Part shown: piece after piece, positions 1 through 64,000 of the stretch
How positions within the stretch are numbered: the stretch's first letter is position 1
Layout: every line of letters begins with the position of its first letter
NCBI GenBank assembly: GCA_029261595.1
Contig: JAJDAZ010000010.1
Coordinates: 68,152-132,151 of the forward strand
DNA length: 64,000 nt
Reading direction: 5' to 3'
Source of the DNA: Nitrospinaceae bacterium
GTDB taxonomy: Bacteria > Nitrospinota > Nitrospinia > Nitrospinales > VA-1
The notes under the pieces: model-generated
Told to the model about the DNA's origin: nothing
Databases searched by the model: none
Seen by the model: only the letters and a program-made list of their open reading frames with translations
Translations under genes and position numbers: made by a program

Positions 1-136
1 AACTATCTCTTTTTCTTTGTCCCCTTCAATGATTATGAAACCTCCTGGTCGCAAACCTCCCCCCTCACTCTGGACCTGGAACCCGCCTCAACAGAGGCGT
101 TTAATAAAAAATCCAAAGAAGGCCGGGGTTTAAACC

Positions 137-2458
137 ATGTCATCCGCTCCTTCAATAAGTAAACGCCAGTTTTCGCAGCCTTCCGAAGAACAAATCCGAA
201 GAAAAAAAAAGAAGCGGACATGGCGGATCATCGCCGCTATCCTGTGCGCTCTGGTCGCTCTGACCGTCATCGAAAACTATATCCTGGAACAAAAAACCGC
301 CGCGCCCATAGCGAATAATATCGCCGTTCTGGCGGTGTTCAACATCATCCTGATCCTGCTTTTTGTCCTGATCGTTCTCATCACGAGAAACCTGGTCAAG
401 CTGTACAACGAGCGCAAGAGCAAAATTATCGGGTCCAAGTTCCAGACCAAGCTCATCATCGCATTTTTGATCCTGGCTCTGGTGCCATCCACTCTTCTTT
501 TCATGACCGCCAGCAAATTGTTCACGCTCAGTATTGGGAGCTGGTTCAACCTCCAGGTGGAGCAAACGTTGCAACGGTCCATGGACGTTGCCAGGGACTA
601 TTACTCCCATCTGGAAAAGGGAGCCTTGTTTCGCGCCCGAAAAATCGAAGGCTTTATAATAAAAGATAACCTCTTCCTGCAAAAAAACCGCGACTCATTG
701 CAGGCTCTGGCAGAAGATAAGGTAGATGAATATGAGCTTGCTGGATTGATGGTTTACGACAATAAAAAGCAGATCGTGGTTTCCGCTTACATTGAAGAAA
801 ACTCAGCCCACAGCAAGGCGGATTACCAGAATTTACTCAAGGAAAGCGTGGGCGGCGAAGGCGTTTCGGAAATTCGTTCCACCAGTCAGGGGACGTTTCT
901 GGTGGCCATGGCCCCACTCAAACAATCGCTGGAGGGAAAGGATGCCATCTGGGGTTATGTCCTCACTCTCACACCGATTCCGCAAAACTCCCTGGGCCGG
1001 ATCGAAGCCATCCGCAGTACTTTTGAGGATTACAAACAACAGCGCATTTTGAAATTACCCGTCAGCGGGAGTTATTACATCACCTTCCTCCTGATCACGT
1101 TGCTGATTTTATTTTCCGCCATCTGGCTGGGGTTCTATATGGCCAAGGGAATCACCATCCCCATTCAAAAACTGGCGGAAGGCACCCGGAGAATCGCCGA
1201 GGGCGACCTGGATTTTAAAATCGGTGTCCTGGCAAGCGATGAGATCGGTATTCTGGTGGATTCCTTCAACACAATGACCAACCAGCTCAACGAAAGCCAG
1301 CAAAGGACCCGGCAAGCGAATGAAAATCTAAAAACCACAAATACCGAGCTGGAACAGAGGCATTACTACATTCAAACGATCCTTGATAATATCGCCGCTG
1401 GAGTCGTCTCGGTGGATAAAAAGGGCCATGTCACCACCTTCAACAAGGCCGCCGAGAAAATACTCGGGGTTGGAGCGGAAGAAGTTTTTGGCTGTAGCTA
1501 TAGAGAAGCCTTCACCCCTTCCTTCCACGAACCCATTCGCAAAATGACCAAAGAAATGACCGATCAGCAAAAGGGTTCGTTGCAGGAGCATGTCGAAGTG
1601 AAAGTGGGCGAGGATCATTTAATCCTCCAGGTCAACATCCAGGTATTGCAAGACCCCAACGACAAGTATCTGGGACTGGTCATCGTGTTCGATGATTTGA
1701 CGCAATTGATCAAAACCCAGAAAATTGCCGCCTGGAAAGAAGTGGCCCAGGGCATCGCCCATGAAATTAAAAACCCCTTGACCCCCATTCAGCTCAACAC
1801 CCAGCGGTTGCGAAAGAAGTACCACGAGGACAAAGAAGATTTTGCCAGGGTCTTTGATGAAAGCATTGCCATCATCTGCCAGGAGGTTGAGGGGATGAAG
1901 GACATGCTGAGCGAGTTTCAGCGGTTCTCCCGCATGCCCGCTCCCAATCCCAGACCGGCGTCCCTGCACAAAATCATTGATGATGTTTCCATTTTATATG
2001 CGAATCATGAGAAAAAAATAACCGTTAACAAATTTTTTGATCCGAATATCAATCTGATCAAGGTGGACGCGGAGCAAATGCGGCGGGTTTTTATCAATCT
2101 GTTTGAGAACGCCCTGGACGCGATGGAGGTCAACGGAGAAATCAATGTCATCACCCGGTTGAACCAGCCGGAGAAGCAAATCCAGATCGAATTTTCAGAC
2201 AACGGAAGCGGTATCGCCCCTGAAGATATCAACAAACTGTTTCTTCCCCATTTCACCACTAAAAAACGCGGCTCAGGGTTGGGCCTTGCCATCATCAACC
2301 GGATCATTGTCGATCACAACGGCACCATTCAGGTCAAAGGGAATGCTCCGAAGGGAACCCGTTTCGTCATCGACCTGCCCTATTCCCTGGTTTCCCTCAA
2401 GACAACCCCTCCCCCTCCAGCCCAAATTCCTCCCAAAGCGTCCGGTTCGGTGTCCTGA
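137..2458 (+). CDS. NtrY-like membrane sensor histidine kinase (TM-HAMP-PAS-HisKA-HATPase)
   Basis: 773-aa ORF with an ATG start. N-terminal TM helices. HAMP-like segment IPIQKLAEGTRRIAEGDLDF. PAS-like ILDNIAAGVVSVDKKGHVTTFNKAAEKILG. H-box HEIKNPLTPIQL. ATPase boxes FENALDAM, DNGSGI and GSGLGLAI. No response regulator follows it. Confidence 0.9.
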   Translation: MSSAPSISKRQFSQPSEEQIRRKKKKRTWRIIAAILCALVALTVIENYILEQKTAAPIANNIAVLAVFNIILILLFVLIVLITRNLVKLYNERKSKIIGSKFQTKLIIAFLILALVPSTLLFMTASKLFTLSIGSWFNLQVEQTLQRSMDVARDYYSHLEKGALFRARKIEGFIIKDNLFLQKNRDSLQALAEDKVDEYELAGLMVYDNKKQIVVSAYIEENSAHSKADYQNLLKESVGGEGVSEIRSTSQGTFLVAMAPLKQSLEGKDAIWGYVLTLTPIPQNSLGRIEAIRSTFEDYKQQRILKLPVSGSYYITFLLITLLILFSAIWLGFYMAKGITIPIQKLAEGTRRIAEGDLDFKIGVLASDEIGILVDSFNTMTNQLNESQQRTRQANENLKTTNTELEQRHYYIQTILDNIAAGVVSVDKKGHVTTFNKAAEKILGVGAEEVFGCSYREAFTPSFHEPIRKMTKEMTDQQKGSLQEHVEVKVGEDHLILQVNIQVLQDPNDKYLGLVIVFDDLTQLIKTQKIAAWKEVAQGIAHEIKNPLTPIQLNTQRLRKKYHEDKEDFARVFDESIAIICQEVEGMKDMLSEFQRFSRMPAPNPRPASLHKIIDDVSILYANHEKKITVNKFFDPNINLIKVDAEQMRRVFINLFENALDAMEVNGEINVITRLNQPEKQIQIEFSDNGSGIAPEDINKLFLPHFTTKKRGSGLGLAIINRIIVDHNGTIQVKGNAPKGTRFVIDLPYSLVSLKTTPPPPAQIPPKASGSVS

Positions 2459-2586
2459 AAATATCAAATGCGCCGTCCGCTCTTTTCATCCACTGAAATT
2501 TGGTTTAAGATAAATCCACACTATTAATACGAGAGTTTTACATAAGTAAGAGAACCTGCATGAAGTTTATCCTAAGCCTATCCTAA

Positions 2587-2664
2587 ACGTCGTCGCGAGC
2601 CGCAAAGCGGCGTGGCGATCCAGAGTTCTGGATTGCTTCGTCGCTCACACTCCTCGCAACGACA
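2587..2664. repeat. GC-rich imperfect palindromic (nested hairpin) intergenic element
   Basis: Outer arms gtcgtcgcgag / ctcgcaacgac and inner arms gcgatccag / ctggattgc are near-perfect reverse complements around a short centre. An internal mini-hairpin ccgc-aaa-gcgg is present. The element is a GC island in an AT-rich spacer. Confidence 0.5.
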
Positions 2665-2727
2665 AATTATACAATGACGCGGAATTCCTTAACCGGCTCC
2701 CATGTCTGGTCCTTAGGGCCTCATAAT

Positions 2728-2961
2728 ATGAAAAAGAAATTGACCGTCGACCTGGATGAAAAAGTTTATCAGCGGCTTTTGGAGCATTTCAAGGGCGATG
2801 AAAACGCCTTGAAGGAATACGCCGCTGGGGTATTGGAAAATCAAAACCCCGATTCCGGGGACAAACCGGAGTCGGAGAAAATAAAAAAAGGGCTGGAAGA
2901 TTATTTAAACAAGGGAAGCGCCGGGACCCGTTCCTATGGGATCAAGGGACAGGGCTGGTAA
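2728..2961 (+). CDS. small hypothetical protein (possible ribbon-helix-helix-like N-terminus)
   Basis: I prefer the ATG at 2728 (MKKKLTVDLDEKVYQRLLEHF...) over the upstream ATG at 2674. There is no recognisable family, only coding-like composition. Confidence 0.35.
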   Translation: MKKKLTVDLDEKVYQRLLEHFKGDENALKEYAAGVLENQNPDSGDKPESEKIKKGLEDYLNKGSAGTRSYGIKGQGW

Positions 2962-2984
2962 CTCCAAACAGGATTTAAAACGTT

Positions 2985-3407
2985 ATGTCAGAAAATGGAC
3001 GATTCATAGACAATAATAATGGAACCATCACAGACACAAAAATGAATGTGATGTGGAAAAAAACCGATTCCTTTCAGGATAATAAAAAGTGGCTGAATTG
3101 GTTCAAGGGTCAGGATTTTGTGGAAATCGCCAACCTGGAACGGATTTCCGGATACGAGGACTGGCGCTTCCCCACGGAAGAAGAAGCCTGGAGCCTGTTT
3201 GATCTGGAAAAAACGAATCAAGACAAATACGGGGATGACATCTATCTGGACCCCATTTTTGAGCCGGGAAGCGCCGGCACGACCTGGACTCTGGAGGAAA
3301 AAGATTCTTCAGCTTTGATCATCCAGTATGAAGACGGGCAAAAAGTCTGGCCTTCGAAATACTCCCACCTGAACATGGCCTATCGCATGGTCCGGAAAAT
3401 TACCTGA
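2985..3407 (+). CDS. DUF1566 (Lcl C-terminal-like) domain protein
   Basis: 140 aa. 'NGTITDTKMNVMWKK' and 'GYEDWRFPTEEEAWSLF' resemble the DUF1566 signature (TVxDxxTGLMWq ... WRLPTxxEL). Confidence 0.55.
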   Translation: MSENGRFIDNNNGTITDTKMNVMWKKTDSFQDNKKWLNWFKGQDFVEIANLERISGYEDWRFPTEEEAWSLFDLEKTNQDKYGDDIYLDPIFEPGSAGTTWTLEEKDSSALIIQYEDGQKVWPSKYSHLNMAYRMVRKIT

Positions 3408-3533
3408 GTATAAAAGGAAACCGCAGACCGGGAAATCCTCACCCACCCTCACCTAACCGTCACCCCGCAGGTGCTCCCATGAGGGAAAGGGATTATTTTT
3501 CATCCGTGTTTATCTGTGTTTTAAAAAATCCCC

Positions 3534-5153
3534 TCAATTAAAATGTTTGTACGCGGCGCGAAAGGGATAAATCACTCGCACCTTTGGTTGATCAGGCCCT
3601 TGATAGCGGAACCAGGGTTGCACCACAAAGGCTATTTTTGAAATTTCAGAATTAAAGGTTTTGAAGTTTTTGGGATGCAAACGAGTCGCGCCCATTTCCA
3701 GCGTCAACCGCGTTCCCTCCGGGAGTGAAAATTCCTTATCCTGACCAGAAGACAGGTCGATTTTAACGGAACCATTGCCCCCCTCCGTCACCACATAATT
3801 TCCCTGGGCAATGGGCTTGTTTCCCGCCCCTTCGGCAAAAATTCGCCAGATGTACTTGGTATCAAAACCTCTGGTGTGGGCCACCGGGATAACCGGATCA
3901 AGAAACTGGAGGATGTCGCGCCCGTTTTCCCGGTAATAGTGGGCATTGGCGACGGGCCATTTCACCAGACTTTTCTCAAAAATCTTGCCGCTCACCCGAA
4001 CACAGCGTTCTTTCTTCAAAAATTTTTCCACCGGAATGCGTTTTTCTCGAACCAGTTGTTTGCGTAACTCCAGTGATTCCGGAGCCAGAAGATAACAACT
4101 GGCGAAGGCCAACTGATGGTCCCGGTTTTCCTCCTGAGGGCTGGATTCAAGAACCTCCTTCAGACGACTCACCATCTCCGCTTCCAGCCTGGGATGATAG
4201 CCCCGGCTCACCTCTACAATGATGCGGGTCGTCCCGGACCAATCTTTTTTTGCGATGGCCCCATCGAAGTCGGCCAGAATTTTATCGTGGTGGTTTGGGT
4301 TATTATCATCGGCGGGAAAATATTCCTTGCCGCCAAATACCTTCTCCTTGAGAAATTGGTAGCGGCCTGGATGGCTGTATCGGAAGTAAGGATAATGGAT
4401 ATAAGCCGCCACCGAGTTGGCAAAATCTTCCTGCATGTTCTGCCGTGAGTAGGTGGATAAATGACGTGTGGATATGGGCGCATAATTGTCCACCTCCGCA
4501 TCATTCAAAAAGGTAAAAAGAAAATCGCTGTCCGGTTTGCCGTCCAATGCAGGCATATTAAGAACCCGAAATTTTGTGAGCGCCGCCCATTCCTCCGAGA
4601 AACTTGGGAACCCATGCGTCATATCAAACAAATGCGCCATCTCATGGTGGACAATATTTTTAAAGTCCGTTTCGTCTTCATAAAATATGGAATTATAAAA
4701 TTCGGCCCGAGGGTCCTGATTGCCTACAATAACCTTATACGATCTGCTTTCCTGCTCGTACACGGTAGAGAAGGCCGGCAAAACGGCGGCGGGAATTTCA
4801 TCCTTTGGTATATTTCCGGACTCCACCATGATCGCGTCTAACCGGTAAAGCCCCTTCACCCCCGGCATGCGGTAAAACGTAGGAGGGAGATCGGAAATTG
4901 CGGATTGCAATTTTTCAATCTGATCGGTGCGCCAGGCCTGGCCGAATTCCACCAGTTCGTAACCAAAATCCGCCTTGAATTTATCCATTAACTTCTTTAC
5001 TTCCTGGCCGTAATCCCCCGGATATTCATAAAATTTCCTTTTAGGGGCATTCTCTTTAGAATCGGGTGCTTCATCTGATGTATAGTGAAACTGAAACCCG
5101 GACAAAAACGGTATCAAAACCAACAGGCCGATCACGGTGGACAGTTTTTTCAT
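3534..5153 (-). CDS. secreted HExxH protein, putative zinc metallopeptidase
   Basis: ATG at 5153 gives MKKLSTVIGLLVLIPFLSG, a signal peptide. The longest ORF begins at a TTG at 5171. HExxH motif 'VHHEMAHLFD'. No closer family recognised. Confidence 0.6.
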   Translation of the reverse strand: MKKLSTVIGLLVLIPFLSGFQFHYTSDEAPDSKENAPKRKFYEYPGDYGQEVKKLMDKFKADFGYELVEFGQAWRTDQIEKLQSAISDLPPTFYRMPGVKGLYRLDAIMVESGNIPKDEIPAAVLPAFSTVYEQESRSYKVIVGNQDPRAEFYNSIFYEDETDFKNIVHHEMAHLFDMTHGFPSFSEEWAALTKFRVLNMPALDGKPDSDFLFTFLNDAEVDNYAPISTRHLSTYSRQNMQEDFANSVAAYIHYPYFRYSHPGRYQFLKEKVFGGKEYFPADDNNPNHHDKILADFDGAIAKKDWSGTTRIIVEVSRGYHPRLEAEMVSRLKEVLESSPQEENRDHQLAFASCYLLAPESLELRKQLVREKRIPVEKFLKKERCVRVSGKIFEKSLVKWPVANAHYYRENGRDILQFLDPVIPVAHTRGFDTKYIWRIFAEGAGNKPIAQGNYVVTEGGNGSVKIDLSSGQDKEFSLPEGTRLTLEMGATRLHPKNFKTFNSEISKIAFVVQPWFRYQGPDQPKVRVIYPFRAAYKHFN

Positions 5154-5359
5154 TGAGAAGCGTCTCCACAAATAGGAAAAGTAGTTTCATTCAGACTAAC
5201 AAATGGCCGGATCAAAAGGCAATGGTTGTATTTTCCTGCCGGATTAAAGTTTTTTAATCCAGTCGGGGCCTGGTTTTTTTAATGGAATTTTGCAACGTTG
5301 GACCAATAGTTTCATCTTAAACAGATAAAATTCACCCAATATTAAAAGGAGGTTTATTG

Positions 5360-5833
5360 ATGGCGCAGTTACCTGGAATTGACGAAAAACTGATCAAATT
5401 GAATCCGGACTGGACGGTTGAAAATGCCGGTTCCACACCTCTGGAAAAAGAAGTATCTGTTAATGATTTCAATGGAAAACGGTTGGTTGTGACCTTGCCC
5501 GGAGCGGGTGGATTTTGCAACAAGGAAATCGATCTGATTAAAGAGAATATGGGCAAATTTAAAGACGCAGGAGCCGATGAGGTCGTGGTTATTGTTGGCA
5601 CGGATGTCCTGAGTAACGCGGGCCGTGGATTGCCCAATCTCCTGCAAGATCCAGATCAAGCGTTCGCCAAGGCCAACAAATTGAACCTGGAAGGAGTAAG
5701 GAGCCGGTATTTGCATCGTTCCGCCATTGCCGTGGACGCCAGCGGAAACCAGGTTGCTAGAGAAGACGCTGAATTGCTCGGTTGCCGGACGGTGGATGGG
5801 TTGGTGGAGGTCGCTAAAAAAGCCTTCTCCTGA
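5360..5833 (+). CDS. thioredoxin-fold redoxin / Prx5-like peroxiredoxin-like protein (single Cys)
   Basis: AGGAGG at 5347-5352 lies 7 nt upstream of the ATG at 5360. 'VSVNDFNGKRLVVTLPGAGGFCNKEIDLIKENMGKFKDAGADEVVVIVGTD' parallels the PGAFTPxC region of Prx5-type redoxins. Confidence 0.5.
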   Translation: MAQLPGIDEKLIKLNPDWTVENAGSTPLEKEVSVNDFNGKRLVVTLPGAGGFCNKEIDLIKENMGKFKDAGADEVVVIVGTDVLSNAGRGLPNLLQDPDQAFAKANKLNLEGVRSRYLHRSAIAVDASGNQVAREDAELLGCRTVDGLVEVAKKAFS

Positions 5834-5925
5834 GAATTACCCCAAAATCCAACTTTTTCAAAAGCTCTCCGCCGCCTGCGGCGGGGTTTCGCTTGCTTTC
5901 CCCCGAACAACTTTACATAAAAAAA

Positions 5926-5964
5926 CCCCAGGAACCTGACGGCTCCTGGGGTAATAATTTTTTT
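5926..5964. terminator. bidirectional rho-independent terminator between convergent genes
   Basis: Stem ccccagga (5926-5933) pairs with tcctgggg (5944-5951) around a 10-nt loop. It is flanked by an A-run upstream and taataattttttt downstream. Confidence 0.6.
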
Positions 5965-5979
5965 CGTGGTCGGAATGGA

Positions 5980-6381
5980 TTAACTTTTGTGACGCCCCCA
6001 CGCAATTTCTCCATCCGCCGCATCCGGCCCTGTATCATCTTCTGAAAATGCGGGCTCGGTTAGCGTAGGAGCCGCAGGTGCCGCTGGTTGCGCGGCGCTT
6101 CCACCGGACAACAAACTGTTTTTGGTGTCGCCGTCTACCTGCCCATTTGCGGCCAATCCCGCGCTTTCCTGAAATTTCATGAGCGCGGCTTTCGTCCTCG
6201 ATCCCCAGATACCGTCCACGGGACCCGGATCAAAACCTTTTTCAACCAGAGCTTCCTGAACCGACCGGGTCATGCTATCGGCAAACGAGGTAGAAATCCC
6301 GATTTGGAGGAACAGCCCCAAGAATATTGTGGCAATGACCAGCCTGGAACCCGCCGATTTAAAAAACATGAAAACTTTCAT
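5980..6381 (-). CDS. secreted peptidoglycan-binding (PG_binding_1) domain protein
   Basis: AGGAGG lies 4-5 nt upstream of the ATG. Signal peptide present. 'VQEALVEKGFDPGPVDGIWGSRTKAALMKFQESAGLAANGQVDGDT' is a typical PG-binding repeat. Confidence 0.7.
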   Translation of the reverse strand: MKVFMFFKSAGSRLVIATIFLGLFLQIGISTSFADSMTRSVQEALVEKGFDPGPVDGIWGSRTKAALMKFQESAGLAANGQVDGDTKNSLLSGGSAAQPAAPAAPTLTEPAFSEDDTGPDAADGEIAWGRHKS

Positions 6382-6594
6382 TTTTCCTCCTTTAATTGAG
6401 TTTTTCTCTTAAACAAAAAGGCTATCCAAATTGGACAAATAAATTTTTAAGGGATTGTAATCTATACCATAGATTCACATTAAGATGCCAGCACAATTAT
6501 TTATTATGAGATCCGAACCGGGAATCAGGCAGGCACAACCCAATCTGCCGGGCGCAGGCACATGACCCACCGGTTCCGGGACTTTCAGGGAGAT

Positions 6595-8826
6595 CTATTT
6601 GGATTGCATTTCATAGACCCCATCCCAATCATCCTGCGGGGGGTTGAGTTGATAGTCGATGCACCGCTGGCTGTAGGTCAAGGAAGGCCCGTCCTTGTCA
6701 TGAACTTTTAAAACTTTTTCAAAACAGGCGAGCGCTTTTTTCCATTCACGATTGGAATAATGCTGTAATCCTTGATGGAACAGGGGCAGGATGTCGCGAG
6801 TTTGCTGGTCCACTTCTCCCTTTCGACCCAGCACCTCGTAGATCTTTATGGGCTCCGACTTACCCACAACCCGTATCCTGTCCAATTCCCTGGTCTCGAT
6901 GTCCTCCCTCACCATTTCATAGGTGAACTGGCTGATCATGGTTTCGGTCTTGTACTGTTTGTTGACCCCCTCCAACCGCGCCGCCAGATTCACCGAGTCC
7001 CCCATCATGGTGTAATCCATCCGGGTTTTGGAGCCCATATTGCCAATGACCATTTCTCCTGTATTCATGCCAATCCGCATAAAAAGCTCATGCTTTCCTT
7101 CAGCCTTCCACACGGCCCGCATCTCCTCCAACCGCAGTTGCATCTCGATGGCCGCCAGACAGGCTCTCCGGGCGTGGTCCTCATAAGGAACCGGTGCGCC
7201 AAAAAAGGCAATGATGGCATCGCCTTCGAATTTGTCCACCGTCCCTTCATATTTCAGGATGATATCCGTCATCTCGGTCAGGTAATCGTTCAACAATTCC
7301 ACCAGTTCATGGGGAGTGAGTTTCTCGGAAATGGTGGAAAACCCGGCCACGTCGGAAAAAAACGCGGTCAGTTCCTTACTCTCTCCGCCCAGTTTGAGCA
7401 GGGAAGGATTATCGACCAGCCGGTTCACCACCACCGGCGAGAGGAACTGACCGAACGCGGATTTTATAAACCGTTTCTCGCCCTCTTCAAACGCATATTT
7501 ATATAAAGTAATTCCTGAATAAACAAAGATCTGAGTGAATACCGGATAAACCGTATCAATCCAGAGACCTTGAGCCGTGAACAGGTAATAATCCGCTACC
7601 AGATAAGACAAAATACCGCCTGCCAGAAATAACGCCATTCCATAGGCTTTGAAAAAATGTGCGATGATGCCTAAAAACAGTCCCGATCCCAATATCATAG
7701 CGACATTCAAAACCCTGAGCCATTCAGGCCGAATCAGGAAATCCTGCTGAAGCACGCTTTCCACCACATTCGCGTGTACCTCCACCCCCGGATAGAGCGG
7801 CCCATAGGGAGAAACATGCAGGTCGTAGGTTCCCGCGGCAGAGGCACCGAGTAGAACAATTTTGTTTTCCAGTTCCGCTTTCCCTATTTTCCCGGAAAGC
7901 ACATCGGCGGCGGATAGATGCGAAAAGGTATACGCCGGACCGTAATAGTTAACCAGGAAATCGCCGGACTCCGAAGTCGGAATGATGTCCTCTCCAAGCC
8001 GAACCCCGTCCACACCAAAGGGAGCAATGACCACCCCGGTGGGGAGCCTTTTGGCCTCATGCAGAACCTGCAGACTCAAGGGAGGAAACAGATAGTCCCC
8101 TGATTGCATGACCGTGGGCACCCAGCGAACCACCCCATCGGATTCGGGGATGAACGAAACAAATCCCGCGCTGTTGGCGGCATCCATCAAACTTGGGAGA
8201 CTCATTCCCACCGCATACACGGGGCGCAAGGGCACGGGATTGTCAGGAGAGTCGAACCTCTGGACCACTGAAAACTGGGAGAAGTCCAACAAATCTAAAT
8301 GCATCTGGCTCATTTTTTCAACGAACTGATCATTCGCCGCCGCCTCGGTGGGGAAAACGGAAAATCCCAGCACGGTGCGCTCGGACTTCAGGATCGCCTC
8401 GGCAAAATGTCCGTCCGAATCGCTGACTTTTTCCAACCAGCTAATCAATTCTTCGCTTCTCATGCCGCTAACATCCTGCTTATGAAGCGCCTGCTTCACT
8501 TCCGTGAAAGGCACATAGGCGTCTTTTTCCGGAAACAAAATATCGATGCCGACCACCGAAGCCCCTGCATCGGTGAGACGGGAAATCACTTTGGCCAGTT
8601 TGGTCCTTGGCCAGGGCCACCGGCCCACCTCTTTCAAGCTCTTCTCATCAATGGCGACGATCACCACCCGCCCTGTGATCTTTCGAACTCCCCGGGAACG
8701 GACCTTGAGGTCGTAACTCTTAAGCTCCAATAATTTAAATAATTCCAAATCGAGGGTGTAGGTGAATAAAGAAACCAGTGACAACAGCAGAGCCACCGTA
8801 AAACTGTTCACCCATTTTTTTTTCAT
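6595..8826 (-). CDS. CHASE2 sensor-domain class III adenylate/guanylate cyclase
   Basis: CHASE2-like N-terminus (KSYDLKVRSRG...VVIVAIDEKSLKEVGRWPWPR) followed by TM helices. Cyclase core FFSDVAGFSTISE ... KFEGDAIIAFFGAP ... RIGMNTGEMVIGNMGS ... YTMMGDSVNLAARLEG. The start is either the ATG at 8826 or the GTG at 8838. Confidence 0.9.
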   Translation of the reverse strand: MKKKWVNSFTVALLLSLVSLFTYTLDLELFKLLELKSYDLKVRSRGVRKITGRVVIVAIDEKSLKEVGRWPWPRTKLAKVISRLTDAGASVVGIDILFPEKDAYVPFTEVKQALHKQDVSGMRSEELISWLEKVSDSDGHFAEAILKSERTVLGFSVFPTEAAANDQFVEKMSQMHLDLLDFSQFSVVQRFDSPDNPVPLRPVYAVGMSLPSLMDAANSAGFVSFIPESDGVVRWVPTVMQSGDYLFPPLSLQVLHEAKRLPTGVVIAPFGVDGVRLGEDIIPTSESGDFLVNYYGPAYTFSHLSAADVLSGKIGKAELENKIVLLGASAAGTYDLHVSPYGPLYPGVEVHANVVESVLQQDFLIRPEWLRVLNVAMILGSGLFLGIIAHFFKAYGMALFLAGGILSYLVADYYLFTAQGLWIDTVYPVFTQIFVYSGITLYKYAFEEGEKRFIKSAFGQFLSPVVVNRLVDNPSLLKLGGESKELTAFFSDVAGFSTISEKLTPHELVELLNDYLTEMTDIILKYEGTVDKFEGDAIIAFFGAPVPYEDHARRACLAAIEMQLRLEEMRAVWKAEGKHELFMRIGMNTGEMVIGNMGSKTRMDYTMMGDSVNLAARLEGVNKQYKTETMISQFTYEMVREDIETRELDRIRVVGKSEPIKIYEVLGRKGEVDQQTRDILPLFHQGLQHYSNREWKKALACFEKVLKVHDKDGPSLTYSQRCIDYQLNPPQDDWDGVYEMQSK

Positions 8827-9059
8827 GAAATAATTCACTCGGAAAGGGGGGAGACTATTCAGGAATCAGGGACGTGAATTAAAATATCCGGCAACATATT
8901 AGCCCAATGTCGTAAGGCTAAACCAGTAAAAAAACCGCGGCAGGGGTAACCGAATAAATGGCGACATGGAGCCGTCATCCAATCCGGTCATTCGGACCGG
9001 AAGATATCGGCTTTGATGTATTTAAAGATAAGGCGTTGGCAATGAATCGGGCGGGGGAG

Positions 9060-9443
9060 CTATTTTGCAATGATCTCGGGCAATATCGTTTTTTTGTCGA
9101 TGACAGCGGCGTCGATTTGACTCTGGGAAAGGTTGCGGACATTGTTCAGATCAACGCCCATCAATTTTACGCCGCGCAAATTCGCACCTTTAAAATTTGC
9201 TCCGGCTAAAATGGCGTCGCCAAAATGGGCGGAGCGAAGGTTGGCCTGACTGAGGTCGGCGCCCGACAGATTGGCGCCCATCAAATTGGCACCCATGAGA
9301 TAGGCACCCATCAACTTGGCATTCCTCAAATTGGCGTTCACCAGATTGGCTCCCTCCAGACTGGCCCGCATGAGGTTGGCACCGGTCAAGTCGTTTTTCG
9401 TTTCTTCCACTTCCTGAATAAAAGATTTTTTCTGGTTTGCCAT
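9060..9443 (-). CDS. pentapeptide-repeat protein
   Basis: 127 aa, dominated by A(D/N)LxG-type pentapeptides (GANLMRASLEGANLVNANLRNAKLMGAYLMGANLMGANLSGADLSQANL...). Confidence 0.9.
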   Translation of the reverse strand: MANQKKSFIQEVEETKNDLTGANLMRASLEGANLVNANLRNAKLMGAYLMGANLMGANLSGADLSQANLRSAHFGDAILAGANFKGANLRGVKLMGVDLNNVRNLSQSQIDAAVIDKKTILPEIIAK

Positions 9444-9919
9444 GGAGCCCTATTTTACATCCTGGTTTTTTTGATATGATATGCAACCACATCGAGTTTA
9501 TTTGAAGGTAATCCCTCAAAATTTGCAAATAGCTTGCCAATCAATTTTCGGAGGCATCAACAATTATTTTATGTTGAAATTTCGTGGCTTTTCGAGGAAA
9601 AATAAGCAGGAAAAAAATAAGCAACTTACGTATAGTATGAATTTGTGCCATTGATTTGTCCTATATTGCAAACCTGAAAATCTATTTCCACCAGCCAGGA
9701 CACCATAGAAAAACCGGCCAACTCTTTAAAAGCGGATTTCCAGAATAAATGACACACGAAAAAATCATTCCGGGGGGGGGGGAATCCTTGAGAAGTTTGT
9801 TTGGGAAACTCTGCAAGCAGGTTGCAATGAAGTCGCAATTCAACAGAAAATATATATCCCGCAGTGAGCAAAAAGTTCGCCGGGCAAAATGTGACTTGTT
9901 TCTTTTTTAATATAAGTTT

Positions 9920-11149
9920 ATGAAAACCATCCATCGATACCTGTTCCTGGAGATGCTAACGGTATTCACCATTAGCGTGGTCTTCCTGACGACCATTTTT
10001 TTGCTGGAACAGATGCTGTACATGTCCCATATGATCGCCAACCGAGGGTTGACTTTCTGGGAAGGGATGAAATTGATGGTTTACACCTGTCCGGTGTTTT
10101 TGACCATCAGCATGCCGTTCAGTATTATGGTGGCCTCGGTCGCCGTCTTCAACCAGATATGCGGAGACAATGAATATGTCGCGATGAAAACCAGCGGCTG
10201 GAGTTTTCTTTTCCTGATGCGGCCTGTCATTTTATTTTCGGTTCTGGTTTATATAGCCACCAACTTCGTTGTTTTCTACGCCACCCCCTGGGGCACGCAG
10301 TCATTCAGAGAAGAGATTTTCAATATCATCAAACACCGCGCCCACATTGACATCAAACCGAAAATCTTCAATAAGGATTTCCAGAACCTCGTTTTATACG
10401 CAAATGACAAAAAGGGGGAAAACATATTAATCGATGTTTTTGTGGCGGACAATTCTGCCGAAGGCGATTCAAAAATTATTCTGGCCAAAAAAGGAGTCAT
10501 TGTTTCTGATCCCGGGACGTTTAAAATCAAGCTCCAGTTTGAGAATGGAACCGTCCACAACGTGACGAAAGACGGCAAGAGTTATAATATTCTCGACTTT
10601 GACCGTTACGAGCGATACTTAGAAATCCCGGATGTGGCTAAATTGAGCAAAAGGCTCACGGTAAGACACAAGGACATTTCCTATAGTCAACTGAAGAAAA
10701 AAATACAGGAAAGAATCGAGGAAGGAAAAAATCCCAGCCGCTACGAAGTCCGGCTCAGCAAAAAGTTTTCCATTCCCTTCGCCTGCCTGCTCTTTGGACT
10801 GCTGGGCGCAACCCTCGGAATCAAATCCAACCGTTCGGGAAAATCCGGCGGGATGATTGTGAGCGCTGTTGTGGTGGCCCTGTACTATATCACGATCGTA
10901 TTTTCCCAAAACCTGGGGTCCAATAACATTTTAAACCCTACCTTCTCCATGTGGATCCCCAACCTCTGGTTGTTTGCGCTTACGTTTTATATGGTCTGGA
11001 AAACGGCGCACGAAACTCCATTCACAACTATGGTCAAGATATGGAATTTCTGTTTAAATTGTTACGAGTTATCTCAAAAATTCCATAAGAAATTAACTTC
11101 GGGAAAACAGTATCAAAACTCAGTAACGCCTCCTGTCAATAGTAATTAA
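9920..11149 (+). CDS. LptF/LptG-family LPS export permease
   Basis: 409 aa. Typical YjgP/YjgQ N-terminus MKTIHRYLFLEMLTVFTISVVFLTTIFLL. Three N-terminal TM helices, a periplasmic beta-jellyroll-sized insert, then C-terminal TM helices. Confidence 0.85.
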   Translation: MKTIHRYLFLEMLTVFTISVVFLTTIFLLEQMLYMSHMIANRGLTFWEGMKLMVYTCPVFLTISMPFSIMVASVAVFNQICGDNEYVAMKTSGWSFLFLMRPVILFSVLVYIATNFVVFYATPWGTQSFREEIFNIIKHRAHIDIKPKIFNKDFQNLVLYANDKKGENILIDVFVADNSAEGDSKIILAKKGVIVSDPGTFKIKLQFENGTVHNVTKDGKSYNILDFDRYERYLEIPDVAKLSKRLTVRHKDISYSQLKKKIQERIEEGKNPSRYEVRLSKKFSIPFACLLFGLLGATLGIKSNRSGKSGGMIVSAVVVALYYITIVFSQNLGSNNILNPTFSMWIPNLWLFALTFYMVWKTAHETPFTTMVKIWNFCLNCYELSQKFHKKLTSGKQYQNSVTPPVNSN

Positions 11150-11211
11150 GAAGAAGTAGACCAGGATATAAGTATTCAACGCAAGAATAATGACGATGCT
11201 CGCAAGGGGAA

Positions 11212-11886
11212 TCATTTCGGCTGTGACAGAGGTTTGTCCGGCAAAGGGATTTTATAAATACAATAAAGGGATAATAACAACGCCAGGGCCGCGTTAAACT
11301 CCAGGAATTCTTCCACAAGTGAATTTCTCATTCCAGGTGGCAAATTCAATAATTCCAGATCCACGATGATAGTGGCGGCGATCAAAACCGTGAAAAACGA
11401 CATCAGGAGATACAGGGAGTGGTATCTTTTGACGGAAACACATTCCCAAATTTCTTTTCGATATTTATAAACAGCAGCCATGGTCAGGGAAAATGGAATC
11501 CATATATATAGCATATACCACCCTCCTCTCTTATAGCCCAATCCAATGAAATCATGAATGGCGTCTATTTTCATCCCGTCAATTTTAGGTCTTGTGTAAT
11601 GTATCCAGACTTGACCAAAACTTATTTCCTCAAGAAACCCCAACAGCCCAATTATCAATAAAAAGAAAATCCACCGGCGGGTGATTTTTTCTTTCATTTT
11701 TGGATTACGCAATAAGGATCGCCCCAGCAGAAAAGTCAATATGAATAGAGCGGCAGTGAGGCTTTCAAACGGCCCATTTTCTTTGTAAAGAAAATTCATG
11801 GGTTTCAAAAAATCGATATGCACCAGGAAATGAACGGCATTGCTTAAGACGGAGACTATTATGAAAATCCAAACAAACTTAGTCAT
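11212..11886 (-). CDS. hypothetical polytopic membrane protein
   Basis: 224 aa with an ATG start and about 6 hydrophobic segments. No family recognised. Confidence 0.5.
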   Translation of the reverse strand: MTKFVWIFIIVSVLSNAVHFLVHIDFLKPMNFLYKENGPFESLTAALFILTFLLGRSLLRNPKMKEKITRRWIFFLLIIGLLGFLEEISFGQVWIHYTRPKIDGMKIDAIHDFIGLGYKRGGWYMLYIWIPFSLTMAAVYKYRKEIWECVSVKRYHSLYLLMSFFTVLIAATIIVDLELLNLPPGMRNSLVEEFLEFNAALALLLSLYCIYKIPLPDKPLSQPK

Positions 11887-12149
11887 TGGCGATGTTTCCG
11901 ACCGGGTGATACCAGGAAAAACCAGTGGACTTTTAAAAATGCTTTCATATTTTCACGCAGACACGATGGACTCTGCCATCTCAATTTTTTTCTCAAATAA
12001 AGGCATTTGAAATGTTCCCCTCAAGCCGCCCCAAAGGTCTTTGGAATTTATAATTATTTTTCCAGGTTTTCAATTTATTATTTAGATCGACATGCCCGCT
12101 TCACAAAACGGGTTGACTCAAAATTCCGGTTGAAACTTTTAAGACCGCA

Positions 12150-13487
12150 TTAATTCGGCAAACCTTTCGCCCACCTGGAAAAGACCACGCACGCTTTTCC
12201 GCCATTGAGTTTGCATTCTTCTCCGTTGACTCGCGGCTCAACAACCGCAAGGCGGACTTCTCCAGACTGCAGATAATCCACCGCAATGAATCCGCCGGAT
12301 TTTTTATTGGTATGAGAAAATAATGTCCCCTCCCCTTTTCCTACTCTTGTCGCTTTCCACGCCGACCCGGCCCCGCTGACCAAATGCAATATCCCTTTTT
12401 GATCATCAATAATTTGCAGACTGTGGTCGTGGCCTGCCGCATAGATCATGGGAGTTTTTACTTTTCCAGAATACGTCTGAAGAGCACTCTCGATTTTAAC
12501 TCTCATGTTCTTGTACACTGCGTTGTGCAATTCCTGGCGACCCGCAAAAATAGACTTCCTAAAAATTTGTTCAATAAGGTACAGGGGACGAATCAGATCC
12601 CCGCTGGAATAATACCCCCCGTGCTGTCCATAGGATTTTAAAGGATGATGAGACGCCAGCAGAATGGGCCGCTTTAGATTTGTGGACTCTTCAATCCGTT
12701 TCTTAATAGATTCAATAACCTCTGTTTCCGTCACCTGATCGCAATGGGAAGGATTATCCTCCCTCGCGGGTTTTTTAAAGTCATGAAGCCACCATTGGGT
12801 GTCCAGGGCCATCAGCGAAATCTCCAATTCGTTGCCGGACAATGGAACCGTGACGGGACCGGGGCAACCGTTATCTGGGACCAAATCAATATTCACCTGC
12901 ATATTTTTTCCGGCATCCGCGATGTATTTATCGAGATTGCGGATTCGCTTCCAGCCTTTCCCGCCTGAGCTATGCCAGTCGTGATTTCCCGGAACAAAAA
13001 TTCCCCTGGCGCCGCTTCCTTTTACCGCATTGATCTGCGCATCGATCCTTTTTTCCGCGCAGGCCCGGCCTTGGCAATCCTCATCCAGAGCGGATGACGG
13101 CACGGACTCATCGGGCAATCCTTTTTTGTAAATATTATCTCCCAAAAAGACAATGGCTGTCCGGTCAGGAATGAATCCCGCAAAATATTCGAGCGCTTTC
13201 AAAACGGAAGCCTGAGCCGGGTTTTTATCATTCTTTTTAAACGGGGCGCCCGCATCTCCGATCAGAAGAACCCTGTAATCAACTTCGCCTTTTTCAAGGG
13301 ACGCCTTCAAACACGGCTCGCCGTCACAATAGGGAATGGAGTTGGCAGGTGGGGAACCATTGCAGGAGGCGATGATTATCAACGCGGAGAACACCATCAA
13401 ACGGGCAACTCCCGCACTGCCGGTCCGGATGCTGGCAACCGACTGATTGAACATTAATAGAATCCTGTTTCGCTCCCTGTTTTTCAT
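12150..13487 (-). CDS. calcineurin-like metallophosphoesterase, probable lipoprotein
   Basis: Lipobox-like 'IIIASC'. Metallophosphoesterase motifs LIGDAG, FLGDNIY, VPGNHDW and AAGHDHSLQ. Confidence 0.8.
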   Translation of the reverse strand: MKNRERNRILLMFNQSVASIRTGSAGVARLMVFSALIIIASCNGSPPANSIPYCDGEPCLKASLEKGEVDYRVLLIGDAGAPFKKNDKNPAQASVLKALEYFAGFIPDRTAIVFLGDNIYKKGLPDESVPSSALDEDCQGRACAEKRIDAQINAVKGSGARGIFVPGNHDWHSSGGKGWKRIRNLDKYIADAGKNMQVNIDLVPDNGCPGPVTVPLSGNELEISLMALDTQWWLHDFKKPAREDNPSHCDQVTETEVIESIKKRIEESTNLKRPILLASHHPLKSYGQHGGYYSSGDLIRPLYLIEQIFRKSIFAGRQELHNAVYKNMRVKIESALQTYSGKVKTPMIYAAGHDHSLQIIDDQKGILHLVSGAGSAWKATRVGKGEGTLFSHTNKKSGGFIAVDYLQSGEVRLAVVEPRVNGEECKLNGGKACVVFSRWAKGLPN

Positions 13488-14042
13488 CCTGGCATTTTCC
13501 TGGACAAGAAGAAAATAAAATGGTCCTCACAAGCGGCCACCCCTGTTTCATCCAAGCACGGGGAGTTGGTGGGATTCAATCATACAGGAATATTTTTGCA
13601 ATCATTATTTGGGAAATGTAGTATCTTTCGGGACACAGGATCAAAAACTCAAATAGGGCAAACAGGTTCTTGGAAAAACGAGCCGGTAATTCGGGAATTG
13701 TTCCATCGAATGTCACAACACTCTTCCCAATCCTGTGCGGGGGGAAACCATCCGCTGCGCTGACAGTCCATAAGGTTGGTTTCCTTAGTTCTCCTGCGAT
13801 CCGAGTCGTTCTATCCATCCACCCCTAAGGTTTCGTGGGCTTTTGGAGTATTAATCTGCACCTGGACCGCCGCAATTTTTTCGGTCCCATCTCCGTGGAT
13901 TGTCTGAGTTCGATCTAAAATTTTTCTAACCCGAAATACCCCTGCTCCAATGATGAATGAGGGTTCCTGGTCATGATTCAAACCAGACTCCCTGCGAAAA
14001 AAACTTATAAATAAAGCTTTTTCTAAATAACCGCAACGATTC

Positions 14043-15047
14043 ATGACCTCGGCTTTAAAGTCAAAAAAGAAGAGATTGTTATACGTCATCGCCTGGGTCG
14101 TGGCGTCGGCGTGCATTTACCTGGCAGTTGACAAATTTCAATGGGAGTCCGTTCTAGCCGAATTAAAGACCGTCAGTTTTTTCTGGTTGTCCCTGGCCGT
14201 TTTCGGCAATTTTTCAATCCTGATATTGTCGGCGTTGCAATGGCTCAATTTTCTTCCCAGGGACTTTCATTTTGGATTTCGCAAGATGGTCGAAATCATC
14301 GCGCTCATGGTCATGACCAGCAACACCGTGCCATTTTTAGCCGGTCACGCCCTTGCCGTGGTCCTGCTTGCCAAGCGGGCAAACGTCGGACATGCCGTCG
14401 CTCTATCGGTGATCGCATTGGACCAGTTTGCCGAAGGGTTCGCCAAACTCTCGCTTTTCCTTTTGGTCGTCGTTCTCACTCCCATTCCAGACTGGATGCA
14501 ACAGGGATTGCTGGTCGCCCTAACCGCCATTCTTTTGCTTTTTGCGATGCTGTATTTTTTCGCATTTCGGCATCGGCATTTTAAGGTTTTCATGGGCAGG
14601 AAATCCCATCCCCGCTGGTACAAGGTCTGGCATTTTATTTCCCGATGGGCACATCATCTGGAAGGTTTGCGAAACCCCAGGATTTTTGTGATTGGAATGG
14701 GACTGGCTCTGGCAATGAAAGGAGCGGAGGCGTTAGCGATTCTGGCGATTCAAAAAAGCTTCGGGGTGGAGTTACCCCTATGGTCGATTTTTCTGGTCCT
14801 GGCCTCCATCAGCCTGATCACGATGGTCCCCGTGGCTCCCGGCAACCTGGGAGTTTATGAAGCCGCAGTTTTTTTTGTTTACCAATATTTAGGCTTGCCG
14901 CCTGAGCAGGCGTTGGGGCTGGCTCTCATGCAACACCTTTGCCTTTTGGCCCCCAACATCGGGACGGGATACCTCTTCCTGCTATTTCGTAATATTTATC
15001 CCAGGCACCGCCCCCCGGCGGAAGAGGACCCGCGGAAAGCAAAATGA
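14043..15047 (+). CDS. UPF0104 / LPG-synthase-TM 'flippase-like' membrane protein
   Basis: 334 aa with about 8 TM helices. Basic N-terminus followed by '...FFWLSLAVFGNFSILILSALQWLNFLP', typical of the TIGR00374-type family. Confidence 0.65.
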   Translation: MTSALKSKKKRLLYVIAWVVASACIYLAVDKFQWESVLAELKTVSFFWLSLAVFGNFSILILSALQWLNFLPRDFHFGFRKMVEIIALMVMTSNTVPFLAGHALAVVLLAKRANVGHAVALSVIALDQFAEGFAKLSLFLLVVVLTPIPDWMQQGLLVALTAILLLFAMLYFFAFRHRHFKVFMGRKSHPRWYKVWHFISRWAHHLEGLRNPRIFVIGMGLALAMKGAEALAILAIQKSFGVELPLWSIFLVLASISLITMVPVAPGNLGVYEAAVFFVYQYLGLPPEQALGLALMQHLCLLAPNIGTGYLFLLFRNIYPRHRPPAEEDPRKAK

Positions 15048-15048
15048 T

Positions 15049-16200
15049 CTAACCCGTCGCTGGGTTTTTAAGCTTAATGGCCTTCAGGTAAAGCGCATCG
15101 TGCTGCGTCATGACCTCCTTCCAGTCGAAGGGAGGCTCCGTTTCCCGGTTGTTGCGGGCAATGGATTCTCTGAGTTCAGGCTCCAGAATCAAGCGGACCA
15201 GATGGTCTTCCAACTCCTGATCGGTCCGCGCTAAAAATCCCTCCTTACCGGCCCGGATGAATCCCTTGACCCCTCCCCGGATTTTTGCCACAACGGGCAA
15301 CCCTGCGCAACGGGCCTCAAGCGCGGCGATGCCAAACGATTCCCATCGCGTGGGTTGAACATAAATATCCACCCTGGAAAAAACCTTGCGTATCTCCTCG
15401 CGGGTACGGTATCCGGGAAGTTCCACAATATCTTCCAACCCCAAATGCTTTATCTGTTTTTCCAGGGCCGGGCGTTTGGGCCCCTCGCCGATAATCTTGA
15501 CTTTCACCCGGATGTTTTCTGGCAGGCGCTTGAGGACTTTTGGCATTAATCGCACCAGAGCGTTTCCACGCTTTTTGCGGAACAGGCGCATGACGGAAAC
15601 GATCCATATTTCCTCCGGGTCCCTTTCCAAAGGAGTCATCTTCCATTCGCGGATATTCAACGCATTGGTTAAAACGGTGATTTCCCGGTTTTTCACCAGG
15701 GAGACAACGTCCTGAACCACCACCTCGCTCACTCCAGAAAACAACACCGGCCAGCGGGACCATTTAAATACCCAATCCAGAATGGCCAGCCCCCAGCGAT
15801 AGGGACCTATGATGGAATCCCAGGTAATGACTGCGGGAATGCCCAGTTTCTGGCTCAAATAAAGGCTTCCGTAGGAGGTGGGAGAGATAATATTGCAATG
15901 GCAATGAACGATATCGAAAGCTTCTTCCTTTAAAATGCGTTCTATTTTCCTGAACGCGCCTGGCGTATAGACAATACGGAAATTGGGCAATAAAGGAACT
16001 TTCAGGCGATGGATGCGAAATCTTTCTCCTTCTGTCTCCCCCGGAATCGGGGTGATCACATGTACTTCGTGGCCTTCTTTTGAAAGTTGGTCGGCCAAAT
16101 CCCGCATATGCATCTCTGTCCCGCCCATTTGCGGCAGAAACCAGTCACAAACCAGGGCGATTTTTAGCTTATGAGAAGGTAATGGGGAGGAATCGCTCAT
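15049..16200 (-). CDS. GT4-family (GT-B) glycosyltransferase
   Basis: N-terminus KIALVCDWFLPQMGGTEMHMRDLADQLSKEGHEVHVITP. C-terminus IIGEGPKRPALE ... ESFGIAALEARCAGLPVVA (the E-x7-E region). The donor and acceptor cannot be inferred; the protein resembles both the PimA/PimB and PIG-A classes. Confidence 0.85.
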   Translation of the reverse strand: MSDSSPLPSHKLKIALVCDWFLPQMGGTEMHMRDLADQLSKEGHEVHVITPIPGETEGERFRIHRLKVPLLPNFRIVYTPGAFRKIERILKEEAFDIVHCHCNIISPTSYGSLYLSQKLGIPAVITWDSIIGPYRWGLAILDWVFKWSRWPVLFSGVSEVVVQDVVSLVKNREITVLTNALNIREWKMTPLERDPEEIWIVSVMRLFRKKRGNALVRLMPKVLKRLPENIRVKVKIIGEGPKRPALEKQIKHLGLEDIVELPGYRTREEIRKVFSRVDIYVQPTRWESFGIAALEARCAGLPVVAKIRGGVKGFIRAGKEGFLARTDQELEDHLVRLILEPELRESIARNNRETEPPFDWKEVMTQHDALYLKAIKLKNPATG

Positions 16201-16499
16201 TTACTCCAATTTCCATATTTACAGTTAATAACGACCCGGCTCAAATTGTTGAGAAACCAATTCATCGCCAGACAACGGTGGAGTCCATCAGGAGATTGCA
16301 TAAAGGACGTGGCAAACAATGGGGAACAAAACCCACATGCGGGATTAAACCGGGAGTGCCCTTGTACAAGAACTGCTGTGGATGGTATTATGATATTTGC
16401 TTTGAAATCAATGGTAATTTTGCAGGTTGCTGAGAAAACCCCTGAAGTTTTTCGCGAAAGCCCCATTCTCTTTAAAACAAATTAAACCCGGCTCTTTAG

Positions 16500-17177
16500 A
16501 TGACGCTCCCTCGTAATCGTTTTTTCTCAAAATTTTCCTTGGTACCGGCGGTGCTTGCGTTTTCATTGTTGCTTTGCTCGTGGGCTCTGGCAACTCCCGG
16601 GAAATTGCCGGCAACCGATCCGGTAGGTTGGGTGTTCATAAAAGACGAAGCTCTCATTGAAGCCCCGATCTCCGTTGTGGAGCAACATTTCAAGGATGTC
16701 CAGAAAGCGGACGCCATGATTCCCGGTCTGAAAACAAAAAAAATTCTGGAACAACTTTCTGATAGCGAACGCATCGACTACGATCATTATAAGTTGCCCT
16801 GGCCTTTTAAAGACCGGTACACCGTCTACCGGGCCAGGGAAGAATTCCTTTCCCGACAGAAAATACGCATCACCCTCAAATCCTTGGATAACTATTCGTT
16901 TGAAGATAAGGGTAAAGTCGCTGTTAAAATAAGAGAAAGCCATTTTCTATTAAAATCGCTTCCGGGGGATGAGACAAAAACCCAGGTCACGGTTAATCTG
17001 ACAGTGAATCCCGGCGGTTTTTTACCGGTCTGGCTCATTAACTTGAACGCGAAATCCATGTCGAAAGATTTATTTAAAAATTTGCGAAGAAACATCAGAA
17101 AAGAGTTTGCCAGACAAAAACACTTTCAGAAAGATAGTATCAAAGATGCGATAGTGGACTCGGTTTCCAATTTATGA
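16500..17177 (+). CDS. secreted START/SRPBCC lipid-binding domain protein
   Basis: Signal peptide ending SWALA. 'DYDHYKLPWPFKDRYTVYRAREEF' and the overall 200-aa size fit the START-like fold. Confidence 0.6.
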   Translation: MTLPRNRFFSKFSLVPAVLAFSLLLCSWALATPGKLPATDPVGWVFIKDEALIEAPISVVEQHFKDVQKADAMIPGLKTKKILEQLSDSERIDYDHYKLPWPFKDRYTVYRAREEFLSRQKIRITLKSLDNYSFEDKGKVAVKIRESHFLLKSLPGDETKTQVTVNLTVNPGGFLPVWLINLNAKSMSKDLFKNLRRNIRKEFARQKHFQKDSIKDAIVDSVSNL

Positions 17178-17464
17178 GTCTTCCAGAGCCAATAAATTGC
17201 TTTTGGGATCAATCCATATAATTACAGGAAACCCGTTTTAATGGAACGTATTATTAATTGACACCGTTGTATTTCTCATATATGTTTTTTGGTCCATCCA
17301 AATGGTGGGTTTTCTGGATTACAAACTGGAACTTTCGATGATGAGTTTATTGGATAAAAAGGGAATTTCAAAAAGCCCCGCTCCAAAGAAAGCACCGTTC
17401 CAAATAGAGATCTCCTTCGAGTCCAATCCTCAAAACACCCGCCGAACAACCCCGGGACCAGCCA

Positions 17465-18373
17465 ATGCTCCAATATAAAGAAGATTTACGAACTCTCTTT
17501 TTTATGTCTGCCATCACCACCCTGTTGGTCGTGCAATGGAAAATTGGCGAGATTCAATTTCTTCTTTATATTCCCAGCCTGATTCTGGCCGTTTCAGTGA
17601 GCATCATGGTTCACAACCACATTCATGTCCCCCTTTGGAAATCTAAAACTCTCAACCTTTTAACCGATTACTGGCTCACCTTTTTTTACGGTTATCCTAT
17701 CTGCGGATGGATCCCGACTCATGTGATGAGTCATCATGTTTTGAACAATCAGGACGGAGACACGTCACGAACCAGTTTAGTAGGAAAAAAGAATAATCTT
17801 TTCACTCTATTGATATATCCAACGGCGACGACCCGGGCTCAATTGCCAACTCATTTTGTTTTCCTGAAAAAACTTTGGGCAAAAAACCGTCGGCGCTGTT
17901 ACAAGTATATTTCACAATTCGCGGTCTTTGGCGGAATGATGCTCATCGCCCTGCTCTGGGATTGGAAGAAAACCCTTCTTTTTATTTTCATTCCACAGCA
18001 AACTGCCGTAACCACAGTCCTCTTTTTTAACTATGTCCAGCACGTTCATGCCGACCGCGATTCTCGCTGGAATCACACTCGGGATTTTATTGGGCGAATT
18101 TCAAACTTTCTGCTCTTAAATAATGGGTTTCATGGCGCACACCACGAGCGCCCCAACCTTCATTGGAGCCGGCTTCCTGAGTTGCACTCAAAAATTGAAA
18201 ATCAAATCAATCCTGTTTTGATTGAACAAAGCATATTGTGGTTCTTTTTCCGTGTTTATATTCTGGGTCTTTTCTTCAAACGTTTTCACACCCAGGATTT
18301 AAGAGAACTGCGTCTCAGTGGACATGCAACGGTCCCTCAGCCTCAAACGGCTTCCGGGGCAGGAGTCAATTAG
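17465..18373 (+). CDS. membrane fatty-acid desaturase family protein
   Basis: Three His boxes (HNHIH, HVMSHH, HGAHH) spaced as in the FA_desaturase family, with 4 or more TM segments. Confidence 0.8.
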   Translation: MLQYKEDLRTLFFMSAITTLLVVQWKIGEIQFLLYIPSLILAVSVSIMVHNHIHVPLWKSKTLNLLTDYWLTFFYGYPICGWIPTHVMSHHVLNNQDGDTSRTSLVGKKNNLFTLLIYPTATTRAQLPTHFVFLKKLWAKNRRRCYKYISQFAVFGGMMLIALLWDWKKTLLFIFIPQQTAVTTVLFFNYVQHVHADRDSRWNHTRDFIGRISNFLLLNNGFHGAHHERPNLHWSRLPELHSKIENQINPVLIEQSILWFFFRVYILGLFFKRFHTQDLRELRLSGHATVPQPQTASGAGVN

Positions 18374-18438
18374 TTGAAATAGGGCCTAAGAGGTTGTGAT
18401 GAACGAATAAAAATTGTACGCGCACATTTAAACCATTT

Positions 18439-19488
18439 ATGGGTAACACACCAAATTTAAAAGCACCGTTGGACTACATTCATGTCAATTCTCCTGAACC
18501 TCATGTTGCACGAACGAAAGAACTTTTAAAAAAATATCCTGAGATTCGGACCCTCTTCGGTCACACCCCTTCTACCGCCTGGTGGACGGTTGGCCTGGTT
18601 TCCCTCCAGTTTTTCCTGGCAATCACTCTTACAAACGCGGCATGGTGGGTGGTTATTTTGGCGGCATGGATTCTCGGGGCATTTATTGAACACGCTCTAT
18701 TTGTCATTATTCACGATTGCGCGCATAATCTGGCCTTCAAGCGGCCCTCCTGGAATAAGGTCCTTGGGATCATCGCCAACTTACCAGGTTTTTTTCCAGC
18801 AGCGATTGGGTTCCGTAATTTTCATTTGCTGCATCACCGAAATATGGGGGAACTGGGTTGGGACGCTGATATTCCCGGTCCTAAAGAAGCCGCCTGGATA
18901 GGAAAAAGCCCTTTTCGCAAAACCCTGAGCTTACTCTTCTTTACCGTAGTCGAAGGTCTCATTCGTCCTGCCCGTTTGAAGAAGGTCAATCTGCTGGATG
19001 CCTGGGGAGTGATTAATGGCATTGCTTCAATTGGCGCGGGCCTTTTGATCCTTTATTTTTTCGGCGGGTCTTCCTTTTTCTATCTGGTTCTATCCTGTAT
19101 GTTTGGAATAGGCCTGCACCCTCTTGGCGGTCGCTGGATTCAGGAGCATTATATATTTCGACCGGGCCAGGAAACCTACTCCTATTACGGTCCCTTAAAT
19201 AAACTGAGCTTCAACGTGGGTTATCATAATGAACATCACGATTTTATGATGGTTCCCTGGTCGCGACTACCCCAAATAAGAAAAATTGCTTCCGAATACT
19301 ATGATGACCTTTTGTATCACACCTCCTGGACGAAGGTCCTTTGGCAGTTTATTCTGGACCCAAATCTGACAGGATTCAGCCGCATGGTTCGCCAAGACCA
19401 TGAAGAAGGAAGCTCTGTAAAATTTTCCACCCAGGAAACCGATAAAATCAACGAGAGCAACCAAAACGCAGTTATTCCGGTCTCATAA
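18439..19488 (+). CDS. sphingolipid delta-4 desaturase (DEGS/Des1)-like protein
   Basis: His boxes HDCAHN, HLLHHR and HNEHHDF. '[25 protein letters not shown]' is nearly identical to my recollection of animal DEGS1 ('[25 protein letters not shown]'). The N-terminus '[12 protein letters not shown]' matches the Lipid_DES N-terminal domain. Confidence 0.85.
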   Translation: [349 protein letters not shown]

Positions 19489-19493
19489 ATATA

Positions 19494-20522
19494 TTACCCG
19501 GCCCAGCGCAGAATAACCTTTCCGGTGGATTTTCTCGTTTCCAGGAAGGCGTGCGCCTCAGCTACCTGATCCGCCGGGTACTCTCCTCCCACTGTCGGGT
19601 TCAGCTCTCCTTTTTCGGCCAAATCCACAACGGTACGCATGCAGCGTTGCAGAACCTCAGGCCTATTCTCGGCAATTTTCAGCATGTTCACTCCAAGAAC
19701 GCATTTGGAGTTTGAGAGAAGCTGAAGACTGTGGACAAACCCGAACCCCAGCACCGTCCGCAGGACGCGAAAAAAATCCCATCGACTACCGGTCATTCCT
19801 GCGACGCCGAAGGCCACGATCCGTCCTCCGGAACCAAGGAGGTTGTAGCCTTTGCGAAAGGTTTTACCGCCGATGGAATCAAAAACCACATCCAATCCTC
19901 TCTCTCCACAAATATTGCGGATTTCTTTTTCAAAATCATTTTGCCGGTAATTGATCGGATGATCCACGCCGATCTCCCGGAGATAATCGAGTTTCGTTTG
20001 CGAACCGGCTGTCCCAAAAACAACGCACCCTCGGCGTTTGGCCATTTGAACCAATGCCGTCCCGACTCCGCCAGCCGCCGCTTGGATGAGAACGTGGTCC
20101 CCGGTCTTAAGGCAAACCATTTCCGCCGCCGCGTACCAGGCCGTACAATATTGCGTGGCCAGCGCTGTGGCCACACCCGAATCCATCGCTTCCGGAATTT
20201 TCACCGTCACCATCGAATGGGTCACCACTTTATCTGAATAACCCCCGAATCGCGTGAAGGCCAACACGCGGTCGCCTGAACTCAATTTCTCAACCCCCTC
20301 ACCCACCCCAATTACCCTGCCCACCACTTCGTAACCCAGAACACAGGGTATCCTGGGTGCATCGGGATAAAGCCCCCGCCTGGCCAATACATCGGCAAAA
20401 TTCAGTCCGGAAGCTTCCACTTCGATCAGGACCTCGCCTTCACCCGGCACCGGGTCTTTTACCTCGCGCATTTCAAATGCGGTATTCGAATTTCCTAAGC
20501 GAATCAAGTAGATCGATTTCAT
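19494..20522 (-). CDS. MDR-superfamily NAD(P)H quinone oxidoreductase / enoyl-reductase-like (VAT-1-like)
   Basis: 342 aa. GroES-like N-terminus (EVLIEVEASGLNFADVLARRGLY). Rossmann segment 'HVLIQAAAGGVGTALVQMAKRRGCVVFGTAGS'. Confidence 0.85.
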   Translation of the reverse strand: MKSIYLIRLGNSNTAFEMREVKDPVPGEGEVLIEVEASGLNFADVLARRGLYPDAPRIPCVLGYEVVGRVIGVGEGVEKLSSGDRVLAFTRFGGYSDKVVTHSMVTVKIPEAMDSGVATALATQYCTAWYAAAEMVCLKTGDHVLIQAAAGGVGTALVQMAKRRGCVVFGTAGSQTKLDYLREIGVDHPINYRQNDFEKEIRNICGERGLDVVFDSIGGKTFRKGYNLLGSGGRIVAFGVAGMTGSRWDFFRVLRTVLGFGFVHSLQLLSNSKCVLGVNMLKIAENRPEVLQRCMRTVVDLAEKGELNPTVGGEYPADQVAEAHAFLETRKSTGKVILRWAG

Positions 20523-20583
20523 ATTCTAATAAATTACGAAACTCCCTGGACGAACCGCCAAATTCCGTCAGGGGGAAAAATGT

Positions 20584-21363
20584 TTACTCAGAAATTTGAG
20601 TTTGACAGGAAGTTGGTTTGGGAGGCGCATCATCTATGGGAATTCCTGATAATTTGGCAACCCACGGGAATCGGCTGATTTCTTCCCCGGTATACCCAAG
20701 ATTAAAAACCGTTGGGCTCAAGGGCACTTGCTTTGACTTTACTAGATAAGTTCCTAATACTCTGTCCGGGAAGGCGCTCGTGATACCGTAATTGCCGTGT
20801 TCATTGTGAAAGTGATGAGACAAATGCAGTTTCTTGAGGGTACGAAAAAATTTCGACTTTGGTGTATAGTTCAAGTGCTCGACACAATGGCAATATTCAT
20901 AAAAGCATGTGTACCACAATCCGGCGGCTAAAGCTCCAGCACAACCGCTGGCCCCGCCAAGCCCCAGCCAGCCCAATGGGGCGGCAATAATAAACACCGT
21001 GGGAATGATCGTGTAGGGCGCGGCAAATAAAACGCTCAGGTCATTCGGGTTTTGGTGGTGATCGAAGTGAATCCGTTTCCACAAAGCCGATGTGAACTGG
21101 AATTGGTAAAGTAAACGTGAGTGCAGTAAATACTGATGTATAAAATATTCTGAAAAAGGATATATAATACAACAGCCGAAAATCGCTACGATCAGCGACC
21201 AGAGGTTTTGGGCCCAATAAATGGATAAACCGGCAAAAAGGCTTCCCAATAGAAAATATAATTGGATCGATGGGTAAGAAATATAGGCTTTAAAAAATTC
21301 TCGAAAGCTTAATTTGTCGAGAAATTTTTCACTTTCCTTCCAATATCCGGATCCAAAAAACAT
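20584..21363 (-). CDS. FA2H/Scs7-like fatty-acid (sphingolipid alpha-) hydroxylase family protein, no cytochrome b5 domain
   Basis: His motifs align one-to-one with recalled human FA2H. EYFIHQYLLH aligns with EYVLHRFLFH. HFDHHQNP aligns with HGQHHKSP. YEYCHCVEH aligns with YDMTHYYLH. LKKLHLSHHFHNEHGNYGIT aligns with [20 protein letters not shown]. Confidence 0.75.
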   Translation of the reverse strand: MFFGSGYWKESEKFLDKLSFREFFKAYISYPSIQLYFLLGSLFAGLSIYWAQNLWSLIVAIFGCCIIYPFSEYFIHQYLLHSRLLYQFQFTSALWKRIHFDHHQNPNDLSVLFAAPYTIIPTVFIIAAPLGWLGLGGASGCAGALAAGLWYTCFYEYCHCVEHLNYTPKSKFFRTLKKLHLSHHFHNEHGNYGITSAFPDRVLGTYLVKSKQVPLSPTVFNLGYTGEEISRFPWVAKLSGIPIDDAPPKPTSCQTQISE

Positions 21364-21558
21364 TCAGCTCCTCCATATTTGATCCCATTGCGGAAAACCA
21401 AAAATAGCATCAAATACAGTTAAATGGATTCTTTCTTTTTATAAACTATCAAAACTTTAACCCAGGGTATTTTAGGAGTCAAACCTAATTCGACTGTCCT
21501 TCAGGCTTGCTTGCAAGCCATTTTTTCACCTGGAAAAAATATATTTTTGCCCCTACGA

Positions 21559-21587
21559 TTGACTTGGAAGCATATTTTTTTTAAATT
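21559..21587 (+). promoter_or_regulatory. candidate sigma70-type promoter for the Aur1-like gene
   Basis: TTGACT (21559-21564), a 17-nt spacer, then TAAATT (21582-21587). It lies about 80 nt upstream of the ATG at 21666. Confidence 0.3.
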
Positions 21588-21665
21588 TACGGGTCAGTTT
21601 AATGTTCTCTGCCCATTACTCTGGAATTTTTATTGCAGATTATAGATCAAGTTAAAGAAACAAGA

Positions 21666-22643
21666 ATGGAGCCACCCCTGGAAGAAGATTCAACAAACAC
21701 GATTTTGGTGAAACAATGGCTTCAATGGTGGAAAAGCCGCTCTGTCCTGCAAAAACTTTTGCCGCTTGTCATTTTGGCAGGTTTCTGGGGACTACACATA
21801 AGCATGGGCGGCTTTCGGCCTGACCATCTAGCAGTCGCACTCCTTGTATTCGCTTATTATGGAGGACCCCGCACGCAATGCTATTACAGGTTTTTTCTCC
21901 CCTTTACATTATTCATGGTCCTGTATGACAGCCAGGGTTATTACGCGGAATTGATTCGGGGGAAAGTCCATGTTGCCGAACCTTATCAGTTCGACCTGAC
22001 GTTTTTTGGCATTGAAACCTCCGAGGGAAGGCTGTTACCCAGCCAATGGTTGCAAAAACATACCCATCCGGCCATAGATGTCGTCACCAGTTTTGGCTAT
22101 ATAATATTCGTCCCGGTATGTTTTGGAGTGGCGACTTATTTCCGTTTTTTTTTGGTTTCGGGAAAAAATTCCTCTCTGGAAAAAGAAACGATTATAACCA
22201 AGGCCCATGCCTTGATGTGGGGCATGTGCTGGTTAAACATCCTGTCCTGTTCCACTTATTACTGGTATCCCGCCGCCCCTCCCTGGTATGTCGAAATATA
22301 TGGATTGGGACCCGCACAATTGGACGCAGCCCCCAGCGCGGCAGGAGCTCTACGACTCGATGAGTTTTTCGGCATTGACTTCGTATCCAGTTTCTATTCA
22401 AGAGTCCCAAATGTGTTTGGCGCCATTCCATCAGGCCATGTCGCCTTCCCTCTGCTGTGTTTGTATTTCGCTTTTAAGTTATCGTCACTGCGTGTTTTCT
22501 GTCTGTTGTATTTTTTACTGGTTTGCTTTTCCGCAGTGTATCTAAATCATCACTATGTTCTGGATGTCCTTTGGGGAATCACCTATGCTCTGATTGTGGC
22601 GTGGTTGATGGACAGGTTTTACAAGTCAGGTTCGCAAGAATAA
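21666..22643 (+). CDS. Aur1/Ipt1-type (PAP2_3) inositolphosphotransferase-like protein, i.e. IPC-synthase / sphingomyelin-synthase-like
   Basis: 'YPAAPPWYVEIYGLG ... GALRLDEFFGI ... FGAIPSGHVAFP ... YLNHHYVLDVLWG' parallels recalled yeast Aur1 'FPAAPPWYKILYGL ... GLARIDKLLGI ... FGAFPSLHSGCA ... YLTHHYFVDLMAG'. PAP2 C2 (SGH) and C3 (HxxxD) motifs are present. The ATG at 21666 is preferred over the TTG at 21633. Confidence 0.75.
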   Translation: MEPPLEEDSTNTILVKQWLQWWKSRSVLQKLLPLVILAGFWGLHISMGGFRPDHLAVALLVFAYYGGPRTQCYYRFFLPFTLFMVLYDSQGYYAELIRGKVHVAEPYQFDLTFFGIETSEGRLLPSQWLQKHTHPAIDVVTSFGYIIFVPVCFGVATYFRFFLVSGKNSSLEKETIITKAHALMWGMCWLNILSCSTYYWYPAAPPWYVEIYGLGPAQLDAAPSAAGALRLDEFFGIDFVSSFYSRVPNVFGAIPSGHVAFPLLCLYFAFKLSSLRVFCLLYFLLVCFSAVYLNHHYVLDVLWGITYALIVAWLMDRFYKSGSQE

Positions 22644-22686
22644 ACACCGCCACAAGTGGATTCACAAAACGCCCGCTACCTGCACG

Positions 22687-24273
22687 ATGCCGTTAATTAT
22701 AGGTCCTGGCGGGTGGAAAACAATCGTGTCTGGAGTCCCCAATAAATTGATGAAACTACTGGAGTCGAGATTCAGTTTTCGTTTTCTTTGGATGGCCGGT
22801 GTCATCGCATTGGGCGCGTCGCTGTTTCTCATCTTCTGGTTCTGGCGGGATGCCATTCCCACTGGAAATACCAGCGGAGTGTGGGCCGCTATTGCCAACG
22901 ACTTTGCTGAAGGGGTGCTTTACCGTCCTGTTTTCGATGAGTCCGGTTATGGTGGAACCCGCTACATGCCGCTTTTTTTCGTGCTCTACGGCCTGCTCAT
23001 TTCCTTTTTTAATGATCCGGTCACGGCGGGGGTGTCGTTATCTCTCACCGCCATGATCTTTCTTGACCTTGGCATTTACTTTTTGCTACGGGAAATGGGG
23101 GTCCCAAAATCAATCGCCATTCCCCTGACCTTTCTGGCTCACACATCTTTATCCTTTCAAAAGTTGACTCTGGAAACCAAGGGGGATTTCTTTGCGGCGG
23201 CCATGAATGTCTGGGGCATCCTGTTAGCTCTCAAACATCTGCGGACCCACTCCTGGGCTTTGTTGACCTTGAGCGCCGGCTTCTTTTTAGCGGCGATATT
23301 CACTAAATTCACCACCATCGGCGGATTGGCGGTGGTCACTCTACTTTTTCTGATCCGGAAAAAATATTCCTCCGCCATTTTCCTTGTCGGGCTGATTGGA
23401 GTCTCCACCTTGACCCTGCTTTGGGGAGTCAATGAGATCAGCGAGGGAAGAGCCCTCGCGGCTTTTCAAGCTTGCGCTCTGGGCGGATTCAATTTTGACT
23501 ACGCGATGAAAACCCCACTCTGGTTTCTAACCGTCACCATTCAGGACCCGTTCTTCTTTGCCATGATGTGTCTTGGGATTTATCTCATGACGAAAATAAA
23601 GGCCGAGCAATGGAAATCCTTCGTCCCTCTTTATTTCGCCTTCACTCTGGCTTCGACGTTCGCTATTTTTTCCTCACCGGGAACCGACAGCAATCACCTG
23701 ATCGATTTGCATGTCACCTGTATTTTGTTGATGGCGATTCAGTTCAAGAAAGAGGAGCGGTTTTCAAAAATGTACAATTTTTGTTTTATATTCATAATTG
23801 CCGGCAACCTGTTCATGGCGATCCCCGGAACCCTTTCCATAAAAGATCATCTTGAACTCAAAGGAAGACCGACGCGGGCCACCGTCCAGGCTATCCAGGA
23901 GGAACTGGGCCCGCAGATAAAAAATCTGCTCAGCGAAAATCCACTGGTCCCTCTGCTGATGGGTCAGCGTCCCATCGTTATGGACGCGTTCAGCCTGAGG
24001 CTCATGGCTCAAAAGTCCCCTGAAGTGCAGGCTGATTTCACTCAGAAAATCGAAAATCATTTTTTTGAGGCCATTGTTTTACAGGACTGGTCCGGCGCTC
24101 CCCGGGACCAACTGGAGGATGCCATGGAAAAGCATTCTTCCCTGGGCGTGGATCGATTTTACGGCGAAGTTCATTTCCCACCGGGCTTTTTGGACCTGAT
24201 GAAAAAACATTATTTTCTGAGCTTCGTCAAAAGACCTTATGTGATTTATGAGCCCATAAAACCTTCCCCATAA
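22687..24273 (+). CDS. GT-C fold membrane glycosyltransferase (ArnT/PMT GT39-like)
   Basis: 528 aa with 10 or more TM helices. An acidic motif sits in the first external loop (VFDESGYGGTRYMPLFF). A C-terminal soluble domain of about 150 aa is present. An alternative ATG lies at 22750. Confidence 0.55.
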   Translation: MPLIIGPGGWKTIVSGVPNKLMKLLESRFSFRFLWMAGVIALGASLFLIFWFWRDAIPTGNTSGVWAAIANDFAEGVLYRPVFDESGYGGTRYMPLFFVLYGLLISFFNDPVTAGVSLSLTAMIFLDLGIYFLLREMGVPKSIAIPLTFLAHTSLSFQKLTLETKGDFFAAAMNVWGILLALKHLRTHSWALLTLSAGFFLAAIFTKFTTIGGLAVVTLLFLIRKKYSSAIFLVGLIGVSTLTLLWGVNEISEGRALAAFQACALGGFNFDYAMKTPLWFLTVTIQDPFFFAMMCLGIYLMTKIKAEQWKSFVPLYFAFTLASTFAIFSSPGTDSNHLIDLHVTCILLMAIQFKKEERFSKMYNFCFIFIIAGNLFMAIPGTLSIKDHLELKGRPTRATVQAIQEELGPQIKNLLSENPLVPLLMGQRPIVMDAFSLRLMAQKSPEVQADFTQKIENHFFEAIVLQDWSGAPRDQLEDAMEKHSSLGVDRFYGEVHFPPGFLDLMKKHYFLSFVKRPYVIYEPIKPSP

Positions 24274-24313
24274 AACCCTTTTAATATCAATTGGTTATAG
24301 AGCTTATTATAAA

Positions 24314-24341
24314 GTGACTTTTTCAGGGCGGATAGTATAAT
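24314..24341 (+). promoter_or_regulatory. candidate sigma70-type promoter for the polyprenol-P-mannose synthase gene
   Basis: GTGACT (24314-24319), a 16-nt spacer, then a perfect TATAAT (24336-24341). It lies 36 nt upstream of the ATG at 24378. Confidence 0.35.
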
Positions 24342-24377
24342 GACTGCCTGCTGTTCACAGAAATCCATTATTTTTTT

Positions 24378-25217
24378 ATGCGGAAGAATATGTCGTTGAC
24401 CACCACCTCCAAACGAAACATTGAACGCACTCTGGTCATCCTTCCGACCTACAACGAAGCCGATTCATTGATAAAAGTGGTGGATGCGGTACTGAGTTTG
24501 CCTGAGAATCTGGATATTCTGGTGGTGGATGATTCCTCGCCCGATGGCACCGCGGACCTCGCAAAAAATCATTCCGCTTTTGATGATCGGCTTTTTCTGT
24601 TACAGCGGCCTGGCAAACAGGGGCTGGCCACAGCTTACAAGGAAGGGTTCCAATGGGGGTTGAATAAGGGATACGACGTGTGCATGGAAATGGACAGCGA
24701 CCTTTCACACGACCCGACGGATATTTCCCGGCTGTTGCAGACGATTACAGAGGGAGCCGACATTGCCATTGGCTCGCGATATTTGAATGGCATCAGCGTC
24801 ATCAACTGGCCGCTCAGCCGGTTGCTGGTCAGCATCGGCGCCGGTATTTATACGCGGTGGGTGTCCGGTCTGCCGCTGTCCGACCCGACGGGGGGATTCA
24901 AAGCAATCCACCGGGATGTGATCGAACATCTGGACTGGAATAAGGTGAAAAGCGATGGCTACGGTTTTCAGATCGAAGTGAGTTTTTTTGCTTTTAAAAA
25001 GGGTTTTCTGATTAAAGAGATCCCTATCATTTTTACCGAGCGCCGCGATGGGGAATCCAAGTTTTCCCTGTCGATCGCGATCGAGGCCGCTTTTAGAGTT
25101 CTGCAACTAGGGTGTCTGGAACGCTTTCAAAGTTCCAAAAAAATTTCCTCCCCCTCTTACAATAGAAACCTGTACGAAGCCCCTCCAGGCGAGCCCGCTA
25201 CGCGGGAGGAGGGGTAG
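24378..25217 (+). CDS. polyprenol/dolichol-phosphate mannose synthase (Dpm1/Ppm1-like GT2)
   Basis: LVILPTYNEADSL ... ILVVDDSSPDGTADLA ... RPGKQGLATAYKEGF ... MDSDLSHDP ... GSRY ... GGFKA ... DGYGFQIE. This is a full Dpm1-type motif set. Confidence 0.9.
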   Translation: MRKNMSLTTTSKRNIERTLVILPTYNEADSLIKVVDAVLSLPENLDILVVDDSSPDGTADLAKNHSAFDDRLFLLQRPGKQGLATAYKEGFQWGLNKGYDVCMEMDSDLSHDPTDISRLLQTITEGADIAIGSRYLNGISVINWPLSRLLVSIGAGIYTRWVSGLPLSDPTGGFKAIHRDVIEHLDWNKVKSDGYGFQIEVSFFAFKKGFLIKEIPIIFTERRDGESKFSLSIAIEAAFRVLQLGCLERFQSSKKISSPSYNRNLYEAPPGEPATREEG

Positions 25218-25259
25218 CTTCCTCACGAGCCTCGGAGAATTTCCGAAGGAAAATTCTGG

Positions 25260-26816
25260 ATGAAAAATTCGGCCTCAAGTAGAATTCCACCCGCCAAAAA
25301 TCCGCCGAACGTCAATGCTGGGCCCAGCGACCAGCTGGCCAGCCCCCAGGCGGGTTGGTGGCATTATAAATCCATCCTTTTAGCTTTGGCCCTGCATGCA
25401 TTTTTGTTTCTTTGGCTGTTCCAGTTGGGTTATTCGGCGGAGGAATGGAAGCGCATCAATATAATCGCCAAATCTCCCTCCGTGAAGCCCATGGCGAAAA
25501 CCATCATGCAGGAGCACGGACCTTTCGGTTTTGTGGTCTGGTACTACAGTACCCACTTTGAGGCGCAACTTTATTACCGATACGCCAAATTGACTCTGTA
25601 CGGGGATGTGGATTATTGGACAAGAAACAATAACCTGCAAATCAACAGTGAACGCCCCTTACCTTATCGGGATATCCCTATCGAATACCAACCGGGAGCA
25701 CTCCTAGCAATCACATTGCCGGCTTTATTTGCCGACAATCTTAGAGAGTATAGATTCTGGCTGGCCACCTGGTTCGGGTTCCTTTATATGTTAAACCTTT
25801 TCCTGGGTATCAAACTCGTGACCGGGGGGTCGCCCTCTGTCGGCCAGGCGAAACGTTTGCTCTGGTGGTCTTTCGCCTTTTTAGTCCTTTTGGGCGGAAT
25901 CGTCACCTCCCGGTTCGACCACGTCGTGGTGACCAGCATTTTGCTTTCCACTCTCGTGCTCATCCACGCACTTAAGAAAAGGGGAAAGAAATCTTTACTG
26001 TGGTTTGGTTTTTTTGGGGTGGTCACGTCAATGGGCGTGTTGACCAAAATCGTGCCCGGTCTCATTCTGATTTCAGTGTTGCTGTTTTTGCTCGTACAAC
26101 ACAAAAATACGCCACGCTGGGCGGAAGCCATGGCTTCGATTGCGGGATTGGGAGCGGGACTGGTTTTTCTGAATGCTGTGTTTTATGGTATTTTCGGTCC
26201 CGGTTACTGGGAAAGCTTCACTTATCATATGGACCGGGGAGTCCAACAGGAATCTGCCTATGCCGGGATAATGTTGCTGGCTCAATTGGTGGGCATTGGC
26301 ACCGTGACCCATGACGTTTCCTTTGGGTCGTCCAATGTGATCTTCGCGCTCGCCGACCAGGTCAAACTCATTTCCCCCTTTCTATTTATTGGAATCGTGG
26401 CTGTTCTTGTTCGGAGGGTTTGGCGCCAGCCTCAAGCGGACGCCAAGGCGGAAGAGTCGGGGCATTTTGTTTGCAGTCAAATCTTATTGCTGACCCTGAT
26501 CCTGCTTCTTGCGTTCATGCTCACCAATAAGGTATTTTCCCCACAATACATGATTTGGGTCGGGCCGTTGCTCGCCATCTTGGTGGCTGTCCACAAAAAC
26601 ATGTGGAAAATCGGCATACTATTTTTAGTCGCGACCACCATGACCCAGGGAATTTTCCCTCAGCTTTATAAACTCATGAATCTATTTCACCCGGCCATGG
26701 TGGTTCTTTTGAACCTGCGCAATGCTTTGCTCATCGTGATTCTGATAATGCTGATTCGGGATCTGCCAGTTTTGTTGGAAAAGAATCACTCCTCCCGGCT
26801 TTCCCCGGAAAGCTGA
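25260..26816 (+). CDS. polytopic membrane protein, possible GT-C glycosyltransferase (DUF2029/GT87, PimE-like)
   Basis: 518 aa with 11 or more TM helices. The first loop 'LYGDVDYW...PYRDIPIEYQPGALLAITLPALF' resembles the GT87 signature (D...Y....pY..f.YPP). The assignment is tentative. Confidence 0.45.
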   Translation: MKNSASSRIPPAKNPPNVNAGPSDQLASPQAGWWHYKSILLALALHAFLFLWLFQLGYSAEEWKRINIIAKSPSVKPMAKTIMQEHGPFGFVVWYYSTHFEAQLYYRYAKLTLYGDVDYWTRNNNLQINSERPLPYRDIPIEYQPGALLAITLPALFADNLREYRFWLATWFGFLYMLNLFLGIKLVTGGSPSVGQAKRLLWWSFAFLVLLGGIVTSRFDHVVVTSILLSTLVLIHALKKRGKKSLLWFGFFGVVTSMGVLTKIVPGLILISVLLFLLVQHKNTPRWAEAMASIAGLGAGLVFLNAVFYGIFGPGYWESFTYHMDRGVQQESAYAGIMLLAQLVGIGTVTHDVSFGSSNVIFALADQVKLISPFLFIGIVAVLVRRVWRQPQADAKAEESGHFVCSQILLLTLILLLAFMLTNKVFSPQYMIWVGPLLAILVAVHKNMWKIGILFLVATTMTQGIFPQLYKLMNLFHPAMVVLLNLRNALLIVILIMLIRDLPVLLEKNHSSRLSPES

Positions 26817-27442
26817 TTTTTGACATAAATGATCCTTTGCACCGCGGTGTAATTGCTGAGAACGGCAATAATCAATATGGTTCCTATCATAATGTATTGG
26901 CCCACAACAGGAATGCCCGCAAGCAGGGACCCCAGAATTATCAGGGCGATGCGTTCGGGCCGTTGCATCCACCCGACCTTGCAATCGACGCCCAAACCTT
27001 CGGCGCGGGCGCGGGTGTAGCTGACCATGAACGAACCGGACAAAGCCAGAATAATAATTAGAACCATGACGGACCCAAGAAACGACTCCGGATCATTCGC
27101 AGACAAGCGGGAAAAATGCCAGGCCAATCCCAGGAAAACAAACAGCTCGCTGAACCGGTCGATGGCGCTGTCCAGAAAAGCTCCAAACGAGGAAATTCTC
27201 CCAGTCAGCCTGGCCATTTGACCGTCCAGAACATCACAGGTTCCCGCCAGAATCAGGACTGCCCCGGCGCAGAAGAAGGCGCCGTTTGCGTAAATCAGCC
27301 CGGCGATCATACTCAGCGACAAACCCACGAGGGACAAGGCATTGGGGCTCACGCCCAGGCCCGAAAGAAAACTGCAAAAAGGAGCCATCGCCCGGACAAA
27401 GCCTTCCTTGATCTTTTCGCTCAATAGGGAATATTCCGGCAT
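26786..27442 (-). CDS. CDP-alcohol phosphatidyltransferase, PgsA1/AIPS-like (possible phosphatidylinositol-phosphate synthase)
   Basis: Canonical D-G-x2-A-R-x8-G-x3-D-x3-D motif (DVLDGQMARLTGRISSFGAFLDSAIDRFSE). 'SYTRARAEGLGVDCKVGWMQRPERIALIILG' parallels recalled M. tuberculosis PgsA1 'SYIKARAEASGLRGDGGFIERPERLIIVLTG'. ATG at 27442 (TTG at 27448). The 3' end overlaps the convergent upstream gene by 31 nt. Confidence 0.9.
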   Translation of the reverse strand: MPEYSLLSEKIKEGFVRAMAPFCSFLSGLGVSPNALSLVGLSLSMIAGLIYANGAFFCAGAVLILAGTCDVLDGQMARLTGRISSFGAFLDSAIDRFSELFVFLGLAWHFSRLSANDPESFLGSVMVLIIILALSGSFMVSYTRARAEGLGVDCKVGWMQRPERIALIILGSLLAGIPVVGQYIMIGTILIIAVLSNYTAVQRIIYVKNQLSGESREE

Positions 27443-27490
27443 CCGCAATCAACCTTGGAATCCGATGAAAGCGCGGTTCGCGCTTCCCTC

Positions 27491-27574
27491 AAAAAAATTT
27501 ATAAAATGCAATGAGGTCTTTTCCAAAGCGCCTGGTGCGGACCCGGCTTCCGGACGCTTTGGAAAAGACCTCAT
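27491..27574 (-). terminator. long-stem rho-independent terminator / RNA hairpin downstream of the PKS
   Basis: A perfect 20-bp inverted repeat: atgaggtcttttccaaagcg (27511-27530) pairs with cgctttggaaaagacctcat (27555-27574), with a 24-nt loop. On the minus strand it is followed by tgcattttataaattttttt. Confidence 0.65.
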
Positions 27575-27652
27575 TAGATGAACGAACTGGCCGCGATCCT
27601 CATTTAAACGTGTTTTGCATCGATTTTTATTCCATCAACCGCTCTTAAACAT

Positions 27653-30600
27653 TCAGGAGTTTTCCTCATCCGGCTCCTCTTCGTCGTCCTCCTGGTTTTT
27701 AATTTCCTCCAGTAACCAGGGGACCATATGGTCGATACTGGGTCCACCCAGAAAGCGCACCACGGGAACGGTGATTTGTAAATCCGTTTCAATCCTGACA
27801 ATCAACTCCATTGCCATTAAGGAATCCAGCCCCAGATCGGCGAGCGGGAGATCCATCTCAAGTTTGGAGGGAGCGAGTCTCAATACCTTGGCGATCGACT
27901 CTTTAAGATGTTCGGCAAGAATCTGCGGTCGCTCATCCGGGAGTGCGGCTAAAAGTTTGGGCCGGATGAGTTCATCGCCTTCCCCATCACCTGCACTTTC
28001 ACTCTGGGCGCCATCCCCCTGCACATAGGAAAACCTGGCAGGGTTCGAGCCCGACCGGCTCAAGGAGAGGAGTTTCTTCCAGTCCACCGGAAAGACCCCG
28101 ATCTGTACCGGATTTTGATGCATCACCCGGCCAAGCATTTCCACCGCCTGCCGGGACGACAGACTCATCAGACCTTGATTCTCCATGCTTTTGATCAATC
28201 CTTGTTGCCGGGCGGCGACTCCCACACCGGATAATGGCCCCCAGTCAATCACCTGCCCGGAGAGACCCTGGGCGCGGCGATACCGGGCCAACGATTCCAG
28301 GAACGCATTGGCGGCGACGTAGTTTGCCTGACCCGGATTGCCCATCACGTTTGCCACCGAGGAAAACAGGGTGAAAAAGTCCAACTGTTTGTCCTGAGTC
28401 TGCTGGTGCAGGTTCCAGGCGCCCTGAACTTTCGGACCCATGACTCGTTTTAGCCGTTGCGGGGTCAGATGAATCAAAAGACCGTCGTCGAGCACCGCCG
28501 CCGCATGATGGATGCCCTTAAGTGGTGGCATGCTGGATTCGATCTCTCCCAACACACGGGTCACATCTTCCTGCAAAGAAACATCGCCCCGAACCACCTG
28601 CACCACCGCTCCCGTTTCTTCCATCCGGGCGATGGCAGTCTTGGCTTCTATCGATGGTGTTTCACTGCGGCCCATGAGTGCCAGATGCCGCGCTCCCTGC
28701 TGAACCATCCACTCGGCAATCGCCAGGCCAAAACCACCCAGTCCTCCGGTGATCAGATATGAAGCCTCCCGAGAAAACTTCATGGAAGCCTCTTCGTGTC
28801 GGATGATTTTCAGATCAGGTTCTTCCAGGGATAAAACCACCTTCCCCATGTGCCTGCCCTGGGCCATGGTGCGAAAGGCACTCACTGCATTGGAAATTGG
28901 GAAAATTCTATGTGGAAGTGGATGGAGTGATCCTTCTTCCATATGTCGCATGATTTCTATAAATATAGCGCGGAACTCATTATTCAGGGACTTGAAGCCT
29001 TCTTTGATTTCGACCATGGTGATGAAGGAAATTCCCTTCAAAAAGGGCCGCAAGCCAATCTTATTATTTTCATAGATATCGCGTTTGCCGATTTCCAGAA
29101 AACGGCCGAGCGGTTTCAAAATTTCAATGCTCTTGAAAATAAACTTGCCCGCCAGCGAGTTCAAAACCAGGTCAACGCCTTCACCCTGAGTTTGTTGCAT
29201 AATTTGCTCTGCGAAGGCCAGGGACCGCGAATCAAAAATATGCTCCACTCCCAGGTCGCGGAGGAAACCTCTTTTTTCGTCATTGCCCGCAGTGGCGAAA
29301 ACCTGGGCACCGGCCAATTGGGCAATCTGCACCGCCGCCATCCCCACTCCACCGGAGGCGGCATGGATCAGAACCCTTTCCCCTTTTTGCATTTTACCCG
29401 CCGAGTGCAGCATGTACCAGGCGGTTAAAAAAGTCACCGGAATGGTGGCCGCATCGGAAAATCCGATCTTGGGAGGTTTGTGAACCGTGGCAAACGTCGG
29501 TGCCAACGTATAAGAACCGAAGCACCCTCCCCCTGCAAGGGCCGCCACTTCGTCGCCCACCTTAAAATCCGTCACGCCTTCGCCCACGGCACTCACCACG
29601 CCCGCGCACTCCAATCCCAGAGTCTCCCAGGTGTTATCGACACCTTCCAACTCTCCCGGAAGCAAGCCCATGCCAATCATCACATCGCGAAAATTAAGAC
29701 CCGCCGCAAATACCCTGATTTCCAACTCCCCCGGACCGGGCTTCGAACGACTCACAGATCTGAGCTGGAAATTTTCCAGGATTCCGGGAGCGCCTATATC
29801 CATCACAAACGCGGGAGGTTCCTCATTATTCTCCTGAATCAAACTATCGACACAGGTTTCTTCGGGTTCAGGGCGATGCAGACGATAGACAAATCTCCGA
29901 TCCTGACGATAGGCAACTTCTTCTTCCGCATCTTCCTGCCATAATTCTTCGAACAGGGCGCGGGCCGGAGGGTCCCCTGACTCAGGATCAAGGTCCACCA
30001 GCTTGCACTTGAAATTGGAATGCTCGGACTGGATCACCCGGCCAATTCCCCAGGCAGGTGCCTGGGCCACGGAAATATTTTTTTCCTGGGAGCGCACCGA
30101 CTGCCCCCCCTGGGTGATGATAAAAAGCCGAGGTGTTTTGGACCACTTGGCATTGGCCAGTTCGTTGACGAGATGAATCGCGCTCATACCGCCTACCGCT
30201 TCCGCCTGCTGGAGAGAGTCGGGAGATAAATCTCCTGTTTCCGGCAAGTCCAGATTCCATAAGTGAACAATGCCGCGCAAGGCCGGTGTTTTCTTGCGCA
30301 CAAAATGGATCAGGTCTCCCATATCTTCCAGGGACTCGGGACGAATCTGGATCGGGCCGTCTTCATCTGCTTTAAATATTTTCCCTGGAGTCACCAGAAA
30401 AGGATTTTCGCCAAAGTTTTTTAATGATTCGGCCAGGGCCTGTCCTGTGCCTTTGCCGTCACTGAATATTATCCAACTGCCCTTTTTACCGGGTTTGGGT
30501 GTTTTAATTTCTTCTGAGGAATCCTCAACGTAGACTTTTGGACCTCTTGCGACAAAAAACGTTTGCAAGGAATGGGAACGCTCTTTGGAACCTGCCCATT

Positions 30601-33600
30601 TCGACACGTTTTCAAAGCCTGCGCCCTGCAACTCTCTCGAAACATCACTGCCGTCTATCAATGGGAGGGCCGGCACTTTTTCCGCTCCGGTATCGACTTC
30701 ACAAGACCCGAGGATCAACCTCAACCAGTTTGAAGTTGAGGTCCAGTCCAACTCCAGCAGGAGACCCCGGGATGCAAGCAACTCCAAAAGATTCCGCGCA
30801 ACTTTTTGAGGTTCTTCTGTCCCAAAGTTTAAATGCGACCCGAGGATCAAATCAAAAGAATGAGGAATAAACTCCTGCGTGGCTGGAGAAACGTTTAGAT
30901 CCAGCGTTTGAAACTCGACGAATGAAAATTCGCGCAGTTTTTGCGTGGCTTTTTCAAGCCCTGCCTCGGAAGATTCCGTATGAATGTATTCCACCCGGTC
31001 CTCGGGGCAGTGGCGAAGAAAGGCAGGGGCCATCGCTCTCCCGGTCACGCCCCCTATTCCCAGCACCCTTAACTTTCTGCCTTCCGGCAAATGACCGAGC
31101 AGTGAAGAAACCACTTTTTGCGCCAGCGAATTATAAATCTGCGAACTCAATGCGCTCTGCTGGAGTCGATCAAAAATCGCATCCTGTTCCAGAAAATTTG
31201 CTTGCAGTCCTTCGCTTTCGCCTTTAAGGATGCCCGCAAGGTTTTCCCCCGCAATCCGTAATAAATTGAGTTCGCCTAAAAATGCAGGAAATTCGCCGAT
31301 CAGCGATTTCCATAGGGTCTGCGGATTATCAATTTTTGCGGGAAGGGAACCCATCTGCCACTCGGAACCTTCCTTCTTTAAAATTCCTTCGTTTTTAAAA
31401 ATACAAAAACAACTCTCCAGATACGCGGAGTGTTTGGGGACCAATTGGAACTGCTCGATAAAAGACGCGGTGGAAAACCCGGTCAGCGAATCAAACTCAG
31501 GAGCGAGATTTTTTAAAGCACTCAGCACATAAGCCGCACCCAGGCGATTGAATCGGGGCTCGATGGAATTATAAAAATCGGCCAAATGGAGGGCCTCGGT
31601 CAAACCCTCCATCTCCTTTTTCAGGGAGGATACGATTTGATCGGGTGTTGGGAGAAAGGCGGCAGAACGGCATTGCCTTTCACCTACCTCTTCAACACAA
31701 GGTTCCCAACGCCACTGATACAGCCAGTCATCCGGGTTCAGCAGGTCCCGCCCCCGGGATGGATTCAAGGCTCGAAAATGAAGCCCCTGGCACTCGACCC
31801 AGACTTTCCCCGAGTCATCGAACATCTTGATGTCCACCACCGCCTGACTGCTGTCAAATTTCACCGCCTGCACGTGGACCCAAAGAGGACTTTCGGGCGA
31901 GCCATGAAATCGAACCCGGTCCGCCGAGATCGGTAGGAAAAGTTTTTTTGTGAGCGCATCCACGTCCAAAGCCAATAACGCGGAAACCTGAAACGCCGCA
32001 TCCAGAATGGCGGGATGGATCTGATACCGCTTCGCATTTAGCCCAAGTGCTTTGGGACTTTTAAGCAATGCCAAAGCCTCTCCATCTCCGCGCCAGGATT
32101 TGTCGATCCCCTGAAACGCAGGACCATAGTCCAATCCCATTTTTCGGAAGGTTTCATACAGTTTATCCGACAACACTTCATTTACGCATCGGCTCTTAAT
32201 GTTTTCCAGATCGATTGTTTCGGGATCACCCTGGTTAAATGGATCGCCCAGTGTTCCACTGGCATGCAAGGTCCAGGTCTGATTGGTCCGGTCGGAAAGA
32301 CTGTGGATTTTGAAGGACGCATCGATGGGGTCGTGGGTCATCTGGGTTTTTAGACCCCGGTTTTTTGGAACGACCAACGCATTATGAAACTCGATCGATT
32401 CCAGAACACATGAAACGTCTTTGTTGACCTGTTTGGCCATGGCCAGAGCCGACTCGACAAACCCTGCGCCTGGGAAAATGAGGATTCCCTTGACCGCATG
32501 ATCGCCAAGATAGGTCAACTCGCGCTTGTCGATTCGGGTTTGCCAGTGGCAGGATGAAGATTCCATCGCCCATCCAAGCAAAGGATGTACATCGGGGGCC
32601 AACGGGTCGAACCCTTTCTCTTCTCTCTCATGCCAATGGCGCTCCCTTTGCCAGGGATAGTACGGCAATGAAACGCAATGCCCACCATGCGGAAAAATCG
32701 GATTCCAATCAATCGATCGCCCCAGGCTGTAAAGGTTTCCCAGCGAATTCACCATCACTTTGCGGTCGTCCTCTTTGTGGTTTAAAGAAGGCAGAACCGT
32801 TCCCTCGCGTTTTAAATGGGAAAGGCATTCGGAGATATTGGCTCCCAAAACGGGGTGCGGGCTCAATTCCAAAAACGTGGTGTACCCATCGTTGACCAGT
32901 TCTTCAGTCGCTTTATAAAAGCGGACGGGGTTCCTGACATTGCCCCACCAGTAATCGGCATCCAATTGATCTCCGCCCTCTAGTTTTCCGCTTACGGTGG
33001 AATAAAAGGGAATTGAACTTGACTGGCACTGCAGGCCATTCAAGGACTCCACCAACCCCTGACGGATGGAATCCATTTGATGACTATGAAAGGCGTAATT
33101 GACTTTCAGGTAGCGACAGAAAACTTCCTGTTGCTGAAGGGGTTCGATCATTTTTTCCAGAGCTTCGGGATCTCCTGAAACGGTGACGGATTTGGGACTG
33201 TTCACCGCCGCCAGGGAGATTTCATTTTCCCGGCCCTTGAGCGCTTCAGCGATTTTCCCTTCAGGATAACCGACGACCGCCATCTTCCCCTTGCCTGCCA
33301 TTTTGTGAAGCCAGCGCCCGCGATGATAAACAACCCGAACCGCCTCTTCCAGGGAATAAATCCCCGCCACATAAGCCGCCGCCGCCTCCCCGATACTGTG
33401 CCCTATGACGGCAGAAGGTTCGATGCCCCACGAGCGCCATAAATCGGCCAGAGCCACCTGAAGAGAAAAAAGTGCGGGCTGGGTAATATGAGTTTCATTG
33501 ATTTTGGATTTGTTTTCATCCGCCATCAATTCTTCCCACAAAGACCAGTCTGCATGGCGACTGAACAGTTCGTCGCAACGCTTGATCACCGCGCGAAATA

Positions 33601-35353
33601 CCGGTTCCTGTTCCAGAAGCTTTCGGCCCATTCCCCACCATTGCGGCCCCTGCCCGGAAAAAACGAAAGCGATTCTGGGGTTTTCAATTTTGACCTTTTT
33701 TTCACTTGGCTTGATTCCCGTGGCCAGACCGCTGGATTTTTTTTCACTGATTTTTTTTCCGGTGGACAAGCCGGTATGCTTTTCATTATTTAAAAAGGCC
33801 TGTAGCCCATCCATAAAATCTTGAACGGAAGTGCCCGTCACTGCAAGTCGATGATCGTGATGGCTTCTTCTGAGGGATGCGGTGTAGCAGACATCATTCA
33901 GGTCGCGTTGAATCCAGTTATCTTTTCGGGAAAAAAATTCGATATAAGATGCGGCAAAATCTTTCAGCGCATCCTGACTGCGGGCCGACAGGGGCAGGCA
34001 ATATGACTGGGAATCTTTGGAAGATGATTCCGGACTCTCAGGCTCGGTCGTGACCGGGGATTCTTTTAAAATGACGTTTGCGTTGGTGCCACCGAAGCCA
34101 AAAGAATTGACCCCTGCGAGGGCCGGTTCGGTTCTTTTGGGCCAGGGGACCCGGTTTTTGGGAACCTGCAATTGCAGTTTCTCAAAATTTATTTCAGGGT
34201 TGGGTTGATTAAAATGGAGATTGGGCGGGATTTCCTTATGCTTCAGAGAAAGGGCCGCTTTCATCAAACCGGCGATTCCCGAGGCCGACTCCAAATGACC
34301 GATATTGGTTTTCACGGAACCTATGAAACAGTTGTCCTCTGCAGGACGGTCCTCGGCCAGAACCGCTCCCAAGGCATTGGCTTCAATGGGGTCGCCAATC
34401 GGTGTGCCGGTGCCGTGAGCTTCCATGTACTGAATCTGGTGGGCTGAAATCCCGGCATTTTTACAACCTTCTAAAAACAGCGCTTTCTGCGATTCCCCGT
34501 TTGGAACCGGCATGGCCAGAGTTTGACCGTCTTGATTGGAGGTCGTCGAAAGAATGAGCGCATAGATCGGATCGTTGTCTTCAATCGCTTTTTTTACCGG
34601 CTTTAATAGTGCGATTCCGGCCCCTTCTCCCCGAACATAGCCTTTTCCCGCCGCATCGAAAGACCGGCACCGGCCATCGGGAGACAGCATCCCCCCTTTG
34701 CCAAGGGTGATGGTGACTTCCGGGGTCAACATGGCATTGACGCCTCCGGCCACCGCCATGCTGGATTCGCCATTCCAGATACTCTGGCAGGCCTGATGAG
34801 CCGCCACCAGCGCCGAGGAGCAGGCCGTATCCACCACAAAACTTGGCCCCTTAAAATCAAAGAAATAAGAAATGCGATTGGCCGCTACACTCTGTGCCAC
34901 CCCGGTTCCGGTATGGCCATCGACGCAATGCAGGTCGAGTCTGATGAGATCCCTGTAGTCCGATCCGGAAATACCAAGGAAGACCCCGACCGGCGTCCCG
35001 GCAAGACGGTCTGCTGTCTGGCCGCCGTCTTCTAAAGCTTGCCACACGCATTCCAGGAGGATGCGTTGCTGGGGGTCCATTTGATTGGCTTCCCTGGGGG
35101 AAATGCCAAAAAAACGGGCGTCGAACATTTCGATAGAATCGATGAACCCACCCCACCGGGAAACGGTTTTTCCTGGAGCTTTGGGATTGGGACTGTAATA
35201 GGTTTCTGCATTCCATCGGTCCGGCGGAACTTCTATAATGGCGTCTTTCCCCTGACGCAACAGGTCCCAGTATTCCTGTGGGCTATTGGCGCCACCGGGA
35301 AACCGGCAGCCCAATCCAACAATGGCTATGGGTTCATTTCGGAGGGCACTCAT
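27653..35353 (-). CDS. FAS-like fully reducing type I polyketide synthase, KS-AT-DH-(MT-like)-psiKR-ER-KR-ACP, no TE/R/C release domain
   Basis: 2566 aa. KS aa 6-430 (nt 34064-35338): DTACSS C178, EAHGTGT, NIGHLE. AT aa 560-860 (nt 32774-33676): GHSIGE S653, YAFHS. DH aa 920-1195 (nt 31769-32596): H952 in LGDHAVKGILIFP. MT-like aa 1240-1600 (nt 30554-31636): VLGIGGVTG, FDLILGSHLNFGT. ER aa 1870-2178 (nt 28820-29746): LIHAASGGVGMAA. KR aa 2195-2375 (nt 28229-28771): ITGGLGGFG, Y2345. ACP aa 2465-2545 (nt 27719-27961): LGLDSL S2511. Acidic C-terminal tail. Confidence 0.95.
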   Translation of the reverse strand: MSALRNEPIAIVGLGCRFPGGANSPQEYWDLLRQGKDAIIEVPPDRWNAETYYSPNPKAPGKTVSRWGGFIDSIEMFDARFFGISPREANQMDPQQRILLECVWQALEDGGQTADRLAGTPVGVFLGISGSDYRDLIRLDLHCVDGHTGTGVAQSVAANRISYFFDFKGPSFVVDTACSSALVAAHQACQSIWNGESSMAVAGGVNAMLTPEVTITLGKGGMLSPDGRCRSFDAAGKGYVRGEGAGIALLKPVKKAIEDNDPIYALILSTTSNQDGQTLAMPVPNGESQKALFLEGCKNAGISAHQIQYMEAHGTGTPIGDPIEANALGAVLAEDRPAEDNCFIGSVKTNIGHLESASGIAGLMKAALSLKHKEIPPNLHFNQPNPEINFEKLQLQVPKNRVPWPKRTEPALAGVNSFGFGGTNANVILKESPVTTEPESPESSSKDSQSYCLPLSARSQDALKDFAASYIEFFSRKDNWIQRDLNDVCYTASLRRSHHDHRLAVTGTSVQDFMDGLQAFLNNEKHTGLSTGKKISEKKSSGLATGIKPSEKKVKIENPRIAFVFSGQGPQWWGMGRKLLEQEPVFRAVIKRCDELFSRHADWSLWEELMADENKSKINETHITQPALFSLQVALADLWRSWGIEPSAVIGHSIGEAAAAYVAGIYSLEEAVRVVYHRGRWLHKMAGKGKMAVVGYPEGKIAEALKGRENEISLAAVNSPKSVTVSGDPEALEKMIEPLQQQEVFCRYLKVNYAFHSHQMDSIRQGLVESLNGLQCQSSSIPFYSTVSGKLEGGDQLDADYWWGNVRNPVRFYKATEELVNDGYTTFLELSPHPVLGANISECLSHLKREGTVLPSLNHKEDDRKVMVNSLGNLYSLGRSIDWNPIFPHGGHCVSLPYYPWQRERHWHEREEKGFDPLAPDVHPLLGWAMESSSCHWQTRIDKRELTYLGDHAVKGILIFPGAGFVESALAMAKQVNKDVSCVLESIEFHNALVVPKNRGLKTQMTHDPIDASFKIHSLSDRTNQTWTLHASGTLGDPFNQGDPETIDLENIKSRCVNEVLSDKLYETFRKMGLDYGPAFQGIDKSWRGDGEALALLKSPKALGLNAKRYQIHPAILDAAFQVSALLALDVDALTKKLFLPISADRVRFHGSPESPLWVHVQAVKFDSSQAVVDIKMFDDSGKVWVECQGLHFRALNPSRGRDLLNPDDWLYQWRWEPCVEEVGERQCRSAAFLPTPDQIVSSLKKEMEGLTEALHLADFYNSIEPRFNRLGAAYVLSALKNLAPEFDSLTGFSTASFIEQFQLVPKHSAYLESCFCIFKNEGILKKEGSEWQMGSLPAKIDNPQTLWKSLIGEFPAFLGELNLLRIAGENLAGILKGESEGLQANFLEQDAIFDRLQQSALSSQIYNSLAQKVVSSLLGHLPEGRKLRVLGIGGVTGRAMAPAFLRHCPEDRVEYIHTESSEAGLEKATQKLREFSFVEFQTLDLNVSPATQEFIPHSFDLILGSHLNFGTEEPQKVARNLLELLASRGLLLELDWTSTSNWLRLILGSCEVDTGAEKVPALPLIDGSDVSRELQGAGFENVSKWAGSKERSHSLQTFFVARGPKVYVEDSSEEIKTPKPGKKGSWIIFSDGKGTGQALAESLKNFGENPFLVTPGKIFKADEDGPIQIRPESLEDMGDLIHFVRKKTPALRGIVHLWNLDLPETGDLSPDSLQQAEAVGGMSAIHLVNELANAKWSKTPRLFIITQGGQSVRSQEKNISVAQAPAWGIGRVIQSEHSNFKCKLVDLDPESGDPPARALFEELWQEDAEEEVAYRQDRRFVYRLHRPEPEETCVDSLIQENNEEPPAFVMDIGAPGILENFQLRSVSRSKPGPGELEIRVFAAGLNFRDVMIGMGLLPGELEGVDNTWETLGLECAGVVSAVGEGVTDFKVGDEVAALAGGGCFGSYTLAPTFATVHKPPKIGFSDAATIPVTFLTAWYMLHSAGKMQKGERVLIHAASGGVGMAAVQIAQLAGAQVFATAGNDEKRGFLRDLGVEHIFDSRSLAFAEQIMQQTQGEGVDLVLNSLAGKFIFKSIEILKPLGRFLEIGKRDIYENNKIGLRPFLKGISFITMVEIKEGFKSLNNEFRAIFIEIMRHMEEGSLHPLPHRIFPISNAVSAFRTMAQGRHMGKVVLSLEEPDLKIIRHEEASMKFSREASYLITGGLGGFGLAIAEWMVQQGARHLALMGRSETPSIEAKTAIARMEETGAVVQVVRGDVSLQEDVTRVLGEIESSMPPLKGIHHAAAVLDDGLLIHLTPQRLKRVMGPKVQGAWNLHQQTQDKQLDFFTLFSSVANVMGNPGQANYVAANAFLESLARYRRAQGLSGQVIDWGPLSGVGVAARQQGLIKSMENQGLMSLSSRQAVEMLGRVMHQNPVQIGVFPVDWKKLLSLSRSGSNPARFSYVQGDGAQSESAGDGEGDELIRPKLLAALPDERPQILAEHLKESIAKVLRLAPSKLEMDLPLADLGLDSLMAMELIVRIETDLQITVPVVRFLGGPSIDHMVPWLLEEIKNQEDDEEEPDEENS

Positions 35354-35497
35354 TTAATTTGTTGGGCTATTGCTTTTATTGGCTTCTTGAGAGAAAGTTC
35401 TACCCTAAGACCTTATTATAGTCGCGGTTGAGGGGGCTATTCTAAATTGTCGCACATTGGGAAGCAAATAATATATTGTTCGCCGCTACCGCACTGT

Positions 35498-35514
35498 ATG
35501 GATTAAAAATCCAT
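35498..35514. promoter_or_regulatory. 17-bp palindrome in the PKS/GNAT divergent promoter region (candidate operator)
   Basis: ATGGATT-AAA-AATCCAT, i.e. perfect 7-bp arms. It lies 41 nt upstream of the GNAT ATG (35555) and 145 nt upstream of the PKS ATG (35353). Confidence 0.3.
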
Positions 35515-35554
35515 TATTTTCAATCGTTTTGATATTTTCTCAGGACCCGTCTTC

Positions 35555-36691
35555 ATGCTGATCGTAAAACAGGTTAACGGCAATAAAAAGGGGATGGCTG
35601 ATTTCCTTAAACTCCCCTATTCGCTTTACAAGAATGACAAAAACTGGTGCCCGCAACTAAGGTATGAAAGAAAAATATTCTTCAGCGACAAAAATCCCTT
35701 CATGAAACACAGCGAGGTCGGTTTTTTCGTCGCTTACCAGGATAATCAACCGGTCGGGCGGGTCACCGCGCATCGAGACGATGTTTACGATGATTTCTAT
35801 AAAATCCGGCAAGGGTTTTTTGGTTTCTATGAAGCGATTGAAAAAGACGAGGTTGCCGGGAAGCTGATGCACTCCTGTGAAGAGTGGATTAAAAGCCGGG
35901 GAATGGCTTCGTTAATCGGGCCCTGCAATTTTACCACCAACCACGAGGTGGGATTATTGACCCAGGGTTTTAACAACCCTCCCGTAATCATGATGCCCTA
36001 TACCAAACCCTATTATCCGGATCAGCTATATAAATTGGGTTACCAAAAAGAAAAGGAGCTCCTTGCTTTCTGGGTCGATAGAAACACCGAGGTGCCAGAA
36101 CTATTTACCGTCATGGCCAAGCGGGTGGCGCGGGAACTCGACGGGAATTTTGAAATCAGAACGATTGATATTGGGAAACTGAAATCGGAATTGAAAATTA
36201 TTTTAGATATCTACAACGAGGCGTGGAACAAAAACTGGGGATTCGTTCCCATGACGGAAGAAGAAATCGATGTCATGGCCCAGCAGCTCAAACATTTCGC
36301 CTTCCCGGATTTTATTTATATTTTGTATAAAGATGATGAACCTACCGCGTTTTTGCTCGCCCTTCCAGATATCAACAATGCGTTGATCCAGATCAAATCG
36401 GGGAAACTTTTTCCCACCGGAATTTTCAAGCTTCTTGCCCCGCAAAAATATTTCAAGACCGGAAGAGTCCTCCTGATGGGGGTGAAAAGCGCATTCCGGA
36501 ATCAGGGGCTCGATTTTCTGCTTTACCATCGCATGATGGAGGACATCATCACGAAAGCCCCGAAACAAATTCAGGGCATGGAGCTTTCCTGGATTCTTGA
36601 AGATAATCTCGTGATAATCAATATTCTAAAAACTTTGAATGCGGAACTCTATAAGCGCTATGTCATTTTGAAAAAAACCCTCGACCCGTGA
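35555..36691 (+). CDS. tandem-GNAT-fold (NMT/FemX-like) acyltransferase family protein, function unknown
   Basis: 378 aa. 'GPCNFTTNHEVGLLTQGFNNPPVIMMPYTKPYYPDQLYKLGY' and the C-terminal 'ELSWILEDN' match a widespread uncharacterised ~380-aa GNAT family as I recall it. Confidence 0.6.
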   Translation: MLIVKQVNGNKKGMADFLKLPYSLYKNDKNWCPQLRYERKIFFSDKNPFMKHSEVGFFVAYQDNQPVGRVTAHRDDVYDDFYKIRQGFFGFYEAIEKDEVAGKLMHSCEEWIKSRGMASLIGPCNFTTNHEVGLLTQGFNNPPVIMMPYTKPYYPDQLYKLGYQKEKELLAFWVDRNTEVPELFTVMAKRVARELDGNFEIRTIDIGKLKSELKIILDIYNEAWNKNWGFVPMTEEEIDVMAQQLKHFAFPDFIYILYKDDEPTAFLLALPDINNALIQIKSGKLFPTGIFKLLAPQKYFKTGRVLLMGVKSAFRNQGLDFLLYHRMMEDIITKAPKQIQGMELSWILEDNLVIINILKTLNAELYKRYVILKKTLDP

Positions 36692-36698
36692 CGAGTGT

Positions 36699-37427
36699 TT
36701 AATAGTCCACTATCTCGCCACCTGGAATACGGCGCGGCTGTTTGCCGAAGTCCAGCGGATGGTCGGTGCCAGGCAGGATGGTGCCGTCCATGGAATAAGG
36801 GCCGATTTTGCTCCAGGTCCCCGCTTGAAAATTGGACACATACTCCATTTTCAAAATCGCCTTCGGATTTTTGTAGCCGTACTTGAACGGAATGATGATC
36901 CGCAAGGGGAACCCATGTTCATCGGTCAAGGGTTTCCCGTCCATGCTGTGGACTAAAAGAGTTTCCGGTTTCAGCAAACTTTCCCTGGAAAGATACTCTA
37001 TATAAGCGTCGGCGCAATGAAACACAACGCCGATGGCTTCGGGCAAGGGTTGGACCTTTTTCTCCAATTCCGCAATTGAAAACCCTTGCCATTTCGCACG
37101 CGCCGACCAACACTCCACACATTTCATGCGCGAAGACCTCGTTTTGACCGGGAAGGATTTAATGTCCTCAATTCTAAAAGCACCGGGATTTTTGCAGAGC
37201 CCTGTAACCTCCAGTTTCCACCGTTCAGGCTTAATGCGGCGCATGGGCTTCCAGTAATTGATGTAGAACGATTCATGCTCGCCTGCGCGGGTTTTGCCGA
37301 CGAAATCCGTCCCGACGAAAGGATCGGTGTCCGCCCATGCTTTGGAGAAGGGGCGAAAAAGCATTTGCCCAATCAGCAACAGAAATGCGCTCATCCAGCG
37401 AACAAGAAAATTTCTTCTGGTAATCAT
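36699..37427 (-). CDS. MsrP/YedY-like periplasmic molybdopterin oxidoreductase (sulfite-oxidase fold), Tat-exported
   Basis: The ATG at 37427 gives MITRRNFLVRW, a twin-arginine signal. 'SRMKCVECWSARAKWQGF' parallels the YedY 'RCVEGWSMVVPWIGF' Mo-ligand Cys region. Shorter than E. coli MsrP. No msrQ lies adjacent. Confidence 0.75.
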   Translation of the reverse strand: MITRRNFLVRWMSAFLLLIGQMLFRPFSKAWADTDPFVGTDFVGKTRAGEHESFYINYWKPMRRIKPERWKLEVTGLCKNPGAFRIEDIKSFPVKTRSSRMKCVECWSARAKWQGFSIAELEKKVQPLPEAIGVVFHCADAYIEYLSRESLLKPETLLVHSMDGKPLTDEHGFPLRIIIPFKYGYKNPKAILKMEYVSNFQAGTWSKIGPYSMDGTILPGTDHPLDFGKQPRRIPGGEIVDY

Positions 37428-38101
37428 TTCGACCTCGCGCAACGAAAACCCAGGAAAATAAACTGGCTATCTGGAGGAATCAAATTCCGTTCATAGGCTT
37501 TACTGTATTCATAATCCAGGTGCAGGTTCCACAATCCTCCCCGCGCCACCGCTTTCCCGTCGACATGGTCGGCAGTCCATTCCCAGACCGACCCCGCCAT
37601 GTCCCGCGCTCCGTAATATGATATATCCTTGCGATTGAGCCCGACCCGGCGCTTGATGATTCCCGAATAATAGGGATGCGGTTTTTTTTTAAGAACTTTG
37701 TTTCCCCAGGGGTAAATCCGGCCATCGGGTCCGCGTGCGGATTTTTCCCACTCCATTTCGGTGGGCAGACGTTTGCCCTCCATCTGGCAATATAGTTCGG
37801 CTTCGTGCCAGGTGATCTGACTCACAGGGTGAGCTTCCGCTCCCGGCCAGAAGGTGCGGGTGGGGAATTTTTCTGAAAATGCCGCATTGGTGACTTCATG
37901 CGTGTCGATAAAAAATGTTTCCATAGAAACGCCGGGTCTTTTAGCCGGCGATGCGTTGGAGGGATTTCCTGAAATGAAAGGTCCGCCGGGAATTTCCACC
38001 ATTTGGAGAGTCGATCCCCAAACATGCAGAACGAAGAGTCCTGATGCAATAAAACACATCGAAAACACCTGCAGGGTTTTTTGAACGATTGATTGCGTCA
38101 C
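37424..38101 (-). CDS. formylglycine-generating-enzyme (SUMF1/FGE-sulfatase) family protein, secreted
   Basis: MVEIPGGPFISGN ... FFIDTHEVTNAAF ... WHEAELYCQMEGKRLPTEMEWEKSARG ... PWGN ... VARGGLW. GTG start with a signal peptide. The stop overlaps the next gene's start (ATGA). Confidence 0.85.
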   Translation of the reverse strand: MTQSIVQKTLQVFSMCFIASGLFVLHVWGSTLQMVEIPGGPFISGNPSNASPAKRPGVSMETFFIDTHEVTNAAFSEKFPTRTFWPGAEAHPVSQITWHEAELYCQMEGKRLPTEMEWEKSARGPDGRIYPWGNKVLKKKPHPYYSGIIKRRVGLNRKDISYYGARDMAGSVWEWTADHVDGKAVARGGLWNLHLDYEYSKAYERNLIPPDSQFIFLGFRCARSK

Positions 38102-38149
38102 CTTGTCGTCAGGGCTCTTGGTACCTGAGGTAAAATGAGTATCAAATCA

Positions 38150-38884
38150 TTATTTTCCGAACACCTTTTCCAGAAGACCCGTGACCCTGGCGGTAGGTTC
38201 GGACCGGATCTTTGCTTCTTCTTCCCCGACGCGCAGGAATAGCCCACCGAGCGCTTTATCCGTCACATAATGATCCAGGTCGAGGGATTGGGCAGACATG
38301 AACGGAAGATTCGCAAAGGACGCCATCATGTCTTTATAAGCCTTGGTCGCGCCCACCTGGTCGAGGCTGGAGGACACGGTGGGTTTGAAAGCGGCATAAA
38401 TCTTTTCGGAAGTTTTGGCCTTCAGATAATCCGTGGCTTCGGTGTCGGCGCCATTAAGAATTTTTTTGGCATCGTCAAAAGTCATCTCCTTGATAGCGTC
38501 GACAAAAAACTCTTTGGCCTTGGGAGCCGCTTGTTCCGCCGCCCGGTTCATCGTCAGCTCAAAAGTATCCACCTGCGAACCCATGCCGACTTTTCTAAGC
38601 ATGTCAGCCACATTCTGGATTTTTTCGGGCATGAGAATTTTGGTCAGTTCATTGCCGAAATAGCCGTCCTCTTTGGAAAGAAGGCCGACGGCATTGCCGG
38701 TGCCAACGGACAGCGCTTCTTTAAGACCTGAAATTGTATCAGCCAGACTGAGAACTTTCTCTGTCGTGTCCCCACCCTTAAGAGTGGGACTGACTTTTTC
38801 CATGAAATCATCAAACATGCCTGAATTGGCAGGGGACGCGATGAGGAAACTTAAGACTGATATGAGGGCGATTTTAATTTTCAT
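38150..38884 (-). CDS. DUF4197-family secreted protein
   Basis: Signal peptide, then 'ISGLKEALSVGTGNAVGLLSKEDGYFGNELTKILMPEKIQNV ... MNRAAEQAAPKAKEFFVDAIKEMTFDDAKKILNGADTEATDYLKAKT', the typical DUF4197 pattern. Confidence 0.7.
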   Translation of the reverse strand: MKIKIALISVLSFLIASPANSGMFDDFMEKVSPTLKGGDTTEKVLSLADTISGLKEALSVGTGNAVGLLSKEDGYFGNELTKILMPEKIQNVADMLRKVGMGSQVDTFELTMNRAAEQAAPKAKEFFVDAIKEMTFDDAKKILNGADTEATDYLKAKTSEKIYAAFKPTVSSSLDQVGATKAYKDMMASFANLPFMSAQSLDLDHYVTDKALGGLFLRVGEEEAKIRSEPTARVTGLLEKVFGK

Positions 38885-39098
38885 AAAAAGTTCACTTGGT
38901 TAAATTGTCAAATGGGAACGTTTTACTAGCCTCTCGCAAACCCTGTCCCATTGCAAACATTAATTTCCCCGCAAACGACTCCGGCGCTTGCGGCCTGTGT
39001 ATCGCGGGACTATAAATTACTGTACTTAAGGATTCATGCCTTTTAGGGGCCCGTGAGGTGAGAGAACCTCCCCCCTGATTGCCCTCCCGCGTAGCGGG

Positions 39099-40925
39099 TT
39101 AAAACGGCAATCCCAGGTCTTTCAATCCGCCGGGGATCGGCAATTTTTCTTTTAACGGAAGTTTATCTTTCAATCCCGCTGGAGCAGCACTTTCCCTGGC
39201 CTTGTTTAACAACCCGCTCCACGCGGTAGACTTGTCGCCCAGGAGGTCGCCGGATTTCAATATCCCTCCCAGCGAATCGTTCAGCCCAGCCAGGGGACCC
39301 TCCGTGGCAGAAAAAATCGAACTTCGCAAAGATTTTTCAAATTCTTTGGCTTTCCCGGTCACGGCTCCTTTAATGGCTTTGGAAATGATCCGATCCAGAT
39401 CGGAGTCTATTTTCAAAGCATAATTTTCCCGTGAACCGTCAATGGCGATCTTTACGTAAAATTTATCCGTCGAAGCCAGGGTATCGGAAACCGCTTTTAA
39501 TATTTCATTTCCCTGCTCAGGAAGCTTCAACGCCAACCCACCGAGGTCCGCCTGAATCACGCCGGACATATTTTTCTCATCGGCAATTTTAAAAGTGCTT
39601 TGAATATTGGCGAAACCTTTTTCAATCCCCGGGCCCTCCCCTGCCATCAGGCCATTCAGTTTCAGGGATTTCACATTGAGGTCGATGGAGTCGTTGGAAA
39701 CGGACTGCGTTCGGTCCAGTTTTGCAGTCAGGGCAAAGCTGTCGAACTTTTCATCCTGGTCGGAACTGAAGTTCATCACTGCGGGTTTTCCATACACCCG
39801 CTGGTTGTCGGAAAAATCGTTCAACTCACCCGCAATCTTAGTATCCAGCAGATCCAGCGAAAGTTTGGCGTGCCGGATTAAAAAATCCGGAAAAGGAGCC
39901 TGCTCTTTGAATGTAACAAACACGCCCTTGCCCCGCACATATTCCGTTTCTTCTTCCTTGGGTTTTGCATCGGACCCTTTGTTCAAATAAGGGCTGACCA
40001 TTTCATAGTATTTCCAGAACATGTCGATCTTTTCCTTGATCTCCGGTCCCAGCACAGAGGCCAGAATATTGGAACTGCCTTTGAGATCCAGAGAATATTT
40101 TTTCTTCAGCCTTTCGAAATCCTTTTGCGGCATGTCCTTCAATTCAGTAATCAATTGCTTGGCCCGCTCGGTATCCGCCTGCATTTCCTTTTTGAGATTC
40201 GTTACCTTATCCAGGTTTCCCTGGATGGTTTCCTGGATTTCTTTCAAGTCCTGAACTGCGGTGGCAATTCCAGCAACGTCGGAACCCTTGGTTTTGCTCT
40301 GGAGAGCCTCGATTTTTTTCTTCGTGTCTTCCAGGGCCTGGGTGCTGAGCTCGGTTTCCAGTTTTTTCTCCCACTTGTCCTTTAACGCCTGGAGTTCTTC
40401 CCTGACTTTTTTGGCCGCCTCAACAGTTTCCAGCTTCTCGGATTTCAATATTTCCTCAGGCGACTTCGGGTCCAGAATTTTTCCAAAAGAAAACGGATCT
40501 TTTTTTTCGCCGGCCTTTTCTCCACTGGAAGCTTCGCCATCTTTGCCCGTTCCAGGTGGTCTGTAGGCTTTGGCGGGAGATTCTCTTTTCTGGTTCAGGC
40601 GGATGCCCTCCACTGACATCTCATCGATCACCACTTTTTTGGAAACCATTTTGGCCGCGTCCACGCTGAAGGCAACGGATGCGATCTCAACCATGTTTTC
40701 CATAAGATTGTCGGCATTGGCCACGGCCAGATTTTTGAATCCGGCCGATTGCGATGGAAGAGAGGTCCCGACGGATTGCACTTCAATTTGCGTTTGCAAC
40801 ATTTCCGATCCATCTTCTTCCAGGCCTTTTTTGATCAACCCGTCCAGGTAAAACGACAAGAACCCCCATATGAGGAGAAAAAGAACCGCAAATACAACGA
40901 GACCCTGCCAGCGAAAAATTTTCAT
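39099..40925 (-). CDS. large membrane-anchored AsmA-like / TIGR03545-like protein with a central coiled coil
   Basis: 608 aa. N-terminal anchor MKIFRWQGLVVFAVLFLLIWGF. A K/E-rich coiled-coil middle section. A beta-rich C-terminal half. Its ATG overlaps the upstream gene's stop (ATGA at 40922-40925). Confidence 0.55.
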   Translation of the reverse strand: MKIFRWQGLVVFAVLFLLIWGFLSFYLDGLIKKGLEEDGSEMLQTQIEVQSVGTSLPSQSAGFKNLAVANADNLMENMVEIASVAFSVDAAKMVSKKVVIDEMSVEGIRLNQKRESPAKAYRPPGTGKDGEASSGEKAGEKKDPFSFGKILDPKSPEEILKSEKLETVEAAKKVREELQALKDKWEKKLETELSTQALEDTKKKIEALQSKTKGSDVAGIATAVQDLKEIQETIQGNLDKVTNLKKEMQADTERAKQLITELKDMPQKDFERLKKKYSLDLKGSSNILASVLGPEIKEKIDMFWKYYEMVSPYLNKGSDAKPKEEETEYVRGKGVFVTFKEQAPFPDFLIRHAKLSLDLLDTKIAGELNDFSDNQRVYGKPAVMNFSSDQDEKFDSFALTAKLDRTQSVSNDSIDLNVKSLKLNGLMAGEGPGIEKGFANIQSTFKIADEKNMSGVIQADLGGLALKLPEQGNEILKAVSDTLASTDKFYVKIAIDGSRENYALKIDSDLDRIISKAIKGAVTGKAKEFEKSLRSSIFSATEGPLAGLNDSLGGILKSGDLLGDKSTAWSGLLNKARESAAPAGLKDKLPLKEKLPIPGGLKDLGLPF

Positions 40926-41428
40926 CCTCGTCCCCCGGTGATTGTTTGATAAACTCGTACTATCTTAAGCGACCTGAGAATGGGGAACTTTTCAATATAG
41001 ACTTGGAGTTTCTCCCGGTATTTTTCTATGAACACATTAAAAATAAAAAACAGCGGCAACGCTAATACCAGCGAAACCACGAGACTCCCCATGACAATGG
41101 AATTGTTGAGGTTAGCGACCAGAGCAACCGGATAACTGAAAACACTTTCCCAGGTTCCCTGGAGTGAATCGGATTTTAAAATCGAGTAACCGAGGTTGTG
41201 AAATACCGGATCTAAAATATAGGCGAAACCAGAGAACACCACGAAACTTAAAATCATGATCCCGATGTTCATGTTGATGATGAACGCTAAAAACAGCAGG
41301 GCTAGGTTGTGCAGACTGAGGGTGGGCGTGAGCCCTATGATGGCCCCAAAACACACACCCAGACTGAGTTGCCAGGGTTTGGCGTTTGAGTTTAACGCTT
41401 TAAAAACTTTAAAAATTTGACGAATCAT
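40922..41428 (-). CDS. small polytopic membrane protein, TIGR03546/DUF2062-like
   Basis: 168 aa. 'KPWQLSLGVCFGAIIGLTPTLSLHNLALLFLAFII' is DUF2062-like. Translationally coupled to the AsmA-like gene. Confidence 0.55.
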   Translation of the reverse strand: MIRQIFKVFKALNSNAKPWQLSLGVCFGAIIGLTPTLSLHNLALLFLAFIINMNIGIMILSFVVFSGFAYILDPVFHNLGYSILKSDSLQGTWESVFSYPVALVANLNNSIVMGSLVVSLVLALPLFFIFNVFIEKYREKLQVYIEKFPILRSLKIVRVYQTITGGRG

Positions 41429-41550
41429 GGCGCGGCCTTTTATTGGGGAATGCGGTAAAAATCAGGATGACGAAAATTCCAACATTACGTATCGGCGTAA
41501 AGATATTTCAAATCTTAACATGGCCCCAAGAAATTTTTCGATTTAATTGT

Positions 41551-42432
41551 ATGAAAAATTTTGTCCCAACTCACACTTTTACAAGAGCTTACAATCTATT
41601 CGGTCGCGTCATTATTTTGTTCATGACCCTCCTGTTGATTGCAAGTTGCAGCAGGACCCAGATCTCCTATAAGTTTTCCGACTGGTTTCTTTTAGAAAGA
41701 GTGGATCATTTATTTGATATCACCCGTTCCCAGGAACAATTTCTTGAGGGTAAACTTGAGCATTTACTGGTGTGGCATCGCACCCGCGAATTGTCGACAA
41801 TAATCATCACTCTCACTGAATTCAAGCAGAGGTATCAGGACGGGCTGGACCCTGAAGACCTCGAATGGTTTGCAGAAGATCATCACAGTTATTTCAAACG
41901 CTTTTTAATAAAAGCCGTTCCGGATTTTTCTCGGTTTCTGGCCACTTTGACGAAAAACCAAATCCAACACTTCAATATTCAACTGGAAAAAAGGAATGAC
42001 TTTTTGATAAAACAAGCCAATATGACCGATGAAGAACTTGTGCGGGACACGCAAAAATGGTTTATTGAGTTGCTTGAGGATTGGTTTGGCAAACTCAATA
42101 GAGGGCAGGTGGAAAACATTCATACCTGGCTGGAAATTGAAAAAGGCTGGGTTGAGAGCAAGCTTGCAAACAGGCGCCATTTTCAAGAATCCTTCATCTC
42201 ATTTTTGCAGGCGCATAAAACGGAATCGGAAATTAACGCCCAACTGACAATGAGGATTGAAGAGCCTGAAACCAGATGGACGCCGGAGTTCGAGGTGCAG
42301 TTGGATAAAAAAATAGCTCAGTGGAAGGAACTCCTCTTAAAAGTGGATTCTACGATAACGCCAATCCAAAGAAATCAGGCTTTGGAGAGAATTCAGGAAT
42401 ACATTGACGATTTTAAAACCCTCGTTATTTAA
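41551..42432 (+). CDS. DUF6279-like lipoprotein
   Basis: The ATG at 41551 gives a signal plus lipobox (LLLIASC). 'YKFSDWFLLERVDHLFDITRSQEQFLEGKLEHLLVWHRTRELS' resembles the DUF6279 signature. The longest ORF starts at 41443. Confidence 0.5.
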   Translation: MKNFVPTHTFTRAYNLFGRVIILFMTLLLIASCSRTQISYKFSDWFLLERVDHLFDITRSQEQFLEGKLEHLLVWHRTRELSTIIITLTEFKQRYQDGLDPEDLEWFAEDHHSYFKRFLIKAVPDFSRFLATLTKNQIQHFNIQLEKRNDFLIKQANMTDEELVRDTQKWFIELLEDWFGKLNRGQVENIHTWLEIEKGWVESKLANRRHFQESFISFLQAHKTESEINAQLTMRIEEPETRWTPEFEVQLDKKIAQWKELLLKVDSTITPIQRNQALERIQEYIDDFKTLVI

Positions 42433-42446
42433 CAAGGTGACGCTCT

Positions 42447-43883
42447 ATGGGAGACGAAATTTCAAGCTCGGAATTTTCCAGCGAGGATTTTAAGGAATTC
42501 AAGCAGAGACTGAGGAACGAAACCCAAATCCTCAAGGGCTGGTTTGATAATGATGACTTTGAAGCTACCGACGGAAAATGCGGCTTTGAGCTGGAAGCCT
42601 GGCTGATCGATAAAAATTACCGCCCCGCGCCAGTGAATGAAGCTTTTTTAGAAAGGGTGGACGATCCCCTGGTGGTTCCCGAGTTGTCCAAATTTAATTT
42701 TGAAATCAATAGCATCCCCCATCGGATTGAAGGCAATATATTAAGTCATTTGGAATCCGAACTTTCCGGGAACTGGGGGAAGTGCGTGACCCATGCGGAA
42801 GCACTGGGTTCAAATATTCTGGCCATAGGAATTTTGCCTACGATCCGGGACGAGATGTTGACCCTGGATAAAATGTCTTCCCTTAAGCGTTATGTCGCGC
42901 TTAACCATCAGGTCATCCGATTACGGCAAGGCATGCCGCTGGAACTTAAAATTGAAGGCAGGGATTTTCTCAATATAAAACACTATGACGTCATGCTGGA
43001 AGCGGTCGCAACTTCCCTGCAGATCCATTGTCAGGTGAACCCCGAAAACGCCGTCCGGCAATACAATCTTTCCCAGATCCTATCCGCGCCCATGGCGGCT
43101 GTGGCAGCCAATTCCCCCTACCTGTTTGGCAAGGACTTGTGGGATGAAACCCGGATTCCTGCATTTGAACAAGCGGTCTCGGTAGCAAGTTTTCCTGACG
43201 GTCAGGGACAAACCATCGGACGCGTCACTTTCGGCACGGGTTACGCCAAAGACTCTATACTGGAACCGTTTCTGGAAAATTTGGATGGGTTCCCTATTTT
43301 ATTGCCGATGGTTCTCTATGACGATCCTTCATGGTTGAGTCATCTACGGCTCCAGAATGGAACCATCTGGCGATGGACGCGTCCTCTGATCGGTTTGACA
43401 AAAGAAGGCAGACCGCACATCCGACTGGAACACCGGGTCCCGGCGGCAGGCCCCAGCATTGCAGACACCATCGCGAATATCGCTTTTTTTCTCGGATTGA
43501 TGGCGTATTATGGAAAAAGGGAAACCCCTCTGGAAGGCGAAATACCATTCAGCGATGCGAAAGAAAATTTTTATCGCGCCGCAAAGCATGGTCTGAAGGC
43601 AGACGTCAAATGGACGGGCGGGAAGTCCATCGCTTTGCTCACTCTTTTAGAGCAGTCTCTTCTGCCGAACGCGAAAAAGGGATTGCAAATGGCAGGCTTG
43701 CTCTCCCAGGATATTGACCATTATCTGGGTGACGTGATTGGCAACCGAATAAAAACCGGGCAAAATGGCGCGGTCTGGCAAAGGGCTTTTATCGCCAAGC
43801 ACGGGTTGGATTTCCGGGAGATGACACACGCTTATTTTGAAAATCAGAAACAGAATCTGCCCATTTACAAATGGACTCTTTAA
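42447..43883 (+). CDS. glutamate-cysteine ligase family 2 (GCS2) / carboxylate-amine ligase
   Basis: 478 aa. 'GKCGFELEAWLID' and 'FNFEINS' are typical GCS2 N-terminal strands. Size and composition are consistent with the family. Confidence 0.7.
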   Translation: MGDEISSSEFSSEDFKEFKQRLRNETQILKGWFDNDDFEATDGKCGFELEAWLIDKNYRPAPVNEAFLERVDDPLVVPELSKFNFEINSIPHRIEGNILSHLESELSGNWGKCVTHAEALGSNILAIGILPTIRDEMLTLDKMSSLKRYVALNHQVIRLRQGMPLELKIEGRDFLNIKHYDVMLEAVATSLQIHCQVNPENAVRQYNLSQILSAPMAAVAANSPYLFGKDLWDETRIPAFEQAVSVASFPDGQGQTIGRVTFGTGYAKDSILEPFLENLDGFPILLPMVLYDDPSWLSHLRLQNGTIWRWTRPLIGLTKEGRPHIRLEHRVPAAGPSIADTIANIAFFLGLMAYYGKRETPLEGEIPFSDAKENFYRAAKHGLKADVKWTGGKSIALLTLLEQSLLPNAKKGLQMAGLLSQDIDHYLGDVIGNRIKTGQNGAVWQRAFIAKHGLDFREMTHAYFENQKQNLPIYKWTL

Positions 43884-43886
43884 AAA

Positions 43887-44912
43887 ATGAAGTTAAACAT
43901 ATTCGAATCCGCTCCCGATGGTTTTCTGGAGTTGCTCCCCAACGAGTTGTTCAAAGTCCTGCCCGGTCCATCCCTGATTCGTTTTCAGGGTGAAGAAGAA
44001 GCGCCGCTTTTTCTGGCGACGCTTCTGCATGGCAATGAACCGACAGGCATTCAGGCGATTCAGAAATTGCTTAAAAAATATCAGGCGGAAGGAAAAACGC
44101 TTCCCAGGCGGCTTGATTTGTTTATCGGCAATGTGGAGGCGGCAAAATCCGGTGAACGGCGGTTTTCCAAACAACCCGATTTCAACCGGGTCTGGAACGG
44201 AGGAAGCCTGCCGGAACATAACCTGGCGAGAGAAGTTAAAGCACTGGTTAAAAATTCCGGCGCGTTTGCCTCTGTCGACATTCACAACACCTCCGGAAAA
44301 AACCCGCATTATTCCTGCGTCAACCGGCTGGAGGCTCCTTATGTCAATCTGGCTCACCTGTTCAGTCAGACCCTGGTGTATTTCAACCGGCCCAAAGAAG
44401 TGCTATCGAACGCGATGGCGGAATTTTGTCCTTCCATTACCATTGAAGCGGGTCAACCGGGGGATTCCTACGGGGTCCAGCACGTTTACGAGTTCCTCGA
44501 AAAATGTCTGAACTTGAAGCAGGTTCCGCCGGACTGGAACGGCAAGGAGGACCTTTATGTCTACCATACGATTGCGAGGATTCTTGTCCCTAAAAACAGC
44601 CGGATAGGATTTGACCGGGATTCCCACAATAAGGATTTTTGCTTTATCAGCGACCTTGACCAGCAGAATTTTTCCGAAATTCCGGCAAATACGTTGATCG
44701 GCTGGCGGCATAATCCTAATTTAAAATTATCTGTGATCGATGAAGAAGACGAGGAAGTGGAGTCGAGATTTATTGAATACCAGGAGTCGGAAATACGCCT
44801 GAAGCGGGCCGTCGTGCCATCCATGTTCAGCACCAATGAACGTATCGTTCAACAGGACTGCCTGGGATACCTCATGGAACGGTTTGCTCTTCCGACTCTC
44901 AACGACTCCTGA
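43887..44912 (+). CDS. succinylglutamate desuccinylase/aspartoacylase (AstE/AspA, M14-like) family zinc hydrolase
   Basis: 'LFLATLLHGNEPTGIQAIQKLL' contains the HxxE zinc motif, and 'DIHNTSG' follows later. It starts 3 nt after the GCS2 stop. Confidence 0.7.
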   Translation: MKLNIFESAPDGFLELLPNELFKVLPGPSLIRFQGEEEAPLFLATLLHGNEPTGIQAIQKLLKKYQAEGKTLPRRLDLFIGNVEAAKSGERRFSKQPDFNRVWNGGSLPEHNLAREVKALVKNSGAFASVDIHNTSGKNPHYSCVNRLEAPYVNLAHLFSQTLVYFNRPKEVLSNAMAEFCPSITIEAGQPGDSYGVQHVYEFLEKCLNLKQVPPDWNGKEDLYVYHTIARILVPKNSRIGFDRDSHNKDFCFISDLDQQNFSEIPANTLIGWRHNPNLKLSVIDEEDEEVESRFIEYQESEIRLKRAVVPSMFSTNERIVQQDCLGYLMERFALPTLNDS

Positions 44913-44951
44913 TATCTTCTGAAAATAAAAAACCACGGAGAACTAAAACTA

Positions 44952-45389
44952 TTATTTTGCCTTCCCGTAGGGTTCCAGCAAATTGCAAAGCTGGACGAAG
45001 GCTTTCAGAATATCCGTCGCGGTGATGATGCCCACCAGTTTTTCCTTATGAACCACCGGCAAAGCACCGATCTTCTTTTTTGCCATGATGGCGGCGGCAT
45101 CCGCCGCTCGTTGCTCTGGCTCAATGGTGACGAGCTTCCGGGTCATGAGAGTTCTCACCTGGCGGGAAACAATCGTCACCGTGGTCCCATCCGATTTTTC
45201 CACCATCTTTTTGGTCGGACCCAACACCTTTTTTAAATCCCTGTCCGATAACATGCCCACCAGTTTTCCTTTATCCACGACAGGAACATGGCGGATATTT
45301 TCAAAATTGATCAGGAAAAACACCCGGTCAATTTTATCCAACGGCGAAACGGTCAAAACATCTTTGGTCATCAACTCTTTAACTTTCAT
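44952..45389 (-). CDS. CBS-domain pair protein
   Basis: 145 aa with two CBS repeats (MTKDVLTVSP...HVPVVDKGKLVGMLSDRDL and LVTIEP...GALPVVHKEKLVGIITATDIL). Confidence 0.85.
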   Translation of the reverse strand: MKVKELMTKDVLTVSPLDKIDRVFFLINFENIRHVPVVDKGKLVGMLSDRDLKKVLGPTKKMVEKSDGTTVTIVSRQVRTLMTRKLVTIEPEQRAADAAAIMAKKKIGALPVVHKEKLVGIITATDILKAFVQLCNLLEPYGKAK

Positions 45390-45488
45390 GAAACCCTCGA
45401 AAATAAATCCTTTAAAATACCAATTAATCTAAGAGATCATTTACCAAAAAAATTCCCGGTTGCATACCTTAATTTAAGATAAAACATT

Positions 45489-47459
45489 TCATTTCCCAGA
45501 CTGCAAGCGCTGAAGGGACCGGTCCAGGCTTTCGTGCCGTCCGAAAACAACGATGATGTCTCCCGCCTCGAACCTAAAGTCGGAGGCGGGATCGGCCTGT
45601 AACTGGTCGTTTCGGACTACAGCGATCAGTTTTGCATCCAAATCTTTATTCCAGTTCAGCTCCTGAATAGATTTTTCGTGACACCAGGAGTCTTCCAAAA
45701 CGTGAAAGGATTCCGTCAAGCTCGCTGTCAGATATGTAGAAAACTTTTTCATGCTGGTGATATCCAGGGACAATCCGCGAAACATGCTGTAACCCTCCAA
45801 CCTTGCCAGTTCCACCTGCTGTTCAATGATGTTGTTGGCGATATGATATTCGCGCAGGACCCTGGAAAAAATTTCGATGGACGTTTCAAACTCCTCCGGA
45901 ATCACCTGGTTGGCCCCTGCTTTGTTCAAAGCTTCCACCTGATTGGCGTAACGAACCCGCACCAGAATGTAAACGTCCGGATTCAACTGTCGGGCCAGCC
46001 GCACCGCCTGCTCTGCGGCATTAAAATCGGAAGTGGCAAACACCATCATCTTCGCTTGCTGAATTCCCGCACGAATCAATATGTCGCGGTGGGTGGAATC
46101 GCCATATAAGGCCGTGATGCCTTCACTCAAAGCCTGTTTGATCCTCTCGCCATCCAGCTCAAGGACGATGAACGGTGTGCGTGTTTCCTTAAGCACTCTG
46201 GAAAGGTTCCGGCCCACCATACCAAATCCGGCGATGATCACATGTCCGGACAATTTTTTCTGTTCCTCAGACTCCGATTCAACTGAAGATGCTGCTCCGA
46301 ACAGAGAATTGAGTTTCATTGATAATCCTTCGGAGAATTGGATCAAAAGAGGAGTGGCCAGCATGCTTAGAATCGTGACGATTAAAAACGATTGATAATG
46401 GCCCGGCATAAACAAATCTTTTTCCAGAGCCAGGCTGGCTAAAAGTAAAGAAAACTCCCCCACCTGTGCAAGCCGAACGCCGACAACGAACGAAACCCTG
46501 AAGGTATTTTTTAACAACAGACAAGCCAGGAAACCTAAAAAAGCTTTCAGCCCGATCACCGCTCCTGCCAATCCCAGATACCAGAGTACAGAATCATAAA
46601 ATATCTCGACCTGAAGAAGCATGCCCACGGATATAAAAAAGACACTGCCGAAATAATCTTTTAAGGGCAGAATATCCAGAATGATCTGGTGGCTGTACTC
46701 GGATTCCGAAATAATGATTCCCGCGATAAAAGCCCCCATCGCCAAAGACAATCCTAAAGACTCCGATACCCAGCCCGTCCCCAGAATGATCAAAATCACA
46801 AACAGCATGAGGTGTTCTTTACTGCCCAATCGGGCGATAGCCTGCAAGGATCGGGGTACGATCATCCGGGATAGAAAAAATATCCCCGCTACAGCGGCGA
46901 TCGATTTCAAAGTGGCCACTCCAAAGTCCAATGGGGACAATTGCCCCGATTGCGTCAGCAAAGGGATTATGAGCATCATCGGAACCACGCAAATATCCTG
47001 AAACAATAAGGTCCCAATACAAAGTCGACCGTGACGGGTGTCTATTTCAGCCCGGTCGGTGATCATCTTCAACACAATGGCGGTGCTACTCAATGGAATC
47101 AACAACCCAAACAGCAAGCCCTGATTCATGGGATATCCAAACCCAAGGACAATGAAATAACTCACCAATGCCGTCAATCCAACCTGAATAGAGCCGACGC
47201 CAAGAATCACTTTCAAATCTTTCAGCATGCGTTGCAGCGAAAATTCCAGGCCGATGACAAAAAGCAGTAAAATCACACCGATCTCCGCCAACTGCTTGAC
47301 TTCTTCTGAGTCATCGATCAAATTGAGTCCATAAGGACCAATGATGATTCCCGCCAATAAAAATCCCATCACCGAAGAAACCTTGATCCTGTGAAAAACA
47401 ATATTGATCGGCAGGGAAACCAGTAAAAGGATGGCCAGATCTTTGATGAGGTGGTGCAT
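45489..47459 (-). CDS. CPA2-family K+/H+ antiporter (KefB/KefC-like) with RCK_N and RCK_C domains
   Basis: The ATG at 47459 (MHHLIKDLAILLLVSLP) is preferred; the TTG at 47591 would add a non-homologous 44-aa leader. 12-13 TM Na_H_exchanger core. TrkA-N 'HVIIAGFGMVGRNLSRVL'. C-terminal TrkA-C. Confidence 0.9.
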   Translation of the reverse strand: MHHLIKDLAILLLVSLPINIVFHRIKVSSVMGFLLAGIIIGPYGLNLIDDSEEVKQLAEIGVILLLFVIGLEFSLQRMLKDLKVILGVGSIQVGLTALVSYFIVLGFGYPMNQGLLFGLLIPLSSTAIVLKMITDRAEIDTRHGRLCIGTLLFQDICVVPMMLIIPLLTQSGQLSPLDFGVATLKSIAAVAGIFFLSRMIVPRSLQAIARLGSKEHLMLFVILIILGTGWVSESLGLSLAMGAFIAGIIISESEYSHQIILDILPLKDYFGSVFFISVGMLLQVEIFYDSVLWYLGLAGAVIGLKAFLGFLACLLLKNTFRVSFVVGVRLAQVGEFSLLLASLALEKDLFMPGHYQSFLIVTILSMLATPLLIQFSEGLSMKLNSLFGAASSVESESEEQKKLSGHVIIAGFGMVGRNLSRVLKETRTPFIVLELDGERIKQALSEGITALYGDSTHRDILIRAGIQQAKMMVFATSDFNAAEQAVRLARQLNPDVYILVRVRYANQVEALNKAGANQVIPEEFETSIEIFSRVLREYHIANNIIEQQVELARLEGYSMFRGLSLDITSMKKFSTYLTASLTESFHVLEDSWCHEKSIQELNWNKDLDAKLIAVVRNDQLQADPASDFRFEAGDIIVVFGRHESLDRSLQRLQSGK

Positions 47460-47821
47460 GGGTCGAACCCGAAGTTTCAGGACATTAATAATAATTAACA
47501 GAACACACTGGCGGCTGTAAATTGTACAGTAAAAAAGCGAATGTACTGCGAATGAAAATTCGGTTAAATCCAATTCTTTCTTTTTCGCCAAATTATTTTA
47601 ATTCGACAAACTGCAATCCATTCAGCAAACAAATGCATAGAACCCCCTCTTTTCCCCATTTTGCCTTCTCGGGGAGTTTGAAATAGCCTCAAATTTTTCC
47701 TTTCCTATTGACAAAACCGGCCTGAAGAACAAGATTTTAGGTGAGGGGATTTTGTGCATTGAAATTCCTTCAATATGTGCCTCAAACTTTCAGTTTCATT
47801 TAAATAAGGAGGGCCTTTCGA

Positions 47822-47962
47822 GTGAATGAATTAGATACTAAAAAAGGCTTTACGATGGAATGGTTGGAATTTGGCGGAGATATGAACGCAATGGCTATTG
47901 TTGCGGCAGTCGCGGTGATCGGGTTGGGCATTTTCTTCTTCACTCGAAAAAATATTGAATGA
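47822..47962 (+). CDS. small (46-aa) single-TM protein, not in the ORF track
   Basis: AAGGAGG (47806-47812) lies 9 nt upstream of the GTG at 47822. An in-frame ATG is at 47855. Product ...MEWLEFGGDMNAMAIVAAVAVIGLGIFFFTRKNIE. A hairpin terminator follows. Confidence 0.4.
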   Translation: MNELDTKKGFTMEWLEFGGDMNAMAIVAAVAVIGLGIFFFTRKNIE

Positions 47963-47994
47963 GCGTTGAAGTTTTTTTTAATCTTTATCTTTTC

Positions 47995-48026
47995 GGGCCA
48001 CCCAGGAGGGTGGCCCTTCATTTATT
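47995..48026 (+). terminator. rho-independent terminator after the small ORF
   Basis: gggccaccc (47995-48003), loop agga, gggtggccc (48008-48016), followed by ttcatttatt. Confidence 0.5.
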
Positions 48027-48095
48027 CAGGGCCGATGATAAAAATATGCTAAGGTCGGACGTCGAAACGGAAACAACCGATTTTGAGAAGAAATT

Positions 48096-49202
48096 ATGAT
48101 CAAATTGCCACTCACTGTACTATTCGCACTGTTCTTGTTAATCAACTCTTTTCACGTTGAATCCTGGGCCAATCCCTCCGGCGACCCTAAAAATTCATCC
48201 GGGATCCCGCCAAAATCCGCCACGGATTATATTCATTCCGTTATCGAAGCGGGCCGAACGATATATTCGGAAGTCATTGTCGAACGTCTGGGCGTTACCA
48301 TCGACCTCAAAGCAACGGAAAACTGGAAAGAGGAAAACACACTTCCCCTTCCGGCTCAGTTTTTATTACTGTCTTCCACGACTTCCAATGCCAAAGATAT
48401 CGGGATGGACTATCGGCTGATGAGTTTGTGGCCCATCAGTGAAAAAAACGGTCCCAAAACCAAATTCGAAAAAATTGGATTGGAAGAAATTCTAAAATCC
48501 CCCGACAAACCTTTCACCAAGGTCGTGACCATCCAGGGGAAACCGTTTTTCAAAGCCATTTACCCGGATCTCGCCGTCACCAAGGCCTGCATCAACTGCC
48601 ACAATCATCATCCCAAAAGCCCGAAAAAGGATTTTAAAATGGGAGATGTCATGGGCGGAATTTCCATCTTATTGCCGCTTAATAGCCAGGGCGCAAATAC
48701 TAAAGAAGAGGATTACCGGATTCCCGCTGAAGTGGTTGCGGATTATATCCATTCCATTCTGGAATCTGACAGACAGGTTTATTCGAAGCATGTGGTGAAT
48801 CGTCTGCAGGAAAAAAATATCGTCTACGCTTCCGAGAATTGGTGGGAGGACAACGCCCTGCTCCTGCCGGCGCAATTTCTATTAAACGCTTCCGATCTGA
48901 TCATCAATAAAAATATCGACCTGGATTTTAAACTGATCAGTTCCTGGCCCATCAACAAACACAACGGCCCCGCCAATGAATTTGAACGCAAAGGGTTGAA
49001 AAACGTCGTCCGCCACCCGGTTCGGCCTTTCATTGAATACCGGGAAATCGGCGGCAGAAAATATTTTCAAGCCGTTTACCCGGATTTTGCGGTGAGCCCG
49101 GCCTGCGTGTCCTGCCACAACGATCACCCCAACAGCCCCAAGAAGGACTTCAAGCTGAACGATGTCATGGGAGGCATTGTCATGACGCTTCCGCTCCAGT
49201 AA
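48096..49202 (+). CDS. secreted tandem DUF3365 (Tll0287-like) c-type haem protein
   Basis: Signal peptide. Two homologous ~155-aa repeats (aa ~42-195 and ~213-368). Each ends in 'YPD(L/F)AV..AC..CHN.HP.SPKKDFK..DVMGGI' with a CxxCH motif (nt 48588-48602 and 49104-49118). Confidence 0.8.
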   Translation: MIKLPLTVLFALFLLINSFHVESWANPSGDPKNSSGIPPKSATDYIHSVIEAGRTIYSEVIVERLGVTIDLKATENWKEENTLPLPAQFLLLSSTTSNAKDIGMDYRLMSLWPISEKNGPKTKFEKIGLEEILKSPDKPFTKVVTIQGKPFFKAIYPDLAVTKACINCHNHHPKSPKKDFKMGDVMGGISILLPLNSQGANTKEEDYRIPAEVVADYIHSILESDRQVYSKHVVNRLQEKNIVYASENWWEDNALLLPAQFLLNASDLIINKNIDLDFKLISSWPINKHNGPANEFERKGLKNVVRHPVRPFIEYREIGGRKYFQAVYPDFAVSPACVSCHNDHPNSPKKDFKLNDVMGGIVMTLPLQ

Positions 49203-49205
49203 ATT

Positions 49206-49574
49206 TTACTCGTAATACGCGGCGCCGCAGTTTTCCATCTCTCTAATCTCCACCCGTTTTACTTTCACGGTGTCCGAGCCGATGTCGGCACTCAATTCCT
49301 CAAACACCCAACGGGCGATGTTTTCAGCTGACGGGTTCTGCTTGTCGAAGGGCGGGATTTCGTTGATGTTCTGGTAGTCCAGTTTTGACAGGATGGTTTC
49401 CACCTTTTTCTTGAGCACCACAAAGTCGATGCCCAATCCGATGGCGTCGAGTTCCTTGGCTTCCACGAGCACAGTGGCCCCCCAGTTATGGCCGTGCAGG
49501 TTTTCGTATTTGCCGTCGTACCCGCGCAATTGGTGGGCGGCGGAGAAGGTGGTGTTTATTTTGACTTCGTACAT
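49206..49574 (-). CDS. QueD / 6-pyruvoyl-tetrahydropterin synthase family protein (catalytic Cys position is Tyr)
   Basis: 122 aa. 'FSAAHQLRGYDGKYENLHGHNW' matches the family motif ..AH.L.....KC..LHGH.. except for Y23 (codon 49506-49508) where Cys is expected. Confidence 0.8.
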   Translation of the reverse strand: MYEVKINTTFSAAHQLRGYDGKYENLHGHNWGATVLVEAKELDAIGLGIDFVVLKKKVETILSKLDYQNINEIPPFDKQNPSAENIARWVFEELSADIGSDTVKVKRVEIREMENCGAAYYE

Positions 49575-49597
49575 GGTTTATCTTTTGTTTAATGGTT

Positions 49598-50959
49598 TTA
49601 ATCCAACACTGCTCGGATGCACTCGGATGCAGTGTCCATCATCATTTTTATTTCCGCGATCGAAATCACCAGCGGCGGGACAAAATATATCACGTTTCCA
49701 AGGGGACGCATCAATACGCCACGCTTCAACCCCTCCTGGTATATTTTGTACCCTACCCGGTCTTCAAAAGGAAATGCTTCTTTGGTTCCCTTATCCTTGA
49801 CCAGTTCCACAGCCGCAATCATCCCGGTTTGCCGAAAATCGCCCACCCATTTTAATTCCACAAGACGTTTTCCGCCTGCTTCCAAAGCCTGAATCTTCGG
49901 CTTTAAGGTGTCAAGGAAGTCGTTTTCTGTCAACATCGCCAGCGATTCATTGGCCACTGCACAGGCCAGTGGGTTAGCGGAATAACTGTGGCTGTGGATG
50001 AATAATTTCATCGTGGCAAAATCATCATAAAAGGCCGAATAAATTTCATCTTCCATAAGCGTCGCCGCCAACGGAAGGTAGCCGGAGGTGATGCCCTTGG
50101 AGAGACATAAAAAAGTCGGGCTCAATTCACATTCTCCGCAAACAAACAGCGAACCCGTCCGACCAAATCCGACGGCGATTTCATCGTAAATCGTATGAAC
50201 GTTTTGGCGTTGGCAGGCCGACTCAAGTTTTTTCAAATAAACCGGAGGATACATCTTCATCCCTGCGGCTCCCTGCACTAAAGGTTCGATGATGACACCG
50301 GCCAGGGAGTCCCGATGCTCTTTGAGCGTCTTTTGCATGGGTTCAAAACATTCTGCCTGGCAGGTATCGGGTTTCAGCCCATAAGGACAGCGATAGCAAT
50401 CGGGGCCTTCCACTTCCAGGTTAGACAGGAGCACTTCTTCAAAGTTATCACGAAACATTTCGATCCCGCACAGGGACAAGGCCCCGAGCGTCTCGCCATG
50501 ATACCCGCCTTTGAGATAAGCAAATTTTGTTTTGTTCCGGTGCCCGGTCTGCCGCCAGTATTGCAAGCTCATTTTGACAGCCACCTCCACCGCCGTCGAA
50601 CCGTTGTCGGAAAAAAAGACTTTCTTGAGATTATCGGGCGACAACTCCACCAGCCGGGTAGCCAGGTCGATGGCGGGTTGGTGCGTGATACCGGCAAACA
50701 TGACGTGGGCGACTTTGTCCAACTGGGCTTTCAATGCAGAATTAAGGCGCGGATGATTGTGGCCGAACAGGTTCACCCACCAGGACGAAATCACGTCGAG
50801 GTATTGATTGCCGTCCCTGTCATAGAGATAAACCCCCTCCCCGCGCTCGATCAAAAGGGGCGGAACGGTTTCGTGATCCTTCATTTGCGTGCACGGATGC
50901 CACACGGCATGGAAATCTTTGGATAGATCTGTGGACGGTTTTGGGTTCAATGGTTTCAT
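49598..50959 (-). CDS. bioA: adenosylmethionine-8-amino-7-oxononanoate aminotransferase
   Basis: Collinear with recalled E. coli BioA: WHPCTQM ... SSWWVNLFGHNHPRLNSAL ... VMFAGITHQPAIDL ... SDNGSTAVEVAVKMSLQYW ... GYHGETLGALS ... IIEPLVQGAAGM ... DEIAVGFGRTG ... LSKGITSGYLPL. The ATG at 50959 lies 4 nt after the upstream stop. Confidence 0.9.
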   Translation of the reverse strand: MKPLNPKPSTDLSKDFHAVWHPCTQMKDHETVPPLLIERGEGVYLYDRDGNQYLDVISSWWVNLFGHNHPRLNSALKAQLDKVAHVMFAGITHQPAIDLATRLVELSPDNLKKVFFSDNGSTAVEVAVKMSLQYWRQTGHRNKTKFAYLKGGYHGETLGALSLCGIEMFRDNFEEVLLSNLEVEGPDCYRCPYGLKPDTCQAECFEPMQKTLKEHRDSLAGVIIEPLVQGAAGMKMYPPVYLKKLESACQRQNVHTIYDEIAVGFGRTGSLFVCGECELSPTFLCLSKGITSGYLPLAATLMEDEIYSAFYDDFATMKLFIHSHSYSANPLACAVANESLAMLTENDFLDTLKPKIQALEAGGKRLVELKWVGDFRQTGMIAAVELVKDKGTKEAFPFEDRVGYKIYQEGLKRGVLMRPLGNVIYFVPPLVISIAEIKMMMDTASECIRAVLD

Positions 50960-50963
50960 CTTC

Positions 50964-52076
50964 CTAAAGCTGATAGCGACTGGGTGAAAATGCCGCGATT
51001 TCATCCTGCATGGTTTCCAGGATGATGTCCGTTAAATAGTCCGCCTGGTTGGGCGTCTGCAAAATCCCGTTGCGAAAATGGCCGGTGGAATAATATAAAT
51101 TCTCATAGCGGACACTTTTCCCCATGACCGGCATCAAATCCTCCGCTGCGGGGCGCAGGCCGGTCCACGACTCGATCAACGGGGCCTCTTTCAAACACGG
51201 GAGAATGGCCGACGCCCGATCGATCAATCCTTCGATGACCTCATCTTCCACGGAATTGTCGAACCCCCGGTCTTCCATGGTGGAACCGATGACAAACCCA
51301 TGCCCTCCGCGCCAGGGGGCGATGTAAGTCAAAAGCCCATGCACCGTGTATTCCAGCAGGCCGTCTTCCACCTGAACCCGGCACATCTGGCCCTTGATCG
51401 GTTTGATGGGTAAGGACACATCGAGGATTTTACCCAGTTGTTGGGACCAACTCCCCGAAGCCAAAACAAACTTTTTTCCTTTGATGATTCCTGAGTCAGT
51501 CACAGCACACTCGATGACCGACCCGTCTCGCAAGAATCCGGTGACATTTTTCTCCAGAACAGTTATTCCCAAGACATTTGCCGCCGCAATCAGCGCATCG
51601 TGCAATTGCCGGTTGTTGACCTGCCCTTCCCCGACCCACAACACTTCACCACAGTTCGCGGAAAGATGGGGAACCTTCTCGCGCACCGTGGCTGGGTCCC
51701 AAACCTCATGGGAAATATTTTCCTGCTTTAAAAAGCGTTTCCGGTCTTCCCAGCAATCGCCATAAAAGGACGAGGGCATGAGAGACCCCTGCATGGAAAA
51801 AAACACCGGGACATCGGTCATGGAAGCCAGTTCTTCAATGAATCCGGGATATTTTTCCAGCGATTGCCGGCAAAATCCGAAAAACCGGTCGGCGTGTTCG
51901 CACTCGCCAAAAGGAGCCAGCATGCCTGCCGCCGCGCGGGACGCCATCAGGGAATTCATAGGATCTCCCAAAACAGCTATTTTCAACTGTTTGTTTACAC
52001 GCTTCAACCGAAACGCAAGGCTCAACCCGATGACCCCGGCGCCTATGAGGACAATATCAAATTCGTTATTTTCCAT
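50964..52076 (-). CDS. FAD-dependent oxidoreductase of the DAO family, glycine-oxidase (ThiO)-like
   Basis: Dinucleotide fold 'DIVLIGAGVIGLSLAFRL'. C-terminal 'GHFRNGILQTP' resembles the ThiO 'GHYRNGILLAP'. Confidence 0.65.
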   Translation of the reverse strand: MENNEFDIVLIGAGVIGLSLAFRLKRVNKQLKIAVLGDPMNSLMASRAAAGMLAPFGECEHADRFFGFCRQSLEKYPGFIEELASMTDVPVFFSMQGSLMPSSFYGDCWEDRKRFLKQENISHEVWDPATVREKVPHLSANCGEVLWVGEGQVNNRQLHDALIAAANVLGITVLEKNVTGFLRDGSVIECAVTDSGIIKGKKFVLASGSWSQQLGKILDVSLPIKPIKGQMCRVQVEDGLLEYTVHGLLTYIAPWRGGHGFVIGSTMEDRGFDNSVEDEVIEGLIDRASAILPCLKEAPLIESWTGLRPAAEDLMPVMGKSVRYENLYYSTGHFRNGILQTPNQADYLTDIILETMQDEIAAFSPSRYQL

Positions 52077-52327
52077 GGACTCGCATCAATTCTCGCCTTC
52101 CCGGTCTTGAGATCAAAATTCAACTTATTGTTTTTAAATATATTATAGAGTTCTCCACCGGATCTCTCCGGCCTCATGCCGGCAAAACAGGAACCTTCCC
52201 CTGTTATACGATCATGAGCTTGCTCCCGCAAATGAGATTGTGCTATTTTAAACCCAAGGCACGGAATAAAATCAATGGAATTTATGCCGGTTCGGTCAAA
52301 TAATTCCATCTTCTATAAAGGCATATC

Positions 52328-52981
52328 ATGAATGACAAAGTAGACAGCACTTCTTCAGCAACCCCGTCAACCGCTGAAAGCCGGGTCAATCCCCTTCTGG
52401 ACCACCTGAACGTTGAAGGAGCGGAGGTGGACAAAAGTAAAATCCGGGATCTTTTTATCCAGCTTTGGGATTTCGAAGATGCCGAGAACCTTTCTCCAGA
52501 AAACCAGTATCTGACCACGGTAGGTCTCTTTATCTATACCAGCCATAATATTCTGGACGATCATAATATTCGCATGGATCGCATTCGACAAGCCATCACT
52601 CAAGCTTTTGAACAGTGGAAAAAACCGGAGCTGGAAAAAATGGTGGCCGCAGAGAAGGCTTCCGATAACCCTTTTAAAGCTTTCGTCGATTCCAATCTCC
52701 CCCTGGTGGATGAAATCTACACCTGGGAAAATTTTCGTTTGGACCATAAGCAGGCGGATGAGAAGCAATGGGCCTACAAGATGGAAAAGTGCTGGTTCAA
52801 GGATTTTTTTGTTCGCTTCGGACGGGTGGACTATATCGAGACCGCCTGCATGTTCGACCAGATCCCCTTAAACGCCCGCAAGGATTATGTGGACCTGAAG
52901 CTCAGCAATATGTTCCGCAAATTGGGAAAGGTTTGCAAGTTCGATTACAAACCGGCCAAACCTGAAAAAAAGGATTCCTGA
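52328..52981 (+). CDS. hypothetical protein, possibly ATC-hydrolase-family-like
   Basis: 217 aa. The C-terminal 'KCWFKDFFVRFGRVDYIETACMFDQ' resembles the Cys-containing core of the L-2-amino-thiazoline-4-carboxylate hydrolase family. This is a weak recollection. Confidence 0.35.
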   Translation: MNDKVDSTSSATPSTAESRVNPLLDHLNVEGAEVDKSKIRDLFIQLWDFEDAENLSPENQYLTTVGLFIYTSHNILDDHNIRMDRIRQAITQAFEQWKKPELEKMVAAEKASDNPFKAFVDSNLPLVDEIYTWENFRLDHKQADEKQWAYKMEKCWFKDFFVRFGRVDYIETACMFDQIPLNARKDYVDLKLSNMFRKLGKVCKFDYKPAKPEKKDS

Positions 52982-53042
52982 CTCCCGGGGTCACTGAATA
53001 AGGCGCTTCTTTTTTCCACCCCCCTCATGCGCAGGTAAAAAA

Positions 53043-54110
53043 ATCAAACGGATCGTTTATTACATCAGCTCACACGGCTATGGGCACGCCGCCCGATCTG
53101 CCGTTGTCCTGGAAAAACTCGCGCCGAACTTCCGGGTCCATATAAAATCTGAAATTCCCGATGCCTTTTTTCGCCAGTATTTGAATGGCGACTGTTCCCC
53201 CATCCCCGCTCAGGTGGATGCCGGATGCGTCCAGGAAAATTTCATTCACATCAATTTTGATAAAACGTTTCAAAGACTGGAACAATTTTTCAGTATTGCG
53301 GATCAACGTTTGGCGGAGGAAACCCGTTGGCTCGAGGAGAATGAGATCGACCTCATAATATCGGATGCGTCCAGCCTGCCTCTTAAAGCGGGCCAGGCGC
53401 TTGGCATTCCGTCGCTTCTGATCTGCAATTTCACCTGGCACGACATCTACAGCCATTTCCCCGACGCGGAGAAATACCAGGGAATCCTCGATGCGCTGAA
53501 AGAAGAATACGCCCTGGCCACCCTGCAAATCCTCCCCCAATGCCATATCGTCAACGACGTCATCGCAAACCAGCAAGAGGTGGGGTTCATTGCGAGAAAA
53601 GGAAAGAATGTTAGAAACCGGTTGGAGCAGGCATTGGGCATCACTTTTAAAAACAAAACGGTCGTCTTTATTTACCTGGGAGATATGGGAGCCCAGTCGG
53701 TGCAATGGGAAAATTTAAAAACACTGAATGATGTGGTTTTTTTAACACGGGACCCGCTTCCAAAAAACCTGCCCAATTTATTTGTCCTGGATGAAAATTT
53801 TCTTTATCAGGATTTGATCGCAAGTTCGGACATCGTCTTCACCAAGGCCGGGTATTCCACTCTGGCGACAGCGTTTTCTCACGACAAGCCGGTGCTCTCC
53901 TGCTCGCGGCCGGATTTCAGCGAGTTCACGGTGATGCGGGAATACATGGAACAGAAGCAGATTGGATCTATCATGGGCTCGGATAAATTCTTTGCCTGCG
54001 ACTGGGGAGAAGATCTCCGAAAAGTGCAGAAATTATCCGTTTCAGGCAAAGTGCCGTTCAACGGTGAGGAGGAAGTTCTTAAAACCATTGATCGCATGTT
54101 GCCACAATAA
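53043..54110 (+). CDS. GT-B glycosyltransferase (GT28/MGT-like, TIGR00661/MJ1255-like); start codon uncertain
   Basis: The frame is open from 52998. The conserved N-terminal loop 'IVYYISSHGYGHAARSAVVLEKL' (53052-53120) lies upstream of the first canonical start (TTG at 53181). ATC at 53043, preceded by AGGT, would give MKRIVYYISSHGYGH. C-terminal 'FTKAGYSTLATAF'. Confidence 0.65.
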   Translation: MKRIVYYISSHGYGHAARSAVVLEKLAPNFRVHIKSEIPDAFFRQYLNGDCSPIPAQVDAGCVQENFIHINFDKTFQRLEQFFSIADQRLAEETRWLEENEIDLIISDASSLPLKAGQALGIPSLLICNFTWHDIYSHFPDAEKYQGILDALKEEYALATLQILPQCHIVNDVIANQQEVGFIARKGKNVRNRLEQALGITFKNKTVVFIYLGDMGAQSVQWENLKTLNDVVFLTRDPLPKNLPNLFVLDENFLYQDLIASSDIVFTKAGYSTLATAFSHDKPVLSCSRPDFSEFTVMREYMEQKQIGSIMGSDKFFACDWGEDLRKVQKLSVSGKVPFNGEEEVLKTIDRMLPQ

Positions 54111-54116
54111 TTTTTT

Positions 54117-55076
54117 ATGAAACCCGACATCACACTCATCATCACCAACTGGAATGGCCGAGAACTATTAAGGGAATGCCTCCCCTCCGTTCTGGCTGCG
54201 GTTGAACACGACACCGCCCATTCCTATGAAGTGATGGTCATTGACGATTGCAGTGCTGATGACAGTCTGGACATTCTCGCAAAAGAATTCCCCGAAGTGC
54301 GTCGGGAAAAAACGCCACGCAACCTGGGGTTTCAGGGAGCGAATAATTATGCCGTCGAACTTTCTCAGTCTGCCATTGTGATGCCGATGAACAACGACGT
54401 CAAGCTGGATGAAAAAGCTCTTTTCCATCTGGCCCGGTATTTTGACGAAGGCGATGTGTTCTCGGTGAGCGGCAAGATTTTCGATTTTGATCAGACCACT
54501 TTTTTATACGGCAACCGGGGCGGATATTTCCGCAAAGGGCATTTTTACCTCTATGAAAAAAGCCCGGACGACGATAGCCAGACGCTGTTTGCCTGCGGCG
54601 GGGCCTTCATGGTGGATCGAAAACGTTATCTGGAACTGGGAGGATTCGATACTCTTTATCATCCTCTTTATTACGAAGAAATTGATTTGTCCTACCGGGC
54701 TTTGAAACGAGGGTGGCAGGTGGCTTACGAACCGAAGTCCATCGCTTATCACAAGGTTCAGTCCACCATCACCCGCCAGGAAAAACACCGACAAATCGGC
54801 TTGATCTCCGCCCGGAACAATTACCTGTTCGTCTGGAAAAATATTCTCGACCCTGAAATGACCAGGCAATTTTTAATTTTTATTCCGCTGTTTTTGCTTC
54901 GCGACCTGTTCCGGCTCAAATCCCGTTTCTGGATCGCCTTTTTCATGGCACTCAAACGATTGCCCGTGGCCTTGTCCGGCAGGAAGAAGGAGCACGCCTC
55001 GGTCCGCTTTTCCGATCGGGAGATTCTCGAACAGATCAACGTCAACCGCCCTGATCCAGGGACCCTCGATGAATAA
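54117..55076 (+). CDS. GT2-family glycosyltransferase
   Basis: 'ITLIITNWNGRELLRECLPSV', 'VMVIDDCSADDS', 'NNDV' and 'YYEEIDLSYR'. Confidence 0.85.
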   Translation: MKPDITLIITNWNGRELLRECLPSVLAAVEHDTAHSYEVMVIDDCSADDSLDILAKEFPEVRREKTPRNLGFQGANNYAVELSQSAIVMPMNNDVKLDEKALFHLARYFDEGDVFSVSGKIFDFDQTTFLYGNRGGYFRKGHFYLYEKSPDDDSQTLFACGGAFMVDRKRYLELGGFDTLYHPLYYEEIDLSYRALKRGWQVAYEPKSIAYHKVQSTITRQEKHRQIGLISARNNYLFVWKNILDPEMTRQFLIFIPLFLLRDLFRLKSRFWIAFFMALKRLPVALSGRKKEHASVRFSDREILEQINVNRPDPGTLDE

Positions 55077-56073
55077 AATCGCCATCGTGTGTAAGGCGTC
55101 CTTCTCTTGGGGCATGGGACATGTGTATCGGCAGGTTCGCCTGGGCAGGGTCTTAAGAAATCGAGGTTTGGACATCGAATTTTTCCTGTCGGATCATTCT
55201 CCTTCCCTCGAACTTTTGCAGAAAGAAAATTTCCTTTTCAAAATTATCGCCAATGAAGATAACCTGCCCGCGCAAATGGACCGCAATTTTGATCTGGTCA
55301 TTCTGGATATTCAGGATACGAAGAAAGCATTTATCTCAGCTCTTCGCGAACGTTCACGTAAGGTCATGAGTTTTGAAGATCTTGGGGAAGGACGCAATTA
55401 CGTGGACCTTCTGGTCGATTGCAATCTTGATCCCCAGAAGGCCAGAAAGGAAACGCAAAATTTAAAACCGGAAGTAAACACTCTTTTCGGTTTGTCCTAC
55501 TCTGTTCTTACGGAAGAATTCAGGCAATATCACCAGCGAAAAAAAGTATTTACCCCGAATCTTGAATCCCTTCTGGTCACAATGGGCGGGACCGACCCAA
55601 ATCATTTGACCCTGCAACTCGCGAAATGTTTTCTGCAAGCAAAGAAGGAAACCTCCATCACCTTTGTTGCGGGACCGGGATTCAAAGATACTCCTTCGCT
55701 CATTGAACTCGCGTCTTCAAGGATATCCTTTATGGTTCTCTGCCAGCCTGACAATATGGCAGAATTGTTGTTCAATCACCAGGCGGTCTGTTGCTCCGGC
55801 GGCGTCACCCTGCACGAAGCACTGGCTGTGGGCACACCCGCATTCGTGATCAGTCAGGTCGAACATCAGTTGGAAAAAACCCGGCCACTCGAAAAACTGG
55901 GCGCCGCCGTGGATCTTGGTCTGGCAAAGGATTTCGACCCAAAAAAAATTTCACAGATCTGGAATAGAACCCAGGATCAATTGGAACGCATGAGCGTCAA
56001 AGGCAAGGAACTGGTGGACGGCAAGGGAATTGTCCGGGTGGCCGATGAAATCTCTGCGTTGATCTCACACTGA
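55069..56073 (+). CDS. PseG-like / Glyco_tran_28_C-type nucleotide-sugar hydrolase or glycosyltransferase
   Basis: 'IAIVCKASFSWGMGHVYRQVRLGRVL' resembles the PseG 'RADAS..IG.GH.MRCL.LA'. C-terminal 'CCSGGVTLHEALAVGTPAFVI'. Overlaps the GT2 gene by 8 nt. Confidence 0.55.
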   Translation: MNKIAIVCKASFSWGMGHVYRQVRLGRVLRNRGLDIEFFLSDHSPSLELLQKENFLFKIIANEDNLPAQMDRNFDLVILDIQDTKKAFISALRERSRKVMSFEDLGEGRNYVDLLVDCNLDPQKARKETQNLKPEVNTLFGLSYSVLTEEFRQYHQRKKVFTPNLESLLVTMGGTDPNHLTLQLAKCFLQAKKETSITFVAGPGFKDTPSLIELASSRISFMVLCQPDNMAELLFNHQAVCCSGGVTLHEALAVGTPAFVISQVEHQLEKTRPLEKLGAAVDLGLAKDFDPKKISQIWNRTQDQLERMSVKGKELVDGKGIVRVADEISALISH

Positions 56074-56084
56074 AATTTTAAAAA

Positions 56085-56930
56085 TCAGTATTCAACCAAT
56101 TGAGTCACCTCTTTGACGACCTTGTTGATTTGGGTTTCTTTCAGACCGATTTCTTTCAGCCGTTCAGGATTTTCAATAATTTCATGGCACAGCACCAAGT
56201 TCATGTCCAATAATTGTTTCTTTTGCCGACTTTTGAGCGATGTCAGGCAAGTGATGGGGTGAATTTCCTCTCTTTCGATCTGCTGTTTCAAGCTGTTGCC
56301 TTCAGGATAATCCCAGCTCAACAATTTGAGACCCACGCAGGTCCCATACTTGACGGCATCGGAAGTGAATTTAGTGTTGGTGACCAACCAGAATTCATGG
56401 ATGGATTCATCGGGGGAATTATTCTGCAGGTCAAGGGACCGGGCATGAACGTAAAGCGGCACTTTGACATCGCATTTGATCCCCTCGCGATTATGGTATT
56501 TGCATTCCACCAGGCGGCGAAGCCTGCCCTTTTTAGCCACCACGTCCACCTCATGGGTGACGCAGGCTCCTTCAAGGATGACCCCCACCTCGGTTTGATA
56601 ACCCTGCTTTTCGAGTAGCGCCCCGATAAATTTCTCGAAGGGATAACCACTCGGTCCCAGACTCATCACGGCCCGTTTCAAACTGTAGCGGGCGGCCAGG
56701 TGCCGCGCTTCCTTGCGCAACAACTGAAACGCCATCTGATGCAGTTTCCGGCTTGTGACGCCATGACTGGCCTTCTTGCGCACCCGATCGATCACCCGTT
56801 GCACCAACTGCGGGGAAGCGCCGGTCATCCTGAGGGACCGCTCTAGTTTTTCAGTGGAAAATGCCTCTATTTCACCGGACGCCTTTTTGACGCGGATGGA
56901 GTCATTACCTGGATGCGGGGAGGAACCCAT
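56085..56930 (-). CDS. ATP-cone domain fused to an Mrr-like (PD-(D/E)xK) restriction-endonuclease domain
   Basis: ATP-cone 'IRVKKASGEIEAFSTEKLERSLRMTGASPQLVQRVIDRV'. Nuclease core 'FEKFIGALLEKQGYQTEV...HEVDVVAKKGRLRRLVECKYH'. Confidence 0.7.
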   Translation of the reverse strand: MGSSPHPGNDSIRVKKASGEIEAFSTEKLERSLRMTGASPQLVQRVIDRVRKKASHGVTSRKLHQMAFQLLRKEARHLAARYSLKRAVMSLGPSGYPFEKFIGALLEKQGYQTEVGVILEGACVTHEVDVVAKKGRLRRLVECKYHNREGIKCDVKVPLYVHARSLDLQNNSPDESIHEFWLVTNTKFTSDAVKYGTCVGLKLLSWDYPEGNSLKQQIEREEIHPITCLTSLKSRQKKQLLDMNLVLCHEIIENPERLKEIGLKETQINKVVKEVTQLVEY

Positions 56931-56941
56931 GTGAGGGAAGG

Positions 56942-57079
56942 TTATCCTTTAAAAAAAATGGAAACGATATGCCAAGCGAAAGATATGCCTGCGATGATGA
57001 CGCCGATGATCAACAGGGAAAAATTCAACTTCAGCCGTTTGATCTCTTCCGGGGATTCCGGTTTTTCTTCTTTATCCAT
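56942..57079 (-). CDS. small (45-aa) single-TM protein, not in the ORF track
   Basis: ATG at 57079, 4 nt after the FMN-binding gene's stop. Product MDKEEKPESPEEIKRLKLNFSLLIIGVIIAGISFAWHIVSIFFKG. Confidence 0.35.
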   Translation of the reverse strand: MDKEEKPESPEEIKRLKLNFSLLIIGVIIAGISFAWHIVSIFFKG

Positions 57080-57083
57080 TGGA

Positions 57084-57695
57084 TTATTTTTCTGCATCCA
57101 GAAAAAGCACCTTGTAGGCGGACACCGCCTTTTTCACTCCCTTGGTGATCGCACGCACGGAAAGAGTCGCTCCGGTGATGGAATTGATGTTGCGGAAATC
57201 CGAGTTGGCATCCATACCAAAAAACTGGCTCATGAAGGAAGGAAATCTCACCTCCCAGCCGCGCGGTTCCCGGTAAACCAGGATTTCCACATCCCGCACC
57301 GAACCGTCCACGTTGAGCACGGTCATGAAGGTGATGGGAAACGATTTTCCGATGATATGGTCGATCAGCATATAACCCATGGGCTTGCCGTCCTTTTTGC
57401 CCACATAAAAAGTGAACCGGTTTTCCGTGATTTCCACAAAGGATAATTTTCTGATGACGGTTTTCTGCTCCTCCGTGAGCCACTTGCGCTCTTTATCAAT
57501 GGTATCGGCGCCCGGAAAGGCAATATCCAAAGCCTGTTTTTTGGTGAGATACACCTGCAGGTCAAATTTTTTCTCTTCTTCGGCGTAAGAATTTGCGGGG
57601 AAAAAGAAAACGGCCGCAAAAAACCCTGAGAGAATGAGAAGAAAAAATAGAAGCCCCTCATCCCTGTTCACGAAACTCCGCAGATATTTAGTCAT
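57084..57695 (-). CDS. membrane-anchored FMN-binding (FMN_bind) domain protein
   Basis: N-terminal anchor. C-terminal 'INSITGATLSVRAITKGVKKA' is the FMN-attachment motif region (S/T-G-A-T) known from RnfG, NqrC and NosR. Confidence 0.7.
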   Translation of the reverse strand: MTKYLRSFVNRDEGLLFFLLILSGFFAAVFFFPANSYAEEEKKFDLQVYLTKKQALDIAFPGADTIDKERKWLTEEQKTVIRKLSFVEITENRFTFYVGKKDGKPMGYMLIDHIIGKSFPITFMTVLNVDGSVRDVEILVYREPRGWEVRFPSFMSQFFGMDANSDFRNINSITGATLSVRAITKGVKKAVSAYKVLFLDAEK

Positions 57696-57865
57696 AAGTA
57701 TCTATTGCTGTTGGGTTAACCCTGTATTGGCGAGGACATGTTTTATCATAATAAAACGATTTTGTGCAGGAAAGAAAAAAATCCTGACGCTCTGAAACCT
57801 TTGGAGGAGGGATGTAACTTCAGAGCGCCAGGATATGAAGGCCATTCATGCCATCAGGAGGCATA

Positions 57866-59152
57866 TCAATACATATATGCAATTCCCAGATTAGCTGTAG
57901 ATGCTGATTTACCAACTTTACCAACGGCAAAATTGGCATTGTCAAAACGTTGATGTTTAAAATCGGCTTTGATGGCTACTGCGGGAATCGGCAAATAGGT
58001 GATGCCGCCCTGAAACACATTATAATTGACCCCGGCGGTCGGCGTCGTTCCTGATGGAACACTGTCCTGGGGACGGATACGCTCGAACATGAACCAAGTG
58101 ACCACGTCATGCGAGGTGGGCAATCCCAGCAACTGAGGCACGTGAACGCCCGCCTGTACGTTCCAGCCAAAAATGTTATCGCCAACATCAGCCGTACATG
58201 TACCCGCTGTGATAACATTTTGAGCCGTACAATAGGCGTTTATCGCCGCGGCGTCATTGACATCGATGTTAGCGACCGAAGCGTTCATTTCGAACCATTG
58301 CTTGCGAAATTTCATGTCAGCCTCAAGAAGAGTAATGAGCCCGCCTTCTGGAATGAGGTCATGAGTGGTGTTACCTACGTAAAAGGAAAACCCCAATTGA
58401 AGCCCAGGGAACAACTTGGTCAACTCCAGACGCCCGGTGGCGGCAAAATCTTCAGCGGTGAGTTCATTGATTTGCTGACGGCCGCTTCGGATACCACTGG
58501 AGCCCCTGAACCGTCCGCCATCTCCACCGCTACCACCAGATCCCCCGCCCGTAGAGAAACCTGCAGGCCGGATAGACTGTACAGAATTGACCGCATAAAG
58601 CCGGTAATTCACGCCCTCTACTGGAGTTCCAAAAATACCGGCTCCGGCTCCCGACCAAGTGGTGGGAATGATATTTTTTTGGAAATCCGGACGCTCCACC
58701 GACCAGAAAAGATTGGGCTCATGAAATTCGTTTAATAACCCTATGGGTAAAATCATCACCCCCGCCCGGGCATTGAAGGTTTCGTCGATGAGAAAATCAA
58801 GGTAAGCCAGTTCGAATTCCAGCTCCTGCGCCGCGTGTTCGAAATCAATCTCGGCATTGAGGTGAATCCAATCCGCCAAAATGGCATGAACTCCAATGAC
58901 GAACCTATGCTGATCTATTTCCGTGTTTCCGCCATTTTCATCCAATTTGTTGTTGTAATGCATTTCACCATAACCATGGACTTTGACGCGATCAGGTTCG
59001 CTGCCCGCCCCTTTTTTGAATTTAAAGCTTTCAATTTCATCCGCCATGAGATCCATTTGACGTTGCATAGCATCGAAATCCACCGCGAATGCCGGACTGC
59101 TCCATATAAGGACCATCCACGCCAGCAATCCTGTTAAAAAAGTTTTCTTCAC
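57866..59152 (-). CDS. outer-membrane beta-barrel porin-like protein
   Basis: AAGGAG lies 6 nt upstream of the GTG. Signal peptide ...SSPAFA. Alternating amphipathic strands. A Gly/Ser loop (GGGSGGSGGDGG). Aromatic C-terminus ...LGIAYMY. Confidence 0.6.
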   Translation of the reverse strand: MKKTFLTGLLAWMVLIWSSPAFAVDFDAMQRQMDLMADEIESFKFKKGAGSEPDRVKVHGYGEMHYNNKLDENGGNTEIDQHRFVIGVHAILADWIHLNAEIDFEHAAQELEFELAYLDFLIDETFNARAGVMILPIGLLNEFHEPNLFWSVERPDFQKNIIPTTWSGAGAGIFGTPVEGVNYRLYAVNSVQSIRPAGFSTGGGSGGSGGDGGRFRGSSGIRSGRQQINELTAEDFAATGRLELTKLFPGLQLGFSFYVGNTTHDLIPEGGLITLLEADMKFRKQWFEMNASVANIDVNDAAAINAYCTAQNVITAGTCTADVGDNIFGWNVQAGVHVPQLLGLPTSHDVVTWFMFERIRPQDSVPSGTTPTAGVNYNVFQGGITYLPIPAVAIKADFKHQRFDNANFAVGKVGKSASTANLGIAYMY

Positions 59153-59241
59153 CTTTTGCTCCTTTCAAAATTTAAACACAATAAAACCACACCCATTTCG
59201 TAAGTCGAGAATAATCGGCAATTAAACAAAAATTTAAAATT

Positions 59242-59257
59242 GAAAATGGTTCTCATT
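59242..59257. promoter_or_regulatory. candidate Fur box upstream of the porin / FMN-binding operon
   Basis: GAAAATGGTTCTCATT matches the GATAATGATTATCATT core at 13/16 positions. It lies about 90 nt upstream of the porin start. A weaker second site, gagaatttttatc, is at 59320-59332. Confidence 0.35.
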
Positions 59258-59738
59258 TATAAAAATAAGAACACTTTTTATCAGGTTATTGGTTTTTGTC
59301 AATTATTATTTTGATTTTTCTGCTCATTTGAGAATTTTTATCTAGCAAGGCCATCCTAAAAAACATACCTTTTATACGAATAAATCATATTATTTCAATT
59401 GGTTAAATAATATTTTAGCATACCCCTATCGTTCAACACCCTTTTCATAAAAACATTTACTAACTGAAATCGATTTTCAATTAAATATGGCTTGGTCCCT
59501 TAGCCACGTGGCTATTCAGACTTATAGCAATGGTTTTAAAGACAAGTATAAAATGGCGGAGGGGGCGCAACTCCCCCCCGCCCTCCATGTTTCCAGGATA
59601 ATGAACTCTCTGGTTCCCCGGAAACCTGAAGATATTGAATTTGCTCACTTCTTTGTCGTCACTCAAATTCCTTCCTCTCCATCAAAACAAGATTTAAGAA
59701 CCCAACAAGAAAATCGCCATTTCAAAATGCTTGTGCTA

Positions 59739-60146
59739 TCAACCACATGCCTTGGTTTCTAATTGATATCCCTTAAGGTTCTCTATGAAAAAGTCGCAGA
59801 CAATAACGGCGAATTGAACGGGGCTGATGGGTTTACGCACATACTCAAAGGCTCCTAGATTAACGACCTGCACAAACTCCTCAACGCTTCCCTTGGCGGA
59901 CAAATAGAGCACCTTGGCATTGCAATCCCTTTTATTCTGACCTATAAAATGAAGGCCCGTCATATCAGCCAGCTCATCGTTGACAATGACCAAATCAAAA
60001 TCCTCCCTCTGGATGCACTTTTTGGCTTCCTCACCGTGCGTGGTCATACGAACTTGATGGCCGAACCGATTCAACATCATCGCGATGGGCAAACGCTCCT
60101 TCTTGTTTCCATCGATCAACAATATATTTTTTGGTGATACGTTCAT
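59739..60146 (-). CDS. stand-alone response-regulator receiver domain (partly atypical acidic pocket)
   Basis: 135 aa. 'ILLIDGNKKE' (DG rather than DD/ED), 'FDLVIVNDELADMTG', 'LYLSAKG' and 'YVRKP'. No output domain. Confidence 0.75.
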   Translation of the reverse strand: MNVSPKNILLIDGNKKERLPIAMMLNRFGHQVRMTTHGEEAKKCIQREDFDLVIVNDELADMTGLHFIGQNKRDCNAKVLYLSAKGSVEEFVQVVNLGAFEYVRKPISPVQFAVIVCDFFIENLKGYQLETKACG

Positions 60147-60149
60147 TTT

Positions 60150-60437
60150 TTAGCTCCAGGCGGAAATATCGGAAAGACATCTTTTGAAAGCCGAAACGCT
60201 ACTGGACTGGCTCCGTCCAATAGGAATTTTATGCTTTTTGGCCACCCGGTTGGCGTCCTCCACCATGTGATGAGCAATCGCTCCCGTAAAAATGACGATG
60301 CCGTTAACCCCACTCAACCTCTGGGCCAAATTTGGAACCCGCTGACTGAACACCTTGACGCTGTACCCAAGGTCTTTGCCTTTTTGCTCATAATAATTTT
60401 TCAGGCGGTCCAACCCTCCAAGAATCGCGATACTCAT
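60150..60437 (-). CDS. DUF2325-family protein
   Basis: GGAGG lies 4 nt upstream of the ATG at 60437. 'SIAILGGLDRLKNYYEQ...GIVIFTGAIAHHMVEDANRVAKKHKIPIGRSQSSSVSAF' fits the DUF2325 pattern. It lies 3 nt upstream of the receiver gene. Confidence 0.6.
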   Translation of the reverse strand: MSIAILGGLDRLKNYYEQKGKDLGYSVKVFSQRVPNLAQRLSGVNGIVIFTGAIAHHMVEDANRVAKKHKIPIGRSQSSSVSAFKRCLSDISAWS

Positions 60438-60584
60438 ACAACCTCCATATTTATTCATTGCCAACGGCAAGAAGAGTTTTAAATAGAGTGCCCTAGCCCT
60501 TATTAAGCTTTCTGAAAAAACCTTTTAAATTTATGATATTGAAACCTATTATCAATAAAAAAAGAAAAAAAAGCTGACTTCAGC

Positions 60585-60845
60585 TCAGCATAAAACTGGG
60601 GACAGGCTTTCAGGAATCAAGGCATCTAAAGCTTCTTCAAAGGTGCGCATTTTGAGCACTTCATTTGAGGGAGCCATTTGAACCGTCGCTCCTCCTCCAC
60701 ATTTTTTCATGCAGGCAACCCGGCAAACCTTAACCCCCTCCCACTCCATACCTTCCAACTCCAGGGCTATTTTTTCTGACGCCCACGCCCTGCAACCAGG
60801 CCCCGAACAAACCTTGATATTTTTGCATTTGGAAGAATTTCTCAT
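60585..60845 (-). CDS. small thioredoxin-like [2Fe-2S] ferredoxin-domain protein
   Basis: 86 aa from the ATG at 60845. Cys pattern C-x4-C (CSGPGC) ... C-x3-C (CRVAC), with a following KKCGGG. Confidence 0.6.
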   Translation of the reverse strand: MRNSSKCKNIKVCSGPGCRAWASEKIALELEGMEWEGVKVCRVACMKKCGGGATVQMAPSNEVLKMRTFEEALDALIPESLSPVLC

Positions 60846-61053
60846 CACAACCTCAATAAACTAGTTGATAACGAATCTCAAAATAATATAAGCGAACTGA
60901 ACGCTTCTGTCAAATCTTTTTTGAATTTATCTACAAATAGTTTTTTACTTTTAAAATCAATGATTTATATAAAATATGAGTTCAAAATATTTTGCCCCGT
61001 CCCCGGTCTTTTTCAAATTTTTATTTTTTTGTTGATTAAATTTTCACAAAAAT

Positions 61054-61072
61054 GATAATGGATATCAATTTA
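61054..61072. promoter_or_regulatory. candidate Fur box (autoregulation) upstream of fur
   Basis: GATAATGGATATCAATTTA matches GATAATGATAATCATTATC at 13/19 positions. It ends 18 nt upstream of the fur ATG. Confidence 0.4.
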
Positions 61073-61089
61073 AATAGCTGTCTATCGCA

Positions 61090-61518
61090 ATGTTTGATGA
61101 AATCGAAATATTAAAGAGTTTTCTGCGGGAAAGTAAATTGCGATTCACCCCCCAGCGTCAGACCATCCTAGAGGTTTTCCTGAGCCATGAGGGCCATGTG
61201 GAGGTGGAGGATTTGTTCCTGAATATCCAGAAAATTGACCCGTCAATTGGGATCGCTACGGTCTATAGGACGATGAACCTTTTGGTGGAGTGCGGGTTGG
61301 CCAGGGACAGTGTTCTTTTAAAGGGTCAACAATCTTTTGAAAAACTTTACCACCAGAGCCATCACGATCATCTGATTTGCACGCAATGCGAAAAAATCGT
61401 GGAATTTGAGCATCCGCTGATAGAAAAGTACCAGCTGGAGATTTGCCACACCTACGGATTTACTTTGAACCATCATAAAATGGAAATTTATGGCATTTGC
61501 CTCGATTGCCAAAAATAA
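61090..61518 (+). CDS. fur: Fur-family ferric uptake regulator
   Basis: 'RFTPQRQTILEVF', 'GIATVYRTMNLLVECGL', 'HHDHLICTQCEKIVEF' and a C-terminal 'CLDC' zinc site. Confidence 0.9.
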   Translation: MFDEIEILKSFLRESKLRFTPQRQTILEVFLSHEGHVEVEDLFLNIQKIDPSIGIATVYRTMNLLVECGLARDSVLLKGQQSFEKLYHQSHHDHLICTQCEKIVEFEHPLIEKYQLEICHTYGFTLNHHKMEIYGICLDCQK

Positions 61519-61551
61519 AAAGGGGAAAGAGTTCTTTCGAACTCCCTCCCC
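61511..61551 (-). terminator. rho-independent terminator for bfr (hairpin shared with the convergent fur)
   Basis: ggggaaagagttc (61522-61534), loop tttc, gaactccctcccc (61539-61551): 11 of 13 positions pair. On the minus strand it is followed by tttttattttt. Confidence 0.55.
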
Positions 61552-61617
61552 TGCTTTGACCCTTTCGGTACACCACCCTGCCCAGCTATTATTTCGACAA
61601 TGTGAATTCCGGCTGTT

Positions 61618-62088
61618 TTATTCGTGCATGTGTTCGGAGAGATAATTTTCGATGCCAACGTCCTTGATCCTCTGAAACTGGGTTTCCAACCAATCGCAAC
61701 TCTCCTCGGTATCTTCCAGAATACCATCCAGAATTTCCTTACTGCCAAAGTCATTTTTACTGATGCAAAGCGCGATGTGCTTCTGCAATCGCGCGACATG
61801 TTTTGTTTCTATCTCATACTGGTTTTTTAATTGCTCCTCGCAGGTATCTCCAACCAGGATGGTATCGTACTTTGCCATATCGGGCGTACCATCCAGATAC
61901 AGAATGCGTTCGATCATCAGGTCGGCGTGCTTCATCTCCCCCATCGACTCTTCTCGCGCATGGTGCGCTAATTTTTTATATCCCCAGTCAACCTGCATTT
62001 TGTAGTGAATATAATAAATATTGATGGCCGTCAGTTCCGCCATCAATACATCATTGAGAGCTTCTATGACCTGTTTGTCTCCCTGCAT
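61618..62088 (-). CDS. bfr: bacterioferritin
   Basis: GGAGG lies 5 nt upstream of the ATG. 'MQGDKQVIEALNDVLMAELTAINIYYIHYKM...EESMGEMKHADLMIERILYLDG' includes the ferroxidase ligands and the haem-ligand Met region. Confidence 0.92.
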   Translation of the reverse strand: MQGDKQVIEALNDVLMAELTAINIYYIHYKMQVDWGYKKLAHHAREESMGEMKHADLMIERILYLDGTPDMAKYDTILVGDTCEEQLKNQYEIETKHVARLQKHIALCISKNDFGSKEILDGILEDTEESCDWLETQFQRIKDVGIENYLSEHMHE

Positions 62089-62406
62089 AACAACCTCCCC
62101 TATTAAGAACCATCATTAGTAATTTGCGGTAATCGGTTCAGCCGGGACCATCCTAGCAGGCCAAAAGTTCCATGCAAGCCTTTATTTTCCCGCTGGTTAT
62201 AATTATGAGACCACGTATCAACTGGAATACTCGCCGACATACAGGGAAGCTCTCTCCTCCCTTCGGGAAGGCATAATATCAATGCGATTTGCGGTCCGGG
62301 AAATTTTGCGGAATATTAAACGAAAACTGTTATCAGTAAGAGGCAGGATTTTTTTTCGGAATTCAAACTCTGAAAAGTTGAAAATCACATTTTGATATCT
62401 GCATAG

Positions 62407-63171
62407 TCAAAACACGGTTTGCCCATCCAGGCGTGTCAGGATATCGGGGCCATTGTCGGTAATATGAATGGTGTGCTCAAACTGGGCCGAGTACGATCCG
62501 TCCTGTGTCACTGCCGTCCACTTATCCGGCAGGATGCGCAAGTCCGGCCCGCCCAGATTGATCATGGGTTCAATCGTGAACACCATGCCTTTGGTGATCT
62601 TGACGCCTTCACCGGGATTACCGAAGTGCAGGATTTGCGGTTCTTCATGAAAATTTTTACCGATCCCGTGACCGCAGAATTCGCGCACTATCGAATATCC
62701 TTTGGGTTCGACGAATTTCTGGATGGCATGGCCGATGTCTCCGGTTTTCCCGCCCAGACTAATGGCCTCTATCCCTTTTTGCAGGGCTTCTTTACACGTT
62801 TCCACCAGTTTGCCGGTTTTGGCCCTTGGGGACCCGACAAAAAATGTCCGGCTGGTGTCGCCATGATATTCCTTGAAATAGGTCGTGATGTCCAGATTCA
62901 CGATGTCCCCGTTCCTCAGTTTGCGATCGGAAGGAATGCCGTGACAGATTTCCTCATTGACCGAAGAGCAGATGCTCTTGGGGAATCCTCTGTAATTCAA
63001 GGGTGACGGGATCGCCCCGTGCGCCACGATATAATCGTGGCAAATGGTGTTCAGCTCATCGGTCGTCACCCCCGGCTTCACATAAGGATCAATCATGATC
63101 AGAACTTCCGCCGCCATTCGGCAGGATTCACGCATGACCTCGACTTCTTCATCGGTTTTAATATTAATCAT
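62407..63171 (-). CDS. map: type I methionine aminopeptidase
   Basis: 254 aa. 'CHGIP', 'GDIVNLDIT', 'GHGIG', 'FTIEPM' and 'AQFEHT' metal-ligand motifs. Confidence 0.95.
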   Translation of the reverse strand: MINIKTDEEVEVMRESCRMAAEVLIMIDPYVKPGVTTDELNTICHDYIVAHGAIPSPLNYRGFPKSICSSVNEEICHGIPSDRKLRNGDIVNLDITTYFKEYHGDTSRTFFVGSPRAKTGKLVETCKEALQKGIEAISLGGKTGDIGHAIQKFVEPKGYSIVREFCGHGIGKNFHEEPQILHFGNPGEGVKITKGMVFTIEPMINLGGPDLRILPDKWTAVTQDGSYSAQFEHTIHITDNGPDILTRLDGQTVF

Positions 63172-64000
63172 TGAAATACCCGAACTCCCTTATATACCTG
63201 TCGTTGTCCCGCCAGTGGCTTTTCACTTTCACGAAAAGGTTTAGATACACTTTGATGGCAAAACGTTTCTCAATTTCTTTGCGCGCCAGAGATCCCACTT
63301 TCTTGAGCATGGCGCCTTTTTCTCCGATCAATATTTTTTTTTGCGAGTCCTTCTCGGTATAGACCGTCGCGTCAATGACCAGAACGTCCGATTTACTTTC
63401 CTCGACCTTTTCCACCACCACCGCCACCGCGTAGGGAACTTCAAAATGCGTCTGGTGGATGATTTTTTCCCGGATGATCTCGGCGATCAAAAAATCCTCC
63501 GGGCAATCGGTGATCATGGTTTCGGGGAAATATTGCGGCCCTTCCGGTAAGTACTTAAGAATTAGAGGCGTAAGAAGGTCCAATCCGTCTCTTTTTAACG
63601 CTGAAATTGGAATGATTTCTTCAAATAAGGACCTCTTATGCATCGCACCCATCAACCCAAGAAGGTCCGCTTTGGGAACCAGGTCGATCTTGTTGAGGAT
63701 AAGAATTTTTGCCGTGGTCACGTTTTGCATCGACTGCAGGACATATTCGTCTTCCGGACTGAACCCCCTGCTCGCGTCGATCAGAAACAAAATCAAATCG
63801 ACATCATTGTAAGTGCTGAAACTGGCTTTGACCATAACCCGGTTCAGTTTTGTGTTCGACTCATGAATCCCCGGCGTGTCCACCAACACAATCTGGCCAC
63901 CGGGAAGATGCACCACTCCGGTGATCTTGTTGCGGGTGGTTTGCGGTTTGGCAGACATCGCCGCTATTTTCCGGGCCACCAGACGGTTGAGCAGAGTGGA
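63164..64000 (-). CDS. era: GTPase Era (5' end runs off the window)
   Basis: The frame stays open to nt 64000 (...STLLNRLVARKIAAMSAKPQTTRNKITGV...DTPGIHE...NKIDL... and a KH domain). The GTG at 63979 in the ORF track is internal. The 3' end overlaps the map start by 8 nt. Confidence 0.9.
   Translation of the reverse strand, partial: STLLNRLVARKIAAMSAKPQTTRNKITGVVHLPGGQIVLVDTPGIHESNTKLNRVMVKASFSTYNDVDLILFLIDASRGFSPEDEYVLQSMQNVTTAKILILNKIDLVPKADLLGLMGAMHKRSLFEEIIPISALKRDGLDLLTPLILKYLPEGPQYFPETMITDCPEDFLIAEIIREKIIHQTHFEVPYAVAVVVEKVEESKSDVLVIDATVYTEKDSQKKILIGEKGAMLKKVGSLARKEIEKRFAIKVYLNLFVKVKSHWRDNDRYIREFGYFND

Follow-up and report, generated by a model that had tools for sequence, protein, structure and literature searches.

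A conserved, modular Nitrospinota locus that may build a glycosylated inositol-phosphoceramide with an acyl chain from a FAS-like polyketide synthase

The DNA analysed here (the window) is a 64-kb stretch from a Nitrospinaceae bacterium, and the open reading frame listing places 14 genes in its interval 14043-36691, which is 93% coding with intergenic gaps of -31 to 299 bp. An earlier note on this DNA had counted sixteen genes but named these same 14, and its coordinates and family calls all hold: the profile annotation it had suggested, run with Pfam and NCBIfam on the island ORFs, agrees with the families, as do fold models for two membrane glycosyltransferases of the GT-C type. Both strands are used, with the genes falling into at least seven transcription units. 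We compared the island with loci on other contigs (given L-numbers below), and it was found again in at least six related contigs, the nearest named relatives being Nitrospinae/Nitrospinaceae MAGs. Since the island's genes recur on other contigs in unchanged order at 47-82% protein identity, the arrangement is not due to chance. The block is kept in L003, L085/L002/L169, L086, L170 and L172 (a neighbourhood comparison also proposed by the note), and the locus is conserved, modular and chromosomal. Its head-group core module consists of a PIP synthase, an Aur1/BT_1522-like transferase of the PAP2_3 family, a GT4, a flippase-like protein, a START-like protein and one GT-C; further modules are a GT2 with a second GT-C, and a GNAT with or without a polyketide synthase (PKS); and the optional tailoring genes are a DEGS-like desaturase (DES) with an MDR reductase, an Scs7-like hydroxylase and a second desaturase.

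An LptF/LptG-family permease gene (9920..11149, + strand; Pfam LptF_LptG, E 3e-79) borders the island outside the coordinates given by the earlier note, and such a gene does so in L003, L086, L169 and L172 despite their varying internal gene order. Next comes a predicted lipoprotein of the calcineurin-like phosphoesterase family (12150..13487, - strand; weak Pfam Metallophos match), which has weak similarity to purple acid phosphatases and homologues in the same position in L003 and L086 (53-65% identity). A tblastn search then revealed a decayed CE4 deacetylase (13775..13912, + strand; Polysacc_deac_1, ArnD-like, cytoplasmic), in which 46 residues align with the C-terminus of the L003 deacetylase and an in-frame stop is present; the gene is intact in L003, L086, L169, L172 and L008. 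The flippase-like membrane protein (14043..15047, + strand; LPG_synthase_TM PF03706, E 2e-37; TIGR00374) belongs to the MprF flippase-domain family, has about seven hydrophobic segments, is kept in every island variant seen, and would flip the lipid-linked head group into the periplasmic leaflet. The START/Bet v1-like secreted protein (16500..17177, + strand) scores just under the cut-off with both START (20.8 bits) and Polyketide_cyc (20.4 bits) and has an N-terminal signal peptide ending in ALA before TP. Its gene lies between those for the GT4 and the PAP2_3 protein in L002, L003, L086 and L172, and its product may carry lipids through the periplasm. In Caulobacter, sphingolipids are exported by LptF2/G2 paralogues (bioRxiv 10.64898/2026.04.12.717747), and the bordering permease, a possible exporter, may be functionally linked to the island.

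Two genes bear directly on the head group. The CDP-alcohol phosphatidyltransferase (26786..27448, - strand; CDP-OH_P_transf PF01066) scores as the inositol-phosphate-using, PIP synthase-like type: the NCBIfam models for archaetidylinositol-P synthase, BT1523-type PIPS and PIPS give 150, 145 and 140 bits (all below their equivalog cut-offs of 170-350), PgsA gives 28 bits, and the motif Dx2DGx2ARx8Gx3Dx3D is complete. The PAP2_3 protein (21633..22643, + strand; E 6e-17) is an Aur1/BT_1522-like phosphoinositol transferase and candidate inositol-phosphoceramide synthase, with the Bacteroides phosphoinositol dihydroceramide synthase as top NCBIfam model (135.6 bits against a cut-off of 480) and yeast Aur1 as best PDB match (1e-13); the PSGH and HHYxxD motifs are present and the Kx6RP phosphatase motif (C1) is absent. 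The function of BT_1522 was shown genetically in Bacteroides, and bacterial inositol-phosphoceramide synthesis has already been described (PMC9246714). PAP2_3 homologues adjoin Spt-GNAT-CerR genes in L092, L104 and L119; the marine contig L104 has CDP-OH, DES, hydroxylase, PAP2_3, Spt, GNAT and CerR genes contiguously, and L092 and L119 are similar. These head-group genes could instead serve a PIM- or GPI-like, diacylglycerol-based glycosyl-phosphatidylinositol with no sphingoid base, an explanation that we consider rather unlikely. The PIP synthase and the PAP2_3 protein, as PIP phosphatase, would here yield phosphatidylinositol, the GT4, deacetylase, flippase and GT-C would make the glycan, and the GNAT would join the PKS chain to an amino sugar or inositol. 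PgpB-type PAP2 enzymes are lipid-phosphate phosphatases, which counts in its favour; however, the PAP2_3 protein lacks the Kx6RP of PAP2 phosphatases, its nearest characterised relatives are IPC synthases, and L170 has a separate classical PAP2 beside the PIP synthase in addition to PAP2_3. The minimal variant, L172, holds only the PIP synthase, PAP2_3, GT4, deacetylase, flippase, one GT-C, START and LptF/G genes, with no GNAT, DES or hydroxylase near the head-group genes and the GT2 and second GT-C also absent, and thus fits a diacylglycerol-based product equally well.

The tandem GNAT (35555..36691, + strand) is, judged by its sequence, a member of the bacterial ceramide synthase (bCerS) family and a candidate ceramide synthase. 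The earlier note had seen no recognisable ceramide synthase in the window, a statement that this homologue overturns, since it shares 33-43% full-length identity with GNATs encoded between Spt and CerR. Spt is in the locus for 47 of 80 metagenomic GNAT homologues, at most 500 bp away in 41 of the 47, and CerR for 37 of the 80; among GNAT loci of at least 10 kb, 30 of 40 have Spt, at a median distance of 69 bp from the GNAT. Bacteriovorax MAG loci have the order Spt (NCBIfam serine palmitoyltransferase, 495 bits), GNAT, Epimerase-family reductase, and an alphaproteobacterial locus with two LptF/G genes about 2.5 kb from its GNAT is comparable to Caulobacter ccna_01212-01214 (bioRxiv 10.64898/2026.04.12.717747). 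Such tight linkage to Spt speaks against a diacylglycerol-based product. So does the deacetylase pseudogene, since a GNAT that is still intact here beside it argues against action of the GNAT on a de-acetylated sugar. In that product's favour, Spt and CerR were unseen in every Nitrospinota-like locus examined. Indeed, genes for Spt, CerR, inositol-phosphate synthase (MIPS) and a PIP phosphatase were all absent from the 64-kb window and the related loci examined (the note's reported absence of Spt and MIPS is confirmed within the window), and we therefore infer, rather than observe, the ceramide backbone. These absences weigh against a ceramide product, given how closely Spt usually accompanies the other bCerS-like genes that have one (41 of 47, as above), and so do the NCBIfam scores of the PAP2_3 protein and PIP synthase, which stay under their cut-offs.

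The tailoring genes point towards sphingolipids. The DEGS-like enzyme (18439..19488, + strand; Lipid_DES, 46.8 bits against a cut-off of 23, and FA_desaturase), of the sphingolipid delta-4 desaturase/C4-hydroxylase family, has three His boxes that are invariant in 34 homologues, and DES homologues sit beside Spt-GNAT-CerR operons in L028, L073 and L104. The MDR reductase (19494..20522, - strand; ADH_zinc_N; TIGR02824, 245 bits), zinc-independent and of the PIG3/quinone-oxidoreductase type, has homologues of 52-55% identity next to DES in three unrelated loci (L009, L025 and L030) and is absent where DES is absent (L086). The Scs7/FA2H-family di-iron lipid hydroxylase (20584..21363, - strand; FA_hydroxylase PF04116, E 1e-19) has Scs7p as its sole solved relative (1.7e-10), intact His motifs and no cytochrome b5 domain; its homologues adjoin Spt/GNAT in L028, L073, L024, L104 and L116. 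Presence in the window of a Lipid_DES enzyme and an Scs7-like hydroxylase, with homologues in Spt operons, further disfavours the diacylglycerol-based alternative. The remaining membrane fatty-acid desaturase/hydroxylase family enzyme (17465..18373, + strand; FA_desaturase PF00487, E 1e-24) has three intact His boxes and is not found in L002, L003 or L086, being an accessory tailoring gene seen in the source organism only. The label "eukaryote-type" that the note gave to these enzymes does not fit, as homologues of DES, the hydroxylase and the Aur1-like enzyme occur widely among bacteria and adjoin bacterial Spt operons.

The 2566-aa protein encoded at 27653..35353 (- strand) is an iterative, fully reducing FAS-like type I PKS with the Pfam domain order KS-AT-DH-pseudoMT-ER-KR-ACP. 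Active-site motifs are intact in the KS, AT (GHSIG, YAFH), DH, ER, KR (LDD) and ACP, SAM motif I of the MT is degenerate (VLGIGGVTG), and no TE or R domain was found; that the 64-kb window has no PKS release domain, as the note reported, is confirmed. Orthologues in L003, L085 and L086 are 57-79% identical. GNAT orthologues adjoin the PKS in L085 and L086, the two genes are divergently paired in the island, and the GNAT is the most obvious candidate for off-loading the PKS. Not every island has a PKS: in L170 the GNAT adjoins the CDP-alcohol transferase and the PKS is absent.

The remaining genes would build a glycan. The cytoplasmic GT4 (15049..16200, - strand; Glycos_transf_1/Glyco_transf_4) has BshA (1e-19), PimA (4e-15) and MshA as closest solved relatives and would attach the first sugar of the glycan to the inositol head group. 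Two membrane proteins without Pfam annotation are, on their predicted folds, GT-C enzymes. The first (22687..24273, + strand; AF2 pLDDT 92.3), with no Pfam match, belongs to the STT3/ArnT-like class and carries a periplasmic domain at its C-terminus; Foldseek aligns it with STT3/AglB/PglB/ArnT (E 3e-6 to 1e-5, TM ~0.5-0.56), and D51 and a YRP motif in the first loop are invariant. The NCBI gene call starts this gene 21 codons later. The second (25260..26816, + strand; AF2 pLDDT 89.5), of the PIG-M/ALG3/PimE class, matches only PMT_2 in Pfam, below threshold; Foldseek ranks Candida glabrata GPI mannosyltransferase I with Dol-P-Man first (E 1.9e-5, TMt 0.67) and ALG3 and PimE next, and a profile including distant GT87 members matches GPI-MT-I by sequence (5e-10), while one of the close family gives no such match. 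PimA among the GT4 relatives, and the resemblance of this GT-C to PimE and PIG-M, two enzymes with PI-based glycolipid substrates, are points for the diacylglycerol-based product. The soluble GT2 (24378..25217, + strand; PF00535, E 1e-29), polyprenyl-phosphate sugar synthase-like (DPM1/Ppm1/ArnC-like) and with no predicted TM segment, matches best the NCBIfam models AglJ, dolichyl-phosphate hexose transferase, PpgS and ArnC, all far below cut-offs, and would provide the GT-C enzymes with their lipid-linked donor.

Alternatively, the GT2, deacetylase and GT-C might act in an Arn/Lgm-like manner, adding an amino sugar from an undecaprenyl-phosphate carrier to lipid A or some other envelope phosphate, the inositol genes being unrelated. 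The alignment of the first GT-C with ArnT (TM ~0.56), the weak similarity of the GT2 to ArnC and PpgS, the adjoining LptF/G gene and the cytoplasmic deacetylase of the relatives, whose N-terminus resembles ArnD, would fit. We nonetheless think this highly improbable: the GT2 reaches 47 bits with the ArnC model against a cut-off of 529, ArnA/ArnB-type genes are absent from the window, in this island the deacetylase is a pseudogene but the GT2 and both GT-C genes remain intact, the second GT-C resembles PIG-M, ALG3 and PimE and not ArnT, and the strict linkage to PAP2_3 and PIP synthase would go unexplained.

Modularity itself raises the idea that an inositol-lipid/sphingolipid set, an unrelated PKS product and a GT-C/GT2 set serving LPS, capsule or protein glycosylation are merely neighbours. 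The PKS is missing from L170, the GT2 and second GT-C from L172 and the tailoring genes from L086; transcription is split as described above; and proteins like the first GT-C also occur beside MptA/B-family mannosyltransferases without PAP2_3. We judge mere juxtaposition improbable, as the families remain linked despite rearrangements and across distant lineages (for example, PAP2_3, GT4, flippase and GT-C are all together in L008, a Pseudomonadota MAG, in a JGI contig and in L087), and the PKS, where present, always lies between PIP synthase and GNAT. In addition, both GT-C families are small, with 104 and 51 clusters among 5.8 billion proteins. Of the members with examined context, nearly all share the island setting; one protein like the first GT-C (L171) lies with MptA/B-family genes instead.

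On balance we lean towards the idea that the product of the locus is a glycosylated inositol-phosphoceramide of the cell envelope, with an acyl chain from the FAS-like PKS that lacks a release domain. The PKS would use its own ACP to assemble a long saturated acyl chain, and the neighbouring bCerS-type GNAT, or an Spt encoded elsewhere, would take this chain to give ceramide from a serine-derived long-chain base, which DES, the hydroxylase, the second desaturase and the MDR reductase would tailor. PIP synthase, together with a phosphatase, would supply phosphatidylinositol, from which the Aur1-like enzyme would transfer phosphoinositol to ceramide. The GT4 would place the first sugar on the cytoplasmic face, the ArnD-like deacetylase would then expose an amine in relatives (its gene is decayed here), both GT-C enzymes would extend the glycan with polyprenyl-phosphate sugar from the GT2, and the START-like protein and LptF/G-like permease may carry the product outward. 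We likewise infer the sugar identities, chain length, PKS hand-off and transport roles. The earlier note had proposed a lipid of this type, and the Aur1/BT_1522, PIPS and bCerS-family evidence favours it and puts it on firmer ground; its PKS chain is not a feature of every variant.

Sugar-decorated inositol-phosphate sphingolipids are known mainly from fungi and plants, and the searchable literature turned up no Nitrospinota sphingolipid or inositol lipid. We rate the pathway as a variant on known bacterial inositol-sphingolipid pathways; the Nitrospinota island appears to hold most of the genes needed for such a lipid, paired with a FAS-like PKS.

The island at 14043-36691 holds 14 genes in the ORF list, exactly those that the earlier note had named one by one and not the sixteen of its count, and all of its family calls were upheld by Pfam and NCBIfam. 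These searches match an LPG_synthase_TM flippase-like protein, a GT4 glycosyltransferase, an FA_desaturase protein (17465-18373, + strand), a Lipid_DES plus FA_desaturase protein (DES), a PIG3-type MDR reductase, an FA_hydroxylase, a PAP2_3 protein, a GT2 glycosyltransferase, a CDP-OH_P_transf protein, a KS-AT-DH-MT-ER-KR-ACP synthase (PKS) and a GNAT acyltransferase; a START/Bet v1-like protein, which carries a signal peptide, has a weak family match, and two membrane proteins, GTC1 and GTC2, complete the set. Homology and gene context together establish these enzyme families. The coding share of the island is 93%, with intergenic gaps of -31 to 299 bp, and a motif check found the catalytic motifs intact in the CDP-alcohol transferase and in all three di-iron enzymes. 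The GC composition of the window gives no foreign-island signal, and tRNA and Rfam scans of the 64-kb window were empty.

Neighbourhood conservation, which the earlier note had proposed examining, extends to related loci on other contigs (L003, L002/L085/L169 and L086), where the gene order of the block is kept at 47-82% identity. Close homologues of GTC1 and GTC2 carry Nitrospinae or Nitrospinaceae MAG labels, and one syntenic locus lies in assembly GCA_021604505.1, where proteins on the same contig are recorded at NCBI as "Nitrospinaceae bacterium" NPINA01. The names of these relatives make Nitrospinota the most likely origin of the window. That the island is a chance juxtaposition of separate pathways is a less likely explanation, and one that we consider distinctly improbable. 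The island is modular. Four genes, those for DES, MDR, the hydroxylase and the second desaturase, are missing from L086; L170 (GCA_024648695.1, 11529-14214) has a GNAT (59% identity) directly adjoining the CDP-alcohol transferase and no PKS, and carries a third GT-C as well as an additional classical PAP2 of 238 aa beside the CDP-alcohol transferase. The smallest version, L172, consists in full of LptF/G, a deacetylase, the flippase-like protein, GT4, the START-like protein, PAP2_3, one GT-C and the CDP-alcohol transferase. Related head-group modules are also found in L008, a Pseudomonadota MAG, together with DES, hydroxylase and an MMPL transporter, in one JGI contig and in L087, and an 8.8-kb Verrucomicrobiota contig (L088) has GT-C genes, a GT4 fragment and a Phosphodiest-family enzyme, with no PAP2_3.

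The earlier note had found no recognisable ceramide synthase; however, the GNAT gene (35555-36691, +) encodes a homologue of acyltransferases from Spt-GNAT-CerR operons. The protein has 378 aa and no hydrophobic segment, its size and fold fit those of a soluble GNAT-type bCerS of ~370-400 aa, and its match to Acetyltransf_1 is weak (the homologue in L028 scores 33 bits). It aligns over its full length, at 33-43% identity and with 46 invariant columns, with GNATs encoded close to DES in other phyla. Two Bacteriovorax MAG loci have the order Spt, GNAT, Epimerase-family reductase, short unassigned ORF and hydroxylase; this Spt scores 495 bits with the NCBIfam serine palmitoyltransferase model, and the order of Spt, GNAT and reductase is the Spt-bCerS-CerR arrangement. 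We regard as the decisive test of bCerS-family membership a metagenome scan with the GNAT profile, which returned at least 80 loci at 35-42% identity, with no close relatives among the matches listed. Among those matches Spt is present in 47 of 80 loci and CerR in 37 of 80, Spt occurs in three quarters (30/40) of the loci of at least 10 kb, and 41 of the 47 Spt-bearing loci have GNAT and Spt less than 500 bp apart. Homology and gene context thus place the island GNAT in the bCerS family and make it a candidate ceramide synthase, which would N-acylate 3-ketosphinganine or sphinganine. In one alphaproteobacterial MAG two LptF/G genes share the GNAT locus at a distance of ~2.5 kb, an arrangement comparable to Caulobacter ccna_01212 to 01214, which are bCerS, LptG2 and LptF2 (bioRxiv 10.64898/2026.04.12.717747; PMC11087976).

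Neither Spt nor CerR was found in the 64-kb window or in the related loci read, so the earlier statement that the window lacks a serine palmitoyltransferase stands; whereas the homologous GNATs of many bacteria adjoin Spt and CerR, the neighbour of GNAT is the PKS in the window and the CDP-alcohol transferase in L170. An Aminotran_1_2 fragment near the related glycan module of L087 was considered as an Spt and is not counted as evidence, because it gave no match to Spt by tblastn.

Two enzymes of the island are assigned to a predicted inositol-phosphate head group. The sole NCBIfam match of the PAP2_3 protein (21633-22643, +) is the Bacteroides phosphoinositol-dihydroceramide synthase model NF052609, over residues 47-326, at 135.6 bits and under the equivalog cut-off of 480; its closest solved relative is yeast Aur1 (1e-13), with LpxE at only 0.33. 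The protein has PSGH at residue 267 (C2) and HHYVLD at 307 (C3, HxxxD), and no C1 Kx6RP. Kx6RP is the PAP2-phosphatase motif, and a PAP2 core that has C2 and C3 but lacks it is what we take to be the IPC-synthase pattern. The top three NCBIfam models of the CDP-alcohol transferase (26786-27448, -) are all inositol-phosphate-using, at 140-150 bits, with PgsA at 28 bits; its CDP-alcohol motif is complete, and it passes no equivalog cut-off (AIP synthase, 150 bits against 180; BT1523-type PIPS, 145 against 350; PIPS, 140 against 170). Genetics in Bacteroides identified BT_1522 and BT_1523 as the inositol-phosphoceramide and PIP makers (PMC9246714). PAP2_3 co-occurs with the CDP-alcohol transferase and GNAT within the island; in L104, a marine contig, CDP-OH, DES, hydroxylase, PAP2_3, Spt, GNAT and CerR are all contiguous, and in L092 and L119 CDP-OH and PAP2_3 lie at most 8 kb from Spt-GNAT-CerR. 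These three loci lend independent support, at the level of gene context, to a probable link between head group and ceramide. No inositol-phosphate synthase or PgpA-type phosphatase was found in the 64-kb window or in the related loci read, which for inositol-1-phosphate synthase (MIPS) bears out what had been said of the window.

The best fit to these findings, which we think moderately probable, is that the island builds a glycosylated inositol-phosphoceramide. Its main rival is a diacylglycerol-based lipid of the PIM or GPI type, with PAP2_3 acting as a PIP phosphatase. Such a lipid is favoured by the failure to find an Spt and by the reduced gene set of L172, but the motif pattern of PAP2_3 argues against a phosphatase, L170 carries its extra classical PAP2, the GNAT family is linked to Spt elsewhere, and the GNAT gene of the window is intact beside a dead deacetylase gene; we therefore judge this alternative unlikely.

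DES and the hydroxylase are members of families that act on sphingolipids in eukaryotes. DES (18439-19488, +) matches PF08557 at its N-terminus with 46.8 bits (cut-off 23) and PF00487 with 109 bits, and has all three His boxes (HDCAH, HLLHH and HNEHH). DES homologues adjoin Spt operons in L028, L073 and L104, a context that supports desaturation of dihydroceramide at C4 as its candidate activity. A scan of a genome collection with the DES profile gave at least 600 rows; relatives have at most 57% identity and belong to other phyla, with no Nitrospinota among the matches listed, and elsewhere, among those same matches, DES is mostly a stand-alone gene. The hydroxylase (20584-21363, -) matches PF04116 at 71.7 bits and Scs7p at 1.7e-10 with its His motifs intact; at 259 aa it is the hydroxylase domain alone, without the N-terminal cytochrome b5 of the eukaryotic enzymes. 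It is predicted to be an Scs7/FA2H family member, and may act at C2 or at C4. The PIG3-type MDR (19494-20522, -) pairs with the Lipid_DES gene in unrelated phyla at 52-55% identity (L009, L025 and L030), and MDR is gone wherever DES is gone. We know of no sphingolipid step that would explain this desaturase-reductase pair.

The PKS (27653-35353, -; 2566 aa) has the domains KS-AT-DH-(MT)-ER-KR-ACP, with motifs intact in KS, AT, DH, ER, KR and ACP. SAM motif I of the MT is degenerate (VLGIGGVTG), so this domain is probably a pseudo-methyltransferase, a state that it shares with the animal FAS, and an active C-methyltransferase was rejected on this ground. No TE or R release domain was found in the protein, which stops 22 residues past the ACP match; the absence of a PKS release domain was confirmed across the 64-kb window. 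Other reducing PKSs also lack a release domain, namely mycobacterial Mas/Pks2, which work with Pap acyltransferases, and the fungal fumonisin PKS, which works with an AONS. Like these, the island PKS is fully reducing, iterative type I and ACP-terminal, with a dedicated acyltransferase gene adjacent; unlike them, its partner is a bCerS-family GNAT and not a Pap/condensation-type or PLP enzyme. We propose that the chain may be handed directly to the GNAT.

The remaining genes of the island suggest how the lipid might be glycosylated. The nearest solved relatives of GT4 (15049-16200, -) are BshA, PimA and MshA, and the GT4 of the window has no PF08288 (PIG-A) match; the GT4 of L170 matches this domain weakly. 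GT2 (24378-25217, +) loosely resembles polyprenyl-phosphate sugar synthases and may be one. GTC1 (22687-24273, +) has no Pfam match, and its model (pLDDT 92) resembles STT3, AglB, PglB and ArnT, with a Foldseek probability of 1.00 to STT3/ArnT. An Arn-like modification of lipid A, to which an ArnT-like fold would also be suited, is a less likely role that we rate as very improbable. For the model of GTC2 (25260-26816, +; pLDDT 89.5) the top fold match is the GPI mannosyltransferase I of Candida glabrata with Dol-P-Man, followed by ALG3 and PimE, again with a Foldseek probability of 1.00; its PMT_2 score of 21.2 bits is short of the 26.1 cut-off. Acidic residues of the first extracytoplasmic loop are invariant (D51 in GTC1; D138/E142 in GTC2), and GT87 (PF09594) or PF05007 is found in a small number of distant homologues. 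Thus, in their predicted structures, both membrane proteins have the GT-C fold. Sequence searches of the PDB with GTC1 and GTC2 found nothing, and a sequence link of the GTC2 family to GPI mannosyltransferase I (profile A3) was gone once distant GT87-like rows were taken out; because that link depends on these homologues, it is the fold match alone that argues for the kinship of GTC2.

Relatives of the island have a cytoplasmic CE4 deacetylase gene upstream of the flippase-like gene. At the corresponding position the window has a CE4 (Polysacc_deac_1) pseudogene remnant of 46 residues with an in-frame stop (13775-13912); since five related loci have the gene intact, de-N-acetylation is a step that this organism has lost. 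The island is bordered by one permease gene of the LptF/LptG family (9920-11149), as are L003, L086, L169 and L172 despite differences in interior order. The permease may be a dedicated glycolipid exporter, by analogy with Caulobacter LptF2/G2, or a housekeeping gene. Between it and the island lies a predicted lipoprotein phosphoesterase, weakly purple acid phosphatase-like (12150-13487), that is syntenic in L003 and L086, and beside this gene is one for a 224-aa membrane protein (11212-11886). Flipping and export may fall to the products of the flippase-like, START-like and LptF/G-like genes.

Large membrane enzymes of the Sulfatase or Phosphodiest family occur in related modules (L002/L169, L087, L088, the JGI 3300056388 contig and L008), which also carry DUF2079; these enzymes, DUF2079 and MMPL are all absent from the window. 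Sulfatase/Phosphodiest are the families of EptA and of the GPI ethanolamine-phosphate transferases. Directly downstream of GNAT lie two overlapping genes (36699-38101), one for an MsrP-like molybdopterin oxidoreductase and one for an FGE-sulfatase-domain protein; genes with an FGE-sulfatase domain also occur close to the island of L170 and that of L172. Overlapping genes for a class-III aminotransferase and a DAO-type FAD oxidoreductase (49598-52076) lie 13 kb downstream of the island. A separate trio at 53181-56073, comprising a 309-aa protein without a Pfam match, a GT2 and a GT28-like glycosyltransferase, possibly has another glycolipid or cell-wall function, and is followed at 56085-56930 by a gene for a 281-aa protein with ATP-cone and Mrr-type restriction-endonuclease domains.

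In the order of steps that we infer for a glycosylated inositol-phosphoceramide, the PKS would make a saturated chain on its own ACP, which would be taken by the adjacent bCerS-type GNAT or by a distant Spt; the Aur1-like enzyme would then move phosphoinositol from PI, and GT4 would add a sugar at the cytoplasmic face. The lipid would be translocated by the flippase-like protein, its glycan extended by GTC1 and GTC2 with a polyprenyl-phosphate sugar as donor, and the product perhaps exported via the START-like and LptF/G-like proteins.

Among described systems, Bacteroides BT_1522-1526 and Spt-bCerS-CerR come closest, as do, for the glycan logic, mycobacterial PIM and the eukaryotic GPI/GIPC pathways. 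Bacteroides thetaiotaomicron BT_1522-BT_1526 (PMC9246714) shares with the island a PIP-synthase-type CDP-alcohol transferase and an Aur1-like phosphoinositol-dihydroceramide synthase, and its models are among the best NCBIfam matches of both island proteins, at scores well under the equivalog cut-offs. In contrast to that cluster the window has no MIPS or PgpA-type phosphatase, whereas the island has a GT4, flippase, GT2, GT-C and PKS that are all lacking in Bacteroides, where bCerS, DES and hydroxylase, likewise present in the island, are not found alongside the cluster. The Caulobacter ceramide pathway is Spt-bCerS-CerR according to PMC11087976 (citing Stankeviciute 2022). Over its full length the island GNAT is homologous to the acyltransferase that numerous bacteria encode between Spt and CerR, a comparison made via these operon homologues, and an LptF/G-family gene adjoins the locus as it does in Caulobacter, but the island GNAT adjoins a 2566-aa PKS and not Spt/CerR. 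Mycobacterial PIM/LM synthesis (PgsA1, PimA, PimE, Ppm1) likewise has a PIP synthase, a PimA-related GT4 and a polyprenyl-phosphate-sugar synthase like GT2, and PimE matches the fold of GTC2 (E 2.8e-4), but it lacks an Aur1-like transferase, bCerS, DES and hydroxylase, and its lipid is diacylglycerol-based.

Fungal and plant MIPC/GIPC synthesis and the eukaryotic GPI core (Aur1, Scs7/FA2H, DEGS, PIG-A, PIG-M, DPM1) use the same fold families and share a logic in which phosphoinositol is moved to ceramide, a cytoplasmic GT4-type enzyme adds the first sugar, and after a flip a lumenal or periplasmic GT-C attaches mannose with a polyprenyl-phosphate sugar as its donor. The sugars of eukaryotic MIPC/GIPC are added by GT32/GT64-type Golgi enzymes and not by GT-C. 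Unlike the GPI pathway, the window has no PIG-A domain in its GT4, no LmbE-type PIG-L, no transamidase and no EtNP transferase; where GPI synthesis uses PIG-L, relatives of the island have the CE4 enzyme, which is dead in the window. All that the island has of the GPI set is a PIG-M-like fold and a generic GT4; it works in the manner of parts of that pathway without belonging to it, and what the two share is fold families and topology. A bolder and rather doubtful idea is that Nitrospinota and a few other lineages make a GPI-like core, hexose(s)-GlcN/GlcNAc-inositol-phosphate on ceramide, with eukaryotic GPI/GIPC topology and folds, the PKS chain being passed directly to the bCerS-type acyltransferase. 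Its assembly would run through GT4, de-N-acetylation, a flip and a GT-C of the PIG-M class with a polyprenyl-phosphate sugar as donor; that of relatives would also involve the EtNP-transferase-like Sulfatase/Phosphodiest enzymes.

Work on the sphingolipids of bacteria, like that on their inositol lipids, is recent and still narrow, and to our knowledge the genetics of inositol-phosphoceramide synthesis in bacteria has been worked out in Bacteroides only. Our search, whose coverage of the literature was incomplete, gave no description of a sphingolipid or inositol lipid from Nitrospinota, nor of a bacterial glycosyl-inositol-phosphoceramide locus or GIPC/GPI-type system. If the island does make a glycosylated inositol-phosphoceramide, it would extend sphingolipids to a phylum of nitrite oxidisers that abound in the sea and have none reported, and would add a periplasmic glycan-extension module of GT-C enzymes, one of the PIG-M class, and a new feed into the sphingolipid pathway, a release-domain-less FAS-like PKS beside a ceramide synthase. 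It would also give ocean lipidomes a specific lipid class as a biomarker target, and offer a tractable bacterial system for inositol-glycolipid flipping and export. A GPI-like core, if real, would mean that the assembly of eukaryotic glyco-inositol-phospholipids has a counterpart in prokaryotes, from which it may have evolved.

Follow-up and report, generated by a model that had tools for sequence, protein, structure and literature searches.

In animals and fungi the enzyme DEGS1/Des1 puts a double bond into ceramide, and its relative DES2 is bifunctional. Cytochrome b5 is the electron donor of the eukaryotic enzymes, and a second tailoring enzyme, Scs7/FA2H, is the ceramide VLCFA 2-hydroxylase. 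Bacterial sphingolipid research knows Spt, bCerS, CerR and some head-group enzymes; for tailoring of the backbone, whether by delta-4 unsaturation, C4-hydroxylation or acyl 2-hydroxylation, no characterised bacterial enzyme was found in the literature searched.

The locus described here, from a member of the Nitrospinota, a phylum of marine nitrite oxidisers, carries a gene of the DEGS family. We consider it likely, with good confidence, that this gene encodes a functional enzyme acting at C4 of dihydroceramide, situated in a gain/loss cassette of an IPC-type cluster and of a single, Bdellovibrionota-like origin.

The DEGS-like protein and its gene

The window, by which we mean the whole 64-kb stretch of DNA that was analysed, lies on contig 10 of a genome of 3.78 Mb in 71 contigs that is 90.7% complete. 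Its relevant features are:

14043-15047, plus strand: flippase-like LPG_synthase_TM protein; conserved cluster member
15049-16200, minus strand: GT4 glycosyltransferase; conserved cluster member
16500-17177, plus strand: START/SRPBCC-like lipid-binding protein (Pfam matches weak and under the cut-off); conserved left flank of the cassette
17465-18373, plus strand: second FA_desaturase-family gene (ORF of 302 aa, gene call of 289 aa; 87.8 bits); uncharacterised subfamily
18439-19488, plus strand: 349-aa membrane di-iron enzyme of the DEGS family, predicted to desaturate or hydroxylate dihydroceramide at C4
19494-20522, minus strand: MDR/PIG3-type NAD(P)H oxidoreductase, convergent with the DEGS gene
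20584-21363, minus strand: FA_hydroxylase-family protein, Scs7-like, 259 aa; variable cassette member
21633-22643, plus strand: PAP2_3 protein, IPC-synthase-like; conserved right flank of the cassette
within 22687-27448: 528-aa membrane protein, GT2 and PMT_2-like membrane transferase; conserved cluster members
26786-27448: PIP-synthase-like CDP-alcohol phosphatidyltransferase (144.9 bits, below the equivalog cut-off of 350); conserved
27653-35353, minus strand: highly reducing type I PKS/FAS-like megasynthase, 2566 aa (KS-AT-DH-MT-ER-KR-ACP); conserved beside the cluster
35555-36691, plus strand: GNAT-like protein, candidate bCerS, 378 aa

The DEGS gene is an open frame with an ATG start. Its product matches the Pfam model Lipid_DES (PF08557) at residues 12-44, with 46.8 bits against a cut-off of 23, and FA_desaturase (PF00487) at residues 68-293, with 109 bits against 29.7; both domains are present in all 41 bacterial relatives scanned. 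Three His boxes, HDCAHN (92-97), HLLHHR (129-134) and HNEHHDF (263-269), contribute the residues H92/H96, H129/H132/H133 and H263/H266/H267, which are invariant in an alignment of bacterial relatives with named eukaryotic sequences (Mya arenaria DES1-like, Mustela DES2, a nematode and, from a Picochlorum-containing cluster, green algae). An earlier note on this DNA had described a 349-residue protein with a Lipid_DES N-terminus and three His boxes, and had proposed the Lipid_DES domain model as a check; the description holds on every count. It had also described a 25-residue stretch as nearly identical to human DEGS1, and residues 245-269 are indeed identical at 23 of 25 positions to the Mya arenaria DES1-like protein and at 21 of 25 to Mustela DES2, the comparison being with these named database sequences and not with human DEGS1. 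BLASTP against the same Mya arenaria protein gives 41% identity over 315 residues (E = 1e-88).

An AlphaFold2 model of the protein, made with a 41-sequence alignment, has a pLDDT of 93 and a pTM of 0.91. A sequence search of the PDB gave no matches, and no DEGS structure is in it for direct comparison. The best solved-structure matches found by Foldseek are AlkB (8f6t/8sbb), SCD1 (4zyo) and 8xks_K/8xqw_M, the last two being desaturase-like chains of algal FtsHi-motor complexes, and the predicted fold is that of the membrane di-iron desaturase/hydroxylase class. Two other identities were considered and rejected on NCBIfam equivalog cut-offs, namely carotenoid CrtW/CrtR (CrtW 42.2 against 350, CrtR 21 against 475) and the acyl-lipid desaturase DesA (26.2 against 500).

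Orthologues 66-82% identical to the protein are full-length and stop-free in five other genomes. We conclude from the sequence comparisons that 18439-19488 is an intact gene of the DEGS/Des1 family and probably a functional one. No obvious Shine-Dalgarno motif is seen ahead of its ATG.

The lipid cluster and its gain/loss cassette

The genes around the DEGS gene, judged by their domain content, are best explained as an inositol-phospho-ceramide-type glycolipid cluster, and synteny comparison shows this cluster to be common to the DEGS-bearing Nitrospinota. The PAP2_3 protein scores 135.6 bits with the NCBIfam model for phosphoinositol dihydroceramide synthase, below its equivalog cut-off of 480. 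When the product of 20584-21363 is compared with the PDB, its sole match is yeast Scs7 (4zr0/4zr1; E = 1.7e-10), over the His-motif core; this is the only FA_hydroxylase gene in the cluster, where a Sur2-type C4-hydroxylase was not recognised. The second, more generic desaturase that the earlier note placed directly upstream is confirmed as a separate FA_desaturase-family protein, with marginal similarity to the DEGS-like protein (E = 5e-5) and no matches in a PDB sequence search. Other neighbours (LptF/G, a histidine kinase and a CHASE2 cyclase) are bacterial in character. Neither tRNA nor Rfam features were found in the window, and scans for promoters and terminators around the cassette did no better than on shuffled sequence.

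Comparison with congeners defines the cassette. Two congeneric genomes, G044 (96% complete) and G047 (92% complete), have the entire cluster and no DEGS gene; in both, ∼150 bp separate the START-like gene from the PAP2 gene, which comes next. The same START-like/PAP2 interval is occupied by the DEGS gene and the MDR reductase in G000, G046, G048 and genus g4. Since the START-like gene stands directly before the PAP2 gene in the first two genomes, 17465-21363 is an indel cassette of up to four putative ceramide-tailoring genes. Within it DEGS is accompanied by the MDR reductase at all Nitrospinota loci of sufficient length, the two genes lying tail to tail with 5 bases separating their stop codons. 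The remaining members vary: the second desaturase is present in G000 and G046 only, the Scs7-like gene in G000 and genus g4, and the genus g4 cassette has as extras genes for a TetR regulator, an SDR and a DUF5069 protein. The GC content of the cassette is 0.469, compared with ∼0.49 in the flanks, and gives no sign of recent transfer. When the intergenic DNA at the cassette junctions is set against the empty sites of the congeners only the coding flanks align, and insertion scars or repeats are not definable.

The genes for a ceramide backbone are found elsewhere in the genome. An Spt-like alpha-oxoamine synthase of 447-449 residues has serine palmitoyltransferase as its top models, with a score of 472 bits that is below the equivalog cut-off of 640 and above the BioF and Kbl scores of the same protein, and a true Kbl is encoded by a separate gene. 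A CerR-like gene of the NAD-epimerase family follows directly after the Spt-like gene. Across the Nitrospinota, a GNAT-like gene usually lies between the orthologues of these two, as in G072 (Spt 495792-497081, GNAT 497126-498211, CerR-like 498210-499184). The candidate bCerS (35555-36691) is paralogous to the gene that most of the phylum has between Spt and CerR. It is the only GNAT copy of that family detected in the window's genome, and its orthologues occur in the five genera that also have the PAP2 gene. Such an Spt-bCerS-CerR arrangement has been described for bacterial ceramide synthesis (PMC11087976, PMC11334938). Because Spt-like, bCerS-like and CerR-like genes are all present, a dihydroceramide-type substrate is plausibly made by this bacterium.

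The supply of electrons to the enzyme is a matter on which we can only speculate. The cytochrome b5 domain (PF00173) has no match in the 90.7%-complete genome, and the linked MDR reductase might be considered a candidate electron-supply partner of DEGS.

Distribution and proposed activity

A search of 5.8 billion proteins returned 5804 homologues of the DEGS-like protein. FA_desaturase is present in all of the best 120 of these, and Lipid_DES in all but one, a truncated protein of 211 residues. Among the matches listed, many are on long contigs and some are from named Bdellovibrionales, Saprospiraceae and Pseudomonadota; an exhaustive search with 50%-identity representatives gave 424 clusters at E ≤ 1e-30. 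Among sampled whole genomes (201 from each phylum), 28 in Bdellovibrionota (∼14%) and 27 in Myxococcota (∼13%) are DEGS-positive at E ≤ 1e-40. The gene is present in 6 of 120 Nitrospinota genomes, in 2 of 30 genera, and the closest named relatives are 'Nitrospinales bacterium' MAGs from the GTDB family of the window's genome. The DEGS type is thus a well-populated bacterial accessory family and not a singular oddity, and these counts do not bear out the view that such an enzyme is unusual for bacteria. Many of the bacterial homologues already carry the automatic label 'sphingolipid delta-4 desaturase' or 'fatty acid desaturase'.

The family co-occurs with Spt-like genes. With a threshold of E ≤ 1e-95, an Spt-like match is found in 28 of 28 DEGS-positive Bdellovibrionota compared with 71 of 173 DEGS-negative ones, and in 21 of 27 DEGS-positive Myxococcota compared with 45 of 174; the Fisher p values of 3e-10 and 3e-7 respectively are overstated by relatedness, since phylogenetic non-independence is ignored. 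Of the six DEGS-positive Myxococcota without an Spt-like match, five have only divergent family members. In the closest relatives outside Nitrospinota the DEGS gene is not clustered with sphingolipid genes, and most bacterial relatives are not beside Spt. A further case is P0171, a protein 40% identical to that of the window, which is encoded in a co-directional operon SDR-DEGS-GT4-CDP-alcohol transferase-PAP2_3, adjoined by a large gene with an Spt-like domain (a fusion). By its gene content this operon is the window's predicted functional set, independently assembled.

In the mechanism that we propose, the bacterium's own Spt/bCerS-like/CerR pathway would supply the substrate, and the DEGS-like protein, as an integral-membrane, O2-dependent di-iron enzyme, would act at C4 of the N-acylated sphinganine long-chain base. 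The acceptor would be dihydroceramide or head-group derivatives of it, and the favoured product a sphingosine-type ceramide formed by delta-4 desaturation. The enzyme may work alongside the second desaturase, the MDR reductase and the Scs7-like acyl 2-hydroxylase as a ceramide-tailoring set. No bacterial member of the DEGS family is characterised in the literature searched, nor are Nitrospinota sphingolipids described there, and for this reason the substrate and the regiochemistry are argued from homology and context. Delta-4 desaturation is somewhat favoured over C4-hydroxylation, the sequence itself not discriminating between the two activities.

A predominantly C4-hydroxylating enzyme of the DES2 type, or a bifunctional one, would give bases of the phytoceramide type instead of a delta-4 double bond, and we regard this as possible without expecting it. 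The named mammalian DES2, which is bifunctional, belongs to this family, and the Scs7-like 2-hydroxylase and IPC-synthase-like PAP2 protein of the cluster, where no Sur2-type hydroxylase was recognised, fit a fungal or plant-style theme. Phytosphingosine-type bases have reportedly been found in the lipids of Bacteriovorax stolpii. Most characterised DEGS-family members are desaturases, however, and the clade of the window's protein is not specifically related to DES2. A published account (PMC5037126) treats the family as delta-4 desaturases.

It is improbable that Lipid_DES is merely a family signature here and that the substrate lies outside the sphingolipids, as a glycerolipid acyl chain, a PKS product, a carotenoid or an N-acyl amino alcohol. 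A large PKS does lie nearby, the Myxococcota with divergent members and no Spt-like match and the many relatives not clustered with Spt are as this reading would have it, and there are weak NCBIfam matches to CrtW, DesA and CrtR, but the scores are far under the cut-offs (42 against 350, 26 against 500). Against it stand also the almost complete association with Spt-like genes in two phyla, the position of the gene between those for a lipid-binding protein and an IPC-synthase-like protein, and the independent P0171 operon, with its Spt-like, PAP2 and CDP-alcohol transferase genes. Action on dihydroceramide C4 is thus the reading that we retain, and the kinship with a sphingolipid-type enzyme that the earlier note had claimed is borne out to the extent that the protein is a full-length DEGS/Des1 member whose gene context points to sphingolipids.

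Origin and comparison with known systems

The phylogeny of the family was determined from 100 sequences by maximum likelihood (LG+C20 PMSF, unrooted; supports are given as ultrafast bootstrap/SH-aLRT). Most of the clusters behind the tips are unnamed metagenome proteins; gene context on the contigs served to label some of them as bacterial, and many tips in the eukaryote-bearing half carry no label. The Nitrospinota sequences form a single clade (100/100). It is nested, alongside two Bdellovibrionota genomes of which one is a Bacteriovoracaceae MAG, within a group of 14 sequences (100/99), and a larger group of 36, drawn from Bdellovibrionota and Myxococcota (99/83), encloses that one. All the named eukaryotes fall in a separate 40-sequence clade (100/99). 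Orthology with eukaryotic DEGS1/DES2, in the sense of a shared subclade, was not found: branches supported at 100/99 and 99/83 separate them, and when the Nitrospinota and the named eukaryotes are forced together, apart from the named Bdellovibrionota and Myxococcota, the AU test rejects the arrangement (delta lnL 75.6, p-AU 0.015).

Given this nested position and the patchy distribution, the simplest history is a single acquisition by an ancestor of the two Nitrospinota genera, from a Bdellovibrionota-like bacterium and not from a eukaryote; the direction of transfer is one that we infer, because the tree is unrooted. The second-desaturase family was considered as a root and rejected as too distant (E = 5e-5).

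A recent horizontal acquisition from an animal, fungus or protist, which the earlier note had raised as a question, is very improbable. Such an origin would accord with the local likeness to animal DEGS near the third His box (23 of 25 residues) and with the patchy occurrence in Nitrospinota, but overall identity to the named eukaryotes (mammalian DES2, mollusc, nematode and green alga) is only 37-43%, compared with 51-57% to Bdellovibrionota and Myxococcota and 66-82% within Nitrospinota. The nesting within well-supported bacterial clades and the AU rejection also stand against it, as does a cassette GC content close to that of the flanks; the protein lies deep in a bacterial radiation. The earlier note had named in advance, as a finding that would tell against its reading, placement in a large clade of bacteria whose characterised substrates are not sphingolipids; the clade is both large and bacterial, but none of its members is characterised in the literature searched, and the indirect evidence all favours a sphingolipid as substrate. 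That the gene is a remnant, decaying or without function, as its loss in two congeners and an ATG without an obvious Shine-Dalgarno motif might suggest, is scarcely credible for an intact, full-length frame with all catalytic His residues conserved, a high-confidence predicted fold and intact orthologues (66-82% identical) in five other genomes.

The eukaryote-bearing clade is itself mixed. At or near its base it also holds P0131, P0171 and P0185, all in bacterial context: P0131 neighbours a LytTR response regulator as well as an RND pump, and P0185 adjoins RF-1 and a tRNA synthetase. The opposite side of the tree has deep lineages of its own (P0130, P0140, P0142 and P0157), which are bacterial too. 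As read from these sequences, the relationship between bacteria and eukaryotes in the DEGS family is old and intermixed. We suggest, tentatively, that bacterial DEGS proteins may underlie the unsaturated or 4-hydroxylated sphingoid bases of bacteria and, as a linked and equally tentative reading, that eukaryotic DEGS may stem from this bacterial radiation, because the bacterial-context lineages P0131, P0171 and P0185 diverge next to the clade with the named eukaryotes or at its base, and more bacterial diversity lies outside it.

What is added here to the picture of bacterial sphingolipids is the cassette structure, the DEGS phylogeny and the co-occurrence with Spt. If the proposed activity is correct, it would mean, with an Scs7-like hydroxylase and an IPC-type cluster also present, that some Nitrospinota make fully 'eukaryote-style' tailored glycosyl-inositol-phosphoceramides, and distinctive lipid biomarkers would be predicted for the phylum. 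The locus offers a short list of candidates for expression, and a natural experiment in which close genomes differ by exactly the tailoring cassette. The breadth of the bacterial family bears on a possible bacterial origin of eukaryotic ceramide desaturation.

In comparison with eukaryotic DEGS1/Des1 and DES2, the window's protein has the same two-domain architecture, three identical His boxes and the same predicted fold class. It differs in belonging to a separate bacterial subclade and so in not being their orthologue, in the GGRW that its clade has ahead of the EHY motif where the eukaryotic proteins have (A/S)GHF, and in that no cytochrome b5 partner was detected in its genome. Its substrate would arrive through the bacterial Spt-bCerS-CerR route and not the eukaryotic KDSR/CerS route. 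The cassette neighbour at 20584-21363 is likewise similar to yeast Scs7/FA2H in its His-motif core, whereas at 259 residues it is without a cytochrome b5 domain.

The inositol-lipid/phosphoinositol dihydroceramide pathway of Bacteroides thetaiotaomicron (NF052609, NF052561) has counterparts in the window in the PAP2 and PIP-synthase-like proteins, although these score below the equivalog cut-offs (135.6 against 480 and 144.9 against 350). That system yields, by its name, dihydroceramide lipids, and the matched models include no desaturase. Closest to the window's protein are the DEGS proteins of Bdellovibrionota and Myxococcota, with 51-57% identity, the same architecture and the same clade, and with an Spt-like gene in most of the genomes that encode them. 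Their genes are not found in a sphingolipid cluster, whereas in Nitrospinota the DEGS gene occupies an indel cassette within a cluster of IPC type.

The reductase beside the desaturase gene

The DEGS gene, which encodes the predicted dihydroceramide C4 desaturase/hydroxylase, lies tail-to-tail with a gene for an MDR/PIG3-type NAD(P)H oxidoreductase (window 19494-20522), the two stop codons being 5 bases apart. At all of the Nitrospinota loci examined DEGS is accompanied by a reductase of this type, a pairing not seen in other phyla; electron supply and double-bond reduction are candidate roles for it. In the sister genus, genes for a TetR-family regulator, a short-chain dehydrogenase and a DUF5069 protein are placed between DEGS and the reductase (L001:11826-13701), indicating that cassette content varies between genera.

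Ceramide synthesis genes in Nitrospinota

Of 30 Nitrospinota genera sampled, 15-16 (about half) carry an operon of Spt-like, GNAT (bCerS-like) and CerR-like genes, which suggests that ceramide synthesis is widespread across this phylum of nitrite oxidisers. The middle GNAT gene is absent from the operon in the genus of the window.

G000 contig 68: 69706-72249 (= L020:9707-12253), Spt-like/CerR-like operon in the window's genome
G072:C1:495792-499184, Spt-like/GNAT/CerR-like operon, an example from other Nitrospinota

Within the window, a GNAT-like gene beside the polyketide synthase (PKS) region (35555-36691) is a paralogue of the Spt-adjacent GNAT, with 33-39% identity. Its orthologues are confined to the five genera in which the IPC-synthase-like PAP2 gene is also found. 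The gene may encode a second ceramide synthase, one dedicated to what the neighbouring PKS makes.

Residues and fold of the DEGS-like protein

Residues 230-233, immediately preceding the conserved EHY motif, read GGRW or GARW in the bacterial clade of the window, whereas named eukaryotes have (A/S)GHF; a His conserved in eukaryotes is thus replaced by Arg. The best structural matches to the AlphaFold2 model (mc813c6780d53), ranking above AlkB and SCD1, are PDB chains 8xks_K and 8xqw_M (TM ∼0.57). Both are subunits of Chlamydomonas Orf2971/Ycf2-FtsHi chloroplast motor complexes, and presumably have a desaturase-like fold.

Distant bacterial relatives and the eukaryotic clade

Three DEGS-family members in bacterial gene context, P0131 (L052), P0185 (L092) and P0171 (L091), fall alongside the eukaryotic DEGS clade or at its base, and further bacterial diversity lies outside it. 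Eukaryotic DEGS may therefore be nested within bacterial diversity, on a tree that is unrooted and has many unlabelled tips. In this unrooted tree P0171 joins at the base of the clade that contains all named eukaryotes; its gene belongs to a compact operon, accompanied by a divergent 1073-residue gene with an Spt-like domain.

L091:116-5843, SDR, DEGS, GT4, CDP-alcohol transferase and PAP2_3 genes (Logan ERR13954283 contig, GC 0.38)

At two other distant bacterial loci, a second FA_desaturase-family gene is located a few kb from DEGS (L047:11194-12072 and L048:3878-4975), an arrangement that resembles the desaturase pair of the window.

Follow-up and report, generated by a model that had tools for sequence, protein, structure and literature searches.

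The window, that is, the whole 64-kb stretch of Nitrospinaceae DNA analysed here, extends from a histidine kinase at its left edge to a Map protein at its right edge. Within it, a gene of the PAP2_3 family lies among genes for glycosyltransferases, desaturase- and hydroxylase-like proteins, a CDP-alcohol phosphatidyltransferase, a type I PKS and a GNAT-type N-acyltransferase (Table 1). The PAP2_3 reading frame opens with a TTG codon and encodes 336 residues; an ATG at position 21666 gives a 325-residue product identical to that of the public gene call, and residue numbers below refer to this shorter form. Translation from the TTG adds 11 residues (MQIIDQVKETR) that are similar to the beginnings of close homologues such as P0006 (MQEVDRVKEV) and P0003 (MPETDQVQD), and because of this match the start is placed at 21633, probably the true one by sequence comparison. 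The gene given as 21666-22643 in the preliminary description thus keeps its reading frame and 325-residue product, but its start is more likely the upstream TTG. The 64-kb window yielded neither tRNA genes nor Rfam families, and a promoter and terminator scan returned counts that do not clearly exceed the shuffled expectation (20 vs 14.9 ± 3.4; 23 vs 19.8 ± 4.9).

Table 1. Genes and motif blocks around the predicted phosphoinositol transferase gene
Feature	Position	Strand	Basis
Calcineurin-like phosphoesterase; speculative PIP-phosphatase candidate	12150..13487	-	Pfam Metallophos 24 bits; syntenic in L010, L011, L044
LPG_synthase_TM/flippase-like membrane protein, BT_1521 counterpart	14043..15047	+	Pfam 129.8 bits; TIGR00374 61.4 bits (cutoff 43.2 passed)
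GT4 nucleotide-sugar glycosyltransferase	15049..16200	-	Pfam Glycos_transf_1, Glyco_transf_4
START/SRPBCC-like putative lipid-binding protein, hydrophobic N-terminus	16500..17177	+	START, Polyketide_cyc weak, sub-cutoff; kept in six related loci
Second membrane fatty-acid desaturase/hydroxylase family gene	17465..18373	+	Pfam FA_desaturase 87.8 bits
DEGS-like sphingolipid delta4-desaturase or hydroxylase	18439..19488	+	Pfam Lipid_DES 46.8 bits (cutoff 23), FA_desaturase 109 bits
MDR-family NAD(P)H oxidoreductase	19494..20522	-	Pfam ADH_zinc_N, ADH_N; TIGR02824 244.8 bits, sub-cutoff
Scs7/FA2H-like fatty-acid 2-hydroxylase, divergent from PAP2_3 gene	20584..21363	-	Pfam FA_hydroxylase 71.7 bits
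Aur1/BT_1522-type PAP2_3 phosphoinositol transferase CDS (predicted)	21633..22643	+	ORF; Pfam; NCBIfam; PDB sequence and fold matches
PAAPPWY block, residues 202-208	22269..22289	+	= Aur1 199-205; predicted periplasmic loop equivalent to Aur1 EL3
GALRLD block, residues 227-232	22344..22361	+	aligns with Aur1 223-229
C2 motif FGAIPSGH, residues 251-258	22416..22439	+	aligns with Aur1 248-255; His258 = Aur1 H255
C3 motif YLNHHYVLD, residues 292-300	22539..22565	+	aligns with Aur1 290-298; His296, Asp300 = Aur1 H294, D298
GT-C-fold membrane glycosyltransferase, undescribed family, 44 nt downstream of PAP2_3 gene	22687..24273	+	AF2 and Foldseek
GT2 polyprenol-phosphate-hexose synthase (DPMS-like)	24378..25217	+	Pfam Glycos_transf_2; best PDB 5mlz, E 1.8e-29
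Second putative GT-C membrane glycosyltransferase	25260..26816	+	Pfam PMT_2 weak, 21.2 bits, sub-cutoff; kept in Nitrospinota loci
CDP-alcohol phosphatidyltransferase, PIP-synthase type	26786..27448	-	NCBIfam and PDB matches
Highly reducing type I PKS, KS-AT-DH-MT-psiKR-ER-KR-ACP	27653..35353	-	Pfam domain map; NCBIfam
GNAT-type N-acyltransferase, candidate bacterial ceramide synthase (bCerS type)	35555..36691	+	Pfam Acetyltransf_1 weak; synteny

The protein matches Pfam PAP2_3 (PF14378) with 62.6 bits (E 5.5e-17, gathering cutoff 27), residues 134–314 aligning with positions 25–190 of the 190-position model. PAP2_3 outscores generic PAP2, which reaches 31.4 bits and is also over its cutoff of 27.2; PAP2_C (PF14360), the sphingomyelin synthase-type family, scores 21.8 bits, under its cutoff of 27. 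The NCBIfam model of the BT_1522 equivalog (NF052609, PhinosDhcerSyn) aligns over its full length, query residues 36–315 against model positions 13–283 of 305, at 135.8 bits (E 2e-39), far under the equivalog cutoff of 480, so the protein is a homologue that falls outside the equivalog. The best PDB sequence match is yeast Aur1 (E 1.2e-13), at an identity of about 21–22%; given this identity and the score against NF052609, substrate specificity is not safely transferable from either protein. A total of 1269 homologues were found at E <= 1e-3, the best 120 of the 1269 being 43–100% identical. Matches of this strength lie far outside what chance would give.

In the AF2 model (pLDDT 84.4), the predicted fold is that of Aur1 over the whole protein, beyond the five-helix LPT core. 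The top two PDB matches in Foldseek are the Aur1 chains 9ivc_A and 9vj4_A of the Aur1–Kei1 structures (E 1e-10 to 1e-9, best 1.5e-10, over 291–314 columns), with TM scores of 0.68/0.66 for 9ivc_A (314 columns) and 0.65/0.74 for 9vj4_A. The remaining PAP2 enzymes follow at E values of about 1e-2 or worse and TM scores of 0.24–0.39, with 0.33–0.36 for PgpB, LpxE and LPP1 and 0.37 for SMSr (E 2e-2). No Kei1 partner is evident, the Kei1 family having no match among the cluster genes scanned by Pfam (14 to 37 kb), although a divergent partner could be present; for the Bacteroides homologue, no such requirement has been reported.

The sequence-level match to Aur1 (PDB 9ivc, 9vj3/9vj4; PMC12122681, PMC13133130) is confined to the C-terminal ~130 residues, where the preliminary description had placed the hallmark Aur1 blocks together with the catalytic His and Asp of the C2 and C3 motifs. 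The phmmer alignment bears this out: the four blocks match Saccharomyces cerevisiae Aur1 residue for residue (E 1.2e-13), with PAAPPWY, FGAxPSxH and YLxHHYxxD identical or near-identical, and the same His-His-Asp triad is present, its counterparts in Aur1 (H255, H294 and D298) being experimentally essential (PMC13133130). Across 22 aligned homologues, H258, H296 and D300 are invariant, as are AAPPW and the Y of the PAAPPWY block, and both PS.H and HH[YF]..D occur in 83/83 genomic relatives.

Terminal phosphate is bound in PAP2 phosphatases by a C1 motif of the form K(x6)RP; this protein and Aur1 both lack it, and it occurs in 0/83 relatives. The pattern [ST]R(x5)H(x3)D, checked in the PAP2_3 protein alone, is also absent, with no Ser/Thr-Arg before the C3 His. 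The missing motifs, the poor fold match to PgpB, LpxE and LPP1 relative to Aur1 and the phenotype of the Bacteroides homologue, whose deletion abolishes PI-DHC and leaves PI-DAG intact (PMC9246714), make it very improbable that the gene encodes a PAP2-type lipid phosphatase. Such an enzyme could be the missing PIP-to-PI phosphatase: the pathway requires one, no PgpA-type PIP phosphatase was found among window ORFs of at least 150 aa, the generic PAP2 model passes its cutoff, and co-occurrence with a PIP synthase would be equally expected of it. As regards a phosphoinositol transferase, MIPS, which likewise did not turn up among these ORFs, and the PIP phosphatase may be encoded elsewhere in the genome; the calcineurin-like phosphoesterase upstream is a speculative candidate for the latter.

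The donor side is represented by the CDP-alcohol phosphatidyltransferase gene, described earlier as PgsA1-like and identified as a PIP synthase of the PgsA1 type by its NCBIfam matches (NF040950, 150 bits; NF052561, the BT_1523 type, 145; NF045883, 140; all sub-cutoff) and by its best PDB matches, the PIP synthases 5d91, 6h53 and 6wm5. In 46/84 related loci, the PAP2_3 gene has a PIP-synthase-like gene no more than 10 kb away. Among 80 distinct related loci, MIPS (corresponding to BT_1526) is present in 17, all of them outside Nitrospinota, and GtrA (corresponding to BT_1524) in 23; most of these loci are from Bdellovibrionota. This linkage argues for phosphatidylinositol (PI) as the donor.

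A sphingolipid synthase that uses another donor, such as PE or PG, and makes ceramide-phosphoethanolamine or ceramide-phosphoglycerol is improbable, if somewhat less so than a phosphatase. Both of these sphingolipids are made by bacteria, catalytic motifs do not predict which head group an LPT/SMS superfamily enzyme will use, the window has no MIPS gene and the protein scores low with the equivalog model of PI-DHC synthase. Sphingomyelin synthase, SMSr and the plant and kinetoplastid IPC synthases (PAP2_C) share with the present protein the LPT-fold catalytic core and H-H-D triad, and they transfer a glycerophospholipid head group to ceramide. The present protein scores under the PAP2_C cutoff and matches the SMSr fold weakly, being nearest in both fold and sequence to the PI-specific Aur1; its gene is strongly linked to PIP-synthase-type genes in more than one phylum, and in related loci of other phyla than Nitrospinota, mostly Bdellovibrionota, it is linked to MIPS too.

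The same core is found in all Nitrospinota loci, consisting of genes for the flippase-like protein, GT4, PAP2_3, GT-C, GT2, GT-C and PIP synthase. A module of LPG_synthase_TM, GT4, GT-C and PAP2_3 recurs in Verrucomicrobiota, where the flippase-like gene is likewise kept and GT-C again adjoins PAP2_3 (locus L071). What looked like an 802-aa GT-C::PAP2_3 fusion in L071 was rejected, as the two matches lie in different frames (8589-10013, frame 3; 10001-10894, frame 2); the 802-aa ORF is a spurious high-GC frame, and the genes are therefore adjacent and overlapping but unfused. In the high-GC loci L008 and L082, where longest-ORF calls are unreliable, gene positions were taken from tblastn coordinates and database gene calls.

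The GT-C fold of the gene directly downstream of PAP2_3, which has no Pfam or NCBIfam match, was revealed by structure-based search only: its AF2 model (pLDDT 92.7) matches ArnT (TM 0.58), STT3/PglB/AglB, ALG12 and PimE in Foldseek, and 104 homologues were found. The GT2 protein has as its best PDB match Pyrococcus dolichol-phosphate mannose synthase, and the GT4 protein matches BshA and PimA over the full length (E 3.8e-15) and MshA homologues over the C-terminal part alone. The genes downstream of PAP2_3 point to a product that is glycosylated in the periplasm. At the family level only, the set resembles the mycobacterial PIM pathway (PgsA1, PimA, Ppm1, PimE), with a PgsA1-type PIP synthase, a PimA-like GT4, a polyprenol-phosphate-mannose-synthase-like GT2 and GT-C enzymes that have distant relatives annotated GT87 (the PimE family); the mycobacterial pathway, however, is without an Aur1-like transferase and without ceramide genes.

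On the acceptor side, the GNAT gene is a candidate bCerS-type ceramide synthase by its synteny with Spt and CerR-like genes. Homologues 40–50% identical to it, in four genomes, sit in Spt-GNAT-epimerase triads and in one Spt-KS-ACP-epimerase-GT21-GNAT cluster, and the AOS adjoining a GNAT homologue is SPT-like (E 2.6e-119). The GNAT gene adjoins the PIP synthase gene in L009 and L011 and the PAP2_3 gene in L082, a Vicinamibacteria locus in which Spt, radical SAM, GNAT and PAP2_3 follow one another in this order on one strand. In a PDB sequence search with GNAT and two large membrane proteins nothing useful was obtained, and no statement that bCerS is a GNAT was found in the literature searched. 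A tblastn search with three Spt and three CerR queries found neither gene in the window; over the related loci it detected Spt only in L082 and one weak CerR-like match in L024. When the ORFs of 80 related loci were clustered and 20 frequent neighbour families compared with Pfam, no AOS was found near the PAP2_3 family.

The DEGS- and FA2H-like character that had been ascribed to two neighbours is confirmed by the Lipid_DES domain of the one and by the PDB matches of the other, the sole ones being to the yeast ceramide VLCFA hydroxylase Scs7 (E 1.7e-10). Both genes accompany the cluster in only about 4/11 Nitrospinota loci. The MDR oxidoreductase gene travels with the DEGS-like gene and co-occurs with the cluster in L005, L007, L008 and L044, and the second desaturase gene has no counterpart in the 84 related loci. 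The donor and acceptor logic proposed for this neighbourhood in the preliminary description is thus supported, and it is extended by the PIP-synthase linkage, the bCerS-type gene and the Spt/bCerS linkage in another phylum. All the checks suggested there and carried out here turned out favourably.

The acceptor could also be something other than ceramide. Ipt1, an Aur1 paralogue with the same motifs, moves phosphoinositol from PI onto a mannosylated sphingolipid (MIPC) instead of ceramide, and an Aur1-fold phosphoinositol transferase might similarly act on a sugar hydroxyl of a glycolipid or glycan, or on a PKS-derived long-chain alcohol, diol or other lipid. The Nitrospinota core module looks more like PIM/GPI-type glycolipid assembly than ceramide synthesis, the window has no Spt gene, those for DEGS and FA2H are accessory and not core, and the PKS, which is without a release domain, lies directly upstream of the PIP synthase gene on the same strand. 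Nevertheless, the PKS is found in a subset of Nitrospinota loci and is missing from L009 and L011, where the bCerS-type gene stays in the cluster; PAP2_3 directly follows the Spt and bCerS-like genes in L082; a sphingolipid-specific Lipid_DES gene and an Scs7-like gene flank the PAP2_3 gene in the window; and the only characterised homologues, Aur1 and BT_1522, both use ceramide. A non-ceramide acceptor is accordingly judged unlikely, though it is the least unlikely of the alternatives considered.

The product of the PAP2_3 gene is probably an inositol phosphorylceramide (IPC) synthase, a phosphoinositol transferase of the Aur1/BT_1522 type embedded in the membrane. By analogy with Aur1, Asp300 would activate His296, which would attack the phosphodiester of PI, releasing diacylglycerol and leaving a phosphoinositol–enzyme intermediate; His258 would then activate the C1 hydroxyl of ceramide or dihydroceramide, which would accept the phosphoinositol to give IPC. 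PI would be supplied by the PIP-synthase-type enzyme, and ceramide would be formed through the bCerS-type N-acyltransferase, with Spt encoded elsewhere in the genome; in this organism the DEGS-like and Scs7-like enzymes encoded nearby probably desaturate or hydroxylate it. Comparison with Aur1 and a weak charge bias suggest that the active site is probably on the periplasmic side. There the product would probably be extended by the two GT-C enzymes, whose genes follow on the same strand and are likely co-transcribed with the transferase gene, using polyprenol-phosphate-hexose from the DPMS-like GT2, to yield a lipid resembling glycosyl-inositol-phosphoceramide (GIPC). The analysis itself establishes homology, fold, catalytic residues and conserved gene linkage, while donor, acceptor, topology and glycosylation are inferred.

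The predicted enzyme shares its organization as a bacterial single-subunit PAP2_3 protein with Bacteroides thetaiotaomicron BT_1522 (Heaver et al. 2022, PMC9246714), and both have close by a PIP synthase gene (BT_1523 type) and a gene for an LPG-synthase-TM/flippase-like protein (BT_1521 type); in relatives from phyla other than Nitrospinota, mostly Bdellovibrionota, genes for GtrA (BT_1524 type) and MIPS (BT_1526 type) occur as well. In contrast to the Bacteroides cluster as described, the window is without a PgpA-type PIP phosphatase (BT_1525) and MIPS, the phyla are Nitrospinota and Bdellovibrionota, and the Nitrospinota cluster has in addition GT4, two GT-C, a DPMS-like GT2, a bCerS-type gene, the PKS and the DEGS- and Scs7-like genes. 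The setting differs from that of Aur1 in being the bacterial inner membrane, as predicted, and not the Golgi. With BT_1522 a bacterial homologue has already been characterised, which makes the gene less of a novelty than comparison with fungi alone would imply; for the architecture of the cluster, the literature searched holds no description. No report of inositol lipids or sphingolipids in Nitrospina was found in that literature, and Nitrospinota are not mentioned in the supplements of the Black Sea paper.

A broader and more tentative proposal, possible but more doubtful than the IPC synthase assignment, is that Nitrospinota and some Verrucomicrobiota make eukaryote-like GIPCs, in which ceramide from bCerS would be decorated in a periplasmic Aur1-like step and by a new GT-C family using polyprenol-phosphate sugars, with PKS-derived chains and DEGS/Scs7 modifications in some lineages. 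Under this proposal, bacteria would have their own equivalent of the GIPC assembly of fungi and plants, built from a mixture of bacterial-type and eukaryote-type enzymes.

Sugar-decorated inositol sphingolipids are usually tied to fungi and plants, and IPC synthase is a validated antifungal target; bacterial IPC synthase has been characterised so far only in gut Bacteroidetes. The analysis places a well-conserved Aur1-fold clade in Nitrospinota, the main marine nitrite oxidisers, and in Bdellovibrionota, while Desulfarculia, Verrucomicrobiota and Acidobacteriota contribute outliers; genes of the clade are linked to those for PIP synthase and MIPS and to genes of bacterial ceramide synthesis. 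It also flags an uncharacterised GT-C family and a PKS inserted in a sphingolipid cluster. If the predicted products exist, inositol (glyco)sphingolipids would be part of the lipids of abundant nitrite oxidisers in the sea, which would bear on outer-membrane biology, on the reading of environmental sphingolipid and inositol-lipid biomarkers and on the spread of eukaryote-like sphingolipid-decorating enzymes (Aur1, DEGS, Scs7) among bacteria.

The Aur1-like gene lies in an open reading frame that yields 336 residues from a TTG codon or 325 from an ATG at position 21666, the numbering used here. The TTG codon adds 11 residues (MQIIDQVKETR) that are similar to the N termini of close homologues, so the true start is probably at 21633; because this extension is conserved, the public 325-residue call (P0001), which begins at the ATG, is probably annotated too short. 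The gene is real and conserved: its database homologues at E ≤ 1e-3 number 1269, of which the best 120 are 43–100% identical, and one-genome-per-species contigs contain 191 confirmed relatives. Its nearest relatives are in Nitrospinota MAGs (78% down to about 50% identity); Bdellovibrionota (Oligoflexia, Bdellovibrionia, Bacteriovoracaceae) dominate the family at 41–49% identity, and Desulfarculia, Verrucomicrobiota and Vicinamibacteria contribute single representatives. The four Aur1 blocks named in the preliminary description are all found in the protein.

Features of the Aur1-like protein (residues) and of the surrounding DNA (nucleotide positions)
Feature	Position	Strand	Details
PAAPPWY block	residues 202-208		Aur1-like protein
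GALRLD block	residues 227-232		Aur1-like protein
FGAIPSGH block	residues 251-258		Aur1-like protein
YLNHHYVLD block	residues 292-300		Aur1-like protein
BT_1521 counterpart	14043-15047		LPG_synthase_TM; TIGR00374 flippase-like, above cutoff
START/SRPBCC-like protein	16500-17177	+	hydrophobic N terminus; conserved in Nitrospinota cluster
Second membrane desaturase/hydroxylase	17465-18373	+	FA_desaturase, weakly CrtR-like; beside DEGS-like gene
DEGS-like gene	18439-19488		Lipid_DES 46.8 bits (cutoff 23), fused to desaturase domain
Scs7/FA2H-like hydroxylase	20584-21363		PDB matches: yeast Scs7 only, E 1.7e-10
Aur1-like gene	21633-22643	+	PAP2_3
GT-C membrane protein	22687-24273	+	528 aa; 44 nt 3' of Aur1-like gene
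CDP-alcohol transferase (PIPS type)	26786-27448	-	NCBIfam, PDB matches, signature motif
Highly reducing type I PKS	27653-35353	-	2566 aa; KS-AT-DH-MT-psiKR-ER-KR-ACP
GNAT-like ORF (bCerS-type candidate)	35555-36691	+	weak Pfam match, no NCBIfam match
BioA gene	49598-51004	-	TIGR00508 558 bits (cutoff 405)
DAO-family FAD oxidoreductase gene	50964-52076		start overlapped by BioA gene by about 40 nt
281-aa protein	56085-56930	-	N-terminal ATP-cone, Mrr_cat restriction-endonuclease-like, AF1548-like C terminus

The protein is a member of Pfam PAP2_3, its top Pfam match (62.6 bits, cutoff 27), and the comparison with generic PAP2 that the preliminary description had proposed comes out in its favour (31.4 bits for generic PAP2); PAP2_C scores 21.8 bits, under its cutoff. 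The sole NCBIfam match, NF052609 ('phosphoinositol dihydroceramide synthase', E 2e-39), a model built around Bacteroides thetaiotaomicron BT_1522, aligns residues 36–315 with model positions 13–283 of 305. Since this match is full-length yet reaches 135.8 bits where the equivalog cutoff is 480, the protein is homologous along its whole length to the single bacterial IPC-type synthase characterised so far but falls outside that equivalog. Its best phmmer match among all PDB sequences is yeast Aur1 (9vj3_A and 9ivc_A, E 1.2e-13), which pairs residues 179–310 with Aur1 178–308 and places every block opposite its Aur1 counterpart. An AlphaFold2 model built on 22 homologues (mean pLDDT 84.4, pTM 0.84) has only two strong Foldseek matches in the PDB, and both are the Aur1 structures proposed beforehand for comparison: 9ivc_A (E 1.5e-10, TM 0.68/0.66, 314 columns) and 9vj4_A (E 9.4e-10, TM 0.65/0.74). 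Scores then fall steeply to PgpB, LpxE, LPP1, SMSr and acid phosphatases (E 1e-2 or worse, TM 0.24–0.39). Because Aur1 matches the model far better than these other PAP2 enzymes, the likeness spans the whole protein, beyond the common PAP2 core.

In Aur1, H255, H294 and D298 are each essential, and a two-step mechanism has been proposed: H294, activated by D298, first attacks the phosphate of PI to give a phosphoinositol–enzyme intermediate, and H255 next activates the ceramide hydroxyl (PMC13133130). The equivalent residues here are H258, H296 and D300, the catalytic His and Asp of the C2 and C3 motifs already expected from the sequence, and all three are invariant in a 22-sequence alignment (42–76% identity to the Aur1-like protein). 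The PS.H and HH[YF]..D patterns occur in 83/83 genomic relatives and the phosphatase C1 motif K(x6)RP in 0/83; no Ser/Thr-Arg precedes the C3 His in the Aur1-like protein, to which this pattern check was confined. As the triad is kept while K(x6)RP and the Ser/Thr-Arg are missing, the active site is of the transferase type found in Aur1, which argues against a phosphomonoesterase. A PIP or lipid phosphatase is the weakest reading and very improbable, because the missing C1 motif is joined by the Aur1-specific fold and by the BT_1522 phenotype, in which deletion abolishes PI-DHC and PI-DAG remains (PMC9246714). By every computable criterion, the protein is predicted to work like Aur1 and BT_1522; it has the fold and His-His-Asp triad in common with Aur1, and a Pfam scan of the cluster genes between 14 and 37 kb detected no counterpart of the Aur1 partner Kei1.

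On the donor side, the CDP-alcohol transferase previously described as PgsA1-like proves to be of the PIP-synthase type (PIPS) by its best PDB matches, the Renibacterium and mycobacterial PIP synthases, and its translation contains the D(x2)DG(x2)AR...G(x3)D(x3)D signature; the NCBIfam archaetidylinositol-phosphate synthase, BT_1523-type PIP synthase and PIP synthase models score 140–150 bits, all three under their curated cutoffs. Of the 84 related loci, many of them short contigs, 46 have a PIPS homologue no more than 10 kb from the PAP2_3 gene. When the ORFs of the 80 distinct related loci were clustered, the neighbours met most often were CDP-alcohol transferases and class-III aminotransferases (43/80 each), MMPL (31/80), GtrA (23/80), GFO/IDH/MocA oxidoreductases (22/80) and myo-inositol-1-phosphate synthase (MIPS; 17/80). 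The Bacteroides cluster consists of BT_1521 (LPG-synthase-like), BT_1522, BT_1523 (PIPS), BT_1524 (GtrA-like), BT_1525 (PIP phosphatase) and BT_1526 (MIPS) (PMC9246714). Linkage of the Aur1-like family to inositol-lipid synthesis is conserved across phyla, since PIPS, MIPS and GtrA neighbours and a BT_1521 counterpart recur; a head-group donor other than PI is considered improbable. In L003/L017, L014, L025, L030, L046, L062 and some 40 further related loci, most of which are from Bdellovibrionota, the Aur1-like gene is accompanied by CDP-alcohol transferase, class-III aminotransferase, GFO/IDH/MocA (inositol-dehydrogenase-like), MIPS, GtrA, MMPL and MlaE genes, and the dehydrogenase–aminotransferase pair invites the speculation that the head group there is an aminoinositol (inosamine).

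On the acceptor side, the DEGS- and FA2H-like neighbours named in the preliminary description are borne out, the first by its sphingolipid-specific Lipid_DES domain and the second by its match to Scs7, the ceramide very-long-chain fatty-acid 2-hydroxylase of yeast; among 11 Nitrospinota loci, however, only about 4 have them alongside the cluster. The second desaturase/hydroxylase has no counterpart in the 84 related loci. The START/SRPBCC-like protein could, by analogy, bind or transfer lipids; in eukaryotic CERT, ceramide is the ligand of the START domain.

Ceramide synthesis as known in bacteria uses Spt, the N-acyltransferase bCerS and the dehydrogenase CerR, whose genes are often clustered (PMC11334938; PMC11324152). 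Databases contain about 1800 homologues of the GNAT-like ORF, most of them labelled 'hypothetical' or 'GNAT'; those at 40–50% identity adjoin Aminotran_1_2 and NAD-epimerase/dehydrogenase genes in Calditrichota, Zixibacteria and a third genome, and in a fourth (L090) such a homologue lies inside an Spt-KS-ACP-epimerase-Glyco_transf_21-GNAT cluster. For the Calditrichota Aminotran_1_2 protein, Sphingobacterium serine palmitoyltransferase is a match at E 2.6e-119, far ahead of KBL or BioF. Because homologues sit with Spt and CerR-like genes in these four distant genomes (L086, L087, L088, L090), the ORF is, by synteny, a candidate bCerS-type ceramide synthase. In the Vicinamibacteria locus L082, genes for a saccharopine-dehydrogenase-like protein, Spt, a radical SAM protein, a GNAT homologue and a PAP2_3 homologue share one strand, an order that directly links ceramide synthesis with the Aur1-like family. 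This MAG segment (4927–10888), radical SAM gene included, forms a compact putative inositol-sphingolipid operon in Acidobacteriota. In the L090 cluster (4062–11170), the epimerase is CerR-like, the Glyco_transf_21 gene belongs to the ceramide glucosyltransferase family, and the GNAT gene is followed by a GT2 and two GT4 genes; the whole has the look of a gene cluster for bacterial glycosphingolipids. Within the 64-kb window, no Spt or CerR-type reductase was found, nor, among ORFs of at least 150 residues, any MIPS or PgpA-type PIP phosphatase.

Some Nitrospinota carry the PKS, placed between PIPS and the bCerS-type gene, and others do not; in the PKS-less Nitrospinota loci L009 and L011, the bCerS-type gene adjoins PIPS. 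Its domain map contains no release domain (thioesterase, reductase or AOS). PKS-derived sphingoid bases are known from Pseudomonas SgaA/SgaB, a PKS with an alpha-oxoamine synthase (AOS) (PMC12134224); as no AOS lies near the window PKS, the idea that it provides Spt or bCerS with acyl chains is speculation. An acceptor other than ceramide, through an Ipt1-like activity or as a PKS-derived lipid, is unlikely.

The 528-residue membrane protein downstream has no Pfam or NCBIfam match, and its homologues in the database number just 104, from Nitrospinota, Verrucomicrobiota and a handful of other groups; a few distant ones are annotated GT87 or PMT_2. Its AlphaFold model (pLDDT 92.7) has a GT-C fold resembling ArnT (TM 0.58), the oligosaccharyltransferases STT3/PglB/AglB, ALG12 and PimE, and a periplasmic domain at the C terminus; two paralogues occur in some Nitrospinota loci, and the public call P0123 (507 residues) begins 21 codons inside the longest ORF. 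It is followed by a GT2 gene, with dolichol-phosphate mannose synthase as best PDB match (E 1.8e-29), and then by another large membrane protein, whose PMT_2 match stays under the threshold. The GT4 upstream of the Aur1-like gene is similar over its full length to BshA and PimA, and to MshA homologues over its C-terminal part only. On these family-level similarities, the simplest reading would be periplasmic glycosylation of the phosphoinositol lipid from polyprenol-phosphate sugars. The block from the flippase-like gene through PIPS is found in about ten Nitrospinota loci, and a block of flippase-like, GT4, GT-C and PAP2_3 genes is found again in a Verrucomicrobiota contig (L071).

Elsewhere, the whole 26.8–47-kb stretch is syntenic with another Nitrospinales genome (L089), covering PIPS, PKS, GNAT, molybdopterin oxidoreductase, FGE-sulfatase-like, DUF748, DUF2062, DUF6279, GCS2-like, AstE/AspA-like and Na+/H+ exchanger genes, with 52–64% identity for the PKS, PIPS and bCerS-type proteins. 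The BioA gene is bona fide, and no BioF or other AOS lies near it; the domain combination of the 281-residue protein is unusual.

The kind of enzyme is already known: one IPC-type synthase from bacteria is characterised, and some homologues have already received automatic names such as 'aureobasidin A resistance protein' or 'inositol phosphorylceramide synthase'. The literature searched yielded nothing about sphingolipids or inositol lipids of Nitrospina and no description of this cluster architecture, which combines the Aur1-like synthase, PIPS, a bCerS-type gene, DEGS-/Scs7-like modifiers and an inserted PKS with a flippase-like protein, a GT4, a DPMS-like GT2 and a new GT-C family. As this make-up tentatively suggests, Nitrospinota may make glycosyl-inositol-phosphoceramide-like lipids.
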